This document shows, one piece after another, positions 1-64,000 of a DNA stretch of 64,000 nucleotides. This stretch comes from Patiria miniata (taxonomy: Eukaryota). A program made the position numbers and the translations under genes. The notes beneath the pieces are model-generated. The model had not been told where the DNA came from and ran no database searches. It saw only the letters and a list, made by a program, of their open reading frames with translations. The stretch is from contig NW_024037060.1 of assembly GCF_015706575.1 (NCBI RefSeq), positions 945,983 through 1,009,982 of the forward strand, written 5' to 3'. Position 1 is the first letter of the stretch; the number at the start of each line of letters is the position of its first letter.

Positions 1-934
1 TTGGCTCCTAATGGCTTAACGGTTTGGAGTGCAAAAGCCATTATATGTACCTTTTTGATGACTCTATTAATTCAAATAACGAAACCTTATATCAAAAAAT
101 CCGATTATTCATTAACGAACCCTTTTTGCCGACAAATTCAGTTGACTCGCCTAAAACGTAATTAAATTTTCTGATCGCATGAAACTTTGTAGAATCGATA
201 TTTTTTCTAAAAGCCCGCAATATTTGTTCATAAAGTGAACACGGTGTCCTGGCGTTCTAATACCAAAACACATTAACTCTAGTAGCAGGTGCAACACAAA
301 CTGCACACAGTCCAATCTTGGTTGTTACGGTTGCACGACTGCAGACATTGCCTCACCCCCCCCCCCCCCTCAGTCCCTGCGCACATGCGGTGATACCTGC
401 AATGATTTGCCCCTACATTTTTTCCTCTTCTTTCCCGCCAAATCTGTAACGAACACAAAAGGCTTTGACGTTGGCTTCTGGTCAGAGATCTGTGACATGA
501 AAGCAACTCCTCCCCGATCGAGCGTCTGCAATACTCGCAGAGGAGATCAAGTTGCACGTATTTTGTAGGATATTTCCCAAGAGATTTTCGCAATGTTCTT
601 CAAACGTACCATTTGGGTAAAAGCAAATAGACCACAGCTGCCCGAGAAAGGAGAATAGACCGTCGCCTCCAGGGAAAGGAGATAATAATAATTTGGGAGG
701 CTAATCATCCTTACTCGCAGCTGGGATGCTGAATTGCGAAGGACGCGGCTACAACGTGGTCGGGCCGCTGGCACGTAAAGGCGCCTCTGGCTGCCAGCCA
801 CATCGACCCATATAAGACCACGGAGCACAGCCTGAGATCGAAAGTGTTTGATTTTTCCGGAGGGAGGAAAACCGGAGGGCCCGGAGAAAAACCCTCGTGG
901 CACAGGAGAGAACCAACGCACAACTCTACTCACA

Positions 935-1012
935 TGCGATCTGCGGCCAGGATTCGAACCGTGGTCACCTTGGTGAGAGGCGAGCGCTTTACGCACACGC
1001 CACCCGTGCCAC
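935..1012 (-). other. tRNA-like 78-nt segment with a perfect B-box (GGTTCGAATCC). It does not fold into a clean cloverleaf and is probably a SINE-derived or tRNA-pseudogene fragment.
   Basis: The minus-strand sequence is GTGGCACGGGTGGCGTGTGCGTAAAGCGCTCGCCTCTCACCAAGGTGACCACGGTTCGAATCCTGGCCGCAGATCGCA. A T-arm is recognisable only with a bulged C. No complementary acceptor stem could be found by eye. Confidence 0.3.
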
Positions 1013-4000
1013 CCTAGATCAGTGGAATTACGGCACACGAAGTAGAATTTTGCACTTAAGTTCCCAAAATTCCCTCAACTACGGACTAGGCCAAAACAGT
1101 TTGCGAAACTGACCGCTTTCTTTTAAAAAATAAATTGCGGAGCATCAATGTACATAGTACAAGGCCCGAACACATGGGCCTCTCACATTTTGTGGGGCCT
1201 CCGGTTCTGTTAATTGTCTACCACTGTTCGTCCTTTAGTGGGAAAAACAAGATTTTGAGCTGGACCCGAAAGCTTCAGTGTAGGACTTTATTTGTACGCA
1301 GTATTAGTCAGTCAGAGGACGATAGTCTGGCCCTTCAGGTTTAGCAAGATCGTACCAATGGGAACGAGGTTGAGGCCAGTCCACAATATGAGATATTGGT
1401 ATATCGTAAATTCATATTGTTAACGTCACTGAGATGATAGCAGTCTACTCGCTCCCAAAACGTGGCGCATTATATTTTTAGTTTTACCAAAGGCTGTAGC
1501 GCATCGCTTGGGCAAAAGGTTTTAATCCCAAATTTGAAATATACATTTAAATGTATATATGAATCTTGAAGTTTTATTTCGAAACGATTTCCTTATTTTA
1601 TTAAGTAGTGCGCACTCGCACTGCGCACTTCATCAAGGCTCCGACCCTCCAGGACGGAGTCTTTATCTAGACGGGTGAAAGACATCGAGCTGTATTCAGT
1701 TAATTTAATTATAGTCCTATGGTTGCGCCTGGGTTTATTTTGTCGCCTAATGGCAATCAGGAGTGGCGATTTATTGTACAATTTGGGGGACCATTAGCTT
1801 GAGAAATTGGGGGGGGGGGGGTTGAACGCTAACATAGTTAGACTGTTTTTCAAGCATGTACGTTTGGACATAAATACATCTGTATTTACGACTTTTCCTA
1901 CCATTATGTAACGTTAAATGATGTATTAAGTTGGTAATGGACGACAGTATATTTGAGCTTATTACAAATTGGAAACACAATTTTTGTGAACGTTTGTGTA
2001 ATTTTGGTAAAGCTTTGCAACGGGATTAATCCCCCCCCCGACTGTCCTCGAGATCGCCACCCGTAGCAATATTTCAAAATTCAGGAAAACAGGTTTCGCC
2101 CCTCTGTACTTCATAAAATTAGGTTGAGTAGAATTTATCCATCTATTACACCCAAGGGGGATTTACCTAACAGCTTGTTTTTCAGGTCGAATGGCACAAA
2201 TTAATTCATAAATCACACTGGTTGTTTTCGCTGCGAATGTAGAACTAAAGCGGCTCATATTATAGCGGTTTTATTATGGGCTATGACTGGTACTTCTTGC
2301 GTCTAGGATCGCACTAATTGCATTCCAATTTTGAGACAACTGCGTTTCATGAGATTTTCTTTTTTTCATTCCTAATTTTCTCTGTTTTTTTCTCTTTAAA
2401 ATAGTGACGGTGGATATATCATGGGTCTCTTAAAGTACAGTGGGTTTGTATTTTGCCCAAATGTTGGTCAACACACCCCCTGCCGTCACTAAGTCTCTTA
2501 GTATACTTGGCAACGGCTGGGGGTAACGCACGTGACCACGGGTAGCCAATCAGCCACTTTCATGGACGCGTGATTTATTGCAAACCGTGGCAAGTTCTAA
2601 GGCGACACTATTTTGTTCACGCGAGACAAAGCTTTTTAGAAAAAAAACTAAAAAAAAATCAATTTCTTTCGTCAATTAATTGGCAATTTTAGTCCCGCTG
2701 GCATCCTTGGGTACGTTTGTGTGAAGCTCCTTGATATACCCTTTCCTGAATTGACAGGTCGTATATTTTTAACTGCTGGAAGTCAAAGCCAATTAGCTAG
2801 CCAACTAATCAGTACAATGCGACACAAACATGACGCCGATTTATTGCGTTTTTGTTATGAAACTGCCTGCGTATGTTCCCTGGAGTCTCGATAATAAGCA
2901 CGGGAAAACAGCACGGAGCTGAAACACTTAATGAGGTAGAAGCCTGAGCCTGCTTCTTCCATGAAATTGAAACGAGCTTCCAATTGTGGCAAACCTCCAT
3001 CAATTTATTTTCATATCCATCACTGTCTAATATGTAACCCTTCATCAGTTCATGGTAATCAGTTCAGCAAACGGTAATTTTTCTGCACTGCTACATATTG
3101 TCAGGTTTGGCTCAAGAGAGGGGGTTAATCGGTCGAGGGTAAGCCCAAGGGGAGGCCGTGATTTTTCCTTTTTTTGCGGCCGGGGGGGGGGGGGTGTTTA
3201 AACCCCCTTACCCCCACCGTAGATCCGGCACTGATTATACACTGCCAGTCTTTTTTGCAAGGTTGTGTGACCTCACTTATCCTGCCAAGAAATAGTTCGT
3301 TCAAACAGCCAAACACGTTGACCTACATCGATGATATTTTAAGATCATAAACGAAAACAAAGTCTTCCTTGGCAAAAGAGGTGCTTCCCCATGTTAATGA
3401 GCTCCTTCGTTCTAGATTTGACTTTCAAATTTCCACCGCCGTGTTTGTTCGAGTAGGAATTTCGCTCTCAGGTTGCGAGTAAACAAGAGATCGGATTATT
3501 ATCATGCTAAAAGGGGCATTCAATTTTTCAAACTTGAATTTGATTTTTCCCCCCTATAGTCGAATAGTACACAGTGGCGTATAAATAGGCATGACCTTCT
3601 TTAGGTGCATTTCAAGGGGGTAACAAAGGCAGTGACACGTATCATTAACAATGCAATATGATTTGTCAAGATCTCAAAAGGGGGGGGGGGGGGTTTGAAG
3701 GGGACGTTTCCCCCCATTGCGTCCCCCAGTAGTTGCGCCACTGGCAGTACATTTCCAATTTTAGGAGGAAAAGGATACGAGAAATAATTCAGAAAACTGA
3801 AAAAAAAAAGCAGCAGAAAACGGGATAACCAATAAAAGGAAAACATCATAAATAAATACTCTTTTTGTCTTATATCTTTTGTATTCTGTAAAATAGTTCA
3901 TTTGTAAAAACAAGGCACTTGAGGGTGGAATATGCAAAACAGTGTGTATTTTTATCTGGTTCTCAATTTTACTCAAGCAATTCATTGAGGTAGCTGAAAT

Positions 4001-5772
4001 TATAAAAAGCAATAATGCACTGGCTCTGAAGCTTTTTTGCTGTTGTTTCGTATCAGATTTACCATATTGTACACATTTACTAAAACAGTTTATTTGGATA
4101 ACATATATGTTTTAACTGATCTAAGCACAAAAAATAACAAAATGGAAAAAGCGATTGGATTGGATACAAAAAATTAACAAACAGATCTTTCTTTTTTTTA
4201 AAGTCTTTAGGTAATTTAGGTGTTTTGGGCATGCAAGTCACTGATTCTCAAAATCCCAAAAACTTGGCAAAACGGAGAGTATGTGACCATGTTATTACGG
4301 TTTCTTTAGCATTTCTCCCAGTGCGTTTTTTCCACATCAATGTTCTGGCAAATGTTCACCCCCATGTAACTTAAAGACAAATAAGAACATATTCTTAAAG
4401 CGCTTAACATGAAGCAGTTATTATAGAGTATTTACATGATTACAAAAATATCTTTAATAACGAAACGTGCATCGATTTTCAGTAAACAAGGCACATAAAG
4501 GAACAAATGCATATCTATAATGTACACTTTAATTTACGTTAAAACCGCACTGTCTTTGCAGCACTATACACATTTTTCAAATTTGATAAACGATAACATT
4601 ATTTTGACAATGAGTGAAAGGTTTGGACATTTTAATTTAAATAAATCATTTTTATGTGATTCATTTGTATAAAGGAAATAAGTGCAAAGCAAGACGATAT
4701 TAGCAAATCTTGCAATCACATAAAAACTCTTCTGTAGCCCTACGCTAATCATATTTATCAATTTCTTTTCATTATTATTTTGAAGGTGCATTTTGAAATT
4801 ACATATTGGAAAACCCCATGTAATTGGTCTCCTAGGATAATTCAACCCTCCCGTTCATTTATCCCTGCGACTTTCCCACAGGCCCGGCCAATTTCCCTCG
4901 AAAAGTTGTTTCGATAAGCCGTAGGCGGCAGCAAACTGCTTTAAAAGTGACACACAGCAATACGCACAGTGCACTAGCACACGAATGTATTGTCCTTATG
5001 CAGACAAACAATTTAAGTGGAATGGAAGTTTGAAGTTTGACGCTGCGTTATATCGCCTCGCAGCTGCTTGACCATGGTTCATTGCAAGTTCCCATCCAGG
5101 CTGACATGCAGCTTTGGTTTTCAGTCCCTACCTGATTTCGTGAGTTGTCCTAGATTATCCCTACGAGGTTTATTGCCTCTAAAAGTGGGTACTTCTCCCG
5201 TCTTCTTCCTTAAGGCTTTCCAGCTACAGTACCTAATTGTGCACTCTTGAAGAATTATTTTGTTTCATTGTAAGAAAACAGATCAGTTGAGAATAAGTCA
5301 GAGAGGCAAAACGTTACATTCCAGGTGCTTGCTTGTTTCTATCAAACTAAAGAGAAAAGATTGCCTCTCCAAAGATACACGTAACACTTGATTCTGCGCA
5401 AAACATTCGTCTACGTTATCGCAGGTGTCATTTAGTATATGATGACTATACGTCAAAGAATCGTGTTTCCTTGTACGGGAGCGCAGAAACGTGCAGTTTC
5501 GATCTGTCCAATCATAATAGGGTGGAAAAAATGAAAAGATCAGCGGTAATGGTCATTGAACACTAACAAGCAAATCGTCATTTAATATGAGCAGTGAACT
5601 TGTTTTTTTAAGAGTTCTTTGCTGGCAGAATAACAAAATTATTTGATTATTTTATAATTGTTATCAATATTTGAACTCCAAAATGTTCCATCACAATAAG
5701 ACACAAAATTTCAACTCAGTTTATTGGCCCAAAAGAAAAGAAAACGATGTGAAGCAAAATGTAAAGACTCAC

Positions 5773-5849
5773 CAGAAGTAATCGTAGCTTATAACAATTC
5801 TATCCGGTCTTCCCCTTGCGCCGAGGTCACGCAAGGCCGATTCGTGGGT
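5773..5849 (-). CDS. Candidate 77-nt exon (THESALRDLGARGRPDRIVISYDYF) in a phase compatible with the 6316..6399 exon.
   Basis: The acceptor is gttttcttttcag|ACCCACGAA and the donor is TTCTG|GTGAGTC. Only the phase-0 frame is open. An AATAAA (plus-strand tttatt at 5720..5725) lies about 50 nt downstream. Confidence 0.25.
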
Positions 5850-6315
5850 CTGAAAAGAAAACATTTGACAAATGTTACCCAACCATCCAAAAAATAACCC
5901 ATTTCTCGAGATGGGATCTCAATTCCTTTTCTCTCTCACTTTATACATTGTAAGAATGCTATTTTAAGTGAAATAAGACCTTCCAAACCAATTTGAAATA
6001 ATCACTGTGGATCTAAAGATTTAATGGGATATTTTAAACTGTAGAGTATTACATTCAACACAGTGCATAAATCTGCAAGGGGCAGTTTGCAACTTACATT
6101 TTAACCATTCCAACGCTTATTACATTGTTTTGTCGTTGTGGTTTCCCAAAGAAAGATCAAAGCAAGGTATCTTTCGCAAGGACACAAGTGCTACGGTAAG
6201 TTCGAGTTTTGATTAACAATATTGTTGGCCCACAAAGTCATTGCTGATACTTGTATAATAATTGGCTTCATTTGATCCATCAGCGATGTTATTTGTGCGC
6301 CGATTACTTTCTTAC

Positions 6316-6399
6316 CGTAGTAAATGGAGTTCCTCTGACCGGACTTTGAGACCGACGCCTGGGGAGTCTGAACCGATCCGTCTGCTGGCCATCATCGCT
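6316..6399 (-). CDS. Candidate 84-nt internal exon (SDDGQQTDRFRLPRRRSQSPVRGTPFTT). It could be an alternative continuation of the mucin cytoplasmic tail or an exon of a downstream minus-strand gene.
   Basis: There is a strong acceptor (tactttttttattctgcag|AGCGATG) and a strong donor (ACTACG|GTAAGAAAGT). It is open in phase 0, which is the phase produced if the tail exon used the CAG|GTATAA donor-like site that overlaps its stop codon. Confidence 0.3.
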
Positions 6400-7340
6400 C
6401 TGCAGAATAAAAAAAGTAATACAATTCCTGACCAGATCCCCGAGTGAGTTTTAGGAAAAAGTGTTTTTAATTATTAGTTATTTGTAGGAATTAAGAAACG
6501 CGAAAATTGATCTGACATTATGTAGGTAAAAGTTGACTGTTCCTGTTGTTTACACTGTGAAAGATTCTGTTAAAATGCCAATTACTCATAAGTTGCTCTG
6601 GTAATTTGTGACCAATTTTGGGCTCACATTTATGTTTCAGAGCATTTTGTGGGCTGAAAGTTGGAATTGGAGTGAACGACGAAGTTTGGTTAATGAAATT
6701 CCATTCTTTAATGTTATACACCTTATAATAGACGATTTCAAATTAGATTTAGACCTCGTTCTCTTTTTTTGTTGAGAGGATTCAAAAACAGGAAAGTTCC
6801 CTTTAGCACTGACAGCCTCGACCTGACTACTTATCCGGAACTAATTCCCTGTTTTCTTAGTAAATAAAGAAAGAGACGTATTCAAAAATTTGAAGAAAGG
6901 TAGGATACATTTGTTTTTGCGTGTTTCGTTAAACTCACCACAGTTGCACTTCTTTTTACATGGGATTGTGTACGAGAGCTACTGGCTAGTTCGGTCTCCG
7001 GGAGGCGTAGCAGTGGGAGACTGTAGGCTCTCTGATTCTGTGAAAGACAGAAATGCTAGATAAGATTGAGCATCCCGAGACTATTAGACAACTAAACGTA
7101 ACGTCCCCAGATGGAATACTGTTGCCTTATAGGAGCCAAAGCTTCTGCCTGTCATTTATCTCTAGTAGATCGGGTTGCAGAAGCGAAAGTCTTCGATGCA
7201 AATGCCAAATGCAAACCATCAATAACAAAAGAAAAAGGTTTCAAGTTCAAGTTTGCAGATGGAAATAATTTGTCTCGCAAATTCCGTACCACTTTACAAC
7301 AGAAGGGTTTGACTATATCTGTTAAACTTAAAAATGATAA

Positions 7341-7346
7341 TTTATT
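7341..7346 (-). other. AATAAA polyadenylation signal about 40 nt downstream of the TAA stop.
   Basis: Plus-strand tttatt at 7341..7346 is the reverse complement of AATAAA, in the context ctAAAATAAAttatc on the minus strand. Confidence 0.4.
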
Positions 7347-7383
7347 TTAGACTGTTCCAAATAAATTGACTTCTGTGTGACAT

Positions 7384-7787
7384 TTATACCTGTGGCACTG
7401 TCTCGAAGACGGTTTTCAGATTCTGCGCCCACTCCAGTTCCCTCTCAGTGAGCGATTCCTGCGACCCAGAGCCCACCCCTTCACCGGCGTGTCTTGCCCC
7501 AGTAAACACAGCCTCGTCCCCGTCGGTCACCATGTCCAAGTTACTCAGACCGTAGCTGGACGGGTACAGGGACTGGCTGCCGTGTGGGGTGACTCGCCTC
7601 CACACGGGCTGACTTAGGCTCAACTCGTCCGGTGACTCCAGGGAGTAAGTGGACGATTTACGCCTCTTCTTCCGCCGACGCAGAAGGTGAACTACGACCA
7701 AGACGAGGGCGATGATGAGAAGCACTGCAGCGGTGACGGAGGACGCTATGATGATGATGGTGTAGTCTTGCTCTGGGCTGATTGGAA
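7384..7787 (-). CDS. Terminal coding exon with a transmembrane helix (IIIIASSVTAAVLLIIALVLVVVHLL), a basic stop-transfer stretch (RRRKKRRK) and a Ser/Tyr-rich cytoplasmic tail. The stop codon is TAA at 7384..7386.
   Basis: The acceptor is cttacaaaaatttag|TTCCAATCAGCC, with G+TT giving Val (phase 1). A 26-residue hydrophobic segment is followed by an Arg/Lys cluster. The tail carries YSLE/YPSS/YGLS tyrosines and an acidic C-terminus. Confidence 0.7.
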
Positions 7788-7951
7788 CTAAATTTTTGTA
7801 AGAAATTATAACGATTTCAAGTATAAAAACTATTTTAAGATTATAAAATATCTAACGTCATACTTTTTGTGTGTATGATGTAATGCTTTAAAATTAACAT
7901 GATTTAACTGAATTTGACTAGTCAGACTGACAAGATCATTCTTTTTTATAC

Positions 7952-8092
7952 CTAATGAACAGTATCTGCCCGGTATATCTGTCCTTAGATCAGTGTATCC
8001 ATCCACACAGCTACACGTGAAGTAGTCTTCCGTGTCCGTACAAATAGCGTTGTCGCTGCAGTCATCCATGTCGGCCTCACATTCGTTTAGAG
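7952..8092 (-). CDS. Exon encoding a second EGF-like domain (ALNECEADMDDCSDNAICTDTEDYFTCSCVDGYTDLRTDIPGRYCSL).
   Basis: The acceptor is cctatttag|CTCTAAACGAATGT and the donor is TTAG|GTATAA. Six Cys are present with C-x-C-x-x-G-Y. The phase is 1 in and 1 out, consistent with its neighbours. Confidence 0.7.
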
Positions 8093-8393
8093 CTAAATAG
8101 GTAAATCGAGCAATACATGCCGGTGAATGTTGAGAATTGGTAAGTTATTTATGTTTCTCAGTAATAGGTGCAGTTAAGATTGGTTAGGTTTAATATTTGA
8201 AACACCCTAAAATACTGTGCGGGGAACCAATTACACTTTTCATAACAAGCTTTAGCTGCTATCCCGCAGCTAAACAGAAACAGTAATAAACGGTAATAGA
8301 TAATCGACGGTTAATCAGTTGGACGATCAAAAAGAGTCATTGTCCATTTCAAACTCTTCGATTTGTTAAATTGATGGATTTAAATCGACTTAC

Positions 8394-8616
8394 CACTCAC
8401 AATGATGGAATCATTGGCCACCCGTAAAGTATTGTTTAAAGTATCCGATAATACTGCCTCCTTCATAGTGTCTTGAAGGTAGGTTTCGTTGACCGTAGAA
8501 TTAGAGGCTAGTTCGATGGTGTACTCGGCTTTAATACTCCCAGGTGCAAATCGAATGACACTACAGCTTATGAAGATGGTGCTTGTGAGAGGGTCGTTCC
8601 TGTAAACCAATGCAAC
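8394..8616 (-). CDS. Exon encoding the C-terminal half of the SEA domain, including the autoproteolysis-type motif (VALVYRNDPLTSTIFISCSVIRFAPG|SIKAEYTIELASNSTVNETYLQDTMKEAVLSDTLNNTLRVANDSIIVS).
   Basis: The acceptor is cgtttttctcccacag|GTTGCATTG (phase 0). The donor is GTGAGTG|GTAAGT (phase 1), which is the only choice that keeps the next exon open. The motif RFAPG-SIKAEY parallels the FRPG-SVVVQ cleavage site of mucin SEA domains. There are four N-x-S/T sequons. Confidence 0.7.
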
Positions 8617-8774
8617 CTGTGGGAGAAAAACGATTGGCTGTTTATACAATCAATCCAAAGTGTACGTGGAGTAACGTATACAGCTTTTGGAACGAATATG
8701 TGAATTGAGAGAAAATTTCTCTTTACCAGCCCTATTTACCAGATGAAATCATCATGAGGTTTACTCCTACTCAC

Positions 8775-8917
8775 CGCGGAGCAGACTGTTATTTCAAGAG
8801 ATATAAAACTCTCGCTCGTTCGAATGGTCAAATCTGTGGTGAATACTGCCTCTTGACTCGCACCAGTCTCATCGACGAGTCCTGTTATACGGAATGATGA
8901 CTGGAAGGACTTCAGCT
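8775..8917 (-). CDS. Exon encoding the N-terminal half of the SEA domain (..LKSFQSSFRITGLVDETGASQEAVFTTDLTIRTSESFISLEITVCSA).
   Basis: The acceptor is ctcatgctgtactcccatccag|AGCTGAAG, in phase with the preceding exon. The donor is a canonical GCG|GTGAGT. The exact acceptor is the least certain boundary in the gene. Confidence 0.5.
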
Positions 8918-9697
8918 CTGGATGGGAGTACAGCATGAGATGGTTCAGTGGCGTCGATGGTTACATTTTGACATTAACAAAATGGTTTGACATGAATGTG
9001 AACAGCTTAGTACGCTATCGTTATCCCTTATCGGTGTGCTTTGTTATTGCTCAATTCAAGAGAATTGTTGATGCTCAATGGCACTCATACTTGTCACTCA
9101 TTATACGCATTGAACTAACTAGATACCCTATTGTGGCTACAACTTTGTTTGCTTCTTCAGCCTTATTGCACGACGGTTGAAATGGATGTCAGATATGGTG
9201 CATGTCAACCGGAGGGCCTATACTAAAGGTTTAATCATTCAGATTGATATCAATTCAATAGTTATGAACCAAGACTGATGAGTATTCGGATATTTGCAGG
9301 ATTTCATGACACTTAGGAACGAACCTCGTTTTACTCCAACATTTGAAATTAAAGCGGTAGTTGCGATCCAAACACAACTAATCCTTGTTAATTGAATAGG
9401 ATTTGTTTCACCAGTTTAAGGACTCTCGGTACTCAACTAGATCAGTCAGAGGACCACAGTTACCGGAAATTATAGAAGTGGTACTTTACTCCCATGTGTT
9501 CTGAATTTGCGTATGTTTGTAATGTGATAACCCCGTTGGTGTAAGGAACATTTTGTGTGCGCGTGTAACCTGCACATGAGCGTGGTACAAATTGTACCAT
9601 ATTAATAATACCCTCTGATTGCGTTCGCCAGTTAAACCCGGAGTTTATTTTAATGTAAAACCATTTTCCACCGCTTAAAATACATGATTTATCTTAC

Positions 9698-9820
9698 TGG
9701 TACATTTGCCGGTCGAGTCTAGCGTATAGCCTGTCCTGCATTCACATGTGTATCCGATTTGTTGGTCTATGCACTCCTGAACCACACGATCGCAGTTATC
9801 GAGGAACAATGCACATTCAT
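9698..9820 (-). CDS. Exon encoding a calcium-binding EGF-like domain (DECALFLDNCDRVVQECIDQQIGYTCECRTGYTLDSTGKCT).
   Basis: The acceptor is tttttttcccgttcttttcag|ATGAATGT and the donor is CCA|GTAAGA. Six Cys have EGF spacing, with an N-terminal D-E-C motif and a C-x-C-x-x-G-Y motif. The phase is compatible with the giant exon (phase 1 in, phase 1 out). Confidence 0.7.
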
Positions 9821-10330
9821 CTGAAAAGAACGGGAAAAAAATTAATATATCAGCTTCAATTTACAGATGCCATTGAAATCAAAGCAAAACTGGATAACGC
9901 TGTGTGGCGAAGTAACAACAACTTGTCAATACCCCTTTTTGAGATACTTCAACTAGGAGGGTGTATTTGGTTCGCTTCAACTCATTTCCACGTATGACAC
10001 TTTTGTCTTAACTCAAGTTTTAAAGTCGTCTCACCCCATCATGGCTGCAATGATCTCAAACAGGCTAGCAAACACTTTTATTGACAATTGTGTGGACAGG
10101 GTACACAAACCATTTATTAAGTTGCCTCAGGGGAATGAACCTGAATATAAGTGCACGTCTTGGCGTTCAAGTCCTTAATTAATGTCCCCTTTTTGACAGT
10201 TGACGGCGTGCTTGTGTACAACGTCCATACTGTTCATATATCAGAAGGATATTAAGATATCTTGTTTTAATTATTGGGTGTATTAGTTCCATTGGTATTG
10301 CGTAATTAAACTTGATAACAAAACACGTAC

Positions 10331-13300
10331 CAATCAAATTTGTAGCTGTCACAGTTGTGATTGCTGGATTGAGAGGCGTAGTGACTTCTGAGGTGGTTTC
10401 CAACTTCTCCGTGGTGGCTGCCAATGTTGATGTTGCAAATGATGATGGGTTGCCAGGAGTCGTAGTCTGGACAGTAGAGGTTGCCATTGTAGATATCAAG
10501 CGTAGAGATGTTGCTTCAGAAATAGTACCAGCTTGTTGAGTGCTAGTTAAGTGAGACGGAATTAGACTAGTGGTCGCCTCTTCTGTTGACGTTACTTTGC
10601 TTGTTGCAGGACTGACTGAAGTGGCAAACTGCATAGTGCTTCCTACTGTAGATAACACGTCTGGTGTTGTTTGATCGATTGTAGTTGCCAATTGATCAGT
10701 GCTTGTTATGACAGTGGAGGCAAGTTCTTCCGATGAAGACTCCAGAGTTGTACCAGATTTCTCCGTTGTTTCGAAAACAGTTGTTACAACGGCTTGAGAT
10801 GTAGGATACAATGTAGTGTCTTCCTTCTCTGTTGAAGGTGGAATATTTGTCGTTTGTGCCTCTGTTGTCGGCTCAAGGGTTGATGGAATGATACTTGTAG
10901 CATCTTGATTCGTGGTAGCCACCTCTGTTGACGCTTCTTTGGATGTTGCCTGATTGGTCATACTACCAACCTCCGTAGTGGGCTCTATCGTGGATAACAA
11001 GTCTTGTGTTGTTTTATCGATTGTAGTTGCTGCTTGATCAGTGCTTGTTATGACAGTGGAGGTGAGATCCTCTGTTGAGGATTCCAGAGTTGTAACATCC
11101 GTTGTCTCGAAAACAGTTGTTACAACTGTTTGGGATGTAGGATACAATGTAGTGTCTTCCTTCTCTGTTGAAGGTGGAATATTTGTCGTTTGTGCCTCTG
11201 TTGTCGGCTCAAGGGTTGATGGAATGATACGTGTAGCATCCTGATTCGTGGTAGCCACCTCTGTTGACGCCTCTTTGGATGTTGCCTGATTGGTCGTAGT
11301 ACCAACCTCCGTAGTGCCTTCTATCGTGGATAACAAGTCTGGTGTTGTTTGATCGATACTAGTTGCTGCTTGTTCAGTGCTTGTTATGACAGTGGAGGCG
11401 AGATCCTCTGTTGAAGATTCCAGAGTTGTACCATATTGCTCCGTTGTCTTGAAAACAGTTGTTGCATCTGCTTGAGATATAGGATACAATGTAGTGTCTT
11501 CCTCCTCTGTTGTAGCTGCAATATTGGTCGTTTGTGCATCTGTTGTCGGTTCAAGGGTTGATGGAATGAGACTTGTAGCATCCTGATTCGTGGTAGCCAC
11601 CTCTGTCGACGCTTCTTTGGATGTTACCGGATTGGCCGTAGTACCAACCTCCGTAGTGCCTCCTGCTGTGGATAACAAGTCTTGTGTTGTTTGATCGATT
11701 CTAGTTGCTGCTTGTTCAGTGCTTGTTATGACAGTGGAGGCGAGATCCTCTGTTGAAGATTCCAGAGTTGTAACATCCGTTGTCTCGAAAACTGTTGTTG
11801 CATCTGCTTGAGATGTAGGATACAATGTAGTGCCTTCCTTCTCTGTTGTAAGTGGAATATTTGTCGTTTGTGCCTCTGTTGTCGGTTCAAGGGTTGATGG
11901 AATGATACTTGTAGCATCCTGATTCGTGGTAGCCACCTCTGTTGACGCTTCTTTGGATGTTGCCTGATTGGTCGTACTACCAACCTCCGTAGTGGGCTCT
12001 ATCGTGGATAATAAGTCTGGTGTTGTTTTATCGATTATAGTTGCTGCTTGTTCAGTGCTTGTTATGACAGTGGAGGCGAGATCCTCTGTTGAAGATTCCA
12101 GAGTTGTAACATCCGTTGTCTCGAAAACAGTTGTTACCGCTGCTTGAGATATAGGATACAATGTAGTGTCTTCCTCCTCTGTTGTAAGTGGAATATTTGT
12201 CGTTTGTGCCTCTGTTGTCGGTTCAAGGGTTGATGGAATGATACTTGTAGCATCCTGATTCGTGGTAGCCACCTCTGTTGACGCTTCTTTGGATGTTGCC
12301 TGATTGGTCGTACTACCAACCTCCGTAGTGGGCTCTATCGTGGATAACAAGTCTTGTGTTGTTTGATCGATAGCAGTTGCTTCTTGTTCAGTGTTTGTTA
12401 TGACAGTGGAGGCGAGATCCTCTGTTGAAGATTCCAGAGTCGTACCATATTGCTCCGTTGTCTCGAAAACAGTTGTTGCATCTGCTTGAGATATAGGATA
12501 CAATGTAGTGTCTTCCTCCTCTGTTGTAAGTGGAATATTTGTCGTTTGTGCCTCTGTTGTCGGTTCAAGGGTTGATGGAATGAGACTTGTAGCATCCTGA
12601 TTCGTGGTAGCCACCTCTGTCGACGCTTCTTTGGATGTTACCGGATTGGCCGAAGTACCAACCTCCGTAGTGCCTCCTGCTGTGGATAACAAGTCTTGTG
12701 TTGTTTGATCGATACTAGTTGCTGCTTGTTCAGTGCTTGTTATGACAGTGGAGGCGAGATCCTCTGTTGTAGATTCTAGAGTTGTAACATCCGTTGTCTC
12801 GAAAACAGTTGTTACAGCTGCTTGAGATGTAGGATACAATGTAGTGCCTTCCTTCTCTGTTGTAAGTGGAATATTTGTCGTTTGTGCCTCTGTTGTCGGT
12901 TCAAGGGTTGATGGAATGAGACTTGTATCATCCTGATTCGTGGTAGCCACCTCTGTTGACGTTTCTTTGGATGTTGCCTGATTGATCGTACTACCAACCT
13001 CCGTAGTGGGCTCTATCGTGGATAACATTTCAGGTGTTGTTTTATCGATTGTAGTTGCTGCTTGTTCAGTGCTTGTTATGACAGTGGAGGCGAGATCCTC
13101 TGTTGAAGATTCCAGAGTTGTACCAGATTTCTCCGTTGTCTCGAAAACTGTTGTTGCATCTGCTTGAGATGTAGGATACAATGTAGTGTCTTCCTCCTCT
13201 GTTGTAGCTGCAATATTGGTCGTTTGTGCCTCAGTTGTCGGTTCAAGGGTTGATGGTATGAGACTTGTAGCATCCTGATTCGTGGTAGCCACCTCTGTCG

Positions 13301-16300
13301 ACGCTTCTTTGGATGTTACCTGATTGGCCGTAGTACCAACCTCCGTAGTGCCTCGTGCTGTGGATAACAAGTTTAGTGTTGTTTGCTCGATACTAGTTGC
13401 TGCTTGTTCAGTGCTTGTTATGACAGTGGAGGTGAGATCCTCTGTTGAAGATTCCAGAGTTGTAACATCCGTTGTCTCGAAAATAGTTGTTACAACTGCT
13501 TGAGATGTAGGATACAATGTAGATCCTTCCTTCTCTGTTGTAAGTGGAATATTTGTCGTTTGTGCCTCTGTTGTCGGTTCAAGGGTTGATGGAATGATAC
13601 TTGTAGCATCCTGATTCGTGGTAGCCACCTCTGTTGACGCTTCTTTTGAAGTTACCGGATTGGCCGTAGTACCAACCTCCGTAGTGCCTCCTGCTGTGGA
13701 TAACAAGTCCTGTGTTGTTTGATCGATAGTAGTTGCTTCTTGTTCAGTGCTTGTTATGACAGTGGATACGAGATCCTCTGTTGAAGATTCCAGAGTTGTA
13801 CCAGATTTCTCCGTTGTCTCGAAAACTGTTGTTGCATCTGCTTGAGATGTAGGATACAATGTAGTGTCTTCCTCCTCTGTTGTAGCTGCAATATAGGTCG
13901 TTTGTGCCTCAGTTGTCGGTTCAAGGGTTGATGGAATGAGACTTGTAGCATCCTCATTCGTGGTGGCCACCTCTGTCGACGCTTCTTTGGATGTTACCGG
14001 ATTGGCCGTACTACCAACCTCCGTAGTGCCTTCTATCGTGGATAACAAGTCTGGTGTTGTTTGATCGATACTAGTAGCTGCTTGTTCAGTGCTTGTTATG
14101 ACAGTGGAGGCGAGATCCTCTGTTGATGATTCCAGAGTTGTAACATCCGTTGTCTGGAAAACAGTTGTAACAGCTGCTTGGGATGTAGGATACAATGTAG
14201 TGCCTTCCTTGTCTGTTGTAAGTGGAATATTTGTCGTTTGTGCCTCTGTTGTCGGTTCAAGGGTTGATGGAATGATACTTGTAGCATCCTGATTCGTGGT
14301 AGCCACCTCTGTTGATGCTTCTTTGGAAGTTACCGGATTGGCCGTAGTACCAACCTCCGTAGTGCCTCCTGCTGTGGATAACAAGTATTGTGTTGTTTGA
14401 TCGATTGTAGTTGCTTCTTGTTCAGTGCTTGTTATGACAGTGGAGGCGAGATCCTCTGTTGAAGATTCCAGAGTTGTACCAGATTTCTCCGTTGTCTCGA
14501 AAACTGTTGTTGCATCTGCTTGAGATGTAGGATACAATGTAGTGTCTTCCTCCTCTGTTGTAGCTGCAATATTGGTCGTTTGTGCCTCAGTTGTCGGTTC
14601 AAGGGTTGATGGTATGAGACTTGTAGCATCCTGATTCGTGGTAGCCACCTCTGTCGACGCTTCTTTGGATGTTACCTGATTGGCCGTACTACCAACCTCC
14701 GTAGTGCCTCGTGCTGTGGATAACGAGTCTAGTGTTGTTTGCTCGATACTAGTTGCTGCTTGTTCAGTGCTTGTTATGACAGTGGAGGCAAGATCCTCTG
14801 TTGAAGATTCCAGAGTTGTAACATCCGTTGTCTCGAAAACAGTTGTTACAGCTGCTTGAGATGTAGGATACAATGTAGATCCTTCCTTCTCTGTTGTAAG
14901 TGGAATATTTGTCGTTTGTGCCTCTGTTGTCGGTTCAAGGGTTGATGGAATGATACTTGTAGCATCCTGATTCGTGGTAGCCACCTCTGTTGACGCTTCT
15001 TTGGAAGTTACCGGATTGGCCGTAGTACCAACCTCCGTAGTGCCTCCTGCTGTGGATAACAAGTCCTGTGTTGTTTGATCGATAGTAGTTGCTTCTTGTT
15101 CAGTGCTTGTTATGACAGTGGAGGCGAGATCCTCTGTTGAAGATTCCAGAGTTGTACCAGATTTCTCCGTTGTCTCGAAAACTGTTGTTGCATCTGCTTG
15201 AGATGTAGGATACAATGTAGTGTCTTCCTCCTCTGTTGTAGCTGCAATATAGGTCGTTTGTGCCTCAGTTGTCGGTTCAAGGGTTGATGGAATGAGACTT
15301 GTAGCATCCTCATTCGTGGTGGCCACCTCTGTCGACGCTTCTTTGGATGTTACCGGATTGGCCGTAGTACCAACCTCCGTAGTGCCTTCTATCGTGGATA
15401 ACAAGTCTGGTGTTGTTTGATCGATACTAGTTGCTGCTTGTTCAGTGCTTGTTATGACAGTGGAGGCAAGATCCTCTGTTGAAGATTCCAGAGTTGTAAC
15501 ATCCGTTGTCTGGAAAACAGTTGTAACAGCTGCTTGAGATGTAGGATACAATGTAGTGCCTTCCTTGTCTGTTGTAAGTGGAATATTTGTCGTTTGTGCC
15601 TCTGTTGTCGGTTCAAGGGTTGATGGAATGATACTTGTAGCATCCTGATTCGTGGTAGCCACCTCTGTTGACGCTTCTTTGGATGTTGCCTCATTGGTCG
15701 TACTACCAACCTCCGTAGTTGGCTCTATCGTGGATAATAAGTCTGGTGTTGTTTTATCGATTGTAGTTGCTGCTTGTTCAGTGCTTGTTATGACAGTGGA
15801 GGCGAGATCCTCTGTTGAAGATTCCAGAGTTGTAACATCCGTTGTCTCGAAAACAGTTGTTACCGCTGCTTGAGATGTAGGATACAATGTAGTGCCTTCC
15901 TTTTCTGTTGTAAGTGGAATATTTGTCGTTTGTGCCTCTGTTGTCGGTTCAAGGGTTGATGGAATGATACTTGTAGCATCCTGATTCGTGGTAGCCACCT
16001 CTGTTGATGCTTCTTTGGAAGTTACCGGATTGGCCGTAGTACCAACCTCCGTAGTGCCTCCTGCTGTGGATAACAAGTATTGTGTTGTTTGATCGATTGT
16101 AGTTGCTTCTTGTTCAGTGCTTGTTATGACAGTGGAGGCGAGATCCTCTGTTGAAGATTCCAGAGTTGTACCAGATTTCTCCGTTGTCTCGAAAACTGTT
16201 GTTGCATCTGCTTGAGATGTAGGATACAATGTAGTGTCTTCCTCCTCTGTTGTAGCTGCAATATTGGTCGTTTGTGCCTCAGTTGAAGGTTCAAGGGTTG

Positions 16301-19300
16301 ATGGTATGAGACTTGTAGCATCCTGATTCGTGGTAGCCACCTCTGTCGACGCTTCTTTGGATGTTACCTGATTGGCCGTAGTACCAACCTCCGTAGTGCC
16401 TTGTGCTGTGGATAACAAGTCTAGTGTTGTTTGCTCGATACTAGTTGCTGCTTGTTCAGTGCTTGTTATGACAGTGGAGGCAAGATCCTCTGTTGAAGAT
16501 TCCAGAGTTGTAACATCCGTTGTCTCGAAAACAGTTGTTACCGCTGCTTGAGATGTAGGATACAATGTAGATCCTTCCTTCTCTGTTGTAAGTGGAATAT
16601 TTGTCGTTTGTGCCTCTGTTGTCGGTTCAAGGGTTGATGGAATGATACTTGTAGCATCCTGATTCGTGGTAGCCACCTCTGTTGACGCTTCTTTGGATGT
16701 TACCGGATTGGCCGTAGTACCAACCTCCGTAGTGCCTTCTATCGTGGATAACAAGTCTTGTGTTGTTTGATCGATTGTAGTTGCTTCTTGTTCAGTGCTT
16801 GTTATTACAGTGGAGGCGAGATCCTCTGTTGAAGATTCCAGAGTTGTACCAGATTTCTCCGTTGTCTCGAAAACTGTTGTTCCATCTGCTTGAGATGTAG
16901 GATACAATGTAGTGTCTTCCTCCTCTGTTGTAGCTGCAATATTGGTCGTTTGTGCCTCAGTTGTCGGTTCAACGGTTGATGGAATGATACTTGTAGCATC
17001 CTGATTCGTGGTAGCCTCCTCTGTCGACGCTTCTTTGGATGTTACCGGATTGGCCGTAGTACCAACCTCCGTAGTGCCTTCTATCGTGGATAACAAGTCT
17101 TGTGTTGTTTGATCGATAGTAGTTGCTTCTTGTTCAGTGCTTGTTATGACAGTGGAGGCGAGATCCTCTGTTGAAGATTCCAGAGTTGTACCAGATTTCT
17201 CCGTTGTCTCGAAAACTGTTGTTGCATCTTCTTGAGATGTAGGATACAATGTAGTGTCTTCCTCCTCTGTTGTAGCTGCAATATAGGTCGTTTGTGTCTC
17301 AGTTGTCGGTTCAAGGGTTGATGGAATGAGACTTGTAGCATCCTCATTCGTGGTGGCCACCTCTGTCGACGCTTCTTCGGATGTTACCGGATTGGCCGTA
17401 GTACCAACCTCCGTAGTGCCTTTTATCGTGGATAACAAGTCTGGTGTTGTTTGATCGATACTAGTTGCTGCTTGTTCAGTGCTTGTTATGACAGTGGAGG
17501 CAAGATCCTCTGTTGAAGATTCCAGAGTTGTAACATCCGTTGTCTCGAAAACAGTTGTTACAGCTGCTTGAGATGTAGGATACAATGTAGATCCTTCCTT
17601 CTCTGTTGTAAGTGGAACATTTGTCGTTTGTGCCTCTGTTGTCGGTTCAAGGGTTGATGGAATGATACTTGTAGCATCCTGATTCGTGGTAGCCACCTCT
17701 GTTGACGCTTCTTTGGAAGTTACCGGATTGGCCGTAGTACCAACCTCCGTAGTGCCTCCTGCTGTGGATAACAAGTCCTGTGTTGTTTGATCGATAGTAG
17801 TTGCTTCTTGTTCAGTGCTTGTTATGACAGTGGAGGCGAGATCCTCTGTTGAAGATTCCAGAGTTGTACCAGATTTCTCCGTTGTCTCGAAAACTGTTGT
17901 TGCATCTGCTTGAGATGTAGGATACAATGTAGTGTCTTCCTCCTCTGTTGTAGCTGCAATATAGGTCGTTTGTGCCTCAGTTGTCGGTTCAAGGGTTGAT
18001 GGAATGAGACTTGTAGCATCCTCATTCGTGGTGGCCACCTCTGTCGACGCTTCTTTGGATGTTACCGGATTGGCCGTAGTACCAACCTCCGTAGTGCCTT
18101 CTATCGTGGATAACAAGTCTGGTGTTGTTTGATCGATACTAGTTGCTGCTTGTTCAGTGCTTGTTATGACAGTGGAGGCGAGATCCTCTGTTGAAGATTC
18201 CAGAGTTGTAACATCCGTTGTCTGGAAAACAGTTGTAACAGCTGCTTGAGATGTAGGATACAATGTAGTGCCTTCCTCCTCTGTTGTAGCTGCAATATTG
18301 GTCGTTTGTGCCTCAGTTGTCGGTTCAAGGGTTGATGGTATGAGACTTGTAGCATCCTGATTCGTGGTAGCCACCTCTGTCGACGCTTCTTTGGATGTTA
18401 CCTGATTGGCCGTAGTACCAACCTCCGTAGTGCCTTGTGCTGTGGATAACAAGTCTAGTGTTGTTTGCTCGATACTAGTTGCTGCTTGTTCAGTGCTTGT
18501 TATGACAGTGGAGGCAAGATCCTCTGTTGAAGATTCCAGAGTTGTAACATCCGTTGTCTCGAAAACAGTTGTTACAGCTGCTTGAGATGTAGGATACAAT
18601 GTAGATCCTTCCTTCTCTGTTGTAAGTGGAATATTTGTCGTTTGTGCCTCTGTTGTCGGTTCAACGGTTGATGGAATGATACTTGTAGCATCCTGATTCG
18701 TGGTAGCCACCTCTGTTGACGCTTCTTTGGATGTTACCGGATTGGCCGTAGTACCAACCTCCGTAGTGCCTTCTATCGTGGATAACAAGTCTTGTGTTGT
18801 TTGATCGATTGTAGTTGCTTCTTGTTCAGTGCTTGTTATTACAGTGGAGGCGAGATCCTCTGTTGAAGATTCCAGAGTTGTACCAGATTTCTCCGTTGTC
18901 TCGAAAACTGTTGTTCCATCTGCTTGAGATGTAGGATACAATGTAGTGTCTTCCTCCTCTGTTGTAGCTGCAATATTGGTCGTTTGTGCCTCAGTTGTCG
19001 GTTCAACGGTTGATGGAATGATACTTGTAGCATCCTGATTCGTGGTAGCCTCCTCTGTCGACGCTTCTTTGGATGTTACCGGATTGGCCGTAGTACCAAC
19101 CTCCGTAGTGCCTTCTATCGTGGATAACAAGTCTTGTGTTGTTTGATCGATAGTAGTTGCTTCTTGTTCAGTGCTTGTTATGACAGTGGAGGCGAGATCC
19201 TCTGTTGAAGATTCCAGAGTTGTACCAGATTTCTCCGTTGTCTCGAAAACTGTTGTTGCATCTTCTTGAGATGTAGGATACAATGTAGTGTCTTCCTCCT

Positions 19301-22300
19301 CTGTTGTAGCTGCAATATAGGTCGTTTGTGTCTCAGTTGTCGGTTCAAGGGTTGATGGAATGAGACTTGTAGCATCCTCATTCGTGGTGGCCACCTCTGT
19401 CGACGCTTCTTTGGATGTTACCGGATTGGCCGTAGTACCAACCTCCGTAGTGCCTTCTATCGTGGATAACAAGTCTGGTGTTGTTTGATCGATACTAGTT
19501 GCTGCTTGTTCAGTGCTTGTTATGACAGTGGAGGCAAGATCCTCTGTTGAAGATTCCAGAGTTGTAACATCCGTTGTCTCGAAAACAGTTGTTACAGCTG
19601 CTTGAGATGTAGGATACAATGTAGATCCTTCCTTCTCTGTTGTAAGTGGAACATTTGTCGTTTGTGCCTCTGTTGTCGGTTCAAGGGTTGATGGAATGAT
19701 ACTTGTAGCATCCTGATTCGTGGTAGCCACCTCTGTTGACGCTTCTTTGGAAGTTACCGGATTGGCCGTAGTACCAACCTCCGTAGTGCCTGCTGCTGTG
19801 GATAACAAGTCCTGTGTTGTTTGATCGATAGTAGTTGCTTCTTGTTCAGTGCTTGTTATGACAGTGGAGGCGAGATCCTCTGTTGAAGATTCCAGAGTTG
19901 TACCAGATTTCTCCGTTGTCTCGAAAACTGTTGTTGCATCTGCTTGAGATGTAGGATACAATGTAGTGTCTTCCTCCTCTGTTGTAGCTGCAATATAGGT
20001 CGTTTGTGCCTCAGTTGTCGGTTCAAGGGTTGATGGAATGAGACTTGTAGCATCCTCATTCGTGGTGGCCAGCTCTGTCGACGCTTCTTTGGATGTTACC
20101 GGATTGGCCGTAGTACCAACCTCCGTAGTGCCTTCTATCGTGGATAACAAGTCTGGTGTTGTTTGATCGATACTAGTTGCTGCTTGTTCAGTGCTTGTTA
20201 TGACAGTGGAGGCGAGATCCTCTGTTGAAGATTCCAGAGTTGTAACATCCGTTGTCTGGAAAACAGTTGTAACAGCTGCTTGAGATGTAGGATACAATGT
20301 AGTGCCTTCCTTGTCTGTTGTAAGTGGAATATTTGTCGTTTGTGCCTCTGTTGTCGGTTCAAGGGTTGATGGAATGATACTTGTAGCATCCTGATTCGTG
20401 GTAGCCACCTCTGTTGACGCTTCTTTGGATGTTGCCTGATTGGTCGTACTACCAACCTCCGTAGTGGGCTCTATCGTGGATAATAAGTCTGGTGTTGTTT
20501 TATCGATTGTAGTTGCTGCTTGTTCAGTGCTTGTTATGACAGTGGAGGTGAGATCCTCTGTTGAAGATTCCAGAGTTGTAACATCCGTTGTCTCGAAAAC
20601 AGTTGTTACCGCTGCTTGAGATGTAGGATACAATGTAGTGCCTTCCTTTTCTGTTGTAAGTGGAATATTTGTCGTTTTTGCCTCTGTTGTCGGTTCAAGG
20701 GTTGATGGAATGATACTTGTAGCATCCTGATTCGTGGTAGCCACCTCTGTTGACGCTTCTTTGGAAGTTACCAGATTGGCCGTAGTACCAACCTCCGTAG
20801 TGCCTCCTGCTGTGGATAACATGTCTTGTGTTGTTTGATCGATAGTAGTTGCTTCTTGTTCAGTGCTTGTTATGACAGTGGAGGCGAGATCCTCTGTTGA
20901 AGATTCCAGAGTTGTACCAGATTTCTCCGTTCTCTCGAAAACTGTTGTTGCATCTGCTTGAGATGTAGGATACAATGTAGTGTCTTCCTCCTCTGTTGAA
21001 GCTGCAATATAGGTCGTTAGTGCCTCAGTTGTCGGTTCAAGGGTTGATGGAATGAGACTTGTAGCATCCTCATTCGTGGTGGCCACCTCTGTTGACGCTT
21101 CTTTGGATGTTGCCTGATTGGTCGTACTACCAACCTCCGTAGTGGGCTCTATCGTGGATAACAAGTCTTGTGTTGATTTATCGATTGTAGTTGCTGCTTG
21201 TTCAGTGCTTGTTATGACAGTGGAGGTGAGATCCTCTGTTGAGGATTCCAGAGTTGTAACATCCGTTGTCTCGAAAACAGTTGTTACAGCTGCTTGAGGT
21301 GTAGGATACAATGTAGTGCCTTCCTTCTCTGTTGTAAGTGGAATATTGGTCGTTTGTGCCTCAGTTGTCGGTTCAAGGGTTGATGGAATGATACTTGTAG
21401 CATCCTGATTCGTGGTACCCACCTCTGTCGACGCTTCTTTGGATGTTACCGGATTGGCCGTAGTACCAACCTCCGTAGTGCCTCCTGCTGTGGATAACAA
21501 GTCTTGTGTTGTTTGATCGATACTAGTTGCTGCTTGTTCAGTGCTTGTTATGACAGTGGAGGCGAGATCCTCTGTTGAAGATTCCAGAGTTGTAACATCC
21601 GTTGTCTCGAAAACAGTTGTTACAGCTGCTTGAGATGTAGGATACAATGTAGTGCCTTCCTTCTCTGTTGTAAGTGGAATATTTGTCGTTTGTGCCTCTG
21701 TTGTCGGTTCAAGGGTTGATGGAATGATACTTGTAGCATCCTGATTCGTGGTAGCCACCTCTGTTGACGCTTCTTTGGATGTTGCCTGATTGGTCGTACT
21801 ACCAACCTCCGTAGTGGGCTCTATTGTGGATAACAAGTCTTGTGTTGTTTGATCGGTAGTAGTTGCTGCTTGTTCAGTGCTTGTTATGACAGTGGAGGCG
21901 AGATCCTCTGATGAAGGTTCCAGAGTTGTAACATCCGTTGTCTCGAAAACAGTTGTTACAGCTGCTTGAGATGTAGGATACATTGTAGTGCCTTCCTTCT
22001 CTGTTGTAAATGGAATATTTGTCGTTTGTGCCTCTGTTGTCGGTTCAAGGGTTGATGGAATGTGACTTGTATCATCCTGATTCGTGGTAGCCACCTCTGT
22101 TGACGTTTCTTTGGATGTTGCCTGATTGGTCGTACTACCAACCTCCGTAGTGGGCTCTATCGTGGATAACAAGTCTTGTGTTGTTTTATCGATTGCAGTT
22201 GCTGCTTGTTCAGTGCTTGTTATGACAGTGGAGGTGAGATCCTCTGTTGAGGATTCCAGAGTTGTAACATCCGTTGTCTCGAAAACAGTTGTTACAGCTG

Positions 22301-25300
22301 CTTGAGATGTAGGATACAATGTAGTGCCTTCCTTCTCTGTTGTAAGTGGAATATTTGTCGTTTGTGCCTCTGTTGTCGGTTCAAGGGTTGATGGAATGAT
22401 ACTTGTAGCATCCTGATTCGTGGTAGATACCTCTGTTGACGCTTCTTTGGAAGTTACCGGATTGGCCGTAGTACCAACCTCCGTAGTGCCTCCTGCTGTG
22501 TATAACATGTCTTGTGTTGTTTGATCGATAGTAGTTGCTTCTTGTTCAGTGCTTGTTATGACAGTGGAGGCGAGATCCTCTGTTGAAGATTCCAGAGTTG
22601 TACCAGATTTCTCCGTTGTCTCGAAAACTGTTGTTGCATCTGCTTGAGATGTAGGATACAATGTAGTGTCTTCCTCCTCTGTTGTAGCTGCAATATAGGT
22701 CGTTAGTGCCTCAGTTGTCGGTTCAAGGGTTGATGGAATGAGACTTGTAGCATCCTCATTCGTGGTGGCCACCTCTGTTGACGCTTCTTTGGATGTTGCC
22801 TGATTGGTCGTACTACCAACCTCCGTAGTGGGCTCTATCGTGGATAACAAGTCTTGTGTTGATTTATCGATTGTAGTTGCTGCTTGTTCAGTGCTTGTTA
22901 TGACAGTGGAGGTGAGATCCTCTGTTGAGGATTCCAGAGTTGTAACATCCGTTGTCTCGAAAACAGTTGTTACAGCTGCTTGAGATGTAGGATACAATGT
23001 AGTGCCTTCCTTCTCTGTTGTAAGTGGAATATTTGTCGTTTGTGCCTCTGTTGTCGGTTCAAGGGTTGATGGAATGATACTTGTAGTATCCTGATTCGTG
23101 GTAGCCACCTCTGTTGACGCTTCTTTGGATGTTGCCAGGTTGGTCGTACTACCAACCTCCGTAGTGGGCTCTATCGTGGATAATAAGTCTGGTGTTGTTT
23201 TATCGATTGTAGTTGCTGCTTGTTCAGTGCTTGTTATGACAGTGGAGGCGAGATCCTCTGTTGAAGGTTCCAGAGTTGTAACATCCGTTGTCTCGAAAAA
23301 AGTTGTTACAGCTGCTTGAGATGTAGGATACAATGTAGTGCCTTCCTTCTCTGTTGTAGCTGCAATATTTGTCGTTTGTGCCTCTGTTGTCGGTTCAAGT
23401 GTTGATGGAATGATACTTGTAGCATCCTGATTCGTGGTAGCCACCTCTGTTGACGCTTCTTTGGATGTTACTGGATTGACCGTAGTACCAACCTCCGTAG
23501 TACCTCCCACTGTGGATAACAAGTCTTGTGTTGTTTGATCCATTGTAGTTGCTCCTTTTCAGTGCTTGTTTTGAGAGTGGAGGCGAGATCCTCTGTTGAA
23601 GGTTCCAGAGTTGTACCAGATTTCTCTGTTGTCTCGAAAACAGTTGTTACAACTGCTTTTTCCGTTGTCTCGAAAACAGTTGTTACAACTGATTGAGATG
23701 TAGGATGCAATGTAGTGTCTTCCTTCTCTGTTGAAGGTGGAATATTTGTCGTTTGTGCCTCTGTTGTCGGCTCAAGGGTTGATGGAATGATACTTGTAGC
23801 ATCCTGATTCGTGGTAGCCACCTCTGTTGACGCTTCTTTGGATGTTGCCTGAATGGTCGTACTACCAACCTCCGTAGTGGGCTCTATCGTGGATAACAAG
23901 TCTTGTGTTGTTTTATCGATTGTAGTTGCTGCTTGTTCAGTGCTTGTTATGACAGTGGAGGCGAGATCCTCTGTTGAAGATTCCAGAGTTGTAACATCCG
24001 TTGTCTCGAAAACAGTTGTTACAGCTGCTTGAGATGTAGGATACAATGTAGATCCTTCCTTCTCTGTTGTAAGTGGAATATTTGTCGTTTGTGCCTCTGT
24101 TGTCGGTTCAAGGGTTGATGGAATGATACTTGTAGCATCCTGATTCGTGGTAGCCACCTCTGTTGACGCTTCTTTGGATGTTACCGGATTGGCCGTAGTA
24201 CCAACCTCCGTAGTGCCTTCTATCGTGGATAACAAGTCTTGTGTTGTTTGATCGATTGTAGTTGCTTCTTGTTCAGTGCTTGTTATGACAGTGGAGGCGA
24301 GATCCTCTGTTGAAGATTCCAGAGTTGTACCAGATTTCTCCGTTGTCTCGAAAACTGTTGTTACATCTGCTTGAGATGTAGGATACAATGTAGTGTCTTC
24401 CTCCTCTGTTGTAGCTGCAATATTTGTCGTTTGTGCCTCAGTTGTCGGTTCAAGGGTTGATGGAATGATACTTGTAGCATCCTGATTCGTGGTAGCCACC
24501 TCTGTCGACGCTTCTTTGGATGTTACCGGATTGGCCGTAGTACCAACCTCCGTAGTGCCTTCTATCGTGGATAACAAGTCTTGTGTTGTTTGATCGATAG
24601 TAGTTGCTTCTTGTTCAGTGCTTGTTATGACAGTGGAGGCGAGATCCTCTGTTGAAGATTCCAGAGTTGTACCAGATTTCTCCGTTGTCTCGAAAACTGT
24701 TGTTGCATCTTCTTGAGATGTAGGATACAATGTAGTGTCTTCCTCCTCTGTTGTAGCTGCAATATAGGTCGTTTGTGCCTCAGTTGTCGGTTCAAGGGTT
24801 GATGGAATGAGACTTGTAGCATCCTCATTCGTGGTGGCCACCTCTGTTGACGCTTCTTTGGATGTTACCGGATTGGCCGTAGTACCAACCTCCGTAGTGC
24901 CTTTTATCGTGGATAACAAGTCTGGTGTTGTTTGATCGATACTAGTTGCTGCTTGTTCAGTGCTTGTTATGACAGTGGAGGCGAGATCCTCTGTTGAAGA
25001 TTCCAGAGTTGTAACATCCGTTGTCTCGAAAACAGTTGTTACAGCTGCTTGAGATGTAGGATACAATGTAGTGCCTTCCTTCTCTGTTGTAAGTGGAATA
25101 TTTGTCGTTTGTGCCTCTGTTGTCGGTTCAAGGGTTGATGGAATGATACTTGTAGCATCCTGATTCGTGGTAGCCACCTCTGTTGACGCTTCTTTGGAAG
25201 TTACCGGATTGGCCGTAGTACCAACCTCCGTAGTGCCTCCTGCTGTGGATAACAAGTCTGTGTTGTTTGATCGATTGTAGTTGCTTCTTGTTCAGTGCTT

Positions 25301-28300
25301 GTTATGACAGTGGAGGCGAGATCCTCTGTTGAAGATTCCAGAGTTGTAACAGATTTCTCGTTGTCTCGAAAACTGTTGTTACATCTGCTTGAGATGTAGG
25401 ATACAATGTAGTGTCTTCCTCCTCTGTTGTAGTGCAATATTTGTCGTTTGTGCCTCTGTTGTCGGTTCAAGGGTTGATGGAATGAGACTTGTAGCATCCT
25501 GATTCGTGGTAGCCACCTCTGTCGACGCTTCTTTGGATGTTACCGGATTGGCCGTAGTACCAACCTCCGTAGTGCCTTCTATCGTGGATAACAAGTCTGG
25601 TGTTGTTTGATCGATACTAGTTGCTGCTTGTTCAGTGCTTGTTATGACAGTGGAGGCGAGATCCTCTGTTGAAGATTCCAGAGTTGTAACATCCGTTGTC
25701 TCGAAAACAGTTGTAACAGCTGCTTGAGATGTAGGATACAATGTAGTGCCTTCCTCCTCTGTTGTAAGTGGAATATTTGTCGTTTGTGCCTCTGTTGTCG
25801 GTTCAAGGGTTGATGGAATGATACTTGTAGCATCCTGATTCGTGGTAGCCACCTCTGTTGACGCTTCTTTGGATGTTGCCTGATTGGTCGTACTACCAAC
25901 CTCCGTAGTGGGCTCTATCGTGGATAATAAGTCTGGTGTTGTTTTATCGATTGTAGTTGCTGCTTGTTCAGTGCTTGTTATGACAGTGGAGGTGAGATCC
26001 TCTGTTGAAGATTCCAGAGTTGTAACATCCGTTGTCTCGAAAACAGTTGTTACAGCTGCTTGAGATGTAGGATACAATGTAGTGCCTTCCTTCTCTGTTG
26101 TAAGTGGAATATTTGTCGTTTGTGCCTCTGTTGTCGGTTCAAGGGTTGATGGAATGATACTTGTAGCATCCTGATTCGTGGTAGCCACCTCTGTTGACGC
26201 TTCTTTGGAAGTTACCGGATTGGCCGTAGTACCAACCTCCGTAGTGCCTCCTGCTGTGGATAACAAGTCTTGTGTTGTTTGATCGATAGTAGTTGCTTCT
26301 TGTTCAGTGCTTGTTATGACAGTGGAGGCGAGATCCTCTGTTGAAGATTCCAGAGTTGTACCAGATTTCTCCGTTGTCTCGAAAACTGTTGTTACAGCTG
26401 CTTGAGATGTAGGATACAATGTAGTGCCTTCCTTCTCTGTTGTAAGTGGAATATTTGTCGTTTGTGCCTCTGTTGTCGGTTCAAGGGTTGATGGAATGAT
26501 ACTTGTAGCATCCTGATTCGTGGTAGCCACCTCTGTTGACGCTTCTTTGGATGTTGCCTGATTGGTCGTACTACCAACCTCCGTAGTGGGCTCTATCGTG
26601 GATAACAAGTCTTGTGTTGTTTGATCGATAGTAGTTGCTGCTTGTTCAGTGCTTGTTATGACAGTGGAGGCGAGATCCTCTGTTGAGGATTCCAGAGTTG
26701 TAACATCCGTTGTCTCGAAAACAGTTGTTACAGCTGCTTGAGATGTAGGATACAATGTAGTGCCTTCCTTCTCTGTTGTAAGTGGAATATTGTCGTTTGT
26801 GCCTCTGTTGTCGGTTCAAGGGTTGATGGAATGATACTTGTAGCATCCTGATTCGTGGTAGCCACCTCTGTTGACGCTTCTTTGGATGTTGCCTGATTGG
26901 TCGTACTACCAACCTCCGTAGTGGGCTCTATCGTGGATAACAAGTCTTGTGTTGTTTGATCGATACTAGTTGCTGCTTGTTCAGTGCTTGTTATGACAGT
27001 GGAGGCGAGATCCTCTGTTGAAGATTCCAGAGTTGTAACATCCGTTGTCTCGAAAACAGTTGTTACAGCTGCTTGAGATGTAGGATACAATGTAGTGCCT
27101 TCCTTCTCTGTTGTAAGTGGAATATTTGTCGTTTGTGCCTCTGTTGTCGGTTCAAGGGTTGATGGAATGATACTTGTAGCATCCTGATTCGTGGTAGCCA
27201 CCTCTGTTGACGCTTCTTTGGAAGTTACCGGATTGGCCGTAGTACCAACCTCCGTAGTGCCTCCTGCTGTGGATAACAAGTCTTGTGTTGTTTGATCGAT
27301 AGTAGTTGCTTCTTGTTCAGTGCTTGTTATGACAGTGGAGGCGAGATCCTCTGTTGAAGATTCCAGAGTTGTACCAGATTTCTCCGTTGTCTCGAAAACA
27401 GTTGTTGCATCTGCTTGAGATGTAGGATACAATGTAGTGTCTTCCTCCTCTGTTGTAGCTGCAATATAGGTCGTTTGTGCCTCAGTTGTCGGTTCAAGGG
27501 TTGATGGAATGAGACTTGTAGCATCCTGATTCGTGGTAGCCACCTCTGTTGACGCTTCTTTGGATGTTGCCTGATTGGTCGTACTACCAACCTCCGTAGT
27601 GGGCTCTATCGTGGATAACAAGTCTTGTGTTGTTTATCGATTGTAGTTGCTGCTTGTTCAGTGCTTGTTATGACAGTGGAGGTGAGATCCTCTGTTGAGG
27701 ATTCCAGAGTTGTAACATCCGTTGTCTCGAAAACAGTTGTTACAGCTGCTTGAGATGTAGGATACAATGTAGTGCCTTCCTTCTCTGTTGTAAGTGGAAT
27801 ATTTGTCGTTTGTGCCTCTGTTGTCGGTTCAAGGGTTGATGGAATGATACTTGTAGCATCCTGATTCGTGGTAGCCACCTCTGTTGACGCTTCTTTGGAT
27901 GTTGCCAGGTTGGTCGTACTACCAACCTCCGTAGTGGGCTCTATCGTGGATAATAAGTCTTGGTGTTGTTTTATCGATTGTAGTTGCTGCTTGTTCAGTG
28001 CTTGTTATGACAGTGGAGGCGAGATCCTCTGTTGAAGGTTCCAGAGTTGTAACATCCGTTGTCTCGAAAAAAGTTGTTACAGCTGCTTGAGATGTAGGAT
28101 ACAATGTAGTGCCTTCCTTCTCTGTTGTAGCTGCAATATTTGTCGTTTGTGCCTCTGTTGTCGGTTCAAGTGTTGATGGAATGATACTTGTAGCATCCTG
28201 ATTCGTGGTAGCCACCTCTGTTGACGCTTCTTTGGATGTTACTGGATTGACCGTAGTACCAACCTCCGTAGTACCTCCCACTGTGGATAACAAGTCTTGT

Positions 28301-31300
28301 GTTGTTTGATCGATTGTAGTTGCTCCTTTTTCAGTGCTTGTTATGACAGTGGAGGCGAGATCCTCTGTTGAAGGTTCCAGAGTTGTACCAGATTTCTCTG
28401 TTGTCTCGAAAACAGTTGTTACAACTGCTTTTTCCGTTGTCTCGAAAACAGTTGTTACAACTGATTGAGATGTAGGATGCAATGTAGTGTCTTCCTTCTC
28501 TGTTGAAGGTGGAATATTTGTCGTTTGTGCCTCTGTTGTCGGCTCAAGGGTTGATGGAATGATACTTGTAGCATCCTGATTCGTGGTAGCCACCTCTGTT
28601 GACGCTTCTTTGGATGTTGCCTGATTGGTCGTACTACCAACCTCCGTAGTGGGCTCTATCGTGGATAACAAGTCTTGTGTTGTTTATCGATTGTAGTTGC
28701 TGCTTGTTCAGTGCTTGTTATGACAGTGGAGGCGAGATCCTCTGTTGAAGATTCCAGAGTTGTAACATCCGTTGTCTCGAAAACAGTTGTTACAGCTGCT
28801 TGAGATGTAGGATACAATGTAGTGCCTTCCTTCTCTGTTGTAAGTGGAATATTTGTCGTTTGTGCCTCTGTTGTCGGTTCAAGGGTTGATGGAATGATAC
28901 TTGTAGCATCCTGATTCGTGGTAGCCACCTCTGTTGACGCTTCTTTGGATGTTACCGGATTGGCCGTAGTACCAACCTCCGTAGTGCCTCCTGCTGTGGA
29001 TAACAAGTCTTGTGTTGTTTGATCGATTGTAGTTGCTTCTTGTTCAGTGCTTGTTATGACAGTGGAGGCGAGATCCTCTGTTGAAGATTCCAGAGTTGTA
29101 CCAGATTTCTCCGTTGTCTCGAAAACTGTTGTTGCATCTGCTTGAGATGTAGGATACAATGTAGTGTCTTCCTCCTCTGTTGTAGCTGCAATATTGGTCG
29201 TTTGTGCCTCAGTTGTCGGTTCAAGGGTTGATGGAATGAGACTTGTAGCATCCTGATTCGTGGTAGCCACCTCTGTCGACGCTTCTTTGGATGTTACCGG
29301 ATTGGCCGTAGTACCAACCTCCGTAGTGCCTCCTGCTGTGGATAACAAGTCTTGTGTTGTTTGATCGATACTAGTTGCTGCTTGTTCAGTGCTTGTTATG
29401 ACAGTGGAGGCGAGATCCTCTGTTGAAGATTCCAGAGTTGTAACATCCGTTGTCTCGAAAACAGTTGTTACAGCTGCTTGAGATGTAGGATACAATGTAG
29501 TGCCTTCCTTCTCTGTTGTAAGTGGAATATTTGTCGTTTGTGCCTCTGTTGTCGGTTCAAGGGTTGATGGAATGATACTTGTAGCATCCTGATTCGTGGT
29601 AGCCACCTCTGTTGACGCTTCTTTGGAAGTTGCCTGGTTGGTCGTACTACCAACCTCCGTAGTGGGCTCTATCGTGGATAACAAGTCTTGTGTTGTTTGA
29701 TCGATAGTAGTTGCTGCTTGTTCAGTGCTTGTTATGACAGTGGAGGCGAGATCCTCTGTTGAAGATTCCAGAGTTGTAACATCCGTTGTCTCGAAAACAG
29801 TTGTTACAGCTGCTTGAGATGTAGGATACAATGTAGTGCCTTCCTTCTCTGTTGTAAGTGGAATATTTGTCGTTTGTGCCTCTGTTGTCGGTTCAAGGGT
29901 TGATGGAATGATACTTGTAGCATCCTGATTCGTGGTAGCCACCTCTGTTGACGCTTCTTTGGAAGTTACCGGATTGGCCGTAGTACCAACCTCCGTAGTG
30001 CCTCCTGCTGTGGATAACAAGTCTTGTGTTGTTTGATCGATTGTAGTTGCTTCTTGTTCAGTGCTTGTTATGACAGTGGAGGCGAGATCCTCTGTTGAAG
30101 ATTCCAGAGTTGTACCAGATTTCTCCGTTGTCTCGAAAACTGTTGTTACAGCTGCTTGAGATGTAGGATACAATGTAGTGCCTTCCTTCTCTGTTGTAGT
30201 GGAATATTTGTCGTTTGTGCCTCTGTTGTCGGTTCAAGGGTTGATGGAATGAGACTTGTAGCATCCTGATTCGTGGTAGCCACCTCTGTCGACGCTTCTT
30301 TGGATGTTACCGGATTGGCCGTAGTACCAACCTCCGTAGTGCCTCCTGCTGTGGATAACAAGTCTTGTGTTGTTTGATCGATACTAGTTGCTGCTTGTTC
30401 AGTGCTTGTTATGACAGTGGAGGCGAGATCCTCTGTTGAAGATTCCAGAGTTGTAACATCCGTTGTCTCGAAAACAGTTGTTACAGCTGCTTGAGATGTA
30501 GGATACAATGTAGTGCCTTCCTTCTCTGTTGTAAGTGGAATATTTGTCGTTTGTGCCTCTGTTGTCGGTTCAAGGGTTGATGGAATGATACTTGTAGCAT
30601 CCTGATTCGTGGTAGCCACCTCTGTTGACGCTTCTTTGGATGTTGCCTGATTGGTCGTACTACCAACCTCCGTAGTGGGCTCTATCGTGGATAACAAGTC
30701 TTGTGTTGTTTGATCGATAGTAGTTGCTGCTTGTTCAGTGCTTGTTATGACAGTGGAGGCGAGATCCTCTGTTGAAGATTCCAGAGTTGTAACATCCGTT
30801 GTCTCGAAAACAGTTGTTACAGCTGCTTGAGATGTAGGATACAATGTAGTGCCTTCCTTCTCTGTTGTAAGTGGAATATTTGTCGTTTGTGCCTCTGTTG
30901 TCGGTTCAAGGGTTGATGGAATGATACTTGTAGCATCCTGATTCGTGGTAGCCACCTCTGTTGACGCTTCTTTGGATGTTACCGGATTGGCCGTAGTACC
31001 AACCTCCGTAGTGCCTCCTGCTGTGGATAACAAGTCTTGTGTTGTTTGATCGATAGTAGTTGCTGCTTGTTCAGTGCTTGTTATGACAGTGGAGGCGAGA
31101 TCCTCTGTTGAAGATTCCAGAGTTGTACCATCTCCGTTGTCTCGAAAACAGTTGTTACATCTGCTTGAGATGTAGGATACAATGTAGTGTCTTCCTTCTC
31201 TGTTGTAAGTGGAATATTTGTCGTTTGTGCCTCTGTTGTCGGTTCAAGGGTTGATGGAATGATACTTGTAGCATCCTGATTCGTGGTAGCCACCTCTGTT

Positions 31301-34300
31301 GACGCTTCTTTGGATGTTACCGGATTGGCCGTAGTACCAACCTCCGTAGTGCCTTCTATCGTGGATAACAAGTCTTGTGTTGTTTGATCGATAGTAGTTG
31401 CTGCTTGTTCAGTGCTTGTTATGACAGTGGAGGCGAGATCCTCTGTTGAAGATTCCAGAGTTGTAACATCCGTTGTCTCGAAAACAGTTGTTACAGCTGC
31501 TTGAGATGTAGGATACAATGTAGTGCCTTCCTTCTCTGTTGTAAGTGGAATATTTGTCGTTTGTGCCTCTGTTGTCGGTTCAAGGGTTGATGGAATGATA
31601 CTTGTAGCATCCTGATTCGTGGTAGCCACCTCTGTCGACGCTTCTTTGGATGTTACCGGATTGGCCGTAGTACCAACCTCCGTAGTGCCTCCTGCTGTGG
31701 ATAACAAGTCTTGTGTTGTTTGATCGATACTAGTTGCTGCTTGTTCAGTGCTTGTTATGACAGTGGAGGCGAGATCCTCTGTTGAAGATTCCAGAGTTGT
31801 AACATCCGTTGTCTCGAAAACAGTTGTTACAGCTGCTTGAGATGTAGGATACAATGTAGTGCCTTCCTTCTCTGTTGTAAGTGGAATATTTGTCGTTTGT
31901 GCCTCTGTTGTCGGTTCAAGGGTTGATGGAATGATACTTGTAGCATCCTGATTCGTGGTAGCCACCTCTGTTGACGCTTCTTTGGATGTTGCCTGATTGG
32001 TCGTACTACCAACCTCCGTAGTGGGCTCTATCGTGGATAACAAGTCTTGTGTTGTTTGATCGATAGTAGTTGCTGCTTGTTCAGTGCTTGTTATGACAGT
32101 GGAGGCGAGATCCTCTGTTGAAGATTCCAGAGTTGTAACATCCGTTGTCTCGAAAACAGTTGTTACAGCTGCTTGAGATGTAGGATACAATGTAGTGCCT
32201 TCCTTCTCTGTTGTAAGTGGAATATTTGTCGTTTGTGCCTCTGTTGTCGGTTCAAGGGTTGATGGAATGATACTTGTAGCATCCTGATTCGTGGTAGCCA
32301 CCTCTGTTGACGCTTCTTTGGATGTTACCGGATTGGCCGTAGTACCAACCTCCGTAGTGCCTCCTGCTGTGGATAACAAGTCTTGTGTTGTTTGATCGAT
32401 TGTAGTTGCTTCTTGTTCAGTGCTTGTTATGACAGTGGAGGCGAGATCCTCTGTTGAAGATTCCAGAGTTGTACCAGATCTCGTTGTCTCGAAAACAGTT
32501 GTTACAGCTGCTTGAGATGTAGGATACAATGTAGTGCCTTCCTTCTCTGTTGTAGTGGAATATTTGTCGTTTGTGCCTCTGTTGTCGGTTCAAGGGTTGA
32601 TGGAATGAGACTTGTAGCATCCTGATTCGTGGTAGCCACCTCTGTCGACGCTTCTTTGGATGTTACCGGATTGGCCGTAGTACCAACCTCCGTAGTGCCT
32701 CCTGCTGTGGATAACAAGTCTTGTGTTGTTTGATCGATACTAGTTGCTGCTTGTTCAGTGCTTGTTATGACAGTGGAGGCGAGATCCTCTGTTGAAGATT
32801 CCAGAGTTGTAACATCCGTTGTCTCGAAAACAGTTGTTACAGCTGCTTGAGATGTAGGATACAATGTAGTGCCTTCCTTCTCTGTTGTAAGTGGAATATT
32901 TGTCGTTTGTGCCTCTGTTGTCGGTTCAAGGGTTGATGGAATGATACTTGTAGCATCCTGATTCGTGGTAGCCACCTCTGTTGACGCTTCTTTGGATGTT
33001 GCCTGGTTGGTCGTACTACCAACCTCCGTAGTGGGCTCTATCGTGGATAACAAGTCTTGTGTTGTTTGATCGATTGTAGTTGCTGCTTGTTCAGTGCTTG
33101 TTATGACAGTGGAGGCGAGATCCTCTGTTGAGGATTCCAGAGTTGTAACATCCGTTGTCTCGAAAACAGTTGTTACAGCTGCTTGAGATGTAGGATACAA
33201 TGTAGTGCCTTCCTTCTCTGTTGTAAGTGGAATATTTGTCGTTTGTGCCTCTGTTGTCGGTTCAAGGGTTGATGGAATGATACTTGTAGCATCCTGATTC
33301 GTGGTAGCCACCTCTGTTGACGCTTCTTTGGATGTTACCGGATTGGCCGTAGTACCAACCTCCGTAGTGCCTCTGCTGTGGATAACAAGTCTTGTGTTGT
33401 TTGATCGATAGTAGTTGCTTCTTGTTCAGTGCTTGTTATGACAGTGGAGGCGAGATCCTCTGTTGAAGATTCCAGAGTTGTACCATCTCCGTTGTCTCGA
33501 AAACAGTTGTTACATCTGCTTGAGATGTAGGATACAATGTAGTGTCTTCCTTCTCTGTTGTAAGTGGAATATTTGTCGTTTGTGCCTCTGTTGTCGGTTC
33601 AAGGGTTGATGGAATGAGACTTGTAGCATCCTGATTCGTGGTAGCCACCTCTGTCGACGCTTCTTTGGATGTTACCGGATTGGCCGTAGTACCAACCTCC
33701 GTAGTGCCTCCTGCTGTGGATAACAAGTCTTGTGTTGTTTGATCGATACTAGTTGCTGCTTGTTCAGTGCTTGTTATGACAGTGGAGGCGAGATCCTCTG
33801 TTGAAGATTCCAGAGTTGTAACATCCGTTGTCTCGAAAACAGTTGTTACAGCTGCTTGAGATGTAGGATACAATGTAGTGCCTTCCTTCTCTGTTGTAAG
33901 TGGAATATTTGTCGTTTGTGCCTCTGTTGTCGGTTCAAGGGTTGATGGAATGATACTTGTAGCATCCTGATTCGTGGTAGCCACCTCTGTTGACGCTTCT
34001 TTGGATGTTGCCTGATTGGTCGTACTACCAACCTCCGTAGTGGGCTCTATCGTGGATAACAAGTCTTGTGTTGTTTTATCGATTGTAGTTGCTGCTTGTT
34101 CAGTGCTTGTTATGACAGTGGAGGCGAGATCCTCTGTTGAAGATTCCAGAGTTGTACCAGATTTCTCCGTTGTCTCGAAAACTGTTGTTGCATCTGCTTG
34201 AGATGTAGGATACAATGTAGTGTCTTCCTCCTCTGTTGTAGCTGCAATATTGGTCGTTTGTGCCTCAGTTGTCGGTTCAAGGGTTGATGGAATGAGACTT

Positions 34301-37300
34301 GTAGCATCCTGATTCGTGGTAGCCACCTCTGTCGACGCTTCTTTGGATGTTACCGGATTGGCCGTAGTACCAACCTCCGTAGTGCCTCCTGCTGTGGATA
34401 ACAAGTCTTGTGTTGTTTGATCGATACTAGTTGCTGCTTGTTCAGTGCTTGTTATGACAGTGGAGGCGAGATCCTCTGTTGAAGATTCCAGAGTTGTAAC
34501 ATCCGTTGTCTCGAAAACAGTTGTTACAGCTGCTTGAGATGTAGGATACAATGTAGTGCCTTCCTTCTCTGTTGTAAGTGGAATATTTGTCGTTTGTGCC
34601 TCTGTTGTCGGTTCAAGGGTTGATGGAATGATACTTGTAGCATCCTGATTCGTGGTAGCCACCTCTGTTGACGCTTCTTTGGATGTTGCCTGATTGGCCG
34701 TACTACCAACCTCCGTAGTGGGCTCTATCGTGGATAACAAGTCTTGTGTTGTTTGATCGATAGTAGTTGCTGCTTGTTCAGTGCTTGTTATGACAGTGGA
34801 GGCGAGATCCTCTGTTGAAGATTCCAGAGTTGTAACATCCGTTGTCTCGAAAACAGTTGTTACAGCTGCTTGAGATGTAGGATACAATGTAGTGCCTTCC
34901 TTCTCTGTTGTAAGTGGAATATTTGTCGTTTGTGCCTCTGTTGTCGGTTCAAGGGTTGATGGAATGATACTTGTAGCATCCTGATTCGTGGTAGCCACCT
35001 CTGTTGACGCTTCTTTGGAAGTTACCGGATTGGCCGTAGTACCAACCTCCGTAGTGCCTCCTGCTGTGGATAACAAGTCTTGTGTTGTTTGATCGATAGT
35101 AGTTGCTTCTTGTTCAGTGCTTGTTATGACAGTGGAGGCGAGATCCTCTGTTGAAGATTCCAGAGTTGTACCAGATTTCTCCGTTGTCTCGAAAACAGTT
35201 GTTGCATCTGCTTGAGATGTAGGATACAATGTAGTGTCTTCCTCCTCTGTTGTAGCTGCAATATTGGTCGTTTGTGCCTCAGTTGTCGGTTCAAGGGTTG
35301 ATGGAATGAGACTTGTAGCATCCTGATTCGTGGTAGCCACCTCTGTTGACGCTTCTTTGGATGTTACCGGATTGGCCGTAGTACCAACCTCCGTAGTGCC
35401 TCCTGCTGTGGATAACAAGTCTTGTGTTGTTTGATCGATTGTAGTTGCTGCTTGTTCAGTGCTTGTTATGACAGTGGAGGCGAGATCCTCTGTTGAGGAT
35501 TCCAGAGTTGTAACATCCGTTGTCTCGAAAACAGTTGTTACAGCTGCTTGAGATGTAGGATACAATGTAGTGCCTTCCTTCTCTGTTGTAAGTGGAATAT
35601 TTGTCGTTTGTGCCTCTGTTGTCGGTTCAAGGGTTGATGGAATGATACTTGTAGCATCCTGATTCGTGGTAGCCACCTCTGTTGACGCTTCTTTGGATGT
35701 TGCCGGATTGGTCGTACTACCAACCTCCGTAGTGGGCTCTATCGTGGATAACAAGTCTTGTGTTGTTTTATCGATTGTAGTTGCTGCTTGTTCAGTGCTT
35801 GTTATGACAGTGGAGGCGAGATCCTCTGTTGAAGATTCCAGAGTTGTAACATCCGTTGTCTCGAAAACAGTTGTTACAGCTGCTTGAGATGTAGGATACA
35901 ATGTAGTGCCTTCCTTCTCTGTTGTAAGTGGAATATTTGTCGTTTGTGCCTCTGTTGTCGGTTCAAGGGTTGATGGAATGATACTTGTAGCATCCTGATT
36001 CGTGGTAGCCACCTCTGTCGACGCTTCTTTGGATGTTACTGGATTGGCCGTAGTACCAACCTCCGTAGTGCCTCTACTGTGGATAACAAGTCTTGTGTTG
36101 TTTGATCGATTGTAGTTGCTGCTTGTTCAGTGCTTGTTATGACAGTGGAGGCGAGATCCTCTGTTGAAGATTCCAGAGTTGTAACATCCGTTGTCTCGAA
36201 AACAGTTGTTACAGCTGCTTGAGATGTAGGATACAATGTAGTGCCTTCCTTCTCTGTTGTAAGTGGAATATTTGTCGTTTGTGCCTCTGTTGTCGGTTCA
36301 AGGGTTGATGGAATGATACTTGTAGCATCCTGATTCGTGGTAGCCACCTCTGTTGACGCTTCTTTGGATGTTGCCTGATTGGTCGTACTACCAACCTCCG
36401 TAGTGGGCTCTATCGTGGATAACAAGTCTTGTGTTGTTTGATCGATAGTAGTTGCTGCTTGTTCAGTGCTTGTTATGACAGTGGAGGCGAGATCCTCTGT
36501 TGAGGATTCCAGAGTTGTAACATCCGTTGTCTCGAAAACAGTTGTTACAGCTGCTTGAGATGTAGGATACAATGTAGTGCCTTCCTTCTCTGTTGTAAGT
36601 GGAATATTTGTCGTTTGTGCCTCTGTTGTCGGTTCAAGGGTTGATGGAATGATACTTGTAGCATCCTGATTCGTGGTAGCCACCTCTGTTGACGCTTCTT
36701 TGGAAGTTACCGGATTGGCCGTAGTACCAACCTCCGTAGTGCCTCCTGCTGTGGATAACAAGTCTTGTGTTGTTTGATCGATAGTAGTTGCTTCTTGTTC
36801 AGTGCTTGTTATGACAGTGGAGGCGAGATCCTCTGTTGAAGATTCCAGAGTTGTACCAGATTTCTCCGTTGTCTCGAAAACAGTTGTTGCATCTGCTTGA
36901 GATGTAGGATACAATGTAGTGTCTTCCTCCTCTGTTGTAGCTGCAATATTTGTCGTTTGTGCCTCAGTTGTCGGTTCAAGGGTTGATGGAATGAGACTTG
37001 TAGCATCCTGATTCGTGGTAGCCACCTCTGTCGACGCTTCTTTGGATGTTACCGGATTGGCCGTAGTACCAACCTCCGTAGTGCCTCCTGCTGTGGATAA
37101 CAAGTCTTGTGTTGTTTGATCGATTGTAGTTGCTGCTTGTTCAGTGCTTGTTATGACAGTGGAGGCGAGATCCTCTGTTGAAGATTCCAGAGTTGTAACA
37201 TCCGTTGTCTCGAAAACAGTTGTTACAGCTGCTTGAGATGTAGGATACAATGTAGTGCCTTCCTTCTCTGTTGTAAGTGGAATATTTGTCGTTTGTGCCT

Positions 37301-40300
37301 CTGTTGTCGGTTCAAGGGTTGATGGAATGATACTTGTAGCATCCTGATTCGTGGTAGCCACCTCTGTTGACGCTTCTTTGGATGTTGCCAGATTGGTCGT
37401 ACTACCAACCTCCGTAGTGGGCTCTATCGTGGATAACAAGTCTGTGTTGTTTTATCGATTGTAGTTGCTGCTTGTTCAGTGCTTGTTATGACAGTGGAGG
37501 CGAGATCCTCTGTTGAAGATTCCAGAGTTGTAACATCCGTTGTCTCGAAAACAGTTGTTACAGCTGCTTGAGATGTAGGATACAATGTAGTGCCTTCCTT
37601 CTCTGTTGTAGTGGAATATTTGTCGTTTGTGCCTCTGTTGTCGGTTCAAGGGTTGATGGAATGATACTTGTAGCATCCTGATTCGTGGTAGCCACCTCTG
37701 TCGACGCTTCTTTGGATGTTACTGGATTGACCGTAGTACCAACCTCCGTAGTGCCTCCTACTGTGGATAACAAGTCTTGTGTTGTTTGATCGATTGTAGT
37801 TGCTGCTTGTTCAGTGCTTGTTATGACAGTGGAGGCGAGATCCTCTGTTGAAGGTTCCAGAGTTGTAACATCCGTTGTCTCGAAAACAGTTGTTACAGCT
37901 GCTTGAGATGTAGGATACAATGTAGTGCCTTCCTTCTCTGTTGTAAGTGGAATATTTGTCGTTTGTGCCTCTGTTGTCGGTTCAAGGGTTGATGGAATGA
38001 TACTTGTAGCATCCTGATTCGTGGTAGCCACCTCTGTTGACGCTTCTTTGGATGTTGCCTGATTGGTCGTACTACCAACCTCCGTAGTGGGCTCTATCGT
38101 GGATAACAAGTCTGGTGTTGTTTTATCGATTGTAGTTGCTGCTTGTTCAGTGCTTGTTATGACAGTGGAGGCGAGATCCTCTGTTGAAGATTCCAGAGTT
38201 GTAACATCCGTTGTCTCGAAAACAGTTGTTACAGCTGCTTGAGATGTAGGATACAATGTAGTGCCTTCCTTCTCTGTTGTAAGTGGAATATTTGTCGTTT
38301 GTGCCTCTGTTGTCGGTTCAAGGGTTGATGGAATGATACTTGTAGCATCCTGATTCGTGGTAGCCACCTCTGTTGACGCTTCTTTGGATGTTACTGGATT
38401 GACCGTAGTACCAACCTCCGTAGTGCCTCCTACTGTGGATAACAAGTCTTGTGTTGTTTGATCGATTGTAGTTGCTCCTTGTTCAGTGCTTGTTATGACA
38501 GTGGAGGCGAGATCCTCTGTTGAAGGTTCCAGAGTTGTACCAGATTTCTCGTTGTCTCGAAAACAGTTGTTAAACTGCTTGTTGTCTCGAAAACAGTGTT
38601 ACAACTGATTGAGATGTAGGATACAATGTAGTGTCTTCTTTCTCTGTTGAAGGTGGAATATTTGTCGTTTGTGCCTCTGTTGTCGGTTCAAGGGTTGATG
38701 GAATGATACTTGTAGCATCCTGATTCGTGGTAGCCACCTCTGTTGACGCTTCTTTGGATGTTGCCTGATTGGTCGTACTACCAACCTCCGTAGTGGGCTC
38801 TATCGTGGATAACAAGTCTTGTGTTGTTTTATCGATTGTAGTTGCTGCTTGTTCAGTGCTTGTTATGACAGTGGAGGCGAGATCCTCTGTTGAAGATTCC
38901 AGAGTTGTAACATCCGTTGTCTCGAAAACAGTTGTTACAGCTGCTTGAGATGTAGGATACAATGTAGTGCCTTCCTTCTCTGTTGTAAGTGGAATATTTG
39001 TCGTTTGTGCCTCTGTTGTCGGTTCAAGGGTTGATGGAATGATACTTGTAGCATCCTGATTCGTGGTAGCCACCTCTGTTGACGCTTCTTTGGATGTTAC
39101 CGGATTGGCCGTAGTACCAACCTCCGTAGTGCCTCCTGCTGTGGATAACAAGTCTTGTGTTGTTTGATCGATTGTAGTTGCTTCTTGTTCAGTGCTTGTT
39201 ATGACAGTGGAGGCGAGATCCTCTGTTGAAGATTCCAGAGTTGTAACAGATTTCTCGTTGTCTCGAAAACAGTTGTTACAGCTGCTTGAGATGTAGGATA
39301 CAATGTAGTGTCTTCCTTCTCTGTTGTAGCTGGAATATTGTCGTTTGTGCCTCTGTTGTCGGTTCAAGGGTTGATGGAATGATACTTGTAGCATCCTGAT
39401 TCGTGGTAGCCACCTCTGTTGACGCTTCTTTGGATGTTACCTGATTGGTCGTACTACCAACCTCCGTAGTGGGCTCTATCGTGGATAACAAGTCTTGTGT
39501 TGTTTGATCGATAGTAGTTGCTGCTTGTTCAGTGCTTGTTATGACAGTGGAGGCGAGATCCTCTGTTGAAGATTCCAGAGTTGTAACATCCGTTGTCTCG
39601 AAAACAGTTGTTACAGCTGCTTGAGATGTAGGATACAATGTAGTGCCTTCCTTCTCTGTTGTAAGTGGAATATTTGTCGTTTGTGCCTCTGTTGTCGGTT
39701 CAAGGGTTGATGGAATGAGACTTGTAGCATCCTGATTCGTGGTAGCCACCTCTGTTGACGCTTCTTTGGATGTTGCCTGATTGGTCGTACTACCAACCTC
39801 CGTAGTGGGCTCTATCGTGGATAACAAGTCTTGTGTTGTTTTATCGATTGTAGTTGCTGCTTGTTCAGTGCTTGTTATGACAGTGGAGGCGAGATCCTCT
39901 GTTGAGGATTCCAGAGTTGTAACATCCGTTGTCTCGAAAACAGTTGTTACAGCTGCTTGAGATGTAGGATACAATGTAGTGCCTTCCTCTCTGTTGTAAG
40001 TGGAATATTTGTCGTTTGTGCCTCTGTTGTCGGTTCAAGGGTTGATGGAATGATACTTGTAGCATCCTGATTCGTGGTAGATACCTCTGTTGACGCTTCT
40101 TTGGAAGTTACCGATTGGCCGTAGTACCAACCTCCGTAGTGCCTCTTGCTGTGGATAACAAGTCTTGTGTTGTTTGATCGATAGTAGTTGCTTCTTGTTC
40201 AGTGCTTGTTATGACAGTGGAGGCGAGATCCTCTGTTGAAGATTCCAGAGTTGTACCAGATTTCTCCGTTGTCTCGAAAACAGTTGTTACATCTGCTTGA

Positions 40301-43300
40301 GATGTAGGATACAATGTAGTGTCTTCCTCCTTTGTTGTAGCTGCAATATTGGTCGTTTGTGCCTCAGTTGTCGGTTCAAGGGTTGATGGAATGATACTTG
40401 TAGCATCCTGATTCGTGGTAGCCACCTCTGTTGACGCTTCTTTGGATGTTACCGGATTGGCCGTAGTACCAACCTCCGTAGTGCCTCCTGCTGTGGATAA
40501 CAAGTCTTGTGTTGTTTGATCGATAGTAGTTGCTGCTTGTTCAGTGCTTGTTATGACAGTGGAGGCGAGATCCTCTGTTGAAGATTCCAGAGTTGTAACA
40601 TCCGTTGTCTCGAAAACAGTTGTTACAGCTGCTTGAGATGTAGGATACAATGTAGTGCCTTCCTTCTCTGTTGTAAGTGGAATATTTGTCGTTTGTGCCT
40701 CTGTTGTCGGTTCAAGGGTTGATGGAATGATACTTGTAGCATCCTGATTCGTGGTAGCCACCTCTGTTGACGCTTCTTTGGATGTTGCCTGATTGGTCGT
40801 ACTACCAACCTCCGTAGTGGGCTCTATCGTGGATAACAAGTCTTGTGTTGTTTGATCGATTGTAGTTGCTGCTTGTTCAGTGCTTGTTATGACAGTGGAG
40901 GCGAGATCCTCTGTTGAAGGTTCCAGAGTTGTAACATCCGTTGTCTCGAAAACAGTTGTTACAGCTGCTTGAGATGTAGGATACAATGTAGTGCCTTCCT
41001 TCTCTGTTGTAAGTGGAATATTTGTCGTTTGTGCCTCTGTTGTCGGTTCAAGGGTTGATGGAATGATACTTGTAGCATCCTGATTCGTGGTAGCCACCTC
41101 TGTCGACGCTTCTTTGGATGTTACTGGATTGACCGTAGTACCAACCTCCGTAGTGCCTCCTACTGTGGATAACAAGTCTTGTGTTGTTTGATCGATTGTA
41201 GTTGCTCCTTGTTCAGTGCTTGTTATGACAGTGGAGGCGAGATCCTCTGTTGAAGGTTCCAGAGTTGTACCAGATTTCTCTGTTGTCTCGAAAACAGTTG
41301 TTACTGCTTTCTCCGTTGTCTCGAAAACAGTTGTTACAACTGATTGAGATGTAGGATGCAATGTAGTGTCTTCCTTCTCTGTTGAAGGTGGAATATTTGT
41401 CGTTTGTGCCTCTGTTGTCGGTTCAAGGGTTGATGGAATGATACTTGTAGCATCCTGATTCGTGGTAGCCACCTCTGTTGACGCTTCTTTGGATGTTGCC
41501 TGATTGGTCGTACTACCAACCTCCGTAGTGGGCTCTATCGTGGATAACAAGTCTTGTGTTGTTTGATCGATTGTAGTTGCTGCTTGTTCAGTGCTTGTTA
41601 TGACAGTGGAGGCGAGATCCTCTGTTGAAGATTCCAGAGTTGTAACATCCGTTGTCTCGAAAACAGTTGTTACAGCTGCTTGAGATGTAGGATACAATGT
41701 AGTGCCTTCCTTCTCTGTTGTAAGTGGAATATTTGTCGTTTGTGCCTCTGTTGTCGGTTCAAGGGTTGATGGAATGATACTTGTAGCATCCTGATTCGTG
41801 GTAGCCACCTCTGTTGACGCTTCTTTGGATGTTACTGGATTGGTCGTAGTACCAACCTCCGTAGTGCCTCTATCGTGGATAACAAGTCTTGTGTTGTTTG
41901 ATCGATTGTAGTTGCTGCTTGTTCAGTGCTTGTTATGACAGTGGAGGCGAGATCCTCTGTTGAAGATTCCAGAGTTGTACCAGATTTCTCTGTTGTCTCG
42001 AAAACAGTTGTAGGATACAATGTAGTGCCTTCCTTCTCTGTTGTAGGTGGAATATTTGTCGTTTGTGCCTCTGTTGTCGGTTCAAGGGTTGATGGAATGA
42101 TACTTGTAGCATCCTGATTCGTGGTAGATACCTCTGTTGACGCTTCTTTGGATGTTACCGGATTGGCCGTAGTACCAACCTCCGTAGTGCCTCTGCTGTG
42201 GATAACAAGTCTTGTGTTGTTTGATCGATAGTAGTTGCTTCTTGTTCAGTGCTTGTTATGACAGTGGAGGCGAGATCCTCTGTTGAAGATTCCAGAGTTG
42301 TACCAGATTTCCGTTGTCTCGAAAACAGTTGTTACAGCTGCTTGAGATGTAGGATACAATGTAGTGTCTTCCTCCTCTGTTGTAGCTGGAATATTGGTCG
42401 TTTGTGCCTCTGTTGTCGGTTCAAGGGTTGATGGAATGAGACTTGTAGCATCCTGATTCGTGGTAGCCACCTCTGTTGACGCTTCTTTGGATGTTACCGG
42501 ATTGGCCGTAGTACCAACCTCCGTAGTGCCTCCTGCTGTGGATAACAAGTCTTGTGTTGTTTGATCGATAGTAGTTGCTGCTTGTTCAGTGCTTGTTATG
42601 ACAGTGGAGGCGAGATCCTCTGTTGAAGATTCCAGAGTTGTAACATCCGTTGTCTCGAAAACAGTTGTTACAGCTGCTTGAGATGTAGGATACAATGTAG
42701 TGTCTTCCTTCTCTGTTGTAAGTGGAATATTTGTCGTTTGTGCCTCTGTTGTCGGTTCAAGGGTTGATGGAATGATACTTGTAGCATCCTGATTCGTGGT
42801 AGCCACCTCTGTTGACGCTTCTTTGGATGTTGCCTGATTGGTCGTACTACCAACCTCCGTAGTGGGCTCTATCGTGGATAACAAGTCTTGTGTTGTTTTA
42901 TCGATTGTAGTTGCTGCTTGTTCAGTGCTTGTTATGACAGTGGAGGCGAGATCCTCTGTTGAGGATTCCAGAGTTGTAACATCCGTTGTCTCGAAAACAG
43001 TTGTTACAGCTGCTTGAGATGTAGGATACAATGTAGTGCCTTCCTTCTCTGTTGTAAGTGGAATATTTGTCGTTTGTGCCTCTGTTGTCGGTTCAAGGGT
43101 TGATGGAATGATACTTGTAGCATCCTGATTCGTGGTAGCCACCTCTGTTGACGCTTCTTTGGATGTTGCCTGATTGGTCGTACTACCAACCTCCGTAGTG
43201 GGCTCTATCGTGGATAACAAGTCTTGTGTTGTTTGATCGATAGTAGTTGCTGCTTGTTCAGTGCTTGTTATGACAGTGGAGGCGAGATCCTCTGTTGAAG

Positions 43301-46300
43301 GTTCCAGAGTTGTAACATCCGTTGTCTCGAAAACAGTTGTTACAGCTGCTTGAGATGTAGGATACAATGTAGTGCCTTCCTTCTCTGTTGTAAGTGGAAT
43401 ATTTGTCGTTTGTGCCTCTGTTGTCGGTTCAAGGGTTGATGGAATGAGACTTGTAGCATCCTGATTCGTGGTAGCCACCTCTGTTGACGCTTCTTTGGAT
43501 GTTGCCTGATTGGTCGTACTACCAACCTCCGTAGTGGGCTCTATCGTGGATAACAAGTCTTGTGTTGTTTGATCGATTGTAGTTGCTGCTTGTTCAGTGC
43601 TTGTTATGACAGTGGAGGCGAGATCCTCTGTTGAGGATTCCAGAGTTGTAACATCCGTTGTCTCGATAACAGTTGTTACATCTGCTTGTGATGTAGGATA
43701 CAATGTAGTGCCTTCCTTCTCTGTTGTAGGTGGAATATTTGTCGTTTGTGCCTCTGTTGTCGGTTCAAGGGTTGATGGAATGATACTTGTAGCATCCTGA
43801 TTTGTGGTAGATACCTCTGTTGACGCTTCTTTGGAAGTTACCGGATTGACCGTAGTACCAACCTCCGTAGTGCCTCCTGCTGTGGATAACAAGTCTTGTG
43901 TTGTTTGATCGATAGTAGTTGCTTCTTGTTCAGTGCTTGTTATGACAGTGGAGGCGAGATCCTCTGTTGAAGATTCCAGAGTTGTACCAGATTTCTCCGT
44001 TGTCTCGAAAACAGTTGTTACAACTGATTGAGATGTAGGATACAATGTAGTGTCTTCCTCCTTTGTTGTAGCTGCAATATTGGTCGTTTGTGCCTCAGTT
44101 GTCGGTTCAAGGGTTGATGGAATGAGACTTGTAGCATCCTGATTCGTGGTAGCCACCTCTGTTGACGCTTCTTTGGATGTTACCGGATTGCCCGTAGTAC
44201 CAACCTCCGTAGTGCCTCCTGCTGTGGATAACAAGTCTTGTGTTGTTTGATCGATAGTAGTTGCTGCTTGTTCAGTGCTTGTTATGACAGTGGAGGCGAG
44301 ATCCTCTGTTGAAGATTCCAGAGTTGTAACATCCGTTGTCTCGAAAACAGTTGTTACAGCTGTTTGAGATGTAGGATACAATGTAGTGCCTTCCTTCTCT
44401 GTTGTAAGTGGAATATTTGTCGTTTGTGCCTCTGTTGTCGGTTCAAGGGTTGATGGAATGATACTTGTATCATCCTGATTCGTGGTAGCCACCTCTGTTG
44501 ACGCTTCTTTGGATGTTGCCTGATTGGTCGTACTACCAACCTCCGTAGTGGGCTCTATTGTGGATAACAAGTCTTGTGTTGTTTGATCGATTGTAGTTGC
44601 TGCTTGTTCAGTGCTTGTTATGACAGTGGAGGCGAGATCCTCTGTTGAGGATTCCAGAGTTGTAACATCCGTTGTCTCGAAAACAGTTGTTACATCTGCT
44701 TGTGATGTAGGATACAATGTAGTGCCTTCCTTCTCTGTTGTAGGTGGAATATTTGTCGTTTGTGCCTCTGTTGTCGGTTCAAGGGTTGATGGAATGATAC
44801 TTGTAGCATCCTGATTCGTGGTAGATACCTCTGTTGACGCTTCTTTGGAAGTTACCGGATTGACCGTAGTACCAACCTCCGTAGTGCCTCCTGCTGTGGA
44901 TAACAAGTCTTGTGTTGTTTGATCGATAGTAGTTGCTTCTTGTTCAGTGCTTGTTATGACAGTGGAGGCGAGATCCTCTGTTGAAGATTCCAGAGTTGTA
45001 CCAGATTTCTCCGTTGTCTCGAAAACAGTTGTTACAACTGATTGAGATGTAGGATACAATGTAGTGTCTTCCTCCTTTGTTGTAGCTGCAATATTGGTCG
45101 TTTGTGCCTCAGTTGTCGGTTCAAGGGTTGATGGAATGAGACTTGTAGCATCCTGATTCGTGGTAGCCACCTCTGTTGACGCTTCTTTGGATGTTACCGG
45201 ATTGCCGTAGTACCAACCTCCGTAGTGCCTCCTGCTGTGGATAACAAGTCTTGTGTTGTTTGATCGATAGTAGTTGCTGCTTGTTCAGTGCTTGTTATGA
45301 CAGTGGAGGCGAGATCCTCTGTTGAAGATTCCAGAGTTGTAACATCCGTTGTCTCGAAAACAGTTGTTACAGCTGCTTGAGATGTAGGATACAATGTAGT
45401 GTCTTCCTTCTCTGTTGAAGTGGAATATTTGTCGTTTGTGCCTCTGTTGTCGGTTCAAGGGTTGATGGAATGATACTTGTAGCATCCTGATTCGTGGTAG
45501 CCACCTCTGTTGACGCTTCTTTGGATGTTGCCTGATTGGTCGTACTACCAACCTCCGTAGTGGGCTCTATCGTGGATAACAAGTCTTGTGTTGTTTGATC
45601 GATTGTAGTTGCTGCTTGTTCAGTGCTTGTTATGACAGTGGAGGCGAGATCCTCTGTTGAGAATTCCAGAGTTGTAACATCCGTTGTCTCGAAAACAGTT
45701 GTTACAGCTGCTTGTGATGTAGGATACAATGTAGTGCCTTCCTTCTCTGTTGTAAGTGGAATATTTGTCGTTTGTGCCTCTGTTGTCGGTTCAAGGGTTG
45801 ATGGAATGATACTTGTAGCATCCTGATTCGTGGTAGATACCTCTGTTGACGCTTCTTTGGAAGTTGCCTGATTGGTCGTACTACCAACCTCCGTAGTGGG
45901 CTCTATCGTGGATAACAAGTCTTGTGTTGTTTGATCGATAGTAGTTGCTGCTTGTTCAGTGCTTGTTATGACAGTGGAGGCGAGATCCTCTGTTGAAGTT
46001 CCAGAGTTGTAACATCCGTTGTCTCGAAAACAGTTGTTACAGCTGCTTGAGATGTAGGATACAATGTAGTGCCTTCCTTCTCTGTTGTAAGTGGAATATT
46101 TGTCGTTTGTGCCTCTGTTGTCGGTTCAAGGGTTGATGGAATGATACTTGTAGCATCCTGATTCGTGGTAGCCACCTCTGTTGACGCTTCTTTGGAAGTT
46201 GCCTGATTGGTCGTACTACCAACCTCCGTAGTGGGCTCTATCGTGGATAACAAGTCTTGTGTTGTTTGATCGATAGTAGTTGCTTCTTGTTCAGTGCTTG

Positions 46301-49300
46301 TTATGACAGTGGAGGCGAGATCCTCTGTTGAAGATTCCAGAGTTGTACCATTTCTCGTTGTCTCGAAAACAGTTGTTACAGCTGCTTGAGATGTAGGATA
46401 CAATGTAGTGTCTTCCTCCTCTGTTGTAGCTGCAATATTGGTCGTTTGTGCCTCAGTTGTCGGTTCAAGGGTTGATGGAATGAGACTTGTAGCATCCTGA
46501 TTCGTGGTAGCCACCTCTGTTGACGCTTCTTTGGATGTTACCGGATTGCCCGTAGTACCAACCTCCGTAGTGCCTCCTGCTGTGGATAACAAGTCTTGTG
46601 TTGTTTGATCGATACTAGTTGCTGCTTGTTCAGTGCTTGTTATGACAGTGGAGGCGAGATCCTCTGTTGAAGATTCCAGAGTTGTAACATCCGTTGTCTC
46701 GAAAACAGTTGTTACAGCTGCTTGAGATGTAGGATACAATGTAGTGCCTTCCTTCTCTGTTGTAAGTGGAATATTTGTCGTTTGTGCCTCTGTTGTCGGC
46801 TCAAGGGTTGATGGAATGATACTTGTAGCATCCTGATTCGTGGTAGCCACCTCTGTTGACGCTTCTTTGGATGTTGCCTGATTGGTCGTACTACCAACCT
46901 CCGTAGTGGGCTCTATCGTGGATAACAAGTCTTGTGTTGTTTGATCGATTGTAGTTGCTGCTTGTTCAGTGCTTGTTATGACAGTGGAGGCGAGATCCTC
47001 TGTTGAGGATTCCAGAGTTGTAACATCCGTTGTCTCGAAAACAGTTGTTACAGCTGCTTGTGATGTAGGATACAATGTAGTGCCTTCCTTCTCTGTTGTA
47101 GGTGGAATATTTGTCGTTTGTGCCTCTGTTGTCGGTTCAAGGGTTGATGGAATGATACTTGTAGCATCCTGATTTGTGGTAGATACCTCTGTTGACGCTT
47201 CTTTGGAAGTTACCGGATTGACCGTAGTACCAACCTCCGTAGTGCCTCCTGCTGTGGATAACAAGTCTTGTGTTGTTTGATCGATAGTAGTTGCTTCTTG
47301 TTCAGTGCTTGTTATGACAGTGGAGGCGAGATCCTCTGTTGAAGATTCCAGAGTTGTACCAGATTTCTCCGTTGTCTCGAAAACAGTTGTTACAACTGCT
47401 TGAGATGTAGGATACAATGTAGTGTCTTCCTCCTTTTTTGTAGCTGCAATATTGGTCGTTTGTGCCTCAGTTGTCGGTTCAAGGGTTGATGGAATGAGAC
47501 TTGTAGCATCCTGATTCGTGGTAGCCACCTCTGTTGACGCTTCTTTGGATGTTACCGGATTGCCCGTAGTACCAACCTCCGTAGTGCCTCCTGCTGTGGA
47601 TAACAAGTCTTGTGTTGTTTGATCGATAGTAGTTGCTGCTTGTTCAGTGCTTGTTATGACAGTGGAGGCGAGATCCTCTGTTGAAGATTCCAGAGTTGTA
47701 ACATCCGTTGTCTCGAAAACAGTTGTTACAGCTGTTTGAGATGTAGGATACAATGTAGTGCCTTCCTTCTCTGTTGTAAGTGGAATATTTGTCGTTTGTG
47801 CCTCTGTTGTCGGCTCAAGGGTTGATGGAATGATACTTGTAGCATCCTGATTCGTGGTAGCCACCTCTGTTGACGCTTCTTTGGATGTTGCCTGATTGGT
47901 CGTACTACCAACCTCCGTAGTGGGCTCTATCGTGGATAACAAGTCTTGTGTTGTTTGATCGATTGTAGTTGCTGCTTGTTCAGTGCTTGTTATGACAGTG
48001 GAGGCGAGATCCTCTGTTGAAGATTCCAGAGTTGTAACATCCGTTGTCTCGAAAACAGTTGTTACATCTGCTTGAGATGTAGGATACAATGTAGTGCCTT
48101 CCTTCTCTGTTGTAGGTGGAATATTTGTCGTTTGTGCCTCTGTTGTCGGTTCAAGGGTTGATGGAATGATACTTGTAGCATCCTGATTTGTGGTAGATAC
48201 CTCTGTTGACGCTTCTTTGGAAGTTACCGGATTGACCGTAGTACCAACCTCCGTAGTGCCTCCTGCTGTGGATAACAAGTCTTGTGTTGTTTGATCGATA
48301 GTAGTTGCTTCTTGTTCAGTGCTTGTTATGACAGTGGAGGCGAGATCCTCTGTTGAAGATTCCAGAGTTGTACCAGATTTCTCCGTTGTCTCGAAAACAG
48401 TTGTTACAACTGCTTGAGATGTAGGATACAATGTAGTGTCTTCCTCCTTTGTTGTAGCTGCAATATTTGTCGTTTGTGCCTCAGTTGTCGGTTCAAGGGT
48501 TGATGGAATGAGACTTGTAGCATCCTGATTCGTGGTAGCCACCTCTGTTGACGCTTCTTTGGATGTTACCGGATTGCCCGTAGTACCAACCTCCGTAGTG
48601 CCTCCTGCTGTGGATAACAAGTCTTGTGTTGTTTGATCGATAGTAGTTGCTGCTTGTTCAGTGCTTGTTATGACAGTGGAGGCGAGATCCTCTGTTGAAG
48701 ATTCCAGAGTTGTAACATCCGTTGTCTCGAAAACAGTTGTTACAACTGTTTGAGATGTAGGATACAATGTAGTGTCTTCCTTCTCTGTTGAAGGTGGAAT
48801 ATTTGTCGTTTGTGCCTCTGTTGTCGGTTCAAGGGTTGATGGAATGATACTTGTAGCATCCTGATTCGTGGTAGCCACCTCTGTTGACGCTTCTTTGGAT
48901 GTTGCCTGATTGGTCGTACTACCAACCTCCGTAGTGGGCTCTATCGTGGATAACAAGTCTTGTGTTGTTTGATCGATTGTAGTTGCTGCTTGTTCAGTGC
49001 TTGTTATGACAGTGGAGGCGAGATCCTCTGTTGAGGATTCCAGAGTTGTAACATCCGTTGTCTCGAAAACAGTTGTTACATCTGCTTGTGATGTAGGATA
49101 CAATGTAGTGCCTTCCTTCTCTGTTGTAGGTGGAATATTTGTCGTTTGTGCCTCTGTTGTCGGTTCAAGGGTTGATGGAATGATACTTGTAGCATCCTGA
49201 TTCGTGGTAGCCACCTCTGTTGACGCTTCTTTGGAAGTTACCGGATTGACCGTAGTACCAACCTCCGTAGTGCCTCCTGCTGTGGATAACAAGTCTTGTG

Positions 49301-52300
49301 TTGTTTGATCGATAGTAGTTGCTTCTTGTTCAGTGCTTGTTATGACAGTGGAGGCGAGATCCTCTGTTGAAGATTCCAGAGTTGTACCATCTCTGTTGTC
49401 TCGAAAACAGTTGTTACAGCTGCTTGAGATGTAGGATACAATGTAGTGCCTTCCTCCTCTGTTGTAGTGCAATATTGGTCGTTTGTGCCTCTGTTGTCGG
49501 TTCAAGGGTTGATGGAATGATACTTGTAGCATCCTGATTCGTGGTAGCCACCTCTGTTGACGCTTCTTTGGATGTTACCGGATTGCCGTACTACCAACCT
49601 CCGTAGTGCCTCCTGCTGTGGATAACAAGTCTTGTGTTGTTTGATCGATAGTAGTTGCTGCTTGTTCAGTGCTTGTTATGACAGTGGAGGCGAGATCCTC
49701 TGTTGAAGATTCCAGAGTTGTAACATCCGTTGTCTCGAAAACAGTTGTTACAGCTGCTTGAGATGTAGGATACAATGTAGTGCCTTCCTTCTCTGTTGTA
49801 AGTGGAATATTTGTCGTTTGTGCCTCTGTTGTCGGTTCAAGGGTTGATGGAATGATACTTGTAGCATCCTGATTCGTGGTAGCCACCTCTGTTGACGCTT
49901 CTTTGGATGTTGCCTGATTGGTCGTACTACCAACCTCCGTAGTGGGCTCTATCGTGGATAACAAGTCTTGTGTTGTTTGATCGATAGTAGTTGCTGCTTG
50001 TTCAGTGCTTGTTATGACAGTGGAGGCGAGATCCTCTGTTGAGGATTCCAGAGTTGTAACATCCGTTGTCTCGAAAACAGTTGTTACAGCTGCTTGAGAT
50101 GTAGGATACAATGTAGTGCCTTCCTTCTCTGTTGTAAGTGGAATATTTGTCGTTTGTGCCTCTGTTGTCGGTTCAAGGGTTGATGAAATGATACTTGTAG
50201 CATCCTGATTCGTGGTAGATACCTCTGTTGACGCTCCTTTGGAAGTTGCCTGATTGGTCGTACTACCAACCTCCGTAGTGGGCTCTATCGTGGATAACAA
50301 GTCTTGTGTTGTTTGATCGATAGTAGTTGCTGCTTGTTCAGTGCTTGTTATGACAGTGGAGGCGAGATCCTCTGTTGAAGGTTCCAGAGTTGTAACATCC
50401 GTTGTCTCGAAAACAGTTGTTACAGCTGCTTGAGATGTAGGATACAATGTAGTGCCTTCCTTTTCTGTTGTAAGTGGAATATTTGTCGTTTGTGTCCTCT
50501 GTTGTCGGTTCAAGGGTTGATGAATGATACTTGTAGCATCCTGATTCGTGGTAGATACCTCTGTTGACGCTCCTTTGGATGTTGCCTGATTGGTCGTACT
50601 ACCAACCTCCGTAGTGGGCTCTATCGTGGATAACAAGTCTTGTGTTGTTTGATCGATTGTAGTTGCTTCTTGTTCAGTGCTTGTTATGACAGTGGAGGCG
50701 AGATCCTCTGTTGAAGATTCCAGAGTTGTACCAGATTTCTCCGTTGTCTCGAAAACAGTTGTCACAACTGATTGAGATGTAGGATGCAATGTTGTGTCTT
50801 CCTCCTTTGTTGTAGCTGCAATATTGGTCGTTTGTGCCTCAGTTGTCGGTTCAAGGGTTGATGGAATGAGACTTGTAGCATCCTGATTCGTGGTAGCCCC
50901 CTCTGTTGACGCTTCTTTGGATGTTACCGGATTGCCCGTAGTACCAACCTCGTAGTGCCTCCTGCTGTGGATAACAAGTCTTGTGTTGTTTGATCGATAC
51001 TAGTTGCTGCTTGTTCAGTGCTTGTTATGACAGTGGAGGCGAGATCCTCTGTTGAAGATTCCAGAGTTGTAACATCCGTTGTCTCGAAAACAGTTGTTAC
51101 AGCTGTTTGAGATGTAGGATACAATGTAGTGCCTTCCTTCTCTGTTGTAAGTGGAATATTTGTCGTTTGTGCCTCTGTTGTCGGCTCAAGGGTTGATGGA
51201 ATGATACTTGTAGCATCCTGATTCGTGGTAGCCACCTCTGTTGACGCTTCTTTGGATGTTGCCTGATTGGTCGTACTACCAACCTCCGTAGTGGGCTCTA
51301 TCGTGGATAACAAGTCTTGTGTTGTTTGATCGATTGTAGTTGCTGCTTGTTCAGTGCTTGTTATGACAGTGGAGGCGAGATCCTCTGTTGAGGATTCCAG
51401 AGTTGTAACATCCGTTGTCTCGAAAACAGTTGTTACATCTGCTTGTGATGTAGGATACAATGTGGTGCCTTCCTTCTCTGTTGTAGGTGGAATATTTGTC
51501 GTTTGTGCCTCTGTTGTCGGTTCAAGGGTTGATGGAATGATACTTGTAGCATCCTGATTTGTGGTAGATACCTCTGTTGACCCTTCTTTGGAAGTTACCG
51601 GATTGACCGTAGTACCAACCTCCGTAGTGCCTCCTGCTGTGGATAACAAGTCTTGTGTTGTTTGATCGATAGTAGTTGCTTCTTGTTCAGTGCTTGTTAT
51701 GACAGTGGAGGCGAATCCTCTGTTGAAGATTCCAGAGTTGTACCAGATTTCTCCGTTGTCTCGAAAACAGTTGTCACAACTGATTGAGATGTAGGATGCA
51801 ATGTAGTGTCTTCCTCCTTTGTTGTAGCTGCAATATTGGTCGTTTGTGCCTCAGTGTTCGGTTCAAGGGTTGATGGAATGAGACTTGTAGCATCCTGATT
51901 CGTGGTAGCCACCTCTGTTGACGCTTCTTTGGAAGTTACCGGATTGGCCGTAGTACCAACCTCCGTAGTGCCTCCTGCTGTGGATAACAAGTCTTGTGTT
52001 GTTTGATCGATAGTAGTTGCTTCTTGTCCAGTGCTTGTTATGACAGTGGAGGCGAGATCCTCTGTTGAAGATTCCAGAGTTGTACCAGATTTCTCCGTTG
52101 TCTCAAAAACTGTTGTTGCATCTGCTTGAGATGTAGGATACAATGTAGTGTCTTCCTCCTCTGTTGTAGCTTCAATATTGGTCGTTTGTGCCTCAGTTGT
52201 CGGTTCAAGAGTTGACGGAATGAGACTCGTAGCATCCTGATTTGTGGTAGCCACTTCTGTTGACGCTTCTTTGGATGTTGCCGGATTGACCGTTGTACCA

Positions 52301-55300
52301 ACCTCCGTAGTGCCTTCTATCGTGGAAAACAAGTCTTGTGTTGTTTGATCGATTGTAGTTGCTGCTTGTTCAGTGCTTGTTATGACAGTGGAGGCGAGAT
52401 CCTCCGTTGAAGGATCCAGAGTTGTACCAGATTTCTCCGTTGTCTCGAAAACTGTTGTTGCATCTGCTTGAGATGTAGGATACAATGTAGTGCCTTCCTT
52501 CTCTTTTGTAGCTTCAATATTGGTCGTTTGTGCCTCAGTTGTCGGTTCAAGGGTTGATGGAATGAGACTTGTAGCATCCTGATTCGTGGTAGCCACCTCT
52601 GTTGACGCTTCTTTGGATGTTACCGGATTGGCCGAAGTACCAACCTCCGTAGTGCCTCCTGCTGTGGATAACAAGTCTTGTGTTGTTTGATCGATAGTAG
52701 TTGCTGCTTGTAGAGTGCTTGTTATGACAGTGGAGGCGAGATCCTCTGTTGAAGATTCCCGAGTTGTAACATCCGTTGTCTCGAAAACTGTTGTTACAGC
52801 GGCTTGAGATGTTGGATACAATGTAGTGCCTTCCTTCTCTGTTGTAAGTGGAATATTTGTCGTTTGTGCCTCTGTTGTCGGTTCAAGGGTTGATGGAATG
52901 ATACTAGTGGCATCCTGATTCGTGGTAGCCACCTCTGTCGACGCTTCTTTGGATGTTACTGGATTAACCGTAGTACCAACCTCCGTAGTACCTGTGGATA
53001 ACAAGTGTTGTGTTGTTTGATCCATTGTAGTTGCTCCTTGTTCAGTGCTTGTTATGAGAGAGGAGGCGAGATCCTCTGTTGAAGGTTCCAGAGTTGTACC
53101 AGATTTCTCTGTTGTCTCGAAAACAGTTGCTACAACTGCTTTCTCCGTTGTCTCGAAAACAGTTGTTACAACTGAGTGAGATGTAGGATGCATAGTAGTG
53201 TCTACCTTCTCTGTTGAAGGTGGAATATTTGTCGTTTGTGCCTCTGTTGTCGGTTCAAGGGTTGATGGAATGATACTTGTAGCATCCTGATTCGTGGTAG
53301 CCACCTCTGTTGACGCTTCCTTGGATGTTGCCTGATTGGTCGTACTACCAACCTCCGTAGTGGGCTCTATCGTGGATAACAAGTCTTGTGTTGTTTTATC
53401 GATTGTAGTTGTTGCTTGTTCAGTGCTTGTTATGACAGTGGAGGCGAGATCCTCTGTTGAGGATTCCAGAGTTGTAACATCCGTTGTCTCGAAAACAGTT
53501 GTTACAACTGTTTGAGATGTACGATACAATGTATTGTCTTCCTTCTCTGTTGAAGGTGGAATATTTTTCGTTTGTGCCTTTGTTGACGGTTCAAGAGTTG
53601 ACGGAATGATACTCGTAGCATCCTGATTCGTGGTAGCCACTTCTGTTGACGCTTCTTTGGATGTTGCCGGATTGGCCGTAGTACCAACCTCCGTAGTGCC
53701 TTCTATCGTGGATAACAAGTCTAGTGTTGTTTGATCGATTGTAGTTGCTGCTTGTTCAGTGCTTGTTATGACAGTGGAGGCGAGATCCTCCGTTGAAGGC
53801 TCCAGAGTTGTACCAGATTTCTCCGTTGTCTCGAAAACTGTTGTTGCATCTGCTTGAGATGTAGGATACAATGTAGTGTCTTCCTCCTTTGTTGTAGCTG
53901 CAATATTGGTCGTTTGTGCCTCAGTTGTCGGTTCAAGGGTTGATGGAATGAGACTTGTAGCATCCTGATTCGTGGTAGCCACCTCTGTTGACGCTTCTTT
54001 GGATGTTACCGGATTGGCCGTAGTACCAACCTCCGTAGTGCCTTCTATCGTGGATAACAAGTCTTGTGTTGTTTGATCGATAGTAGTTGCTGCTTGTTCA
54101 GTGCTTGTTATGACAGTGGAGGCGAGATCCTCTGTTGAAGATTCCAGAGTTGTAACATCCGTTGTCTCGAAAACAGTTCTTACAGCGGCTTGAGATGTTG
54201 GATACAATGTAGTGCCTTCCTTCTCTGTTGTAAGTCGAATATGTGTCGTTTGTGCCTCTGTTGTCGGTTCCTGGGTTGATGGAATGATACTAGTGGCATC
54301 CTGATTCGTGGTAGCCACCTCTGTCGACGCTTCTTTGGATGTTACTGGATTAACCGTAGTACCAACCTCCGTAGTACCTCCTACTGTGGATAACAAGTCT
54401 TGTGTTGTTTGATCCATTGTAGTTGCTCCTTGTTCAGTGCTTGCTATGAGAGTGGAGGCGAGATCCTCTGTTGAAGGTTCCAGAGTTGTACCAGATTTCT
54501 CTGTTGTCTCGAAGACAGTTGTTACAACTGCTTTCTCCGTTGTCTCGAAAACAGTTGTTACAACTGATTGAGATGTAGGATGCAAGTAGTGTCTTCCTTC
54601 TCTGTTGAAGGTGGAATATTTGTCGTTTGTGCCTCTGTTGTCGGTTCAAGGGTTGATGGAATGAGACTTGTAGCATCCTGATTCGTGGTAGCCACCTCTG
54701 TTGACGCTTCTTTGGATGTTACTGGATTGGCCGTAGTACCAACCTCCGTAGTACCTCCTACTGTGGATAACAAGTTTTTTGTTGTTTGATCCATTGTAGT
54801 TGCTCCTTGTTCAGTGCTTGTTATGAGAGTGGAGGCGAGATCCTCTGTTGAAGGTTCCAGAGTTGTATCAGATTTCTCTGTTGTCTCGAAAACAGTTGTT
54901 ACAACTGCTTTCTCCGTTGTCTCGAAAACAGTTGTTACAACTGAGTGAGATGTAGGATGCATAGTAGTGTCTTCCTTCTCTGTTGAAGGTGGAATATTTG
55001 TCGTTTGTGCCTCTGTTGTCGGCTCAAGGGTTGATGGAATGATACTTGTAGCATCCTGATTCGTGGTAGCCACCTCTGTTGACGCTTCTTTGGATGTTGC
55101 CTGATTGGTCGTACTACCAACCTCCGTAGTGGGCTCTATCGTGGATAACAAGTCTTGTGTTGTTTTATCGATTGTAGTTGCTGCTTGTTCAGTGCTTGTT
55201 ATGACAGTGGAGTCGAGATCCTCTGTTGAGGATTCCAGAGTTGTAACATCCGTTGTCTCGAAAACAGTTGTTACAACTGTTTGAGATGTAGGATACAATG

Positions 55301-57674
55301 TAGTGTCTTCCTTCTCTGTTAAAGGTGGAATATTTGTCGTTTGTGCCTCTGTTGTCGGTTCAAGGGTTGATGGAATGATACTGGTAGCATCCTGATTCGT
55401 GGTAGCCACCTCTGTTGACGCTTCTTTGGATGTTACCAGATTGGCCGTAGTACCAACCTCCGTAGTACCTCCTACTGTGGTTAACAAGTCTTGTGTTGTT
55501 TGATCCATTGTAGTTGCTCCTTGTTCAGTGCTTGTTATGAGAGTGGAGGCGAGATCCTCTGTTGAAGGTTCCAGAGTTGTACCAGATTTCTCTGTTGTCT
55601 CGAAAACAGTTGTTAGAACTGCTTTCTCCGTTGTCTCGAAAACAGTTGTTACAACTGATTGAGATGTAGGATGTAATGTAGTGGCTTCCCTCTCTGTTGA
55701 AGGTAGAATATTTGTCGTTTGTGCCTCTGTTGTCGGCTCAAGGGTTGATGGAATGAGACTCGTAGCATCCTGATTCGTGGTAGCCTCCTCTGTTGACGCT
55801 TCTTTGGATGTTGCCAGATTGGACGTAGTACCAACCTCCGTAGTGCCTCCTACTGTGGATAACAAGTATTGTGTTGTTTGATCGATTGTAGTTGCTCCTT
55901 GTTCAGTGCTTGTTATGACAGTGGAGGCGAGATCTTCTGTTGAAGGTCGAAGAGTTGTAAAATATTTCTCCGTTGTCTCGAAAACAGTTGTGACAACTGC
56001 TTTCTCCGTTGTCTCGAAAACAGTTGTTACAACTGCTTTCTCCGTTGTCTCGAAAACAGTTGTTACAACTGATTGAGATGTAGGATGCAATGTAGTGTCT
56101 TCCTTCTCTGTTGAAGGTGGAATATTTGTCGTTTGTGCCTCTGTTGTCGGCTCAAGGGTTGATGGAATGAGACTTGTGGCATCGTGATTCGTGGTAGCCT
56201 GCTCCGTTGACGCTTCTTTGGATGTTGCCGGATTGGGCGTAGTACCAACCTTCGTAGTGGGCTCTATCGTGGATAACAAGTCTTGTGTTGTTTGATCGAT
56301 TGTAGTTGCTGCTTGTTCAGTGCTTGTTATGACAGTGGAGGCGAGTGCTTCCGTTGAAGGCTCCAGAGTTGTACCAGATTTTTCCGTTGTCTCGAAAACT
56401 GTTGTTGCAACTACTGGAGATGTAGGATACAATGTAGTGCCTTCCTTCTCTGATGTGGGTGGGATATGTGTCGTTTGTGCCTGTGTTGTCGCTTCAAGGG
56501 TTGATGGAATGAGACTTGTAGCATCCTGATTCGTGGTAGCCACCTCTGTTGACGCTTCTTTGGATGTTGCCGGATTGACCGTACTACCAACCTCCGTATT
56601 GGTCTCTATCGTGGATAACAAGTCTTGTGTTGTTTTATCGATTGTAGTTGCTGCTTGTTCAGTGCTTGTTATGACAGTGGAGGCGAGATCCTCTGTTGAA
56701 GATTCCAGAGTTGAAACATCCGTTGTCTCGAAAATTGTTGTTGCAACTGCTTGAGATGTAGGATGCAATGTAGTGTCTTCCTTCTCTGTTGTAAGTGGAA
56801 TATTTGTCGTTTGTGCCTCTGTTGTCGGTTCAAGGGTTGATGGAATGAGACTTGTAGCATCCTGATTCGCGGTAGCCTCATCTGTTGACGCAACTTTGGT
56901 TGTTGCAAAATTGACTGTAGTGCCAACCCCCGTAGTGCCTCCTCCTGTAGATAACAAGTCTTGTGTTGTTTGATCGATTGTCGTGGCCACTTGTTCAGTG
57001 CTTGTTATGACAGTAGAAGCGAGGCCTTCTGTGGAAGACTGTAGAGTTGTACCAGATTTCTCCGTTGTCTCGAAAACTGTTGAAGTTCCTTCCTCGCTCT
57101 TTGAAAGAATAAAAGTTGAGTTCACTGTAATGCCATCCTCTTCATTGCTGATGACCGTAGATGGATTGAGTGTCGAGGAGAACTGCTCCGTTTCAACTGT
57201 CATTGTAGTTGCCACTGCGAGTGTGGTAGTATATTGCGTGGTATCTTCCTCTTCCGTCGTAGCTACACTTTTTGTTGTTGGTACATCTGTAGTTGCCGTG
57301 AGGACAGAGCTTTCTTCATTAAAAATTGTTGCTGATTGTGAAATCCCTGCATCTGTTCTCGAATTACCAGTTCTATCCTGCTGGCTGGTTACCGTTAATA
57401 AACTAATGGGTTTTATTGTGCGATCATCTGGTGTTGATGGATTCACAGAAGTTTCACTTCCTAGCGTTTGAGATGTTAGATCATTTCCCGTCGGAACAGT
57501 GTCATTTTTGTGCAGCGTGGTATCTGTTTGGGTAGTTCTTACGGCTTCCGTTGTTATGTCTGTGATGGTTGTGGTGCCTGAAGTTATGGTTGATGTTGTT
57601 TGAGCATCTGCGAAACTTGATTCTGTCATTGGGTATAGCAAAGATGCCACAGCCAACACTGTCCATATTGACAT
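10331..57674 (-). CDS. Giant central exon of a transmembrane mucin. It encodes the signal peptide, a unique Thr/Ser-rich N-terminus (about 235 aa), about 137 tandem 112/114-aa PTS repeats (consensus TTLESSTEDLASTVITSTEQAATTIDKTTPDLLSTIEPTTEVGSTTNQATSKEASTEVATTNQDATSIIPSTLEPTTEAQTTNIPLTTEKEGTTLYPTSQAAVTTVFETTDV) and a degenerate C-terminal repeat region. It ends at a GTACGT donor at 10330/10329. The frame is interrupted many times between about 23.5 and 54.6 kb.
   Basis: One minus-strand frame stays open for 13.4 kb (10179..23543, 4454 aa), and the same repeat continues through abutting ORFs up to 57791. The codon-level periodicity is 336 bp, with a 342-bp variant. Composition is about 30% Thr and about 10% Ser, with Glu/Ala/Pro also common, as expected for an O-glycosylated mucin domain. 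The N-terminus MSIWTVLAVASLLYPMTESSFA-DAQ has a signal-peptide n/h/c layout and a good Kozak context (ACAATGT). The donor GGTACGTG after ...AATTTGATTG leaves phase 1, which joins in frame to the next exon (G+AT = Asp of LIDECA). Confidence 0.75.
10560..57085 (-). repeat. Coding tandem repeat array with unit 336 bp (112 aa) or 342 bp (114 aa, TEKSG variant). There are about 137 copies spanning about 46.5 kb. Interior copies are more than 95% identical, and copies at both edges are degenerate.
   Basis: The array is directly visible in the sequence. For example, identical alternative-frame ORFs recur at 42668, 43004 and 43340 (336 bp apart) and at 21620 and 21956. Two unit subtypes are interleaved: A with ..STIEPTTEVGSTTNQA..TTVFETTDV and B with ..STAGGTTEVGTTANPV..TTVFETTEKSG. 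Confidence 0.95.
57609..57674 (-). other. Predicted initiator ATG (57672..57674) and 22-aa signal peptide MSIWTVLAVASLLYPMTESSFA.
   Basis: A short polar n-region is followed by a hydrophobic core (TVLAVASLLYP) and small residues before a probable cleavage site (SFA|DAQ). An upstream in-frame ATG at 57789..57791 would put this hydrophobic segment 40 residues into the protein, so the 57672..57674 ATG is preferred. Confidence 0.5.
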
Positions 57675-58504
57675 TGTCGGTTTCCGCGGGGTCACAGACA
57701 AACGTCCGACATTTGGAAGCCTCCTGGAGCATTTTTGGAGGAGATTTGTTTCTTTGATTGGTGACAAACTGAATAAACATTTTCCTAACATGGTTCATTG
57801 GAGTACGATGCGCCTATGTGATTTCTTCCGTCAAATAATCCGTGGGAGGATACTGCAGGCTCCACCCTGTGGAAAATAACAGAATGTGGAAAAAGTTTTA
57901 AAGAAAGTATGTGTCGGTTTAAGTTTATTTTCTCTGAAAGTGAAATAGATATTACAAGTAACACAGAGGCACAAAGCTATAATTGCAGAAATCTTCAGGT
58001 TAAGACCCCTATATTATCAATGACTAAAACATAATGTACAAGACCTACTAGTGACCCCTTTGCTCGCCTGTCCCTCTTTCGTCACATACTAAAGAAATAT
58101 CACCTGAGCAACATTTAAGGAAAACTGTATTTGAAACTTTTCAATTTTCTTGAAAATTTGGTATAGGCATACTGTCTAACTCCGTTAGGGGAAGAAAACG
58201 GGCTCACAAACTGCATTTTGAAAGTTAGCCAAGAATTTTTTTAACTGTAGTCAGACGACAACACTTCGACACTAGAGGGCGCAGCTACGCCATTAATCCT
58301 CTCCGTTTATAGTGCGAAAGTTATCCAAGTTGGTGTATTTCTGACCTCTATTTACTGTGATTATGTACCTATAGTGTCGTCGCAACTGGGCAGAGTATGG
58401 TCCAGTATTAATTATAAATAACGTTCAGTTTTACCAATATTATTTTGTGTCTTGTGTTGTGTCTGGTGTAGGTTTCTTTAAAGGACAAATTAGCGGTATT
58501 AGAG

Positions 58505-58687
58505 AGGTTTCGCATGCAAACGGATACGTTTAATGCGACGGATACGTCATCAGTTATGACGTCGTACGCCACTCACTATCCGCTAAACGTGCAGACGACA
58601 CGCATATCTCGCTCGCTACACGTAAGTAAAAAACGGATACGGATAGCTAAACGTAAGTGTAAGCGTATCCGTTCGCTTGCGAAACCT
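58505..58687. repeat. MITE-like element of about 180 bp with 24-bp inverted termini (AGGTTTCGCATGCAAACGGATACG ... CGTATCCGTTCGCTTGCGAAACCT).
   Basis: The termini at 58505..58528 and 58664..58687 are near-perfect reverse complements. The interior carries its own palindrome (gacgGATACGTCATCAGTTATGACGTCgtacg) with TGACGT half-sites, plus repeated acggatac/gtatccgt motifs. Confidence 0.4.
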
Positions 58688-59776
58688 TCCTAATATTATT
58701 ATTATTACACTTACTATTATACGTGTAATAGTACCATTAAGGAGACACATTATCGTAATTTCTTCGCACGATGGGAGACATCTGTCATTAGAAAGACATT
58801 TTCATGTCTCCCTAATGTCGCAGTCCCCCCCCCCCCTTTAGAGGCAAAATTTTGCTGTCGCAATTAGATTATATTTGTTGCTCGTGGTCTAATTAGTAAA
58901 CACACGAAATTCGTAGAAAAAGGACAGGGCACATTTAAGTTTGAAAAATTTTGTGCACAAAATTTCCCAAATGTCCAATCCAGGGTAATATTTGTTATTT
59001 TTATTATTATTATCATTGTTATAATTATAGTTATTTTCTTTTTGTAATCAAATTCAGTTTTGCTGTTTCGGGTGCAGATAGCGGTGGGTATGGGACAGTC
59101 GCCTCCAGCTGCACCAGCCTCCAGATAAGACACACTCAAGTAGATAAACAAGTGGGGATTGCGTGACCGCCCGTGGTTCACAATTTGTGATAAAGTCAAT
59201 TTGCAGAATATGAAGCGGCAGTCAATGGCGTGGACTCATATCCAACCGTGAAGAATCAAAAGTGTCAAATGTTATCAAGGTTAAACACTGTTGACATTCA
59301 CTCTCTGCATCAAGGGTCCGCTAAGTGTATGTGATTCATTTTGACATCTTTCAAATATTGCATGTGCACCACACCCGTTCTTCGCTTTATCTACTACCTT
59401 TTATTCGCTTCAGTATTAACCTCGTTGCCAAGATACTGTTACTGATTTCTTGATGGAATGTTTACCGCGCTGCACTATGGACTCAGCCATGACGGAGTAT
59501 GGGGTAAATAGTGCTAGGAGACTACTTAACATTGCTCATCCTCATCATCCATCAATACAAAGGGCGCTGTTGATCGCCAAGTTTCATCGAGCTCTCATTG
59601 GATGGAGTTTGTTTTACTTGTGACCCGGGGTCGGCACTTCTTGGTGCACACGGGTTTGCACGGAGTGCACACGCAGTGGTCATGGCGGTGAACTGCCCAC
59701 AATACTTTGCGGGGCCGGCGTTTCCTTCACTTTTTCAAAAGAGTTCAAGAGATCAGTTGCGACATTCGCCATAGAC

Positions 59777-59909
59777 TGTATACGTATAGCAGTCATCTTA
59801 GAGGGCAGTGCCTTTGTTTTACTTGGATATGCATGAGTGAACCTTTTGTGCATTCCGTGTTGCTGAATTGAATAACAGATGATGCCCTCTAAGATGGCCG
59901 CTATACATA
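59777..59909. repeat. Hairpin/inverted-repeat element of about 130 bp with arms of about 25-30 bp (tgtatacgtATAGCAGTCATCTTAGAGGGCAgtg ... gATGCCCTCTAAGATGGCCGCTATacata).
   Basis: Arms at 59786..59810 and 59881..59909 are reverse complements with two or three mismatches, separated by about 70 bp. The element sits immediately beside the MITE at 59956. Confidence 0.4.
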
Positions 59910-59955
59910 AGGTCTATTGAGTACCACTTACAATTGCTCGGTTCGACATAGGAGT

Positions 59956-60493
59956 GCGTAGGCGCACGTGCACTGTTACAACTGATAATGTAGTAACCAA
60001 CCGATAACATGTTATCGTTCCATTTGTCAGTGCTGAAGGTCTTTTTTGAAGAAAAAAAAGTGTAACACGGGTAAACATATTAGTTTTTTAAGTACTTTTT
60101 CTGTACCTTTTTTGTCAACTTTATAACAACTTCACTGCCACACATTATCGAAGTAGTAATCACTTGTATTTAAAGATTGTATTTTTGTTATCAGAGTGTT
60201 TGAATGTTTTTGTGGTATTTTGTTAAGTTAACATGGATGAATTAAAAAGAATTCATTCCTGAACATGTTGTGCTAGCAGTTCAATTCGGATACAGTTATT
60301 TTGTAGTTACATTATCCGTCGACACGTGATACATTATCGGATACAAATTTTACTACACGATCAGTCAATGTTTGCTACGTTATCGGTTAGCGATACAATA
60401 TCGATCAATTTGTGATACATTGTCGGTTGGTGATACGTTATCGGTTGGTTACTACATTATCAGTTGTAACATGCACTGCTTCGCGCACGCATG
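59956..60493. mobile_element. MITE-like non-autonomous DNA transposon of about 540 bp with imperfect terminal inverted repeats of about 55 bp and internal tandem sub-repeats (gatacattatcgg / gatacgttatcgg / gatacaatatcga).
   Basis: The left end is gcgtaggcgcacgtgcactgTTACAACTGATAATGTAGTAACCAACCGATAACatgttatcg. The right end (60434..60493) is its reverse complement, with an identical 34-bp core (GTTATCGGTTGGTTACTACATTATCAGTTGTAAC) and outer ends gcactgcttcgcgcacgc. There is no coding capacity. Confidence 0.55.
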
Positions 60494-62905
60494 ACAAAAA
60501 CTATGCAGATGTTTGGGCACCATACCACCATACAAACTCGTGGTGGCTCTACGCCGTAAGAGCTCAGTGGTTGTAACTTTTGCCGTATTACTTGGATTTC
60601 AATTGAACATTATCGAAATGAAAAAAAAGAAGTCGAACTATAAAATACAGATTTCGTTCTTGTGGAAGCCTCTCATTGCAACAATAATGAAGGCACTTGA
60701 AATTTTGCAGAAGACTATAGTGATGTCATTTTACTAATACAAAAAGAGAGAATTCCTCAGAACGCAAGACGAGCTCTGGGGGAATAAATTGCACTGACTT
60801 GGGAGGTGTTCTTATTGTTATCATTATGCACTTAAGTCTTTGACCTAACACACGAATACAACGGCTTCCCATTTGAACTCGCTTAAGCACAGATGAGAAA
60901 TGGAAGACAATAAACACATTCGTTGGACAAAGGAAGGCTTGCCATTACTATCTCAGATAAACAATCCTTCCAGAGGTCGAACTTTAGAACAAAATTAATC
61001 ACTTTGTTTGAAAAAGGACTCCGTGCGTAGTCACGCTAAAACTGCCATTAAAGTCTCTCTCAGCTTCGTGAATCGCGAAAAGCTATATCAATACATGTAT
61101 TACTAATTCAATTCTCACTGATGTTACAGATTTGTTGGGTTTATAATGTAAGGACACCATTCAGACAACCTCTTGGAAAAAGAATGCGTGGCGATAGTCT
61201 TGACTGAAACCGCAAATTACCAAATCCAAACAGCGAGTGAAACCTCTTTGAAGAACGACATCCATTATTCAAAATAGTTTTTCATCTCAGCCAAATGTAG
61301 CAAAACGAGCTGTCATTGGAATTTTGAAATCAAAGTGTGCGTACTAGACTAGTCGTTCGTTCTTCAGTTTCTATGTTTGAGTTTGTTTAATTCTTTTGAA
61401 ATTCCCACTCTCCATCGGCCCACAACGACCAAAAAAAGAAAGAAAGAGATATGTGGGGAACGACTCAAAACACCTTACCATCTGCTTGTCCTTTTGCCTG
61501 AAAAAAACTTTCAAAGTTGTTGTTGCCGATAATATTCCTAAATTTACAATTCACCAATGAAATTCCCACAGAAAATCCATTCGCGAACGATACTCGATTC
61601 CAGACAAATTCAATATGATCTTATAAAGATTTTTAATTTCTGGCAGGAGCTTCTACATATTACGTGGTGGTCGGTCTTTCTGTCCCGAAAATTGACCAAA
61701 AGTATGGCTTTCCATAATGTGCCATCAGCGTTGCATTTTTCGGCGTCGCATTTTTTCAGCTTTAATAGCAAGGATCGTTTCGATCGATTTCATGCAAGAC
61801 TTCCATGCCAGACTTCTTGCAACACGACCAGAGTTTATTGTGCACTCTCACTTGTTTTTATAATTCGATCGATATTTGCACAGAGGCAAGGTGTCCTGAC
61901 ACTTTTTGTAACACATACCCACGAATGCTCTCACCAAACTTCAAACAATTAATTCTGCTGGTGTCAAATCAAAATTCCTTGAATTCATTCAAATTCTGAC
62001 ATGTATTGTTTTGGAGGATCCAGTAGCCCATACTTTGATAGTATTATTAGTAATGTGAATATTGAGGGGTTTATCAAAACCTGTTAAGAGTTTCCCACAT
62101 TTCCTCAAGAGACTATAGCTGTCGGATGCCACACTCCGAAATGTGTAAGAGAGTGACCCCACCCCCGAAAAATATAATAATTAAATAAATAAAAACTTAA
62201 ATTAAACATAGAAAATTTCTAAAATAAACAGCGCAGTAATTAGTACACATGTTTATTGTGGATGGACTTGGTGAATTTGGGGAAGGTCATCTCATTTGAT
62301 TTGTATGATAGGTCACGTAAAACACACGAATGATGCGTAAATATGCCCTGGCCGAGCAAAGCCTGTATTTCGAGAAGTAGTGTGAAATCCAATTTATTTG
62401 CTCTACTCGCGAAAGGAAGGAATGCATTGAGTGTATAGTCATAGCAGCAGTGATTAAGCGCGCATTGTGTGTAATAAAGCTTAATAAAAACTTTATGACC
62501 CTGACCCTTAAAATTACAGCTAGACTTTGGACGGGCGTGGTCCTAGTTACCTTTGTGCGGAGGGGGCTCGTAAAAGAGAAATAAATGAAGACATTTTTAA
62601 GACTTTTGGGAAGATCTCGAGGGATTCATGAGCACTTTTCTCACAGTGCAGGAGGTGTTTTGATGAACTTGGGGCAAAGCTGAACAGAAACACGATTAAT
62701 TTATTGGCGCTTTGGTGGGAAATCCCAAAGACGATTCTTTGAACCGCCTTCTTTGTTTACTGTTTTCACTTCTATAGTGTTTCGTATTTTTCAGCGGGGC
62801 ACATTATGGACTGTTAGAAATTCTTGCGGATATTTTGTGGAAAGAAGGGGAAGTCCCACATACGTGACTTCGACCTTTCTCCGGCAGCGGATCTGGGGGT
62901 TGGAT

Positions 62906-62931
62906 GGGGGGGGGGGGGGGGGGGGGGGGGG
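62906..62931. repeat. 26-nt poly-G tract. It is one member of a dispersed family of short motifs that carry long G or C homopolymers.
   Basis: Other members lie at 356..369 (C), 1809..1821 (G), 2031..2039 (C), 3182..3194 (G), 3680..3693 (G), 58825..58836 (C) and 63087..63107 (C then A). Several share flanking words, for example gagtggcgat...tggggg at 1768 versus the reverse complements of 2030..2075 and 3700..3760. Also ttgg[ag]tgggggg occurs at 62897 and, in reverse complement, at 63400. Confidence 0.5.
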
Positions 62932-64000
62932 TGTTAGACTAATGTTATGAAAATAGTAAAATGGGGCGAACAAAAATACATGGAATGCTAAAGTTCCTAA
63001 ATTTATTCTCATAGCCTTCGAACGTAGGAGAAAGCATTGGATATTTCACAAACTTTACCCTGGGCAAGGTTCTGGACCCCTAGCAACCCCCCCCCCCCAA
63101 AAAAAAATCCACCTTCGTATCAACCCCCCTCCCGTTTCCTGAAAGCTAGATCCGCCCCTGTTCTCGTCTTAAATACTCGTCTTGTTTGAGTAATTAATTG
63201 TTTCACTTCGGGAGGAAGGGAATTCTTTTGGGGGAAAGGAAATTAGAGTTTGCGAGTTAGGAACACATTATTACAAGTTGCTTTTCTAGCAGGCGATTTC
63301 AGAGCGAGGACGGTCTTGAATGATTTGTATTGTTTCCTTTCGTATTTGTAACTCAGGAAACTATCAAAAATTGGATTGGTTGTACAACACGGGTGCATGG
63401 GGGCCTGGGTGTGGGAGTCCGAATCCCCCCATCCCCCCACCCAACTATAGAATCCAGGAAACACACATTTCATGCGAAGAAAGTGTAATGTATACGGATA
63501 ACGTAATTAATACACGTACGAAGCCTGAAAGTAGGAGAACCATGCAGGCCCAACCGCGCCTACCAGGTGGTGTTATTTTTCAAAATAAAACACCGAGGTC
63601 CGTTCTGGCTATTAAACTATTTAGTCAAGTATGACGGCAGGGCATCGCGGCAATTTGTAACTGTGTACGCTGTGAACTGGACAGGGAAACGCCTATAGGA
63701 TATCGCTTGAACGGTATAGGTTCCCTTTTTCCAAAGCTGCACGATTCCAGCGAATTACTATGTCAATACATGGAGTTACATCTCGCCGAATCTTTATATT
63801 CAGGAACTGTTGAGAGTTTACGTCAGCTTGAGCATATTAAAACTAAATGTACCACGGAAAACAAATCAAATATAAGCGAAGGATATTTGCCATTTTGTGG
63901 TTGGAAATTTGTTGGATCATAATCAGCGAAGAATATTTGCCATTAGTAATATATACCTCTATAAAGTTGAATCATTAATGAACGCATTTTTGTGAATTTT

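Follow-up and report, generated by a model that had tools for sequence, protein, structure and literature searches.

The cytoplasmic tail of a mucin-like giant gene on the minus strand of the window from the bat star Patiria miniata – the window being the whole 64,000-nucleotide stretch of DNA that was analysed – very probably does not end at the TAA (7386..7384) that closes its open reading frame. That codon is, with high probability, not the stop of the mature mRNA, in which the tail would continue through three small exons, here called X, A and B, and end in ...SYDYF with a split TGA. In the mechanism that we favour, CAG|GTATAA at 7390/7389 would act as 5′ splice site for a phase-0 intron of 352 nt, the tail would run on through 7037..6939, 6399..6316 and 5849..5773, and the protein would end in ...SYDYF; the stop would be a TGA split TG|A by a further intron, and one or more additional exons, almost entirely 3′ untranslated region, would lie below 5773. 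The long tail, including all three exons, is already in the public annotation: it is real but ordinary. Its importance beyond correct annotation is small: the ORF-style stop codon inside GTATAA is, in this gene, the start of an intron, and the true tail is 86 residues longer than that stop suggests, all of them added by X, A and B.

Read along the minus strand, after what would be its signal peptide and some 44 kb occupied by 336-bp repeats, the gene has an EGF domain, a SEA domain, another EGF domain, a transmembrane (TM) segment and the tail. A signal-peptide-like start (MSIWTVLAVASLLYPMTESSFA, with its ATG at about 57674, minus strand) opens the repeat array, which spans 10570..54533 on the same strand with some 130 copies. 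In the GCF_015706575.1 assembly, the array is not one open frame but at least 19 ORFs – the splits being either real frame breaks or long-read indel errors – and the last of these ORFs runs in frame into the annotated coding sequence. The array is absent from the RefSeq model, XP_038057968.1, which begins at an internal Met (10634) of that last ORF and thus differs from the gene described here in lacking both the 44-kb array and the signal peptide that lie upstream in the same reading direction. The 530 annotated residues probably form just the C-terminal part of a membrane mucin with about 16,000 residues in all.

Within XP_038057968.1, Pfam places, above the respective cut-offs, a calcium-binding EGF domain (PF07645, residues 101-140), a SEA domain (PF01390, residues 146-253, scoring 36.5 bits where the cut-off is 26.4) and a second EGF domain (PF12947, residues 269-298). 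The SEA domain adjoins the membrane and has EGF-like domains on both its sides; the same Pfam scan finds no domain in the cytoplasmic tail. The protein would cross the membrane once, through a hydrophobic 23-mer followed by RRRKKRRK, and its cytoplasmic tail is spread over four exons. A by-product of the analysis, more useful than the tail itself, is that XP_038057968.1 seems to cover no more than the last 530 residues of what may be a protein of about 16,000; this would be a membrane mucin of a sea star with an EGF-SEA-EGF-TM layout as in vertebrate intestinal mucins.

The exon that carries the TM segment and the proximal tail (7390..7787, minus strand; spliced mapping at 100% identity) encodes the TM segment IIIIASSVTAAVLLIIALVLVVV, the stop-transfer sequence RRRKKRRK and about the first 95 residues of the tail. 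It is entered in phase 1 and left in phase 0, and it aligns flush with two homologues. Its minus-strand end reads ...GTG CCA CAG (7392-7390), followed by GTA (7389-7387) and TAA (7386-7384). A preliminary description of the locus had noted that the stop codon sits inside a donor-like CAG|GTATAA, with coordinates that prove right on direct reading of the minus strand, and that splicing after CAG (7390) would skip the stop in phase 0; the RefSeq model uses this very donor. There, GTATAA (7384..7389, minus strand), which includes the in-frame TAA, is the 5′ splice site that opens the 352-nt phase-0 intron.

Scored with a generic splice-site position weight matrix, the donor at 7390 reaches 4.6 bits, the second-lowest value among the gene's nine donors, and the next three donors reach 8.8-10.8 bits. 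The GTATAA type accounts for two of the nine, the other belonging to the exon that encodes the second EGF domain (EGF2; 7952..8092, minus strand), whose donor, TTAG|GTATAAAA, scores 2.4 bits. Because the EGF2 exon reaches the TM exon in frame only through the TTAG|GTATAAAA junction, GTATAA does work as a donor in this gene, and the 2.4-bit EGF2 site must be constitutive.

The three downstream exons lie on the minus strand, and all belong to XP_038057968.1. Exon X (6939..7037; 99 nt, phase 0-0) encodes NQRAYSLPLLRLPETELASSSRTQSHVKRSATV and is open in frame 0 only; its acceptor, ctgtctttcacag, scores 10.4 bits, its GTGAGT donor 9.8 bits, and its GC content is 0.52. It separates the tail exon from the 84-nt exon and had been overlooked earlier. 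Exon A (6316..6399; 84 nt, phase 0-0, GC 0.57) encodes SDDGQQTDRFRLPRRRSQSPVRGTPFTT and is bounded by the acceptor tttttttattctgcag (10.6 bits) and the donor GTAAGA (8.8 bits). Exon B (5773..5849; 77 nt) encodes THESALRDLGARGRPDRIVISYDYF from 5849..5775, followed by TG at 5774..5773, and has the acceptor tttcttttcag (10.9 bits) and a GTGAGT donor (10.8 bits). The chain from the tail exon through X and A to B is in frame throughout; X and A are both phase 0-0, and skipping one or both would preserve the frame.

The proposal that the 84-nt and 77-nt exons extend the mucin's cytoplasmic tail was sound: the exons, their splice sites and their translations had been read correctly, as direct reading of the minus strand confirms, and in the public model they are coding exons of the same gene. 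Two details need correction. For exon A, phase 0 had been taken as the sole open one, yet frame +1 is open as well; an ATG in frame +1 was considered as the start of an independent gene and rejected, since reading on from it meets a stop codon in B. Moreover, the tail exon had been joined directly to A (7390 to 6399), whereas the annotated chain runs from 7390 to 7037, from 6939 to 6399 and from 6316 to 5849. As this chain inserts exon X, an RNA-seq search for the 7390-to-6399 junction would look negative for the wrong reason.

The public model was recovered by scanning 1.84 billion representative proteins exhaustively with HMMER; the TM exon, X, A and B were concatenated into a 219-residue query. 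A 530-residue protein matches 219 of 219 residues at 100% identity and has the same C-terminal end as the query: it is XP_038057968.1 (UniProt A0A914A295), named 'uncharacterized protein LOC119729475 [Patiria miniata]'. Mapped onto the window, all 530 residues align at 100% identity in nine coding exons with GT-AG introns (minus strand: 10634..10331, 9820..9698, 8917..8775, 8616..8394, 8092..7952, 7787..7390, 7037..6939, 6399..6316 and 5849..5775), and the tail is identical to that described here in its donor at 7390, in X, A and B to 5775, and in its ...SYDYF end. The scan gave three matches in total: XP_038057968.1 and two short ORFs without a name. A word-indexed protein search, run with the 219-residue spliced tail and with the 266 residues from EGF2 to the end, returned no match, not even the identical RefSeq protein, and was therefore blind here; only the exhaustive HMMER scan recovered XP_038057968.1. 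A metagenome scan with six back-translated peptides yielded 149 pattern matches and no relative. The RefSeq entry is a predicted (XP_) model; in the animal, the mRNA would probably be spliced along this chain.

The end of the coding sequence deserves a closer look. After TTC (5777..5775), exon B has TG and then the donor GTGAGT; read-through would add Trp and then meet TGA, giving a 531-residue form for which an exact look-up finds no record. As the RefSeq protein ends at F, the model must splice at 5773 to an exon starting with A, which completes the stop as TG|A. For this further exon that the model requires, none of the AG|A acceptors stands out: those found below 5773 include 5393, 5338, 4120, 1666, 489 and 443, none of them compelling. 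The acceptor at 4120 scores 7.4 bits and has an AATAAA 26 nt downstream. Another candidate, the acceptor at 5346, was rejected: its exon would have T as first base, where the model needs A, and would lengthen the protein by 16 residues. The terminal exon could also lie beyond the window. In our view, a terminal exon with a single coding base is normally placed by gene predictors only from transcript alignments, not ab initio; solely from the split stop codon, we infer that the RefSeq tail model has transcript support.

Exons X, A and B were also weighed against the sequence around them. When a generic metazoan splice-site weight matrix was applied to both strands of positions 1..7389, these exons held three of the five acceptors with at least 10 bits and three of the seven donors with at least 8 bits. 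When each strong acceptor was combined with strong donors at a distance of 40-400 nt, the minus strand yielded six candidates – X, A and B ranked first, and two of the other three lacked an open frame – and the plus strand of the same interval yielded none; in 300 block shuffles, the mean number of open candidates was 0.07, and three or more were found in none (0/300). The GC content of the three exons is 0.52-0.57, compared with about 0.36-0.41 in surrounding 2-kb intervals, and with a codon-usage log-odds score that had this gene's own upstream exons and introns as its training set, the fraction of adjacent non-coding segments of the same length that reach the values of X, A and B is 0.003, 0 and 0, respectively; the splice, GC and codon signals resemble gene-predictor inputs and are therefore not fully independent of the RefSeq model. 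All three exons are open in the frame set by the upstream exon, for which the estimated chance is about 0.01 if they are picked by splice sites alone. No repeat family or transposon overlaps any of them.

Another line of evidence comes from two distant homologues of the TM exon, P0002 (41% identity) and P0003 (33%), at loci L001 and L002. Both are ORF calls on short genomic contigs (1512 and 1189 nt), from an NCBI assembly and a Logan assembly (GCA_014845345.1, SRR26532981). They align with the TM exon from the acceptor to the last codon, and the exon ends at the same column, in phase 0 (AAG|GTACGA). Past the GT, the three sequences have no similarity and stay open for 1, 3 and 38 codons; given this dissimilarity and the differing open lengths, the exon boundary is conserved and the apparent stop is not, as expected of an intron. 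For X, A and B, the HMMER library scan (1.84 billion representative proteins) found no homologue, and tblastn against the short contigs of L001 and L002 gave noise (best E-value 0.06, wrong strand); these exons are therefore without cross-species conservation as backing.

In the alignment of the TM exon, all three homologues share an invariant motif, GSQ(E/D)SLTERE with N(I/L)(K/R) after it (7470..7390 on the minus strand of the window, 750..825 in L001 and 950..1024 in L002). It ends the tail portion of the exon, the rest of which is poorly conserved except for DYT ahead of the TM segment and RRR behind it. The motif could be a conserved phosphorylation or binding site.

The best-surviving alternative, which we nevertheless consider unlikely, is that both tails are made: the weak GTATAA donor would compete with an intronic poly(A) site, unspliced transcripts giving a short tail and spliced ones the annotated long tail. 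The short form would end in ...ETVPQV before the stop and lack the last 86 residues, including the RRRSQSP site. Speaking for it are the in-frame stop two codons into the intron, the AATAAA (7341..7346, minus strand) 38 nt past that stop, and the low score of the donor, 4.6 bits, where the three that follow reach 8.8-10.8. An AATAAA within about 60 nt, however, is expected roughly 10% of the time – the minus strand has 13 in 7389 nt, about one every 570 nt, where base composition predicts 5.6 – and the one at 7346..7341 is probably a chance occurrence; the homologues have none near their donors, and the even weaker EGF2 donor of the same type must be constitutive.

This alternative is the earlier idea with default and alternative swapped: the preliminary description had cast the long tail as the alternative form, yet it is the only annotated one, RefSeq names the protein without any isoform label, and a collection of 15 billion proteins does not contain the exact short form. 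The short tail was one of eight hypothetical products looked up there exactly – with the skip-X, skip-A and skip-XA forms, read-through at B and three ORF-style fragments – all of them absent, although such look-ups cover deposited or predicted proteins and are thus weak evidence on isoforms.

That donor, TAA and AATAAA together make up a regulated splice-versus-polyadenylation switch, choosing between short- and long-tailed versions of a giant membrane mucin, seems to us quite unlikely. The secreted and membrane forms of immunoglobulin mu arise from a splice-versus-polyadenylation switch, which the hypothetical short form would resemble in layout only: a weak 5′ splice site would lose to a nearby downstream poly(A) signal, with an in-frame stop just past the donor. 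Were such a switch real, the RLPRRRSQSP segment, basic and rich in Ser, and the ...SYDYF C-terminus would be confined to the long tail, and frame-preserving skips of X or A could add tail variants.

It is very unlikely that the RefSeq extension is a prediction artefact, with an mRNA that ends at the TAA and into which X, A and B are never spliced. The model is computational, and its 5′ end, at an internal Met of the repeat array, is clearly imperfect; yet on that account splice sites, GC islands, frame compatibility and the conserved donor position would all be coincidence, and a split stop codon is an atypical ab initio product. Scarcely credible, finally, is the earlier fallback that X, A and B form a separate downstream gene on the same strand, the mucin ending at TAA 7384, in spite of the 352-nt gap from the tail exon and the AATAAA at 7346. 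The acceptor of X is among the five best in 7.4 kb (X is therefore an internal exon, not a first one), X, A and B have no frame-0 ATG, and a promoter and first exon would have to fit into no more than about 300 nt. X, A and B also keep the phase of the mucin tail, to which the public model joins them, and this leaves the fallback unneeded.

With the tail read through X, A and B, the gene can be set beside the vertebrate SEA-type mucins. MUC3A and MUC3B have 12 exons each, one of which, the PTS exon, measures 15.9 or 39.3 kb, and a C-terminal class I PDZ motif is conserved in the MUC3 cluster (PMC9578598). In MUC3A/B, MUC12, MUC13 and MUC17, a huge repeat exon is followed by many small SEA, TM and tail exons, and the layout is similar here. 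The Patiria miniata gene has the order EGF-SEA-EGF-TM-tail according to Pfam, and its repeats are Ser/Thr/Glu-rich and Pro-poor, unlike those of vertebrate SEA-type mucins. Its C-terminus, ...S-Y-D-Y-F, has Asp at −2 and is not a class I PDZ motif (S/T-X-hydrophobic), in contrast to the MUC3 cluster, and among 1.84 billion representative proteins searched with HMMER, the TM and tail region has no detectable similarity to MUC3-cluster mucins or to anything named. The analogy with MUC3/12/17 that had been drawn for the tail thus applies to the extracellular EGF-SEA-EGF-TM arrangement and the many small 3′ exons, but not to the tail sequence or the C-terminal PDZ motif. 'MUC3-like architecture' is a fair description; membership of the MUC3 cluster and orthology are not claimed.

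The second SEA exon (8616..8394, minus strand) contains ...IRFAPG SIKAEY.... The autocleavage site of MUC1, ...IKFRPG|SVVVQL, would fall at the same position, and the Gly-Ser dipeptide is kept in the Patiria miniata domain; by analogy, autoproteolysis of this SEA domain is conceivable. We found no publication on an echinoderm protein of this kind, and none is mentioned in an echinoderm extracellular-matrix review and a mucin-evolution paper where these were searched for the keywords SEA and mucin.

Two further features lie outside the coding exons. At about 1020..700 on the minus strand there is a tRNA-like stretch, with a B-box (GGTTCGAATCC, 960..950) followed by about 250 GC-rich nucleotides; an Rfam scan of 1..10000 gave no match at the gathering threshold, this stretch included, and by its sequence it looks like a tRNA-derived SINE. 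Homopolymer runs of 8-13 G or C also occur in the non-coding flanks, at about 365, 1815, 2035, 3190, 3690 and 62900; several share similar-looking contexts, for example next to GGGG...AAAC, and the runs may mark a dispersed repeat family.

Follow-up and report, generated by a model that had tools for sequence, protein, structure and literature searches.

The window analysed here is a stretch of 64,000 nt of Patiria miniata DNA, and its minus strand carries the features collected in Table 1, namely, a giant exon with a putative signal peptide, a short non-repetitive region and a long tandem array, and a set of smaller downstream exons that encode two EGF-like domains, an SEA domain, a transmembrane helix and a cytoplasmic tail. 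The coding part of the giant exon runs from an ATG at 57674, which opens the putative leader MSIWTVLAVASLLYPMTESSFA with small residues at positions -3 and -1, to a GT donor at 10330 in phase 1, and the join from this donor to the EGF exon is the same as in the NCBI model LOC119729475. The original prediction had the array running on to a signal-peptide-bearing N-terminus at 57674, and the leader read there is consistent with this. A second in-frame ATG is found at 57791, 39 codons upstream, and a possible acceptor (ttattttccacag/GG) near 57866, to which the giant exon may extend at its 5' end. The N-terminal region behind the leader holds two degenerate unit fragments (weak profile matches at 57294-57019), matches no Pfam family and has no homologue among the protein clusters searched. 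Pfam gave no match for six flanking ORFs, and the window as a whole, scanned with Rfam and for tRNAs, gave none either.

Table 1. Features of the locus, given as positions in the window
Feature	Position	Strand	Basis or remark
Giant exon, coding part (ATG to splice donor)	10331..57674	-	47,344 nt, ~15,781 codons once frame-corrected
Putative signal peptide MSIWTVLAVASLLYPMTESSFA	57609..57674	-	Hydrophobic core then S-F-A, read from sequence
Thr/Ser-rich non-repetitive N-terminal region, ~197 aa	57018..57608	-	Translation
Tandem array, 137 units	10566..57017	-	Tandem Repeats Finder and profile segmentation
Uninterrupted frame at the array 5' end, 1078 codons	54561..57794	-	ORF listing
Central zone with all 37 frame-breaking indels, most homogeneous part	23247..54833	-	Unit profile
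Uninterrupted frame at the array 3' end, 13.4 kb	10331..23558	-	ORF and stop counts
First EGF-like domain exon (DECALFLDNCDRVVQECIDQQIGYTCECRTGYTLDSTGKCT)	9698..9820	-	AG/GT boundaries, Pfam EGF_CA, identical to LOC119729475
SEA-domain exon 1	8775..8917	-	Splice boundaries, Pfam, AlphaFold, structural matches
SEA-domain exon 2, with FAPG-SIKAEY motif	8394..8616	-	Splice boundaries, Pfam, AlphaFold, alignment
Gly-Ser codons at the SEA autoproteolysis position	8536..8541	-	Family alignment, model
Second EGF-like domain exon	7952..8092	-	Splice boundaries, Pfam, family alignment
Exon with transmembrane segment, RRRKKRRK stop-transfer and first tail part	7390..7787	-	Boundaries, model helix 215-255
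Transmembrane helix IIIIASSVTAAVLLIIALVLVVV, 23 hydrophobic residues	7690..7758	-	Sequence, AlphaFold helix
Cytoplasmic-tail exon	6939..7037	-	AG/GT boundaries, exact match to LOC119729475
Cytoplasmic-tail exon	6316..6399	-	Match to LOC119729475
Last located coding exon (...RIVISYDYF)	5773..5849	-	Match to LOC119729475

A homogeneous array of acidic, Thr/Ser-rich units

Tandem Repeats Finder reported a single array with a 336-bp period at 10570..54533 (129.7 copies, 87% matches), above which the array goes on to ~57080 as variants of 342-414 bp. Profile segmentation of the minus strand divided the whole into 137 head-to-tail units (136 full and one half), which reproduces the count of ~137 repeats of 112/114 aa proposed from the letters. 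Seventy units are 336 bp and 31 are 342 bp long, eight are in-frame length variants (378 bp in four, and 414, 375, 339 and 330 bp in one each), and 27 of the 137 have a length that is not divisible by 3. The consensus peptide reads STVITSTEQAATTIDQTTQDLLSTI..TTLESSTEDLA. After frame correction the array contains 29.5% Thr and 9.8% Ser (39.3% together), 15.4% Glu+Asp and 2.4% Lys+Arg, giving a net charge of about -2000, as expected from the predicted product with ~40% Thr+Ser that would yet be acidic. Long Thr/Ser-rich repeats, which mark a mucin domain, were thus found in a 47.3-kb stretch without intron-like interruptions, with a Pro content (4.4%) that is low compared with classical PTS domains and only four Cys in the whole array. 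Within the window, base composition is strongly strand-asymmetric across the array only.

The repeat unit matched no Pfam family, SEA included. AlphaFold gave two units, from a low-diversity alignment, a mean pLDDT of 35.5 with all 226 residues below 50, whereas the C-terminal module reached 90 at equal alignment depth, and the repeat domain is therefore predicted to be disordered rather than folded. A protein with folded SEA repeats of the MUC16 type was considered and rejected, since the unit matches no SEA domain and its predicted state is disorder; the P. miniata protein has a single SEA domain, and its likeness to human MUC16 lies in a comparable total size and in an SEA domain that is structurally closest to those of MUC16.

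Identity to the consensus is mostly 0.96-0.98 in the central zone against 0.93-0.95 at the array edges. Of the human mucins examined, about half likewise have more degenerate repeats at the array edges; the list of these does not include MUC3A, MUC12 or MUC17 (PMC13345508). Unequal exchange of units, as in mucin repeat arrays, would produce such a homogeneous centre and diverged edges as well as duplications of multi-unit blocks. In a unit-by-unit comparison, units are 93-100% and multi-unit blocks 99.2-99.7% identical to each other, differences that lie below the raw error rate of continuous long reads, and the copy number comes from one such assembly of a heterozygous animal. The gene could hence be real and its 47-kb length a product of assembly, the array being much shorter, longer or a mosaic of two haplotypes, which is regarded as somewhat unlikely. 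The removal of overlapping contigs from the draft, which took it from 1075 to 714 Mb (PMC13317027), and the several-fold allele variation of human membrane-mucin arrays (PMC13345508) would fit such a reading, but the longest exact repeat inside the array is 801 nt, with no perfectly identical multi-kb blocks, the gradient from edge to centre is orderly and free of junction artefacts, and the input DNA of 48-145 kb (PMC13317027) makes spanning reads plausible.

Frame-breaking indels and the continuity of the exon

An ORF at 10179..23543 on the minus strand encodes 4454 aa over 13.4 kb, within a frame that is open at 10182-23558 and passes the 3' end of the array; no stop occurs in this coding frame, against 119-409 in the other five, so the uninterrupted frame of 13.4 kb that had been claimed is there. 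The open stretches at the two ends of the array share one frame (net shift 0 mod 3, a 1-in-3 outcome by chance), and all length changes within them are multiples of 3 (6, 36 and 72 nt). Between them, the frame of the deposited sequence hops across all three minus-strand frames, leaving 13 ORFs of at least 300 aa in the window, and translation from 57674 stops at 54561. In all, 29 of the 137 units carry frame-breaking indels, 37 in number, of which 33 are deletions and 4 are insertions, and the statement that repeat length is always a multiple of 3 fails accordingly between 54833 and 23247. The single ~47-kb exon stands as a stretch from the ATG at 57674 to the GT donor at 10330, but it is continuous only after ~37 frame corrections; with these, the whole protein is predicted to have ~16,200 aa, close to the ~16,000 aa first proposed.

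The assembly in question, P. miniata v3.0, was built by Canu, run with default settings, from PacBio Sequel continuous long reads (125x); the passages of its description that were consulted mention no polishing step (PMC13317027). One-base deletions stand in a homopolymer context in 22 of 29 cases, compared with 43% expected (p = 4e-4). One of the indel sites reads TATTCCACTTACAACAG when intact and TATTCCACTACAACAG with the deletion, at 37610, 32554 and 30198. The whole set of 37 indels falls in the central zone of 31.6 kb, for which a uniform spread would give P = 3e-7. When units are projected on the consensus codons, none of the 137 contains a stop codon, and among 241 unique substitution variants none makes a stop, where 8.0 would be expected in total, 4.3 of them in the central zone. 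Synonymous variants among units number 78, against 63 expected. Taking together the homopolymer preference, the confinement to the most homogeneous zone and the absence of stops after frame correction, the indels are likely to be long-read consensus errors and not decay, in which case the real exon is continuous.

If the frameshifts were real, the locus would be a decaying or truncated allele that yields at most a secreted N-terminal fragment of ~1,040 aa, with the remaining array untranslated. The 37 indels are, after all, present in the deposited sequence, and public sets contain no protein or transcript-derived sequence from the array. In addition, the same unit position is hit repeatedly in the case of five one-base deletions, and two of the units concerned, u071 and u078, are part of a pair of duplicated blocks, so that some frameshifts could be real mutations spread by duplication. 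Neutral decay, however, should be independent of position and should leave nonsense substitutions, contrary to the central clustering and the missing stops, while the 33:4 excess of deletions and the homopolymer enrichment are signatures of error. Units with a broken frame show no greater divergence than intact ones (identity to the best sister unit 0.989, against 0.992 and 0.988), and the 3' exons are intact and annotated. Real decay is regarded as distinctly improbable.

A far remoter alternative is a satellite array without coding function that merely sits beside the small gene of an EGF-SEA-EGF membrane protein. By chance alone, a given frame would be free of stops over one 336-bp unit with p = 0.003, copying would then keep it open, and the annotated gene model does leave the array out. 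The idea was nevertheless rejected, given the 13.4-kb open frame, the lack of stops after projection and the avoidance of stop codons in between-unit variation. It is also at odds with unit lengths and indels that are all multiples of 3 in the two open end stretches, with a frame that starts at the putative signal peptide and joins the EGF exon in the splice phase required, with the strand asymmetry of composition across the array only, and with relatives that have Ser/Thr-rich regions at the same position.

The coding array thus supported is nearly absent from public annotation. The sole public protein for the locus, the 530-aa product of LOC119729475, has its first residues in the last repeat and covers ~3% of the predicted protein. 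A word-indexed search of 5.8 billion protein clusters, RNA-assembly-derived sets included, gave no match to the N-terminus or to two repeat units and thereby no orthologue, so that the suspicion of a probably unannotated structure proved justified. The giant gene seems to have been missed because ~37 small indels, probably assembly errors, break its frame, and the case shows how continuous-long-read assemblies hide giant mucin genes.

The downstream exons and a membrane-anchored design

The spliced product of the downstream exons is 100% identical to the NCBI model LOC119729475, and it seems that another exon further 3' completes its stop codon. In Pfam, the SEA domain (37 bits, cut-off 26.4) is flanked on each side by an EGF-like domain (EGF_CA 41.5 bits, EGF_3 34.2 bits). 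The AlphaFold model of the C-terminal module has a pLDDT of 90. Foldseek gave seven matches to it at E <= 0.001, every one an SEA domain, with MUC16 and type II membrane proteases supplying the best; target-normalised TM-scores are 0.68-0.80 for five stand-alone SEA chains and 0.16-0.53 for two longer chains. A single-sequence phmmer search of the PDB reached EGF domains only, and the family profile of the module reached the SEA domains of agrin, TMPRSS11D, a MUC16 homologue and MUC1. In the family alignment, G115-S116 is invariant in all 12 members and lies in the turn between model strands 104-113 and 117-126; this Gly-Ser within FAPG-SIKAEY aligns in register with FRPG-SVVV, the cleavage site of MUC1. 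Of the 12 EGF cysteines, 11 are invariant (five in the first and six in the second domain) and C3 is present in at least 90%. The NCBI model gives a cytoplasmic tail of ~185 aa that ends in ...RIVISYDYF and not in S/T-x-hydrophobic, i.e., without a class I PDZ-binding C-terminus.

With these exons adjoining the array on its 3' side, with repeats that are predicted to be disordered and with mucin-named relatives, the initial reading as a giant acidic Thr/Ser-rich cell-surface mucin gains support. The protein is an SEA-type membrane-anchored mucin with the overall design of human MUC3/MUC12/MUC17, and it is probable that one minus-strand gene encodes it as a type I transmembrane protein of ~16,200 residues with a continuous giant exon. 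A gel-forming mucin was rejected because Cys-rich domains are absent: the N- and C-terminal parts contain no VWD/C8/TIL or cystine-knot Pfam families, and the array has only its four Cys.

By analogy with known SEA mucins, the SEA domain would fold in the ER and undergo self-cleavage at the Gly-Ser bond, after which the two subunits would stay associated through non-covalent contacts, and ~6,000 Ser/Thr residues may be O-glycosylated in the Golgi. Mucin brushes extend ~0.25 nm per residue, and the acidic domain could accordingly become a stiff bottle-brush a few micrometres long. Projecting from an apical membrane, such a brush would be hydrated and carry negative charge, serving as a barrier or as a lubricating glycocalyx, from which force may shed the outer subunit at the SEA junction. 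The protein is a candidate main component of a sea-star epithelial glycocalyx, e.g., that of the epidermis, tube feet or everted stomach. P. miniata serves as a model in developmental work, and genetic tools exist for it.

Relatives among deuterostomes and other SEA proteins

The same C-terminal module preceded by a Ser/Thr-rich N-terminus was found in Acanthaster, Lytechinus, Strongylocentrotus, Holothuria, Asterias, hemichordates and amphioxus, and several of these proteins have been auto-named mucin-3A-like, mucin-17 or mucin-5AC-like. Of the 20 relatives whose source was looked up, 18 come from echinoderms, hemichordates or amphioxus, two are of unknown origin and none is from a vertebrate. 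Three echinoderm proteins, XP_022088479.1 (mucin-5AC-like, Acanthaster planci), XP_041479383.1 (mucin-3A-like, Lytechinus variegatus) and XP_011671279.2 (mucin-3A, Strongylocentrotus purpuratus), resemble the P. miniata protein in having a Ser/Thr-rich N-terminus (34-35% Ser+Thr, 0-8 Cys) followed by EGF-SEA-EGF-TM, and in the family alignment their modules are 28-34% identical to that of P. miniata with the Gly-Ser invariant. They are, however, only 965-2,393 aa long, compared with ~16,200, and their repeats and cytoplasmic tails are unrelated, so that they are probably paralogues and not orthologues; a literature search found no experimental work on these three proteins.

Human MUC3A, MUC3B, MUC12 and MUC17 consist of a signal peptide, a huge repeat exon, an SEA domain with a Gly-Ser motif, a transmembrane segment and a tail (PMC9578598), and EGF domains flank the SEA domain in transmembrane mucins in general (PMC9080433). 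The P. miniata gene shares the layout of these four, from the putative leader over one huge repeat exon to the SEA domain, transmembrane segment and tail. EGF domains flank the SEA domain in MUC3A, MUC3B, MUC12 and MUC17 as well. The size of its exon is comparable to that of human MUC3B, with a PTS exon of 39,267 bp (PMC9578598), and of MUC12, with alleles of 4,677-23,080 aa (PMC13345508). Two features set it apart from the human MUC3 cluster at 7q22, namely, an unrelated repeat (112/114 aa, acidic, low in Pro) and a C-terminus without the class I PDZ-binding motif that is conserved in that cluster (PMC9578598).

Among invertebrates, the P. miniata gene would rank with the largest mucins on record, and its repeat exon with the largest single exons that code for protein. 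The mucin literature states a vertebrate origin for SEA-type membrane mucins, and with the echinoderm, hemichordate and amphioxus relatives this origin becomes testable. It is tentatively suggested, as a possibility that falls short of being the favoured one, that the EGF-SEA-EGF-TM design and a repeat exon of MUC12 scale were present in the deuterostome ancestor and that the relatives are true homologues of MUC3/12/13/17. SEA-type membrane mucin-like proteins outside vertebrates have already been reported, as the Mucin1-like proteins of the sea anemone Actinia tenebrosa combine PTS-rich regions with a signal peptide, an SEA domain and a transmembrane domain (PMC9080433), but in contrast to the P. 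miniata protein they are far smaller, lack flanking EGF domains and are known from transcriptomes only. Another echinoderm system is the 63-kDa flagellar membrane protein of sea urchin sperm, the founding "S" of SEA, which has 470 aa and is GPI-anchored (PMC2119707). EGF repeats and an SEA domain are likewise present in this echinoderm surface protein, but it has no giant array, and its anchor differs from the transmembrane helix, basic stop-transfer and ~185-aa tail of P. miniata. A Holothuria protein that carries the name of this 63-kDa flagellar protein matches the whole P. miniata module and has a Thr-rich N-terminus.

Extent and composition of the repeat array

A single tandem array of one basic period was detected by Tandem Repeats Finder, and variants of 342-414 bp beyond 54533 prolong it to about 57080. 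Segmentation of the minus strand with a profile built from in-frame units gave 137 units, i.e., 70 of 336 bp, 31 of 342 bp, eight that vary in length but stay in frame (378 bp in four, and 414, 375, 339, and 330 bp in one each), a half unit, and 27 with lengths that are not a multiple of three. GC skew of +0.13 to +0.18 and AT skew of -0.24 to -0.31 were found over 10-58 kb only, and values in the flanks are mostly about zero, so that strand asymmetry is restricted to the array region. In the 13.4-kb open stretch, the coding frame holds no stop codons versus 119-409 in the other five frames. The ATG at 57674 begins MSIWTVLAVASLLYPMTESSFA, and the 10331 end of the giant exon adjoins GTACGT. Together, the array calls, the ORFs, this ATG, and the GT therefore bear out the coordinates, repeat unit, copy number, and 13.4-kb frame given in the original prediction; the array exists and is correctly delimited. 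The signal-peptide ATG is a putative start, and an upstream 5' exon is possible. Another ATG in the same frame occurs 39 codons upstream, at 57791, and a good 3' splice-acceptor-like sequence (ttattttccacag/GG) is found near 57866 (interval 57791-57870).

After frame correction, the array consists of 29.5% Thr, 9.8% Ser, 10.8% Glu, 4.6% Asp, 4.4% Pro, and 2.4% Lys+Arg, with Cys nearly absent and a net charge of about -2000. No Pfam family was found in two units, and their AlphaFold model, made from an alignment of little diversity, had a mean pLDDT of 35.5 with all residues below 50 and almost no secondary structure, versus 90 for the C-terminal module with an equally deep alignment. The repeat is therefore predicted to be a disordered mucin-type domain, the low-diversity alignment weakening this test somewhat, and repeats folded as domains, as the SEA repeats of MUC16 are, were rejected.

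The array shows the usual dynamics of mucin-type repeats: units are more alike in the centre than at the edges, a weak three-unit periodicity is present, and blocks of 3-7 units are duplicated at 99.2-99.7% identity. No perfectly identical multi-kb block was found in the array, the longest exact repeat being 801 nt. A 36-nt segment encoding AVVTTVFETTEK is doubled or tripled inside nine units (e.g., 55965-56071), seven of which are clean 378/377/414-bp units; the other two, 375 and 370 bp long, have inserts of 33 and 29 nt. This repeat within a repeat clusters toward the array's 5' end.

The C-terminal module and its relatives

Below 10331, five short minus-strand exons with AG/GT boundaries continue in phase with the giant exon and encode an EGF-SEA-EGF-TM module. 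Their spliced product is 100% identical to the sole public protein at the locus, "uncharacterized protein LOC119729475 [Patiria miniata]" (530 aa), which confirms every inferred splice junction, starts at a Met within the last half-unit (MQFATSV...), and represents about 3% of the predicted full-length product. No match among 5.8 billion protein clusters was obtained with the unique N-terminal 219 aa or with a query of two repeat units. The structure is thus unannotated, as had been anticipated, and the array sequence appears to be private to the P. miniata lineage. At 5773-5775, where the NCBI protein ends with ...DYF, the genomic sequence runs on as TG/GTGAGT; a splice to an additional 3' exon seems to supply the rest of the stop codon.

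Coordinates of features at the probable P. miniata mucin locus
Feature	Coordinates	Strand	Observation
Giant exon	57674..10331	minus	47.3 kb
Tandem array	10570..54533		period 336, 129.7 copies, 87% matches
ORF	10179..23543		4454 aa, 13.4 kb
ORF	54558..57791		1077 aa
Units with duplicated 36-nt segment	56339-53065; 41610-41236; 38875-38506; 28730-28354; 23959-23582		n=9 in total
First EGF exon	9820..9698	minus	AG/GT; Pfam EGF_CA 41.5 bits
SEA domain, two exons	8917..8775 + 8616..8394	minus	Pfam SEA 37.0 bits, curated cut-off 26.4
Second EGF exon	8092..7952	minus	AG/GT boundaries
Transmembrane segment, then RRRKKRRK + tail	7787..7390	minus	AG/GT boundaries
Three further tail exons	7037..6939; 6399..6316; 5849..5773	minus	added by NCBI model

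The module structure was predicted from an alignment with 11 relatives (mean pLDDT 90). Against solved structures, Foldseek gave seven matches at E <= 0.001, every one of them a SEA domain: TMPRSS6, four MUC16 or MUC16-homologue entries, and a mouse transmembrane-protease SEA domain. TM-scores normalised to the target were 0.68-0.80 for five stand-alone SEA chains and 0.16-0.53 for two longer chains, and the rmsd was 2.6-2.9 Å in five matches and higher in the other two, 5.2 Å (NMR model 1ivz) and 7.6 Å (TMPRSS6). The alignment profile also matched SEA domains of agrin, TMPRSS11D, ADGRF1, the MUC16 homologue 1ivz, and MUC1 in the PDB. Gly115-Ser116 (FAPG/SIKAEY; codons 8541..8536) is invariant in 12 of 12 aligned proteins, lies in the predicted turn between strands 104-113 and 117-126, and aligns in register with FRPG/SVVV of MUC1, a comparison that serves as a register check only. 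The protein would presumably self-cleave at FAPG/SIKAEY. Self-cleavage at a Gly-Ser site is known for the SEA family (PMC9578598).

With the non-repetitive C-terminus as query, exhaustive HMMER searching of 1.84 billion representative proteins returned 604 matches at E <= 0.001, many of which cover the whole module as one stretch near the C-terminus. Sources were looked up for 20 of these: 18 came from echinoderms (Acanthaster, Lytechinus, Strongylocentrotus, Diadema, Holothuria, Asterias), hemichordates (Saccoglossus, Ptychodera, Glandiceps), or amphioxus, and two were of unknown origin. The family spans invertebrate deuterostomes and is unstudied there. Several relatives have Ser/Thr-rich, Cys-poor N-terminal regions, and automatic names include "mucin-5AC-like", "mucin-3A-like", "mucin-3A / mucin-17 / mucin-4", and "63 kDa sperm flagellar membrane protein". 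In other relatives (database proteins P0020 and P0047), the module is joined to NIDO and many EGF repeats in a hemichordate (MUC4-like) and to ZP domains in amphioxus; judged by these sequences, it looks like a mobile membrane-anchoring cassette of invertebrate deuterostomes. Module identity is 25-34%, and there is no obvious orthologue among the relatives. An unnamed 158-aa NCBI fragment (P0112; 36% identity) has the transmembrane segment and the tail motif GSQESLTERE (tail exon, 7390-7500) in common, a hint that the tail has a conserved function or that the fragment comes from another species' orthologue.

Frame breaks in the central zone

One open frame across the whole region, as originally proposed, is not present: from 54.6 to 23.5 kb, the peptide hops among all three minus-strand frames. 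Alignment of each unit to the consensus located 37 frame-breaking indels in 29 units, all within 54833-23247. This zone is the central 31.6 kb of an exon 47.3 kb long, a clustering with P = 3e-7 under a uniform distribution. Deletions outnumber insertions by 33 to four; 29 of the deletions remove one base, and in 22 of these the lost base adjoins an identical one, 43% of unit positions being in such runs (binomial p = 4e-4). Two apparent in-frame stops (49575-49577, 42246-42248) fall where the reading is briefly out of frame, between one indel and the next that compensates it.

Once projected onto consensus codons, all 137 units are free of stop codons, and no stop arises from any of the 241 distinct substitution variants, with 8.0 expected if random (Poisson P ~3e-4) and 4.3 expected in the central zone alone, where likewise none occurs. 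Identity to the consensus is mostly 0.96-0.98 in the central 31.6 kb versus 0.93-0.95 at the array edges, and identity to the nearest sister unit is 0.989 for frame-broken units versus 0.992 and 0.988 for intact ones. P. miniata v3.0 was built from PacBio Sequel continuous long reads (125x) with default Canu and Hi-C scaffolding, and the retrieved text of the assembly paper mentions no polishing step (PMC13317027). Several independent features thus make it likely that the frame breaks are consensus errors of the assembly and not decay. Certain deletions recur at one unit position (five times at one TT), and two units with the TT deletion belong to two blocks that are duplicates of each other. 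Hence a small number of frameshifts may be true mutations spread by duplication, or one systematic error may have occurred twice. Overall, assembly errors are the most probable cause of the broken central frame in the sequence as deposited.

Comparison with known mucins and flanking sequence

With the central indels taken as assembly errors, the gene probably encodes a SEA-type transmembrane mucin of about 16,200 aa, corresponding to a polypeptide of ~1.7 MDa. The expected giant, acidic, Thr/Ser-rich surface mucin agrees with the array composition and with the EGF-SEA-EGF-TM exons recognized by Pfam, the structure model, and the NCBI protein. Human MUC3A/3B, MUC12, and MUC17 have the same design, namely, a signal peptide, one very large repeat exon, SEA, a transmembrane helix, and a tail. 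In these mucins, EGF domains flank SEA. Flanking EGF domains are also described in general statements on transmembrane mucins that are not specific to these four (PMC9080433). The PTS exon of MUC3B measures 39,267 bp in the T2T human genome (PMC9578598), and the size of the P. miniata exon is not unprecedented. The P. miniata repeat is unrelated to those of the human proteins, acidic, and Pro-poor, and the end of the protein, SYDYF, is not a class I PDZ-binding motif. The sea-urchin 63-kDa sperm protein, a name source of the SEA domain, is small and GPI-anchored (PMC2119707). The P. miniata gene is a new, exceptionally large member among already known SEA-type transmembrane mucins.

In the flanking sequence, overlapping ORFs on both strands at 279-1112 encode peptides such as SHQGDHGSNPG and GFSPGPPVFLPPEK and have no Pfam match. 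They resemble an interspersed repeat of marine-invertebrate genomes. A short minus-strand ORF at 62791-63012 contains a low-complexity run of 11 prolines.

Follow-up and report, generated by a model that had tools for sequence, protein, structure and literature searches.

The window analysed here, a stretch of 64,000 nucleotides from the bat star Patiria miniata, carries the gene LOC119729475 on its minus strand (Table 1). We give a probability of roughly three in four to the view that a membrane-tethered mucin gene has its giant central exon here, with multi-unit block duplications made by misaligned in-register exchange. The protein runs from a probable signal peptide through a repeat array, a calcium-binding EGF domain, a SEA domain, a second EGF domain and a transmembrane (TM) helix to a cytoplasmic tail.

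Table 1. Features of the mucin locus, in positions of the window.
Feature	Position	Strand	Evidence
Tandem array, 136 segmented units	10642..56934 (about 10.6-57.1 kb)	-	TRF, anchor segmentation
Single giant exon (probable)	10331..57674	-	~47.3 kb, ~15,800 codons; sequence reading
Calcium-binding EGF exon	9698..9820	-	Splice model; Pfam EGF_CA E = 1.6e-10; RefSeq protein maps 100%
SEA domain, two exons (8917-8775, 8616-8394)	8394..8917	-	Pfam SEA
Second EGF exon	7952..8092	-	Pfam EGF_3 and EGF; RefSeq protein maps 100%
TM helix (IIIIASSVTAAVLLIIALVLVVV), RRRKKRRK stop-transfer signal, cytoplasmic tail to stop codon	5775..7787	-	Splice model, RefSeq protein
4-unit (1356 bp) tandem duplication, ~2 copies	13034..15683	-	13034-14327 vs 14390-15683: 1294 bp, 98.6%, 0 gaps
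6-unit (2034 bp) tandem duplication, ~2.1 copies	16208..20466	-	16208-18432 vs 18242-20466: 2225 bp, 99.0%, 0 gaps
14-unit (4772 bp) repeat	21598..28989	-	21598-24218 vs 26370-28989: 2623 bp, 98.55%
7-unit (~2357 bp) duplication	29326..33703	-	Units 68-73 vs 75-80, 99.4%
5-unit (1686 bp) block, ~2.6 copies	34166..38571	-	34166-36888 vs 35852-38571: 2724 bp, 98.6%
Trimers of type aaB (1014 bp, up to 3 copies), with 7-, 10- and 13-unit repeats over them	43210..49389	-	Self-BLAST
Frameshifted units (all 21) and hybrid states at the a/B indel	23500..54750	-	Fisher p = 9e-4 vs units 98-135

The giant exon would begin at a probable start codon (MSIWTVLAVASLLYPMTESSFA...), continue through a non-repeat N-terminus of ~240 aa and the whole array, and end at a GT splice donor. 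Judged by eye, the N-terminal sequence resembles a signal peptide, and it is in frame upstream of the array. An uninterrupted ORF of 4454 aa occupies 10179-23543, and the array is probably expressed as one exon. The junction at the 3′ end of the exon (ATNLI/DECALF) agrees with the RefSeq protein of LOC119729475. The spliced C-terminus matches this P. miniata protein at 100% identity, and all splice junctions of our model were confirmed. The RefSeq model consists of the last 530 aa only. It begins at an internal Met (~10634), leaves the array out, and has no signal peptide despite describing a type I membrane protein.

In the spliced fragment, Pfam places EGF_CA at residues 9-48, SEA at 54-161 and EGF at 177-208, with EGF-like domains flanking SEA. 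The SEA match (PF01390) scored 37.0 bits, compared with a gathering cut-off of 26.4 (E = 4.1e-9), and covered profile positions 2-99 of 106. The autoproteolysis-site position reads FAPG/SIKAEY, with the G-S pair present and cleavage putative; the canonical motif is G/SVVV or a close variant, and relatives carry FRPGSIVTE or FRPGSIIVE. The sequence clearly shows a TM helix with a basic stop-transfer stretch after it, and the RefSeq protein contains both. Exons for this part were placed at 7787-7390, 7040-6939 and 5849-5775, and one small exon was not located.

The operational definition of Lang, Hansson and Samuelsson calls for a PTS domain plus a SEA or VWD domain. Here the PTS domain comprises ~15,000 codons, forming an unbroken exon-like run of 136 tandem units with a lowish Pro content, and the SEA match lies in the same protein. 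The EGF-flanked SEA domain sits between the PTS domain and the membrane, which is the MUC13 and MUC3-12-17 architecture. A “strong” candidate under the same definition also has a SEA domain that groups with characterised mammalian mucin SEA domains; a PDB sequence search with the P. miniata SEA domain gave no SEA match at E <= 1. Dense O-glycosylation of the PTS domain is putative.

Compared with SEA-type transmembrane mucins (MUC13; MUC3A/MUC12/MUC17), the locus has the same layout of a big PTS exon, EGF, SEA, EGF, TM and tail (MUC13 domain content as given in PMC1552070). A G-S motif also occupies the position of the putative SEA cleavage site. In contrast, its SEA domain has no sequence match to any solved mucin SEA structure, and its acidic repeat unit of 112/114 aa, with 29% Thr and only 4.6% Pro, has a sequence unrelated to those of vertebrate repeats. 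Since Lang et al. regard MUC3/12/17 as having developed late, in vertebrates (PMC1552070), the common layout may be convergent, or it may reflect an older EGF-SEA-EGF-TM module. NCBI automatically names echinoderm relatives mucin-3A-like and mucin-17-like, and any orthology to a vertebrate MUC gene would be hypothetical.

Homologous C-terminal EGF-SEA-EGF-TM modules were found in A. planci XP_022088479 (mucin-5AC-like), L. variegatus XP_041479383 (mucin-3A-like) and S. purpuratus XP_011671279 (mucin-3A). These ambulacrarian matches had E values of 5e-35 to 2e-13, at ~30% identity over ~350 aa. Echinoderm and hemichordate relatives are automatically named mucin-3A/17/5AC-like and have in common the order S/T-rich, EGF, SEA, EGF, TM. 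The long Ser/Thr-rich part that precedes their module is dissimilar to the P. miniata repeat unit. The relatives are 1,000-2,400 aa long (their models may be truncated), compared with a predicted ~16,000 aa for P. miniata.

TRF reports the array at period 336 with 129.7 copies. Two unit types make up most of it: “a” (336 bp) carries DVTT and “B” (342 bp) carries EKSGTT. Nine “X” units of 370-414 bp carry extra 36-bp sub-repeats. The encoded unit is a Thr/Ser/Glu-rich mucin repeat of 112/114 aa, and the array composition is T 29.4%, S 9.8%, P 4.6% and E 10.9%. As its ground pattern, the array repeats an aaB trimer of 1014 bp in the centre, changing to an aB dimer of 678 bp in the 3′ sector. Autocorrelation of the a/B class string, which the initial annotation had proposed as a check, gave a lag-3 signal (z = 3.8). 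Adjacent units are ~92-95% identical, with a mean lag-1 identity of 93.6%. Identity to the consensus is 0.93-0.94 at the array ends and 0.97-0.98 in the centre, so the edges are more diverged.

A decaying pseudogene or non-coding satellite evolving neutrally, with the short RefSeq model as the true gene, is very unlikely. The 15,058 in-register codons contain no stop, despite ~1,870 substitutions from the consensus among units, whereas the other two frames contain 425 and 415. The signal-peptide-like start, which the RefSeq type I protein lacks, also argues against it. Such decay would fit the division of the long ORF into 13 pieces within the window, the RefSeq start at an internal Met, and the distribution of substitutions over codon positions (554/755/558). 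The absence of a third-position excess there indicates weak sequence-level constraint. The repeat unit had no match among 5.8 billion protein sequences, so its translation lacks independent support, and we counted this against the coding explanation.

The frameshifts also speak against decay. They are restricted to the most homogeneous 31 kb, have no accompanying nonsense substitution, and none occurs in the 38 units closest to the 3′ flank (Fisher p = 9e-4). Almost all are deletions of 1 bp, judged against sister units of 98-100% identity. Eight units carry differing partial hybrids at the 6-bp a/B indel. The mid-array frameshifts are most likely consensus errors of a long-read assembly rather than gene decay. 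Because frameshifts and hybrid states fall at 23.5-54.7 kb, the unit order there is less certain than in the clean 10.2-23.5 kb. The clean part holds the 1356- and 2034-bp periods and the error-bearing part holds the “1014” sector.

To map duplicated blocks, we used off-diagonal segments of a self-BLAST, diagonal runs in unit-versus-unit comparisons and raw lag identity per sector. The initial annotation had proposed higher-order periods of 1014, 1356 and 2034 bp from recurring markers. The marker coordinates are correct, and the markers are the ends of minus-strand alternative-frame ORFs. Start sites of the ORF MLQVSYHQPL are 13273, 14629, 16321 and 18355; those of MRMLQVSFHQ are 13957, 15313 and six others. 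Secondary diagonals at all three periods were strong in the self-BLAST, in addition to the unit diagonal.

In the 12.7-15.7 kb sector, 1356 bp scores highest among raw lags (0.968), and 678 bp scores 0.950. The 1356-bp period is a single duplication, barely stronger than the underlying 678-bp dimer. Its two copies differ at 18 positions, all substitutions, and the ORF is kept. The cleanest case is the 2034-bp block, which gives the top raw lag of the 16.2-20.5 kb sector (0.985); units 108-112 and 114-118 average 99.65% identity.

The 1014-bp lag appears in 46356-48375 versus 47370-49389 (2020 bp, 99.0%), and also in 43210-44886 versus 44224-45898. Over the same trimers lie a lag of 3372 bp or 10 units (43210-45898 versus 46582-49272, 98.9%) and one of 4386 bp or 13 units (43210-45003 versus 47596-49389, 99.1%). 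The third marker had been assigned to 3-unit blocks, but it occurs at 13 sites with unit spacings of 19, 7, 3, 10, 9, 2, 3, 7, 6, 3, 4 and 6. The 2357-bp spacing, also counted there as a multiple of 3 units, corresponds to 7 units.

Elsewhere, units 55-59 match 60-64 at 99.4% in the 1686-bp block, and the ~2357-bp lag links 30126-31354 with 32482-33709 (99.3%). Units 82-86 match 96-100 in the 14-unit repeat, each copy of which is marked by a rare X-type unit (83, 97), and a lag of 5056 bp (15 units) has a segment of 2.1 kb. Overall we found lags of 3, 4, 5, 6, 7, 8, 10, 13, 14 and 15 units, in blocks that overlap and nest. Each block has 2-3 copies at 98.5-99.6% identity, with segments 0.55-2.0 times as long as the lag. 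The three proposed periods stand as part of a longer list, with 1686, ~2357, 3372, 4386, 4772 and 5056 bp equalling or exceeding them in strength. Duplications are indeed specific to sectors, but one period per sector is too simple for ten overlapping lags.

This multi-unit block structure is far above chance. We observed 7 diagonal runs that span 3 or more units with an identity of 99% or above. The expected number was 0.12 in free shuffles, 0.09 in shuffles preserving a/B class and 0.13 in those preserving class plus sector (P = 0/500). At 98% or more there were 26 runs, compared with 1.0-3.2 in shuffles. The median nearest-neighbour lag was 12.5 units, compared with 39.9 in shuffled arrays.

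The blocks are in register and preserve the frame, which agrees with the proposal of duplication inside a coding sequence. In the clean sector every lag in bp is divisible by 3, which leaves the ORF intact. The block copies compared differ by 22, 18 and 20 substitutions without indels, and the reading frame is open in both copies.

Some or all of the duplications could instead come from mis-joined long reads or from the stitching of divergent haplotypes, which we consider unlikely. The consensus problems of the central 31 kb are in its favour, as are the reported high polymorphism of P. miniata (10.1101/2023.02.05.527185) and block identities of 98.5-99%, which fit the range of allelic differences. 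However, the best cases, at 1356 and 2034 bp, come from the clean 13.4 kb, within the uninterrupted ORF and without indels between copies. There are many nested blocks with ten lags rather than one big false duplication, and the lag-8 and lag-14 repeats are independently marked by rare X-type units. Moreover, unequal exchange or slippage is well known in mucin repeat exons, where multi-unit duplication is expected biology.

Somewhat less improbable, but still doubtful, is gene conversion or concerted homogenisation, in which stretches of units are copied onto existing units and unit number does not change. Segments shorter than their lag, as at 4772 bp (2.6 kb), 5056 bp (2.1 kb) and 3372 bp (2.7 kb), are non-adjacent copies, as conversion would give. 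In contrast, at lags of 1014, 1356, 1686 and 2034 bp the segments are 0.95 to 2.0 times the lag. A segment of about the lag length or longer means adjacent tandem copies, the footprint of duplication. Conversion and duplication are not exclusive and have a misaligned-pairing intermediate in common.

The array had also been likened to alpha-satellite higher-order repeats (HORs). As in those, similarity is higher between multi-monomer blocks than between adjacent monomers. In a classical HOR array, one multimer recurs in many homogeneous copies, and its monomers are much more diverged. Here the blocks have only 2-3 copies, the monomers differ by 4-9% and ten lags overlap; the array does not consist of many tandem copies of one multimer. 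The structure is one of nested segmental duplications over a trimer/dimer ground pattern, not of long alpha-satellite-like HOR arrays. A protein-coding precedent for in-gene HORs is the NBPF/Olduvai 3mer, built of triplets (PMC9584774).

In human mucin arrays (MUC1, MUC2, MUC4, MUC5AC/5B, MUC6, MUC12), degeneration is stronger in terminal than in internal repeats, which is attributed to reduced homogenisation of the terminal ones (PMC13345508). The P. miniata array likewise has edges more diverged than its centre. Unit loss and duplication are the main allele differences in human mucins, whose assembly is error-prone (PMC13345508, PMC6269512), and the MUC5B central exon has been called a “super-repeat” (Desseyn 1997, as quoted in PMC6269512). 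Compared with these, P. miniata has a long unit (336/342 bp) and a very long array (~46 kb). Our data come from one haplotype in one assembly, and unit-number polymorphism would be expected.

Near-identical blocks among neighbours of ~92-95% identity, together with diverged edges, are the expected signature of unequal exchange. The proposed record of unequal crossing-over has this signature, although with one haplotype it is not separable from slippage or gene conversion. In the reading that we prefer, misaligned in-register exchange between units would duplicate and delete blocks of several units. The exchange may be between sister chromatids or homologues, or may take the form of replication slippage. 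Recent duplications of 3-15 units would then be laid over the aaB/aB ground pattern, differing between sectors. Composition (O-glycosylation sites) and reading-frame integrity, more than exact sequence, are probably the main targets of selection. Block duplication here would be the ordinary mode of mucin repeat-array evolution, and the array a further example of a known process.

Tandem Repeats Finder reported one array at 10570-54533 (period 336, 129.7 copies), and neighbouring rows (periods 342-414 bp) carried it on to ~57.1 kb. All long ORFs in the window lie on the minus strand, and the array was therefore read on that strand. GC skew and AT skew both showed a strong, uniform bias over 10-58 kb. 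We segmented the array by the conserved anchor TACGGAGGTTGGTA, with mismatches tolerated, and added one unit with an anchor deletion. This yielded 136 units, numbered 0 to 135 from the array's 5′ end. The a unit (336 bp) contains …ACGGATGTTACAAC… and encodes DVTT. The B unit (342 bp) contains …ACGGAGAAATCTGGTACAAC… and encodes EKSGTT. Nine X units (370-414 bp) contain a 36-bp sub-repeat, which encodes VVTTVFETTEKA, in 1-2 extra copies; it reads TTTCTCCGTTGTCTCGAAAACAGTTGTTACAACTGC on the plus strand, and 2-3 copies lie within each X unit. Some X units form a cluster at the array's 5′ end; the others are scattered in its interior.

Features of the array, its gene and the flanking sequence in the window
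Feature	Coordinates	Details
Probable giant array exon	10331-57674 (-)	
Unit 0	56599-56934	first unit
Unit 135	10642-10977	last unit
X units	52988-56256, 41153-41527, 38423-38792, 28271-28648, 23500-23876	36-bp sub-repeat expanded
Hybrid units (examples)	46231-46569, 33367-33703, 32357-32694, 31011-31348	partial at the 6-bp a/B indel
Block, 1014 bp, 3 units	46356-48375 vs 47370-49389	2020 bp, 99.0%
Block, 1014 bp, 3 units	43210-44886 vs 44224-45898	1677 bp, 98.7%
Block, 1356 bp, 4 units	13034-14327 vs 14390-15683	1294 bp, 98.6%, 0 gaps
Block, 1686 bp, 5 units	34166-36888 vs 35852-38571	2724 bp, 98.6%
Block, 2034 bp, 6 units	16208-18432 vs 18242-20466	2225 bp, 99.0%, 0 gaps
Block, ~2357 bp, 7 units	30126-31354 vs 32482-33709	1229 bp, 99.3%
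Block, 3372 bp, 10 units	43210-45898 vs 46582-49272	2691 bp, 98.9%
Block, 4772 bp, 14 units	21598-24218 vs 26370-28989	2623 bp, 98.55%
Block, 5056 bp, 15 units	28996-31127 vs 34052-36183	2133 bp, 98.7%
MLQVSYHQPL marker starts	13273, 14629; extra sites 16321, 18355	
MRMLQVSFHQ marker starts	13957, 15313	6 further sites
SEA motif	8394-8616 (-)	FAPG-SIKAEY
Upstream in-frame ATG extension	57674-57791 (-)	39 codons
163-aa ORF	547-1038 (-)	no Pfam match
Proline-run ORF	62791-63012 (-)	5′ flank

In register, the unit consensus gave the stop-free translation TEVGTTANPVTSKEASTEVATTNQDATSIIPSTLEPTTEAQTTNIPLTTEKEGTTLYPTSQAAVTTVFETTDVTTLESSTEDLASTVITSTEQAATTIDQTTQDLLSTIEG. The 136 units together held no in-register stop in 15,058 codons; the other two frames had 425 and 415. 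The array is composed of T (29.4%), E (10.9%), S (9.8%), A (8.9%) and P (4.6%), among others. Upstream of it lies a ~240-aa non-repeat Thr/Ser-rich stretch, preceded by MSIWTVLAVASLLYPMTESSFA, which from its sequence looks like a signal peptide, with its candidate start ATG at 57674. A further in-frame ATG is found upstream of this Met (MLGKCLFSLSPIKETNLLQKCSRRLPNVGRLSVTPRKPT-MSIW...), and a candidate splice acceptor, ttttccacag/GG, at ~57868. The 5′ flank contained no recognisable gene besides a short ORF with a nine-proline run (…LTPPPPPPPPPSNPQ…), which is probably low-complexity sequence. Near the other end of the window, a 163-aa ORF contains '...HQGDHGSNPGRRSHVSRVV...' and appears to resemble the translation of SINE-like interspersed repeats, which are common in the genomes of marine invertebrates.

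At its 3′ end the array ORF runs up to a GT splice donor (10331/10330), beyond which come short exons with AG/GT borders. The downstream exons, when joined, gave a single in-frame product. This was 100% identical to the 530-aa NCBI 'uncharacterized protein LOC119729475 [Patiria miniata]'. Every inferred splice junction is confirmed by that sequence. The RefSeq protein starts at an internal Met at ~10634, in the last degenerate repeat, and lacks a signal peptide. Pfam detected EGF_CA (E = 1.6e-10), SEA (37.0 bits, cut-off 26.4) and EGF on the spliced product, and the EGF is followed by a hydrophobic helix and a stop-transfer sequence, RRRKKRRK. The domain identity thus clears Pfam's curated thresholds. 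SEA became detectable once its two exons were spliced; a single SEA exon had no Pfam match, nor did the repeat unit alone. The PDB sequence search returned EGF-type matches only and no SEA structure, and an Rfam scan of the whole window returned nothing. Since the repeat unit matched none of 5.8 billion proteins, the 47-kb exon (~15,800 codons) is unannotated. We also considered a giant bacterial adhesin of prokaryotic origin, which was ruled out by the GT-AG introns, the in-frame splicing and the 100% match to a P. miniata protein.

Using the 530-aa protein as the query, we searched exhaustively with HMMER and found 527 relatives. Those with the full module are long Ser/Thr-rich proteins with a C-terminal EGF-SEA-EGF-TM module, for example A. 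planci 'mucin-5AC-like', L. variegatus 'mucin-3A-like', L. pictus 'mucin-17-like', S. purpuratus 'mucin-3A' and uncharacterised hemichordate proteins. At the site of the autoproteolysis motif of mucin SEA domains, G/SVVV, the P. miniata protein has FAPG-SIKAEY. The full-module relatives carry FRPGSI(V/I) at this site, with FRPGSIVTE or FRPGSIIVE in the echinoderm proteins. Judged by its sequence, the gene falls under the operational definition of a mucin, a PTS domain with a SEA domain (PMC1552070). Its domain set is like that of MUC13 (PMC1552070). A literature search by locus name found no paper on LOC119729475.

All units were aligned to give a 136 x 136 identity matrix. Mean identity was 0.936 at lag 1 (units one apart) and peaked at 0.952 at lag 3. 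The best lag varied along the array in sliding sectors, from 10 through 3, 5, 3 and 6 to 2. Fixed-lag runs of at least 3 consecutive units numbered 7 at ≥99% and 26 at ≥98% identity. Free shuffling of units predicted 0.12 and 1.5 such runs, shuffling within the a/B class 0.09 and 1.0, and shuffling within class and array quarter 0.13 and 3.2, respectively. The observed count was reached in 0 of 500 shuffles under both the class-preserving and the class-plus-sector null. Global ungapped lag identity understates the structure, because the 336/342/indel heterogeneity blurs the lag signal, and was dropped for unit segmentation and self-BLAST. The latter tests block structure independently of unit segmentation and gave the block pairs listed in the table. 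The multi-unit block structure of this array is real and statistically solid.

The initial annotation proposed block periods of 1356, 2034 and 1014 bp in different sectors, using alternative-frame ORFs as markers. Self-BLAST showed secondary diagonals at all three lengths, and not the 336/342-bp diagonal alone that would have spoken against the proposal. The raw lag with the highest identity was 1356 bp at 12.7-15.7 kb (0.968, against 0.950 for 678 bp) and 2034 bp at 16.2-20.5 kb (0.985). All three periods are therefore real, but the list was incomplete, as 1686, ~2357, 3372, 4772 and 5056 bp were also found. The 1356-bp period represents one duplication and is only marginally stronger than the underlying dimer. 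The marker coordinates were correct and correspond to the ends of minus-strand ORFs. We rejected these ORFs as features in themselves: they arise as a side effect of the repeat, in a frame with ~3 stops per unit, and are useful solely as sequence-variant markers. The third marker, read as a sign of 3-unit blocks, has 13 sites with unit spacings of 19, 7, 3, 10, 9, 2, 3, 7, 6, 3, 4 and 6; 2357 bp is 7 units and not a multiple of 3.

In units 15-107, B occurs mostly at every third unit, forming an aaB trimer of 1014 bp (lag-3 autocorrelation z = 3.8, hybrids resolved). In units 108-131, B occurs at every second unit, forming an aB dimer of 678 bp. Larger blocks overlie this ground pattern. At lags of 1014, 1356, 1686 and 2034 bp, the matching segment is 0.95-2.0 times the lag, with ~2 to 3 copies each; segments that roughly equal or exceed the lag in length indicate directly adjacent tandem duplicates. 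At 3372, 4772 and 5056 bp the matching segment falls short of the lag, and the copies are therefore non-adjacent or were interrupted later. The X-unit pairs 45/53 and 83/97 independently mark lag-8 and lag-14 repeats. The nearest relative of a unit is usually nearby (median lag 12.5 units, against 39.9 when shuffled), and units match the array consensus at 0.93-0.94 towards either end and at 0.97-0.98 in the middle. The array is thus pieced together from nested segmental duplications and does not repeat one multimer homogeneously. The proposed likeness to alpha-satellite higher-order repeats (HORs) is thus loose, their defining feature being many homogeneous copies of one multimer. Hierarchical or multi-unit repeats within coding sequence have precedents, among them the MUC5B 'super-repeat' (as cited in PMC6269512) and the NBPF/Olduvai 3mer HORs (PMC9584774).

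The ORF falls into 13 pieces in the window. Lengths that are not a multiple of 3 were found in 21 units, all among units 6-97 (23.5-54.7 kb) and none among units 98-135 (Fisher p = 9e-4). Relative to sister units of 98-100% identity, nearly every lesion is a deletion of 1 bp, and the array has no nonsense substitution anywhere. A decaying pseudogene or satellite is contradicted by this distribution of frameshifts as well as by the stop-codon statistics, and we regard it as very improbable. Units 21, 30, 42, 51, 68, 71, 75 and 92 are differing partial hybrids (337-340 bp) at the 6-bp a/B indel, where the a type has GGATGTTACAAC and the B type GGAGAAATCTGGTACAAC. Eight different independent mutations at one 6-bp site are unlikely. 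The pattern suggests consensus polishing of mixed read pile-ups, which would yield such hybrids from different units or from out-of-register haplotypes; the hybrids may be a sign that the array is structurally heterozygous. Given the hybrid pattern and the complete lack of nonsense substitutions, the frameshift indels are most likely assembly errors. Long-read consensus error seems to have accumulated where the array is most homogeneous. Detail at 23.5-54.7 kb is therefore less reliable at the base level and possibly also at the unit level.

The main rival explanation is that the blocks are themselves an assembly artefact, as the consensus errors in the array and the high polymorphism of P. 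miniata (10.1101/2023.02.05.527185) might lead one to suspect. However, the clean sector is where the best blocks lie, and the lags are numerous and nested, unlike a single false duplication. We consider the artefact unlikely. The part at 10.2-23.5 kb, with an uninterrupted 4454-aa ORF, is reliable and contains both the 1356- and the 2034-bp blocks. Their copies differ by 18 and 22 substitutions respectively, without indels, and both copies are open.

Mucin repeat exons are the textbook case of unequal exchange shaping a coding array. The best-supported explanation here is this standard mechanism, unequal exchange or slippage. Units would pair misaligned yet in register, unequal exchange or slippage would duplicate or delete several units at once, and the interior would be homogenised more than the ends. 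The earlier description of the array as a record of unequal crossing-over is partly supported; crossing-over, slippage and conversion are indistinguishable from a single haplotype. Conversion without duplication, a variant of the same process, may be the source of the non-adjacent copies. Human mucins have a matching mechanism and a matching pattern of boundary degeneration (PMC13345508). Alleles of mucin exons differ mainly by unit loss or duplication, and their instability and assembly difficulty are documented (PMC6269512). Multi-unit structure in coding sequence and unequal exchange in mucin repeats are already known, and the biology is ordinary.

Substitutions among units numbered 554, 755 and 558 at the three codon positions, and codon differences comprised 515 synonymous and 1172 non-synonymous changes. 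As there is no third-position excess, constraint seems to act on frame and composition and not on exact sequence. Such constraint is the expectation for an O-glycosylated scaffold.

A fuller reading is possible but doubtful: that this is an unannotated, ~16,000-aa single-exon mucin domain among the largest known outside vertebrates, and that the array is live, structurally heterozygous and possibly under selection. Were the array heterozygous, the central a/B hybrid sites would mark where the two haplotypes lie out of register by whole units, array length would shift in 2-15-unit steps within the population, and host-microbe selection on the glycocalyx would possibly be involved.

The most useful by-products are recognition of the truncated mucin in the annotation and location of the unreliable part of the assembly. 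The locus clearly illustrates how long-read consensus errors gather in the most homogeneous part of a coding array and break gene models. In the array's well-resolved 3′ third, 4- and 6-unit duplications that preserve the frame are cleanly recorded and could serve for studying repeat-array mutation in a highly polymorphic species. RefSeq cuts a ~16,000-aa membrane mucin of a model echinoderm down to 530 aa. Because of this truncation, the mucin is invisible to proteomics, to expression studies and to comparative work on the origin of deuterostome SEA-type mucins.

Follow-up and report, generated by a model that had tools for sequence, protein, structure and literature searches.

Vertebrate transmembrane mucins of the SEA type (MUC3, MUC12, MUC13, and MUC17) combine an exon of PTS tandem repeats with an EGF-SEA-EGF arrangement, a transmembrane (TM) segment, and a cytoplasmic tail. 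Indels left behind in long-read assemblies that were polished only partly or not at all reportedly produce false frameshifts and truncated gene models, a point attributed to Watson and Warr (2019, Nat Biotechnol). In the collapsed PacBio assembly of T. brucei Lister 427, INDEL errors and apparent frameshifts occur at nearby allelic variants and at repeats that differ in length; ORFs are truncated where nearby variants shift the read alignments and where internal repeats vary in length, 98% of the errors are INDELs or complex events, and the breaks vanish after correction/phasing (Cosentino, Brink & Siegel 2021, PMC8445201). The locus described here, from the bat star Patiria miniata, can be compared to all of these.

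The locus is probably a single, functional, and very large transmembrane mucin gene, identified as P. miniata LOC119729475, whose RefSeq model covers just the C-terminal 530 aa. Within the window (the whole 64,000-nucleotide stretch that was analysed), the gene encodes a putative signal peptide, an S/T-rich array, an EGF-SEA-EGF region, a TM segment, and a tail (Table 1), with the last coding piece detected ending near 5793. The putative signal peptide (MSIWTVLAVASLLYP..., hydrophobic after the ATG) and the putative single membrane span (IIIIASSVTAAVLLIIALVLVVVHLL, then RRRKKRRK) with its cytoplasmic tail were read by eye. The giant exon ends at a splice donor, GTACGT, directly after 10331, and the six exons downstream of it have GT/AG sites, match the RefSeq protein at 100% identity, and encode the EGF_CA, SEA, and EGF domains. 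All Pfam matches of the C-terminal region exceed the curated cut-offs and place the SEA domain next to the putative membrane span with an EGF-like domain on either side.

Similar to vertebrate MUC3, MUC12, MUC13, and MUC17, the P. miniata gene has a giant S/T-rich repeat exon followed by EGF_CA, SEA, EGF, a hydrophobic span, and a basic stop-transfer motif, a likeness of architecture. Unlike the vertebrate mucins, its repeat is 112 or 114 aa long, rich in T, S, and E, and poor in P, and the protein is that of an echinoderm; due to the low proline content, we describe the array as TS-rich rather than as a classic PTS array. Many long S/T-rich proteins in a representative library carry an EGF-SEA-EGF-TM module C-terminally as well. 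The sole match to the C-terminal protein query was the RefSeq protein of LOC119729475 itself, no match to a 450-aa repeat query was among the 8000 candidates listed from a set of 5.8 billion proteins, and a conserved 28-mer of the array had no match in metagenome contigs.

Table 1. Features of the P. miniata mucin locus, in window coordinates.
Feature	Position	Strand	Remarks
Whole gene, LOC119729475 extended to likely true start	5793..57674	-	ATG of MSIWTVLAVASLLYP... at 57674
Giant coding exon, ~47.3 kb	10331..57674	-	signal-peptide-like N-terminus, unique S/T-rich N-terminal part, tandem array
Tandem array, 137 units	10380..57014	-	units 336 bp (TTDVTT type) or 342 bp (TTEKSGTT type)
EGF_CA exon (calcium-binding EGF-like domain)	9698..9820	-	PF07645, residues 101-140 of P0001, E = 4.8e-10
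SEA domain, two exons (8917-8775, 8616-8394)	8394..8917	-	PF01390, residues 146-253, E = 5.8e-9
Second EGF-like domain exon	7952..8092	-	Pfam EGF_3/EGF at 269-300
Hydrophobic membrane-spanning stretch IIIIASSVTAAVLLIIALVLVVVHLL, RRRKKRRK stop-transfer motif, start of cytoplasmic tail (putative)	7390..7787	-	direct sequence reading
Frame-intact 5' part: start codon, unique N-terminal region, first more diverged units	54561..57794	-	stop-free stretch
Zone of all 42 non-3n indels, 30 units	23559..54585	-	
Frame-intact 3' array part and degenerate last units	10182..23558	-	4459 codons without stop
1-bp deletions, first part	54585, 51714, 50951, 50524, 49587, 49467, 49394, 46356, 45998, 45417, 45206	-	
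1-bp deletions, second part	42193, 41867, 40113, 39988, 39339, about 39255, 38597, 38550, 37610, 37443, 36074	-	
1-bp deletions, third part	33373, 32554, about 32481, 30198, 28685, 27632, 26791, 25432, 25359, 25259, 23559	-	
+1 insertions	50495, 27961	-	
-2 deletions	about 46350, about 42311, about 32478	-	
-4 deletions	about 33489, about 31134	-	
Complex -5/+2 event	38580-38574	-	

Cutting at a conserved anchor divided the array into its units, which have an S+T content of 38-39% and all lie in the one exon; a few are 375-414 bp long with additional 36-bp sub-repeats. The original prediction had described the interior of the array as homogenised, which holds at the multi-kb scale (stretches of 5-10 kb, where the interior differs from its other registers by only about 2-3%) but not per unit, as single units in the intact 3' part are no less repetitive than those of the interior and that part is more distinctive only at 5-10 kb. 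This 3' part contains a 6-unit higher-order repeat with identical units (u111=u117, u114=u122). The boundary at 23.5 kb was also considered as a spurious tiling duplicate of u83-86, and this was rejected: the +14-unit relation spans ~15 units at 0-25 substitutions per unit and looks like a genuine old duplication and not an identical overlap.

When each affected unit was aligned to its nearest clean unit, 42 indels with a length not divisible by three (non-3n) were found in 30 units, all within 54585-23559. Units with a length not divisible by 3 number 27, all between u6 and u98, and three further units (u18, u21, and u30) carry internally compensated indels. As judged from stop-free stretches on the minus strand, the S/T-rich frame switches ~28 times between 54561 and 23558, almost always by -1. 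The original prediction that frame disruptions are confined to the array interior, with an intact frame from ~10179 to 23543, was thus borne out (the open stretch runs from 23558 to 10182), and the four deletions it gave as examples were all recovered, at 25251, 25357, 25429, and 26784, in strings present in 2-5 copies each vs 32-101 copies of the consensus form. Its statement that each break is a 1-bp deletion was too narrow, since next to ~33 one-bp deletions there are 2 one-bp insertions, 3 two-bp deletions, 2 four-bp deletions, and 1 complex -5/+2 event; ~39 of the 42 events are deletions vs 2-3 insertions, and ~80% are 1-bp deletions.

The frame stays intact over 13.4 kb at the 3' side and 3.2 kb at the 5' side. 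At the interior rate of 1.35 events per kb, 17.8 events would be expected in the 3' array part and 0 were found (P(0) = 1.8e-8), so the confinement of the breaks to the interior is not due to chance. The C-terminal coding exons (about 1.3 kb) likewise stay open downstream of all breaks. We would like to note, as a counterpoint to an assembly artefact, that an unpolished CLR assembly might also be expected to have indels in the 13.4-kb clean part.

The ratio of non-3n indels to private substitutions is 42:34 in the interior vs 0:58 in the array parts on its two sides (Fisher p = 6e-14), and no in-frame nonsense substitution was found in any unit of the array. The earlier remark that substitutions are almost absent therefore describes the indel-dominated spectrum correctly but overlooks the interior's 34 private substitutions. 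The deletions also favour particular sites. Columns polymorphic among clean units (MAF >= 10%) are overlapped by 20 of the 30 one-bp deletions, vs 14% expected from deletions simulated through the same pipeline (p = 7e-11), and the number of events per column climbs with variant frequency, from 0.027 (MAF < 2%) to 0.07 (2-10%), 0.50 (10-25%), and 0.64 (>= 25%), a ~20-fold concentration. In the intact 3' part, these variable columns show the same degree of polymorphism yet are deletion-free, and thus are not intrinsic mutation hotspots. Some 12 of the 42 events fall inside a roughly 14-nt site of a 6-bp length polymorphism (p = 9e-8), where they grade through intermediate forms that retain 2, 3, 4, or 5 of the 6 bases and also give chimeric combinations (AAATCTGTTACA in u51 and u92) absent from every clean unit. 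As to surroundings, the best shifted 5-kb register is <3% different around 40 of the 41 events that could be scored, and the 37 units in which it is >= 3% different hold only 1.

The original prediction had also proposed comparing homopolymer and non-homopolymer contexts. This comparison showed that the breaks are tied to variant sites and are not homopolymer-driven: the A4 run in CTCGAAAAC, the unit's longest invariant homopolymer, is intact in 94/94 interior copies. In 22 of 30 cases, the deleted base does belong to a run of at least 2, vs 43% expected (p = 8e-4), a mild enrichment, and homopolymers as the main cause were rejected.

Taken together, the indel-dominated and deletion-biased spectrum, the association with variant sites, the confinement to the interior, the intact non-repeat exons, and the provenance of the assembly argue, at a probability of roughly 85%, that the frame breaks are consensus errors from a noisy-long-read assembly left unpolished, and not mutations in the animal or the marks of a decaying pseudogene; this agrees with the consensus or polishing error that had been suspected from the outset. 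FALCON-sense-type scoring, as in Canu read correction, leaves out a position if none of the bases there accounts for more than half of the coverage. P. miniata v3.0 (GCA_015706575.1) was assembled from PacBio Sequel CLR reads at 125x using Canu with default parameters, Hi-C, and 3D-DNA merging of overlapping contigs, and the text of the assembly paper is without the terms polish, Arrow, Pilon, and Racon (PMC13317027). The 100% identity to the RefSeq protein of LOC119729475 suggests that the window derives from this assembly. We infer that, with the 47-kb array assembled by Canu from noisy PacBio CLR reads and no accurate-read polishing described, reads from the middle of the array (or from the two haplotypes) could not be placed uniquely among 5-10 kb registers that are ~2-3% apart. 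The resulting pile-ups would blend unit variants, leave no clear majority base at variant columns, and drop the base, yielding a 1-bp deletion; the 6-bp difference between the two unit types, if blended in the same way, would yield partial forms of 1-5 bp. At the array ends, more diverged units and unique flanks would anchor the reads and give a clean consensus. A simple version of this mixing model found no support, as the best shifted 5-kb register differs at the deletion site in 0/20 cases vs 2.8 expected, and the top three registers gave 9 differing vs 9.8 expected. Given the negative best-register test, any mixing must have drawn on many registers, arisen during read correction, or come from the other haplotype.

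Similar to the T. brucei Lister 427 case, this is a noisy long-read assembly with ORF breaks at variants and length-variable repeats. In T. brucei, accurate reads proved the errors, and the copies confused with each other were the allele pairs of ordinary genes; in P. miniata, where errors are the probable reading, the confusable copies may instead be registers of the repeat, haplotypes of the 47-kb array, or both. As in the cases ascribed to Watson and Warr, the RefSeq model is shortened, to 530 aa; those cases usually span the whole genome and track homopolymers, whereas the P. miniata errors are limited to the non-unique array interior and are variant-linked.

A different reading takes the deletions as real, with the locus being a young pseudogene, or one haplotype carrying a dead allele, in which frameshifts accumulate while unequal crossing-over copies units. 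We consider this unlikely, even though three identical deletion pairs (u68/u75, u71/u78, and u21/u34) lie at offsets matching local segmental or higher-order duplications and RefSeq was able to model just the last 530 aa. As a counterpoint to the artefact, real mutations copied by duplication would mimic such pairs. In natural gene decay, substitutions are far more numerous than indels, some of them are nonsense changes, and indels vary in size; here, indels at least equal private substitutions (a ratio above 1:1), with 0 nonsense substitutions and mostly 1-bp deletions. A pseudogene would also be expected to carry lesions across its whole coding sequence, and selection would be lost past the first break at 54585, yet all breaks lie within the interior zone, and the 13.4-kb array part and the C-terminal exons remain open. 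Nor is there a reason for natural deletions to strike unit-variable columns or to be graded within the 6-bp length polymorphism. In a variant of this reading, the 47-kb mucin array was inactivated very recently and its single-base losses favour paralogous variant sites, for example by error-prone heteroduplex mismatch repair in gene conversion between units. We regard this variant as quite improbable; if true, it would reveal a repeat-specific mutational mechanism visible in one genome. More generally, if the deletions were real, the pseudogene would be exceptionally young and its pattern of mutations strange; the evidence points against that.

The errors could instead belong to the assembly but be simple consensus errors, random or homopolymer-related, caused by low read support in the interior, with no mixing of variants. 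The enrichment of deleted bases in short runs and the negative result of the best-competitor mixing test are in line with this, as is the observed rate of about 0.13%, which is typical of a low-depth CLR consensus. Nevertheless, the intact A4 runs, the 20-fold dose-response with variant frequency, the clustering of events at the length polymorphism, and the recurrence at one column in 2-3 units, which a random process is not expected to produce, make this explanation very improbable. It is scarcely credible that the frame changes are biologically meaningful, whether as programmed ribosomal frameshifting, RNA editing, or several separate genes or ORFs. Nothing specific favours this beyond the appearance of the region as a chain of ORFs of 180-1200 codons, every one of which continues the repeat without a change of register. 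Stretches that are out of frame reach stops within tens of codons, the sequence contexts of the breaks vary by site with no recurring slippery or structured signals, and Rfam and tRNA scans of the window gave no match.

Being most likely consensus errors, the breaks themselves are an ordinary finding. Their anatomy may nevertheless offer a diagnostic of such artefacts that needs no reads: indels fall on paralogous-variant and length-polymorphic columns, their frequency scales with variant frequency, and they occur solely where multi-kb registers differ by <~3%. For P. miniata, the frame breaks have cut a probably functional sea-star transmembrane mucin of ~16,000 aa to a RefSeq model of 530 aa, and counts of pseudogenes, mucins, or repeat proteins taken from P. 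miniata v3.0 or similar CLR-only assemblies would mislead.

The S/T-rich frame of the minus-strand mucin array stays open over two stretches, 57794-54561 and 23558-10182 (the latter 4459 codons), and between the two it shifts approximately 28 times, almost always by -1. With a conserved 20-mer as the cut site, the array yields 137 units, numbered 5' to 3' along the gene from u0 (at 57014) through u136 (at 10715). Unit length is not a multiple of 3 in 27 units, every one of them within u6-u98, and internally compensated events are found in 3 further units. When the affected units were aligned to the nearest clean unit, 42 indels of a length not divisible by three (non-3n events) were obtained, spanning 54585-23559. 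The interior rate of 1.35 events per kb predicts 17.8 events in the clean 3' array, where 0 were seen (P(0) = 1.8e-8); the original observation that frame breaks are limited to the array interior is borne out. The four deletions offered there as examples were all found, each rare relative to its consensus form. The claim that each break is a 1-bp deletion fits about 33 of these events but not the 2 one-bp insertions, 3 two-bp deletions, 2 four-bp deletions and 1 complex event; among frame-breaking events there are more than 10 deletions for every insertion. Accompanying substitutions, said to be almost lacking, are present, with the ratio of non-3n indels to private substitutions being 42:34 in the interior versus 0:58 across both clean parts of the array (Fisher p = 6e-14). 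No in-frame nonsense substitution was found in any unit after gap filling.

In translation the array is a repeat rich in Thr, Ser and Glu with a unit of 112 or 114 aa; a 6-bp insertion separates its two unit types (...FETTDVTT... versus ...FETTEKSGTT...). A few units, listed in the table, reach 375-414 bp through one or two surplus copies of a 36-bp sub-repeat, AVVTTVFETTEK; most of these copies are in frame, and the one in u53, 29 bp long, is scrambled by several small indels. Relative to other units, in-frame deletions of 18 bp at 42011 (u43) and 6 bp at 52993 (u11) leave the frame unaffected and may be genuine unit variants. A 6-unit (~2 kb) higher-order repeat is seen in the 3' part of the array (u108-u119), offsets of 3, 5, 7, 10 and 13 units in the interior, and a 14-unit (~4.7 kb) duplication tying u76-u90 to u90-u104.

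Features of the mucin gene and its repeat array (window coordinates)
Feature	Position	Strand
Putative start: ATG, hydrophobic N-terminus MSIWTVLAVASLLYP..., unique S/T-rich stretch	ATG at 57674, upstream of array	minus
Tandem array, skewed composition, 336-bp period	~57.8 kb to 10.2 kb	minus
Units with extra 36-bp sub-repeat (u2, u3, u5, u6, u10, u45, u53, u83, u97)	e.g. 56039, 55625, 54911, 54534, 53142, 41310, 38601, 28431, 23659	
End of giant exon, GT donor	directly after 10331	minus
Six downstream exons, canonical splice sites	9820-9698, 8917-8775, 8616-8394, 8092-7952, 7787-7390, onward to ~5793	minus

We compared the array to itself shifted by whole units (each shift being a register), scoring events in 15-unit (~5 kb) windows. 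For 40 of the 41 scorable events the best shifted register is less than 3% divergent, and the 37 units with a divergence of 3% or more contain just 1 event. Over 5-10 kb, divergence from the best alternative register is 1.6-3% in the interior, 4-4.9% in the clean 3' part and 3-6% in the 5' part; the default overlap tolerance of Canu for corrected PacBio reads is 4.5%. The interior can therefore be called homogenised, as originally proposed, at the 5-10 kb scale, where it differs less from alternative registers, but not at the unit level, where the clean 3' part, with its higher-order repeat and identical units, is equally repetitive.

Within the unit, 20 of 30 one-bp deletions overlap columns polymorphic among clean units (MAF >= 10%), compared with 14% of 2979 simulated deletions run through the identical pipeline (p = 7e-11), and events per column climb with variant frequency, from 0.027 (MAF < 2%) to 0.64 (MAF >= 25%). 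These deletion-prone columns are just as polymorphic in the clean 3' part and are therefore not intrinsic mutation hotspots. Roughly 12 of the 42 events fall within the ~14-nt site of the 6-bp length polymorphism (p = 9e-8), forming a graded series of partial forms that keep 2, 3, 4 or 5 bases out of 6, and the chimeric linkage AAATCTGTTACA at this site is absent from every clean unit. Simple low-depth or homopolymer error is very improbable: the A4 in CTCGAAAAC, the unit's longest invariant run, is intact in 94/94 interior copies. No more than a mild excess of deleted bases in runs of at least 2 is observed.

The P. miniata v3.0 assembly (GCA_015706575.1) was built from PacBio Sequel reads at 125x coverage using Canu (Dec-2019) with default parameters, then scaffolded with 3D-DNA, including the merging of many overlapping contigs (PMC13317027). 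The words polish, Arrow, Pilon, Racon and purge are absent from the paper describing it (PMC13317027). To judge by its 100% match to the RefSeq protein of this assembly, the window very likely stems from it. A direct precedent for the frame breaks is provided by T. brucei, where INDELs or complex events made up 98% of the errors in a collapsed PacBio assembly and ORFs were truncated both at internal repeats differing in length and at neighbouring allelic variants, which misled read alignment (PMC8445201).

We consider the frame breaks to be, with a probability of about 0.85, an assembly artefact of the variant-mixing kind, and as such ordinary and no real genomic feature. Reads of other registers, of the second haplotype or of both would end up in the interior pile-ups; wherever a column is variant, no single base would clearly prevail and the consensus would skip the position, and at the 6-bp indel the gap would be only partly resolved in the consensus. 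FALCON-sense-type scoring (support minus half coverage), part of Canu correction, acts in this base-skipping manner. Mixing with the single best shifted register was rejected as a specific form, divergence from the unit at deletion sites being not above chance. Three deletion pairs (u68/u75, u71/u78 and u21/u34) sit at the offsets of local duplications, which would fit either real mutations that were inherited or a consensus that behaves deterministically where pile-ups are similar. A real pseudogene or dead allele is unlikely: translation would not extend past the first break, but 13.4 kb of array and every C-terminal exon downstream of it are still open, which counts against it. That the frame changes are programmed in some way is scarcely credible.

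In character the window is eukaryote-like, and its flanks are without dense coding. Overlapping ORFs of 70-163 aa cluster on both strands at 279-1112, where G+C is slightly raised, and could be what remains of a repeat or transposon. An unbroken 26-base poly-G (62906-62931) lies in the mucin gene's 5' flank, its length probably unreliable in a CLR-only consensus. A 162-aa antisense ORF (56983-57471, plus strand) opposite the mucin N-terminal coding region is most likely a by-product of skewed composition and no gene. The six exons downstream of the giant exon read through cleanly, and their translation is 100% identical to the NCBI 'uncharacterized protein LOC119729475 [Patiria miniata]' (530 aa). 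This protein contains EGF_CA, SEA and EGF domains, all above Pfam cut-offs, followed by a hydrophobic span and then RRRKKRRK; judged from these sequence features, the gene probably encodes a bat-star transmembrane mucin-type protein. The EGF-SEA-EGF-TM module is C-terminal in many long S/T-rich proteins of the representative library. The RefSeq start of LOC119729475 (gene span 5793-57674, minus) is an internal Met inside the last degenerate repeat unit. The true gene start is likely 57674, and over 95% of the coding sequence would therefore be unannotated.

Mis-assembly of the interior would leave in doubt how many copies the array (10380-57014) really has in the animal. The underlying gene, for the most part unannotated, probably belongs to a kind already known, the SEA-type transmembrane mucins, and, were the array open, its full product would be approximately 16,000 aa long, with RefSeq covering the C-terminus and no more of the array than its last degenerate unit.

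Follow-up and report, generated by a model that had tools for sequence, protein, structure and literature searches.

Several described groups of mobile elements share with the locus reported here the form of the termini or the length of the target-site duplication. Gypsy LTRs and the Ginger1 and Ginger2/TDD DNA transposons all end in TGTNR-form termini (PMC2836005), and the duplications measure 4 bp in Ginger1, 4 or 5 bp in Ginger2, 6 bp in Polinton and 3-6 bp in LTR elements (PMC10045372). The terminal inverted repeats (TIRs) listed for Ginger2 families range from 45 to 297 bp, in animals Ginger2 elements duplicate 4 bp and prefer AT-rich RTATAY targets, and the Ginger2/TDD group includes the 252-bp non-autonomous Ginger2-1N1_NV (PMC2836005). 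In most LTR elements the ends are TG..CA and the duplication is 5 bp (PMC6839031, PMC10045372). Foldback elements have TIRs of hundreds to thousands of bp and duplications of 8-10 bp (PMC4079207), and for Galileo a passage of the same paper cites the view that tandem repeats within the TIRs can supply extra transposase-binding sites.

We analysed a window of 64,000 nucleotides of Patiria miniata DNA (the window being the whole stretch under analysis) and found in it an intergenic structure of 498 bp, spanning 59974-60471 and ending in TGTTA...TAACA, which probably represents one insertion, young in evolutionary terms, of a non-autonomous TIR DNA transposon of MITE size. The left TIR lies at 59974-60008 on the plus strand and starts with TGTTACAAC, and the right TIR lies at 60437-60471 on the minus strand and ends with GTTGTAACA; the two are complementary at all 35 of 35 nt (100%) and are separated by 428 nt that are AT-rich and without coding capacity. 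When the 35-nt arm was searched for with up to 3 mismatches allowed, only these two sites were found in the 64-kb window, and 0 in 100 dinucleotide-preserving shuffles. An identical inverted core of 34 bp had been recognized in an earlier, sequence-only reading of this DNA; the core is real, but it is 35 nt long. The identity of the arms suggests either recent insertion or homogenisation. The GC content changes stepwise exactly at 59974 and 60471, with 56% and 52% in the two 50-nt flanks and 32% in the element. Folded as single-stranded DNA, the element has a predicted energy of -76.5 kcal/mol (z = -6.0), and it is the 35-bp stem that drives this fold.

The sequence-only reading had also extended the inverted repeats to 55 bp with GC-rich tips, within limits of 59956-60493. 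We found no support for the tips, as the outward alignment needs three gaps and two mismatches; when the 30-nt outer flanks were aligned in inverted orientation and the score was compared with that of shuffled sequences, the shuffles did equally well in 20-23% of cases (p about 0.2). The limits of the element are corrected here to 59974-60471. The apparent complementarity beyond the core arises because TGCA, within a direct repeat TGCAC that adjoins both arms, is itself palindromic. The heptamer GCGCACG is also present in direct orientation in both flanks, at 59962-59968 and 60483-60489 (shuffle p about 0.03-0.04). The insertion may lie in a short patch of GC-rich repeats or palindromes, which would have misled the 55-bp reading.

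The direct repeat TGCAC is a candidate target-site duplication, its left copy (59969-59973) being identical to its right copy (60472-60476) and each adjoining a TIR. A 5-nt direct repeat at such spacing occurs at 0.24% of positions, as counted empirically in the non-mucin parts of the window. The uninterrupted target is reconstructed as ...GCGCACGTGCACTGCTTCGCG..., with the palindromic hexamer GTGCAC, and the empty site expected without the insertion would read ...GGCGCACGTGCACTGCTTCGCGCACG.... As TGCA is palindromic, another possible reading of the TGCAC pair is a 5-nt extension of the TIRs with a bulge, and a third is a 4-nt TGCA duplication with one unmatched terminal C; the length of the duplication is most safely given as 4-5 nt. 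The flanks read ...GTGCAC on the left and TGCACT... on the right, so that the TA or TTAA duplication suggested before is absent, and a Tc1/mariner (Stowaway-like) or piggyBac MITE is rejected for want of either duplication.

Both ends of the element are built of short repeated units. The 13-nt motif GATACRTTATCGG, with no more than 2 mismatches, has 8 matches in the whole window against 1.45 expected; 6 matches fall within 139 nt, from 60306 to 60444, and each TIR adds one copy with 3 mismatches. For the same stretch Tandem Repeats Finder gives periods of 18 and 40. A longer unit of 18-22 nt, with the consensus GTGATACATTATCGGTTGGT, is built around the motif, and the TTATC/GATAA core of this unit has a density of 20 per kb in the element versus 2.9 per kb in the background. 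Seven forward units of 18-22 nt make up a right sub-terminal array at 60304-60471 (plus strand), of which the outermost two are the right TIR. At the left end, the TIR consists of two 18-nt units in reverse orientation and is followed directly by one forward unit; where the reverse unit meets the forward unit, at the inner edge of the TIR, there is a perfect 16-nt palindrome, CGATAACATGTTATCG (60002-60017). The units are thus unequal in number between the ends, about 7 in the right arm versus about 2 in the left. Between them lies an AT-rich central filler (60018-60303, about 30% GC) that lacks long ORFs and tandem structure; forward TTATC occurs there twice in isolation, at 60145 and 60188. 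The 13-bp sub-repeats that had been described as forming the interior are therefore a real motif, but they occur only in the right-hand 170 bp; the interior is not made up of them throughout, as 60018-60300 is non-repetitive. The 18-22-nt units are probably transposase-binding sites.

The longest ORFs in the element are 54 aa. A search of its concatenated six-frame peptides against 5.8 billion proteins gave no relatives at E<=1, and an Rfam search over 58-64 kb of the window gave nothing relevant. The 64-kb window contains one copy of the element, and neither a further copy nor an empty-site paralogue turned up when the non-mucin parts of the window were compared with themselves by BLAST. When contig collections from metagenomes, prokaryotic genomes and viruses were scanned for exact matches to the TIR 20-mer ACTGATAATGTAGTAACCAA, 7 matches were returned, all of them bacterial or metagenomic; these are rejected as chance matches, as the similarity ends with the 20-mer. 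In the literature on echinoderm MITEs and on TU/foldback elements we found nothing specific to this element.

It is the combination of small size, perfect TIRs, an abutting direct repeat, a GC step, sub-terminal repeats and no coding capacity, each directly observed in the window, that leads to the reading as a non-autonomous TIR transposon. The earlier assignment to the non-autonomous DNA transposons thus stands on its structural hallmarks, although not with a 55-bp TIR or a TA/TTAA duplication. The element shares with MITEs a length below 800 bp, perfect TIRs next to a short duplication, an AT-rich composition, the lack of coding sequence, an intergenic position close to a gene and a fold as a long hairpin; unlike MITE families, which are defined by high copy number, it is known here from one copy. 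Its mobility, the size of its family, the identity of its transposase and any effect on the neighbouring mucin gene are inferred. A transposase encoded elsewhere in the genome would bind the repeated 18-22-nt units through their 13-nt core, the outermost two units on each side making up the 35-nt TIR, and would cleave at the TG...CA termini. Re-integration would then proceed via a staggered cut of 5 nt (possibly 4 nt) in the palindromic GTGCAC and would leave the TGCAC duplication.

The inverted arms could also have arisen in place, through copying of a 35-nt segment in inverted orientation or as a decayed foldback, in which case the structure would be a local, immobile palindrome, unique in the genome. 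One occurrence is what is visible in the 64-kb window, as such an origin predicts. However, a 5-nt direct repeat lies exactly at the arm ends, which by chance would be the case at 0.24% of positions, and the abrupt GC step and the asymmetric array of units fit an insertion and not an in-place duplication; we regard a local palindrome as very unlikely. A palindrome created by the assembly is rejected, as the inversion is limited to the 35-nt ends and the interior is not inverted. A retroviral-type integrase could instead have inserted an LTR retrotransposon, of which recombination between the LTRs left a single LTR of 498 bp. The TGTTA...TAACA (TG...CA) ends, the 5-nt flanking repeat and the length of 498 bp are all compatible with a solo LTR, and solo LTRs of Gypsy, Copia and BEL elements resemble the element in their TG...CA ends, 5-bp duplication and size of about 0.5 kb. 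Tandem sub-repeats are also found in the U3 enhancer regions of LTRs, which is a further point for this explanation. The inverted repeats at LTR termini, however, are normally imperfect and between a few and about 20 nt long, and those of Gypsy, Copia and BEL solo LTRs are usually far shorter and less perfect than the ends of this element, whose arms match at 35/35 nt and are each made of two units that resemble binding sites. Moreover, neither an internal sequence bearing a PBS or PPT nor a second LTR is present in the window. The 35-nt perfect arms, their composition of repeated units and the asymmetry of the sub-terminal array thus favour a TIR transposon, and a solo LTR is unlikely.

If the element is a TIR transposon, it may belong to any of several superfamilies with short duplications, and a KolobokP solo LTDR, a Transib element and a member of an hAT lineage with 5-bp duplications were weighed together as an improbable alternative. 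KolobokP solo LTDRs of 428-483 bp, with 4 or 4/5-bp duplications, are present in 11-863 copies in P. miniata (PMC9587614), so that host, size and duplication length all resemble those of the element. In contrast, KolobokP termini are of the form RR..YY (GGGTGC...GCACC, with GG...CC at the very ends) and their TIRs measure 18-20 nt, whereas the element has TG...CA ends and TIRs of 35 nt; KolobokP is excluded by these termini. The motifs of the element are absent from the supplement of the KolobokP paper (PMC9587614). There is no sequence similarity between the two either, as BLASTN with four of the six consensus sequences published for the P. miniata LTDRs gave no match in the element, and the best match elsewhere in the window was at E=0.09. 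An assignment to Transib was rejected as well, as CAC-type ends would leave unmatched flanks (ACGTG versus CACTG). In its favour, we counted that Transib elements make 5-bp duplications and that P. miniata is reportedly mentioned in a paper on Transib and the RAG1-RAG2 locus. The termini of hAT elements follow YARNG, a form that the TGTTA termini of the element do not fit, and hAT was rejected on this ground. The element also invites comparison with foldback-type transposons such as Drosophila FB, Galileo and Tetris, as its ends consist of short tandem units in numbers that are unequal between the arms; the sea-urchin TU elements, too, are of foldback type, with tandem repeats in their TIRs. 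Unlike foldback elements, the element inverts only 35 nt and has a 5-nt duplication.

For the non-autonomous TIR transposon that we favour, the TGTNR-form termini together with the 4-5-bp duplication point to an integrase-type enzyme, and we tentatively prefer an integrase-like DDE transposase of the Ginger2/TDD type over Tc1/mariner, piggyBac, hAT and Transib. The TGTTA...TAACA termini fit the Ginger2/TDD form 5'-TGTNR...YNACA-3', the duplication is 4-5 bp and the ends are TIRs, not LTRs; on the other hand, the TIR of 35 nt falls short of the 45-297 bp of Ginger2/TDD. The target GTGCAC has the same palindromic R-NNNN-Y form as RTATAY, but it is GC-rich. A search with a Ginger2 profile, built from the alignment in the supplement of PMC2836005, gave 828 protein matches, and no Patiria or other echinoderm name appears among the 120 matches listed; neither an integrase-like transposase linked to the element nor an autonomous partner was identified. 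It would go considerably further to propose that the element represents the first recognised echinoderm MITE family of integrase type (Ginger2/TDD-like), and/or that its array has been co-opted as a cis-regulatory module, and we hold this to be rather unlikely. Such a Ginger2/TDD-like family could insert at palindromic targets that are GC-rich and duplicate 5 bp there. As for the array, the ten units containing TTATC/GATAA, which stand 2.3 kb upstream of a mucin gene of roughly 47 kb, could by their sequence serve, for example, as sites for GATA factors.

This mucin-like gene occupies much of the window. ORFs at 10179-57791 on the minus strand make up a giant Thr/Ser-rich mucin-like array of about 47 kb, whose tandem unit is 336 bp (112 aa) with 96% matches. 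The mucin-like ORF has a signal-peptide ATG at 57674 on the minus strand, and the element lies in intergenic DNA 2.3 kb upstream of it, in agreement with the distance of 2.2 kb from the mucin start reported in the sequence-only reading. Exons at 7.3-9.9 kb, also on the minus strand, encode EGF, SEA, EGF and transmembrane segments and share 99% identity with the NCBI entry "uncharacterized protein LOC119729475 [Patiria miniata]" (530 aa), which identifies the window as DNA of the bat star; this NCBI model appears to omit the mucin repeat array.

Other small structures are found around the element. A second hairpin had been noted beside it at 59777-59909, and it does exist, with arms of 27 nt at 59781-59807 and 59883-59909 (89%); the arms are 75 nt apart and can be extended to about 37 nt at 84% over 59771-59917. 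This hairpin has no clear flanking duplication and no second copy in the window. At 58497-58695 there is a MITE-like structure with 36-nt arms that are 86% complementary and 127 nt apart; it has TA on both sides if its TIR is read as TTAGAGAGG.../...CCTTCCTAA, it includes several CGGATACG sub-repeats, and it may be a Tc1/mariner-type MITE. With two further small TIR-like structures thus lying within about 1.5-2 kb, the intergenic region appears to accumulate small transposons. Farther away, a 26-nt poly-G run (62906-62931) is followed about 145 nt downstream by a complementary C-rich run (63080-63098), a pair that could form a hairpin-like or low-complexity structure. Near the other end of the window, an ORF at 547-1038 (minus strand) translates as '...HQGDHGSNPG...', the pattern of a tRNA T-arm-like GGTTCGAATCC, which suggests a tRNA-derived SINE fragment; ARAGORN called no tRNA anywhere in the window.

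Nothing at this locus points to an unusual mechanism, and the element should be regarded as ordinary repeat biology in an echinoderm genome, with little consequence beyond repeat annotation. As it lies upstream of a giant mucin gene, the element is a candidate transposon-derived regulatory sequence. If the family is confirmed, a non-autonomous element with TG...CA ends and a 5-bp duplication would join the catalogue of sea-star repeats, and it would provide a handle for finding its integrase-like transposase.
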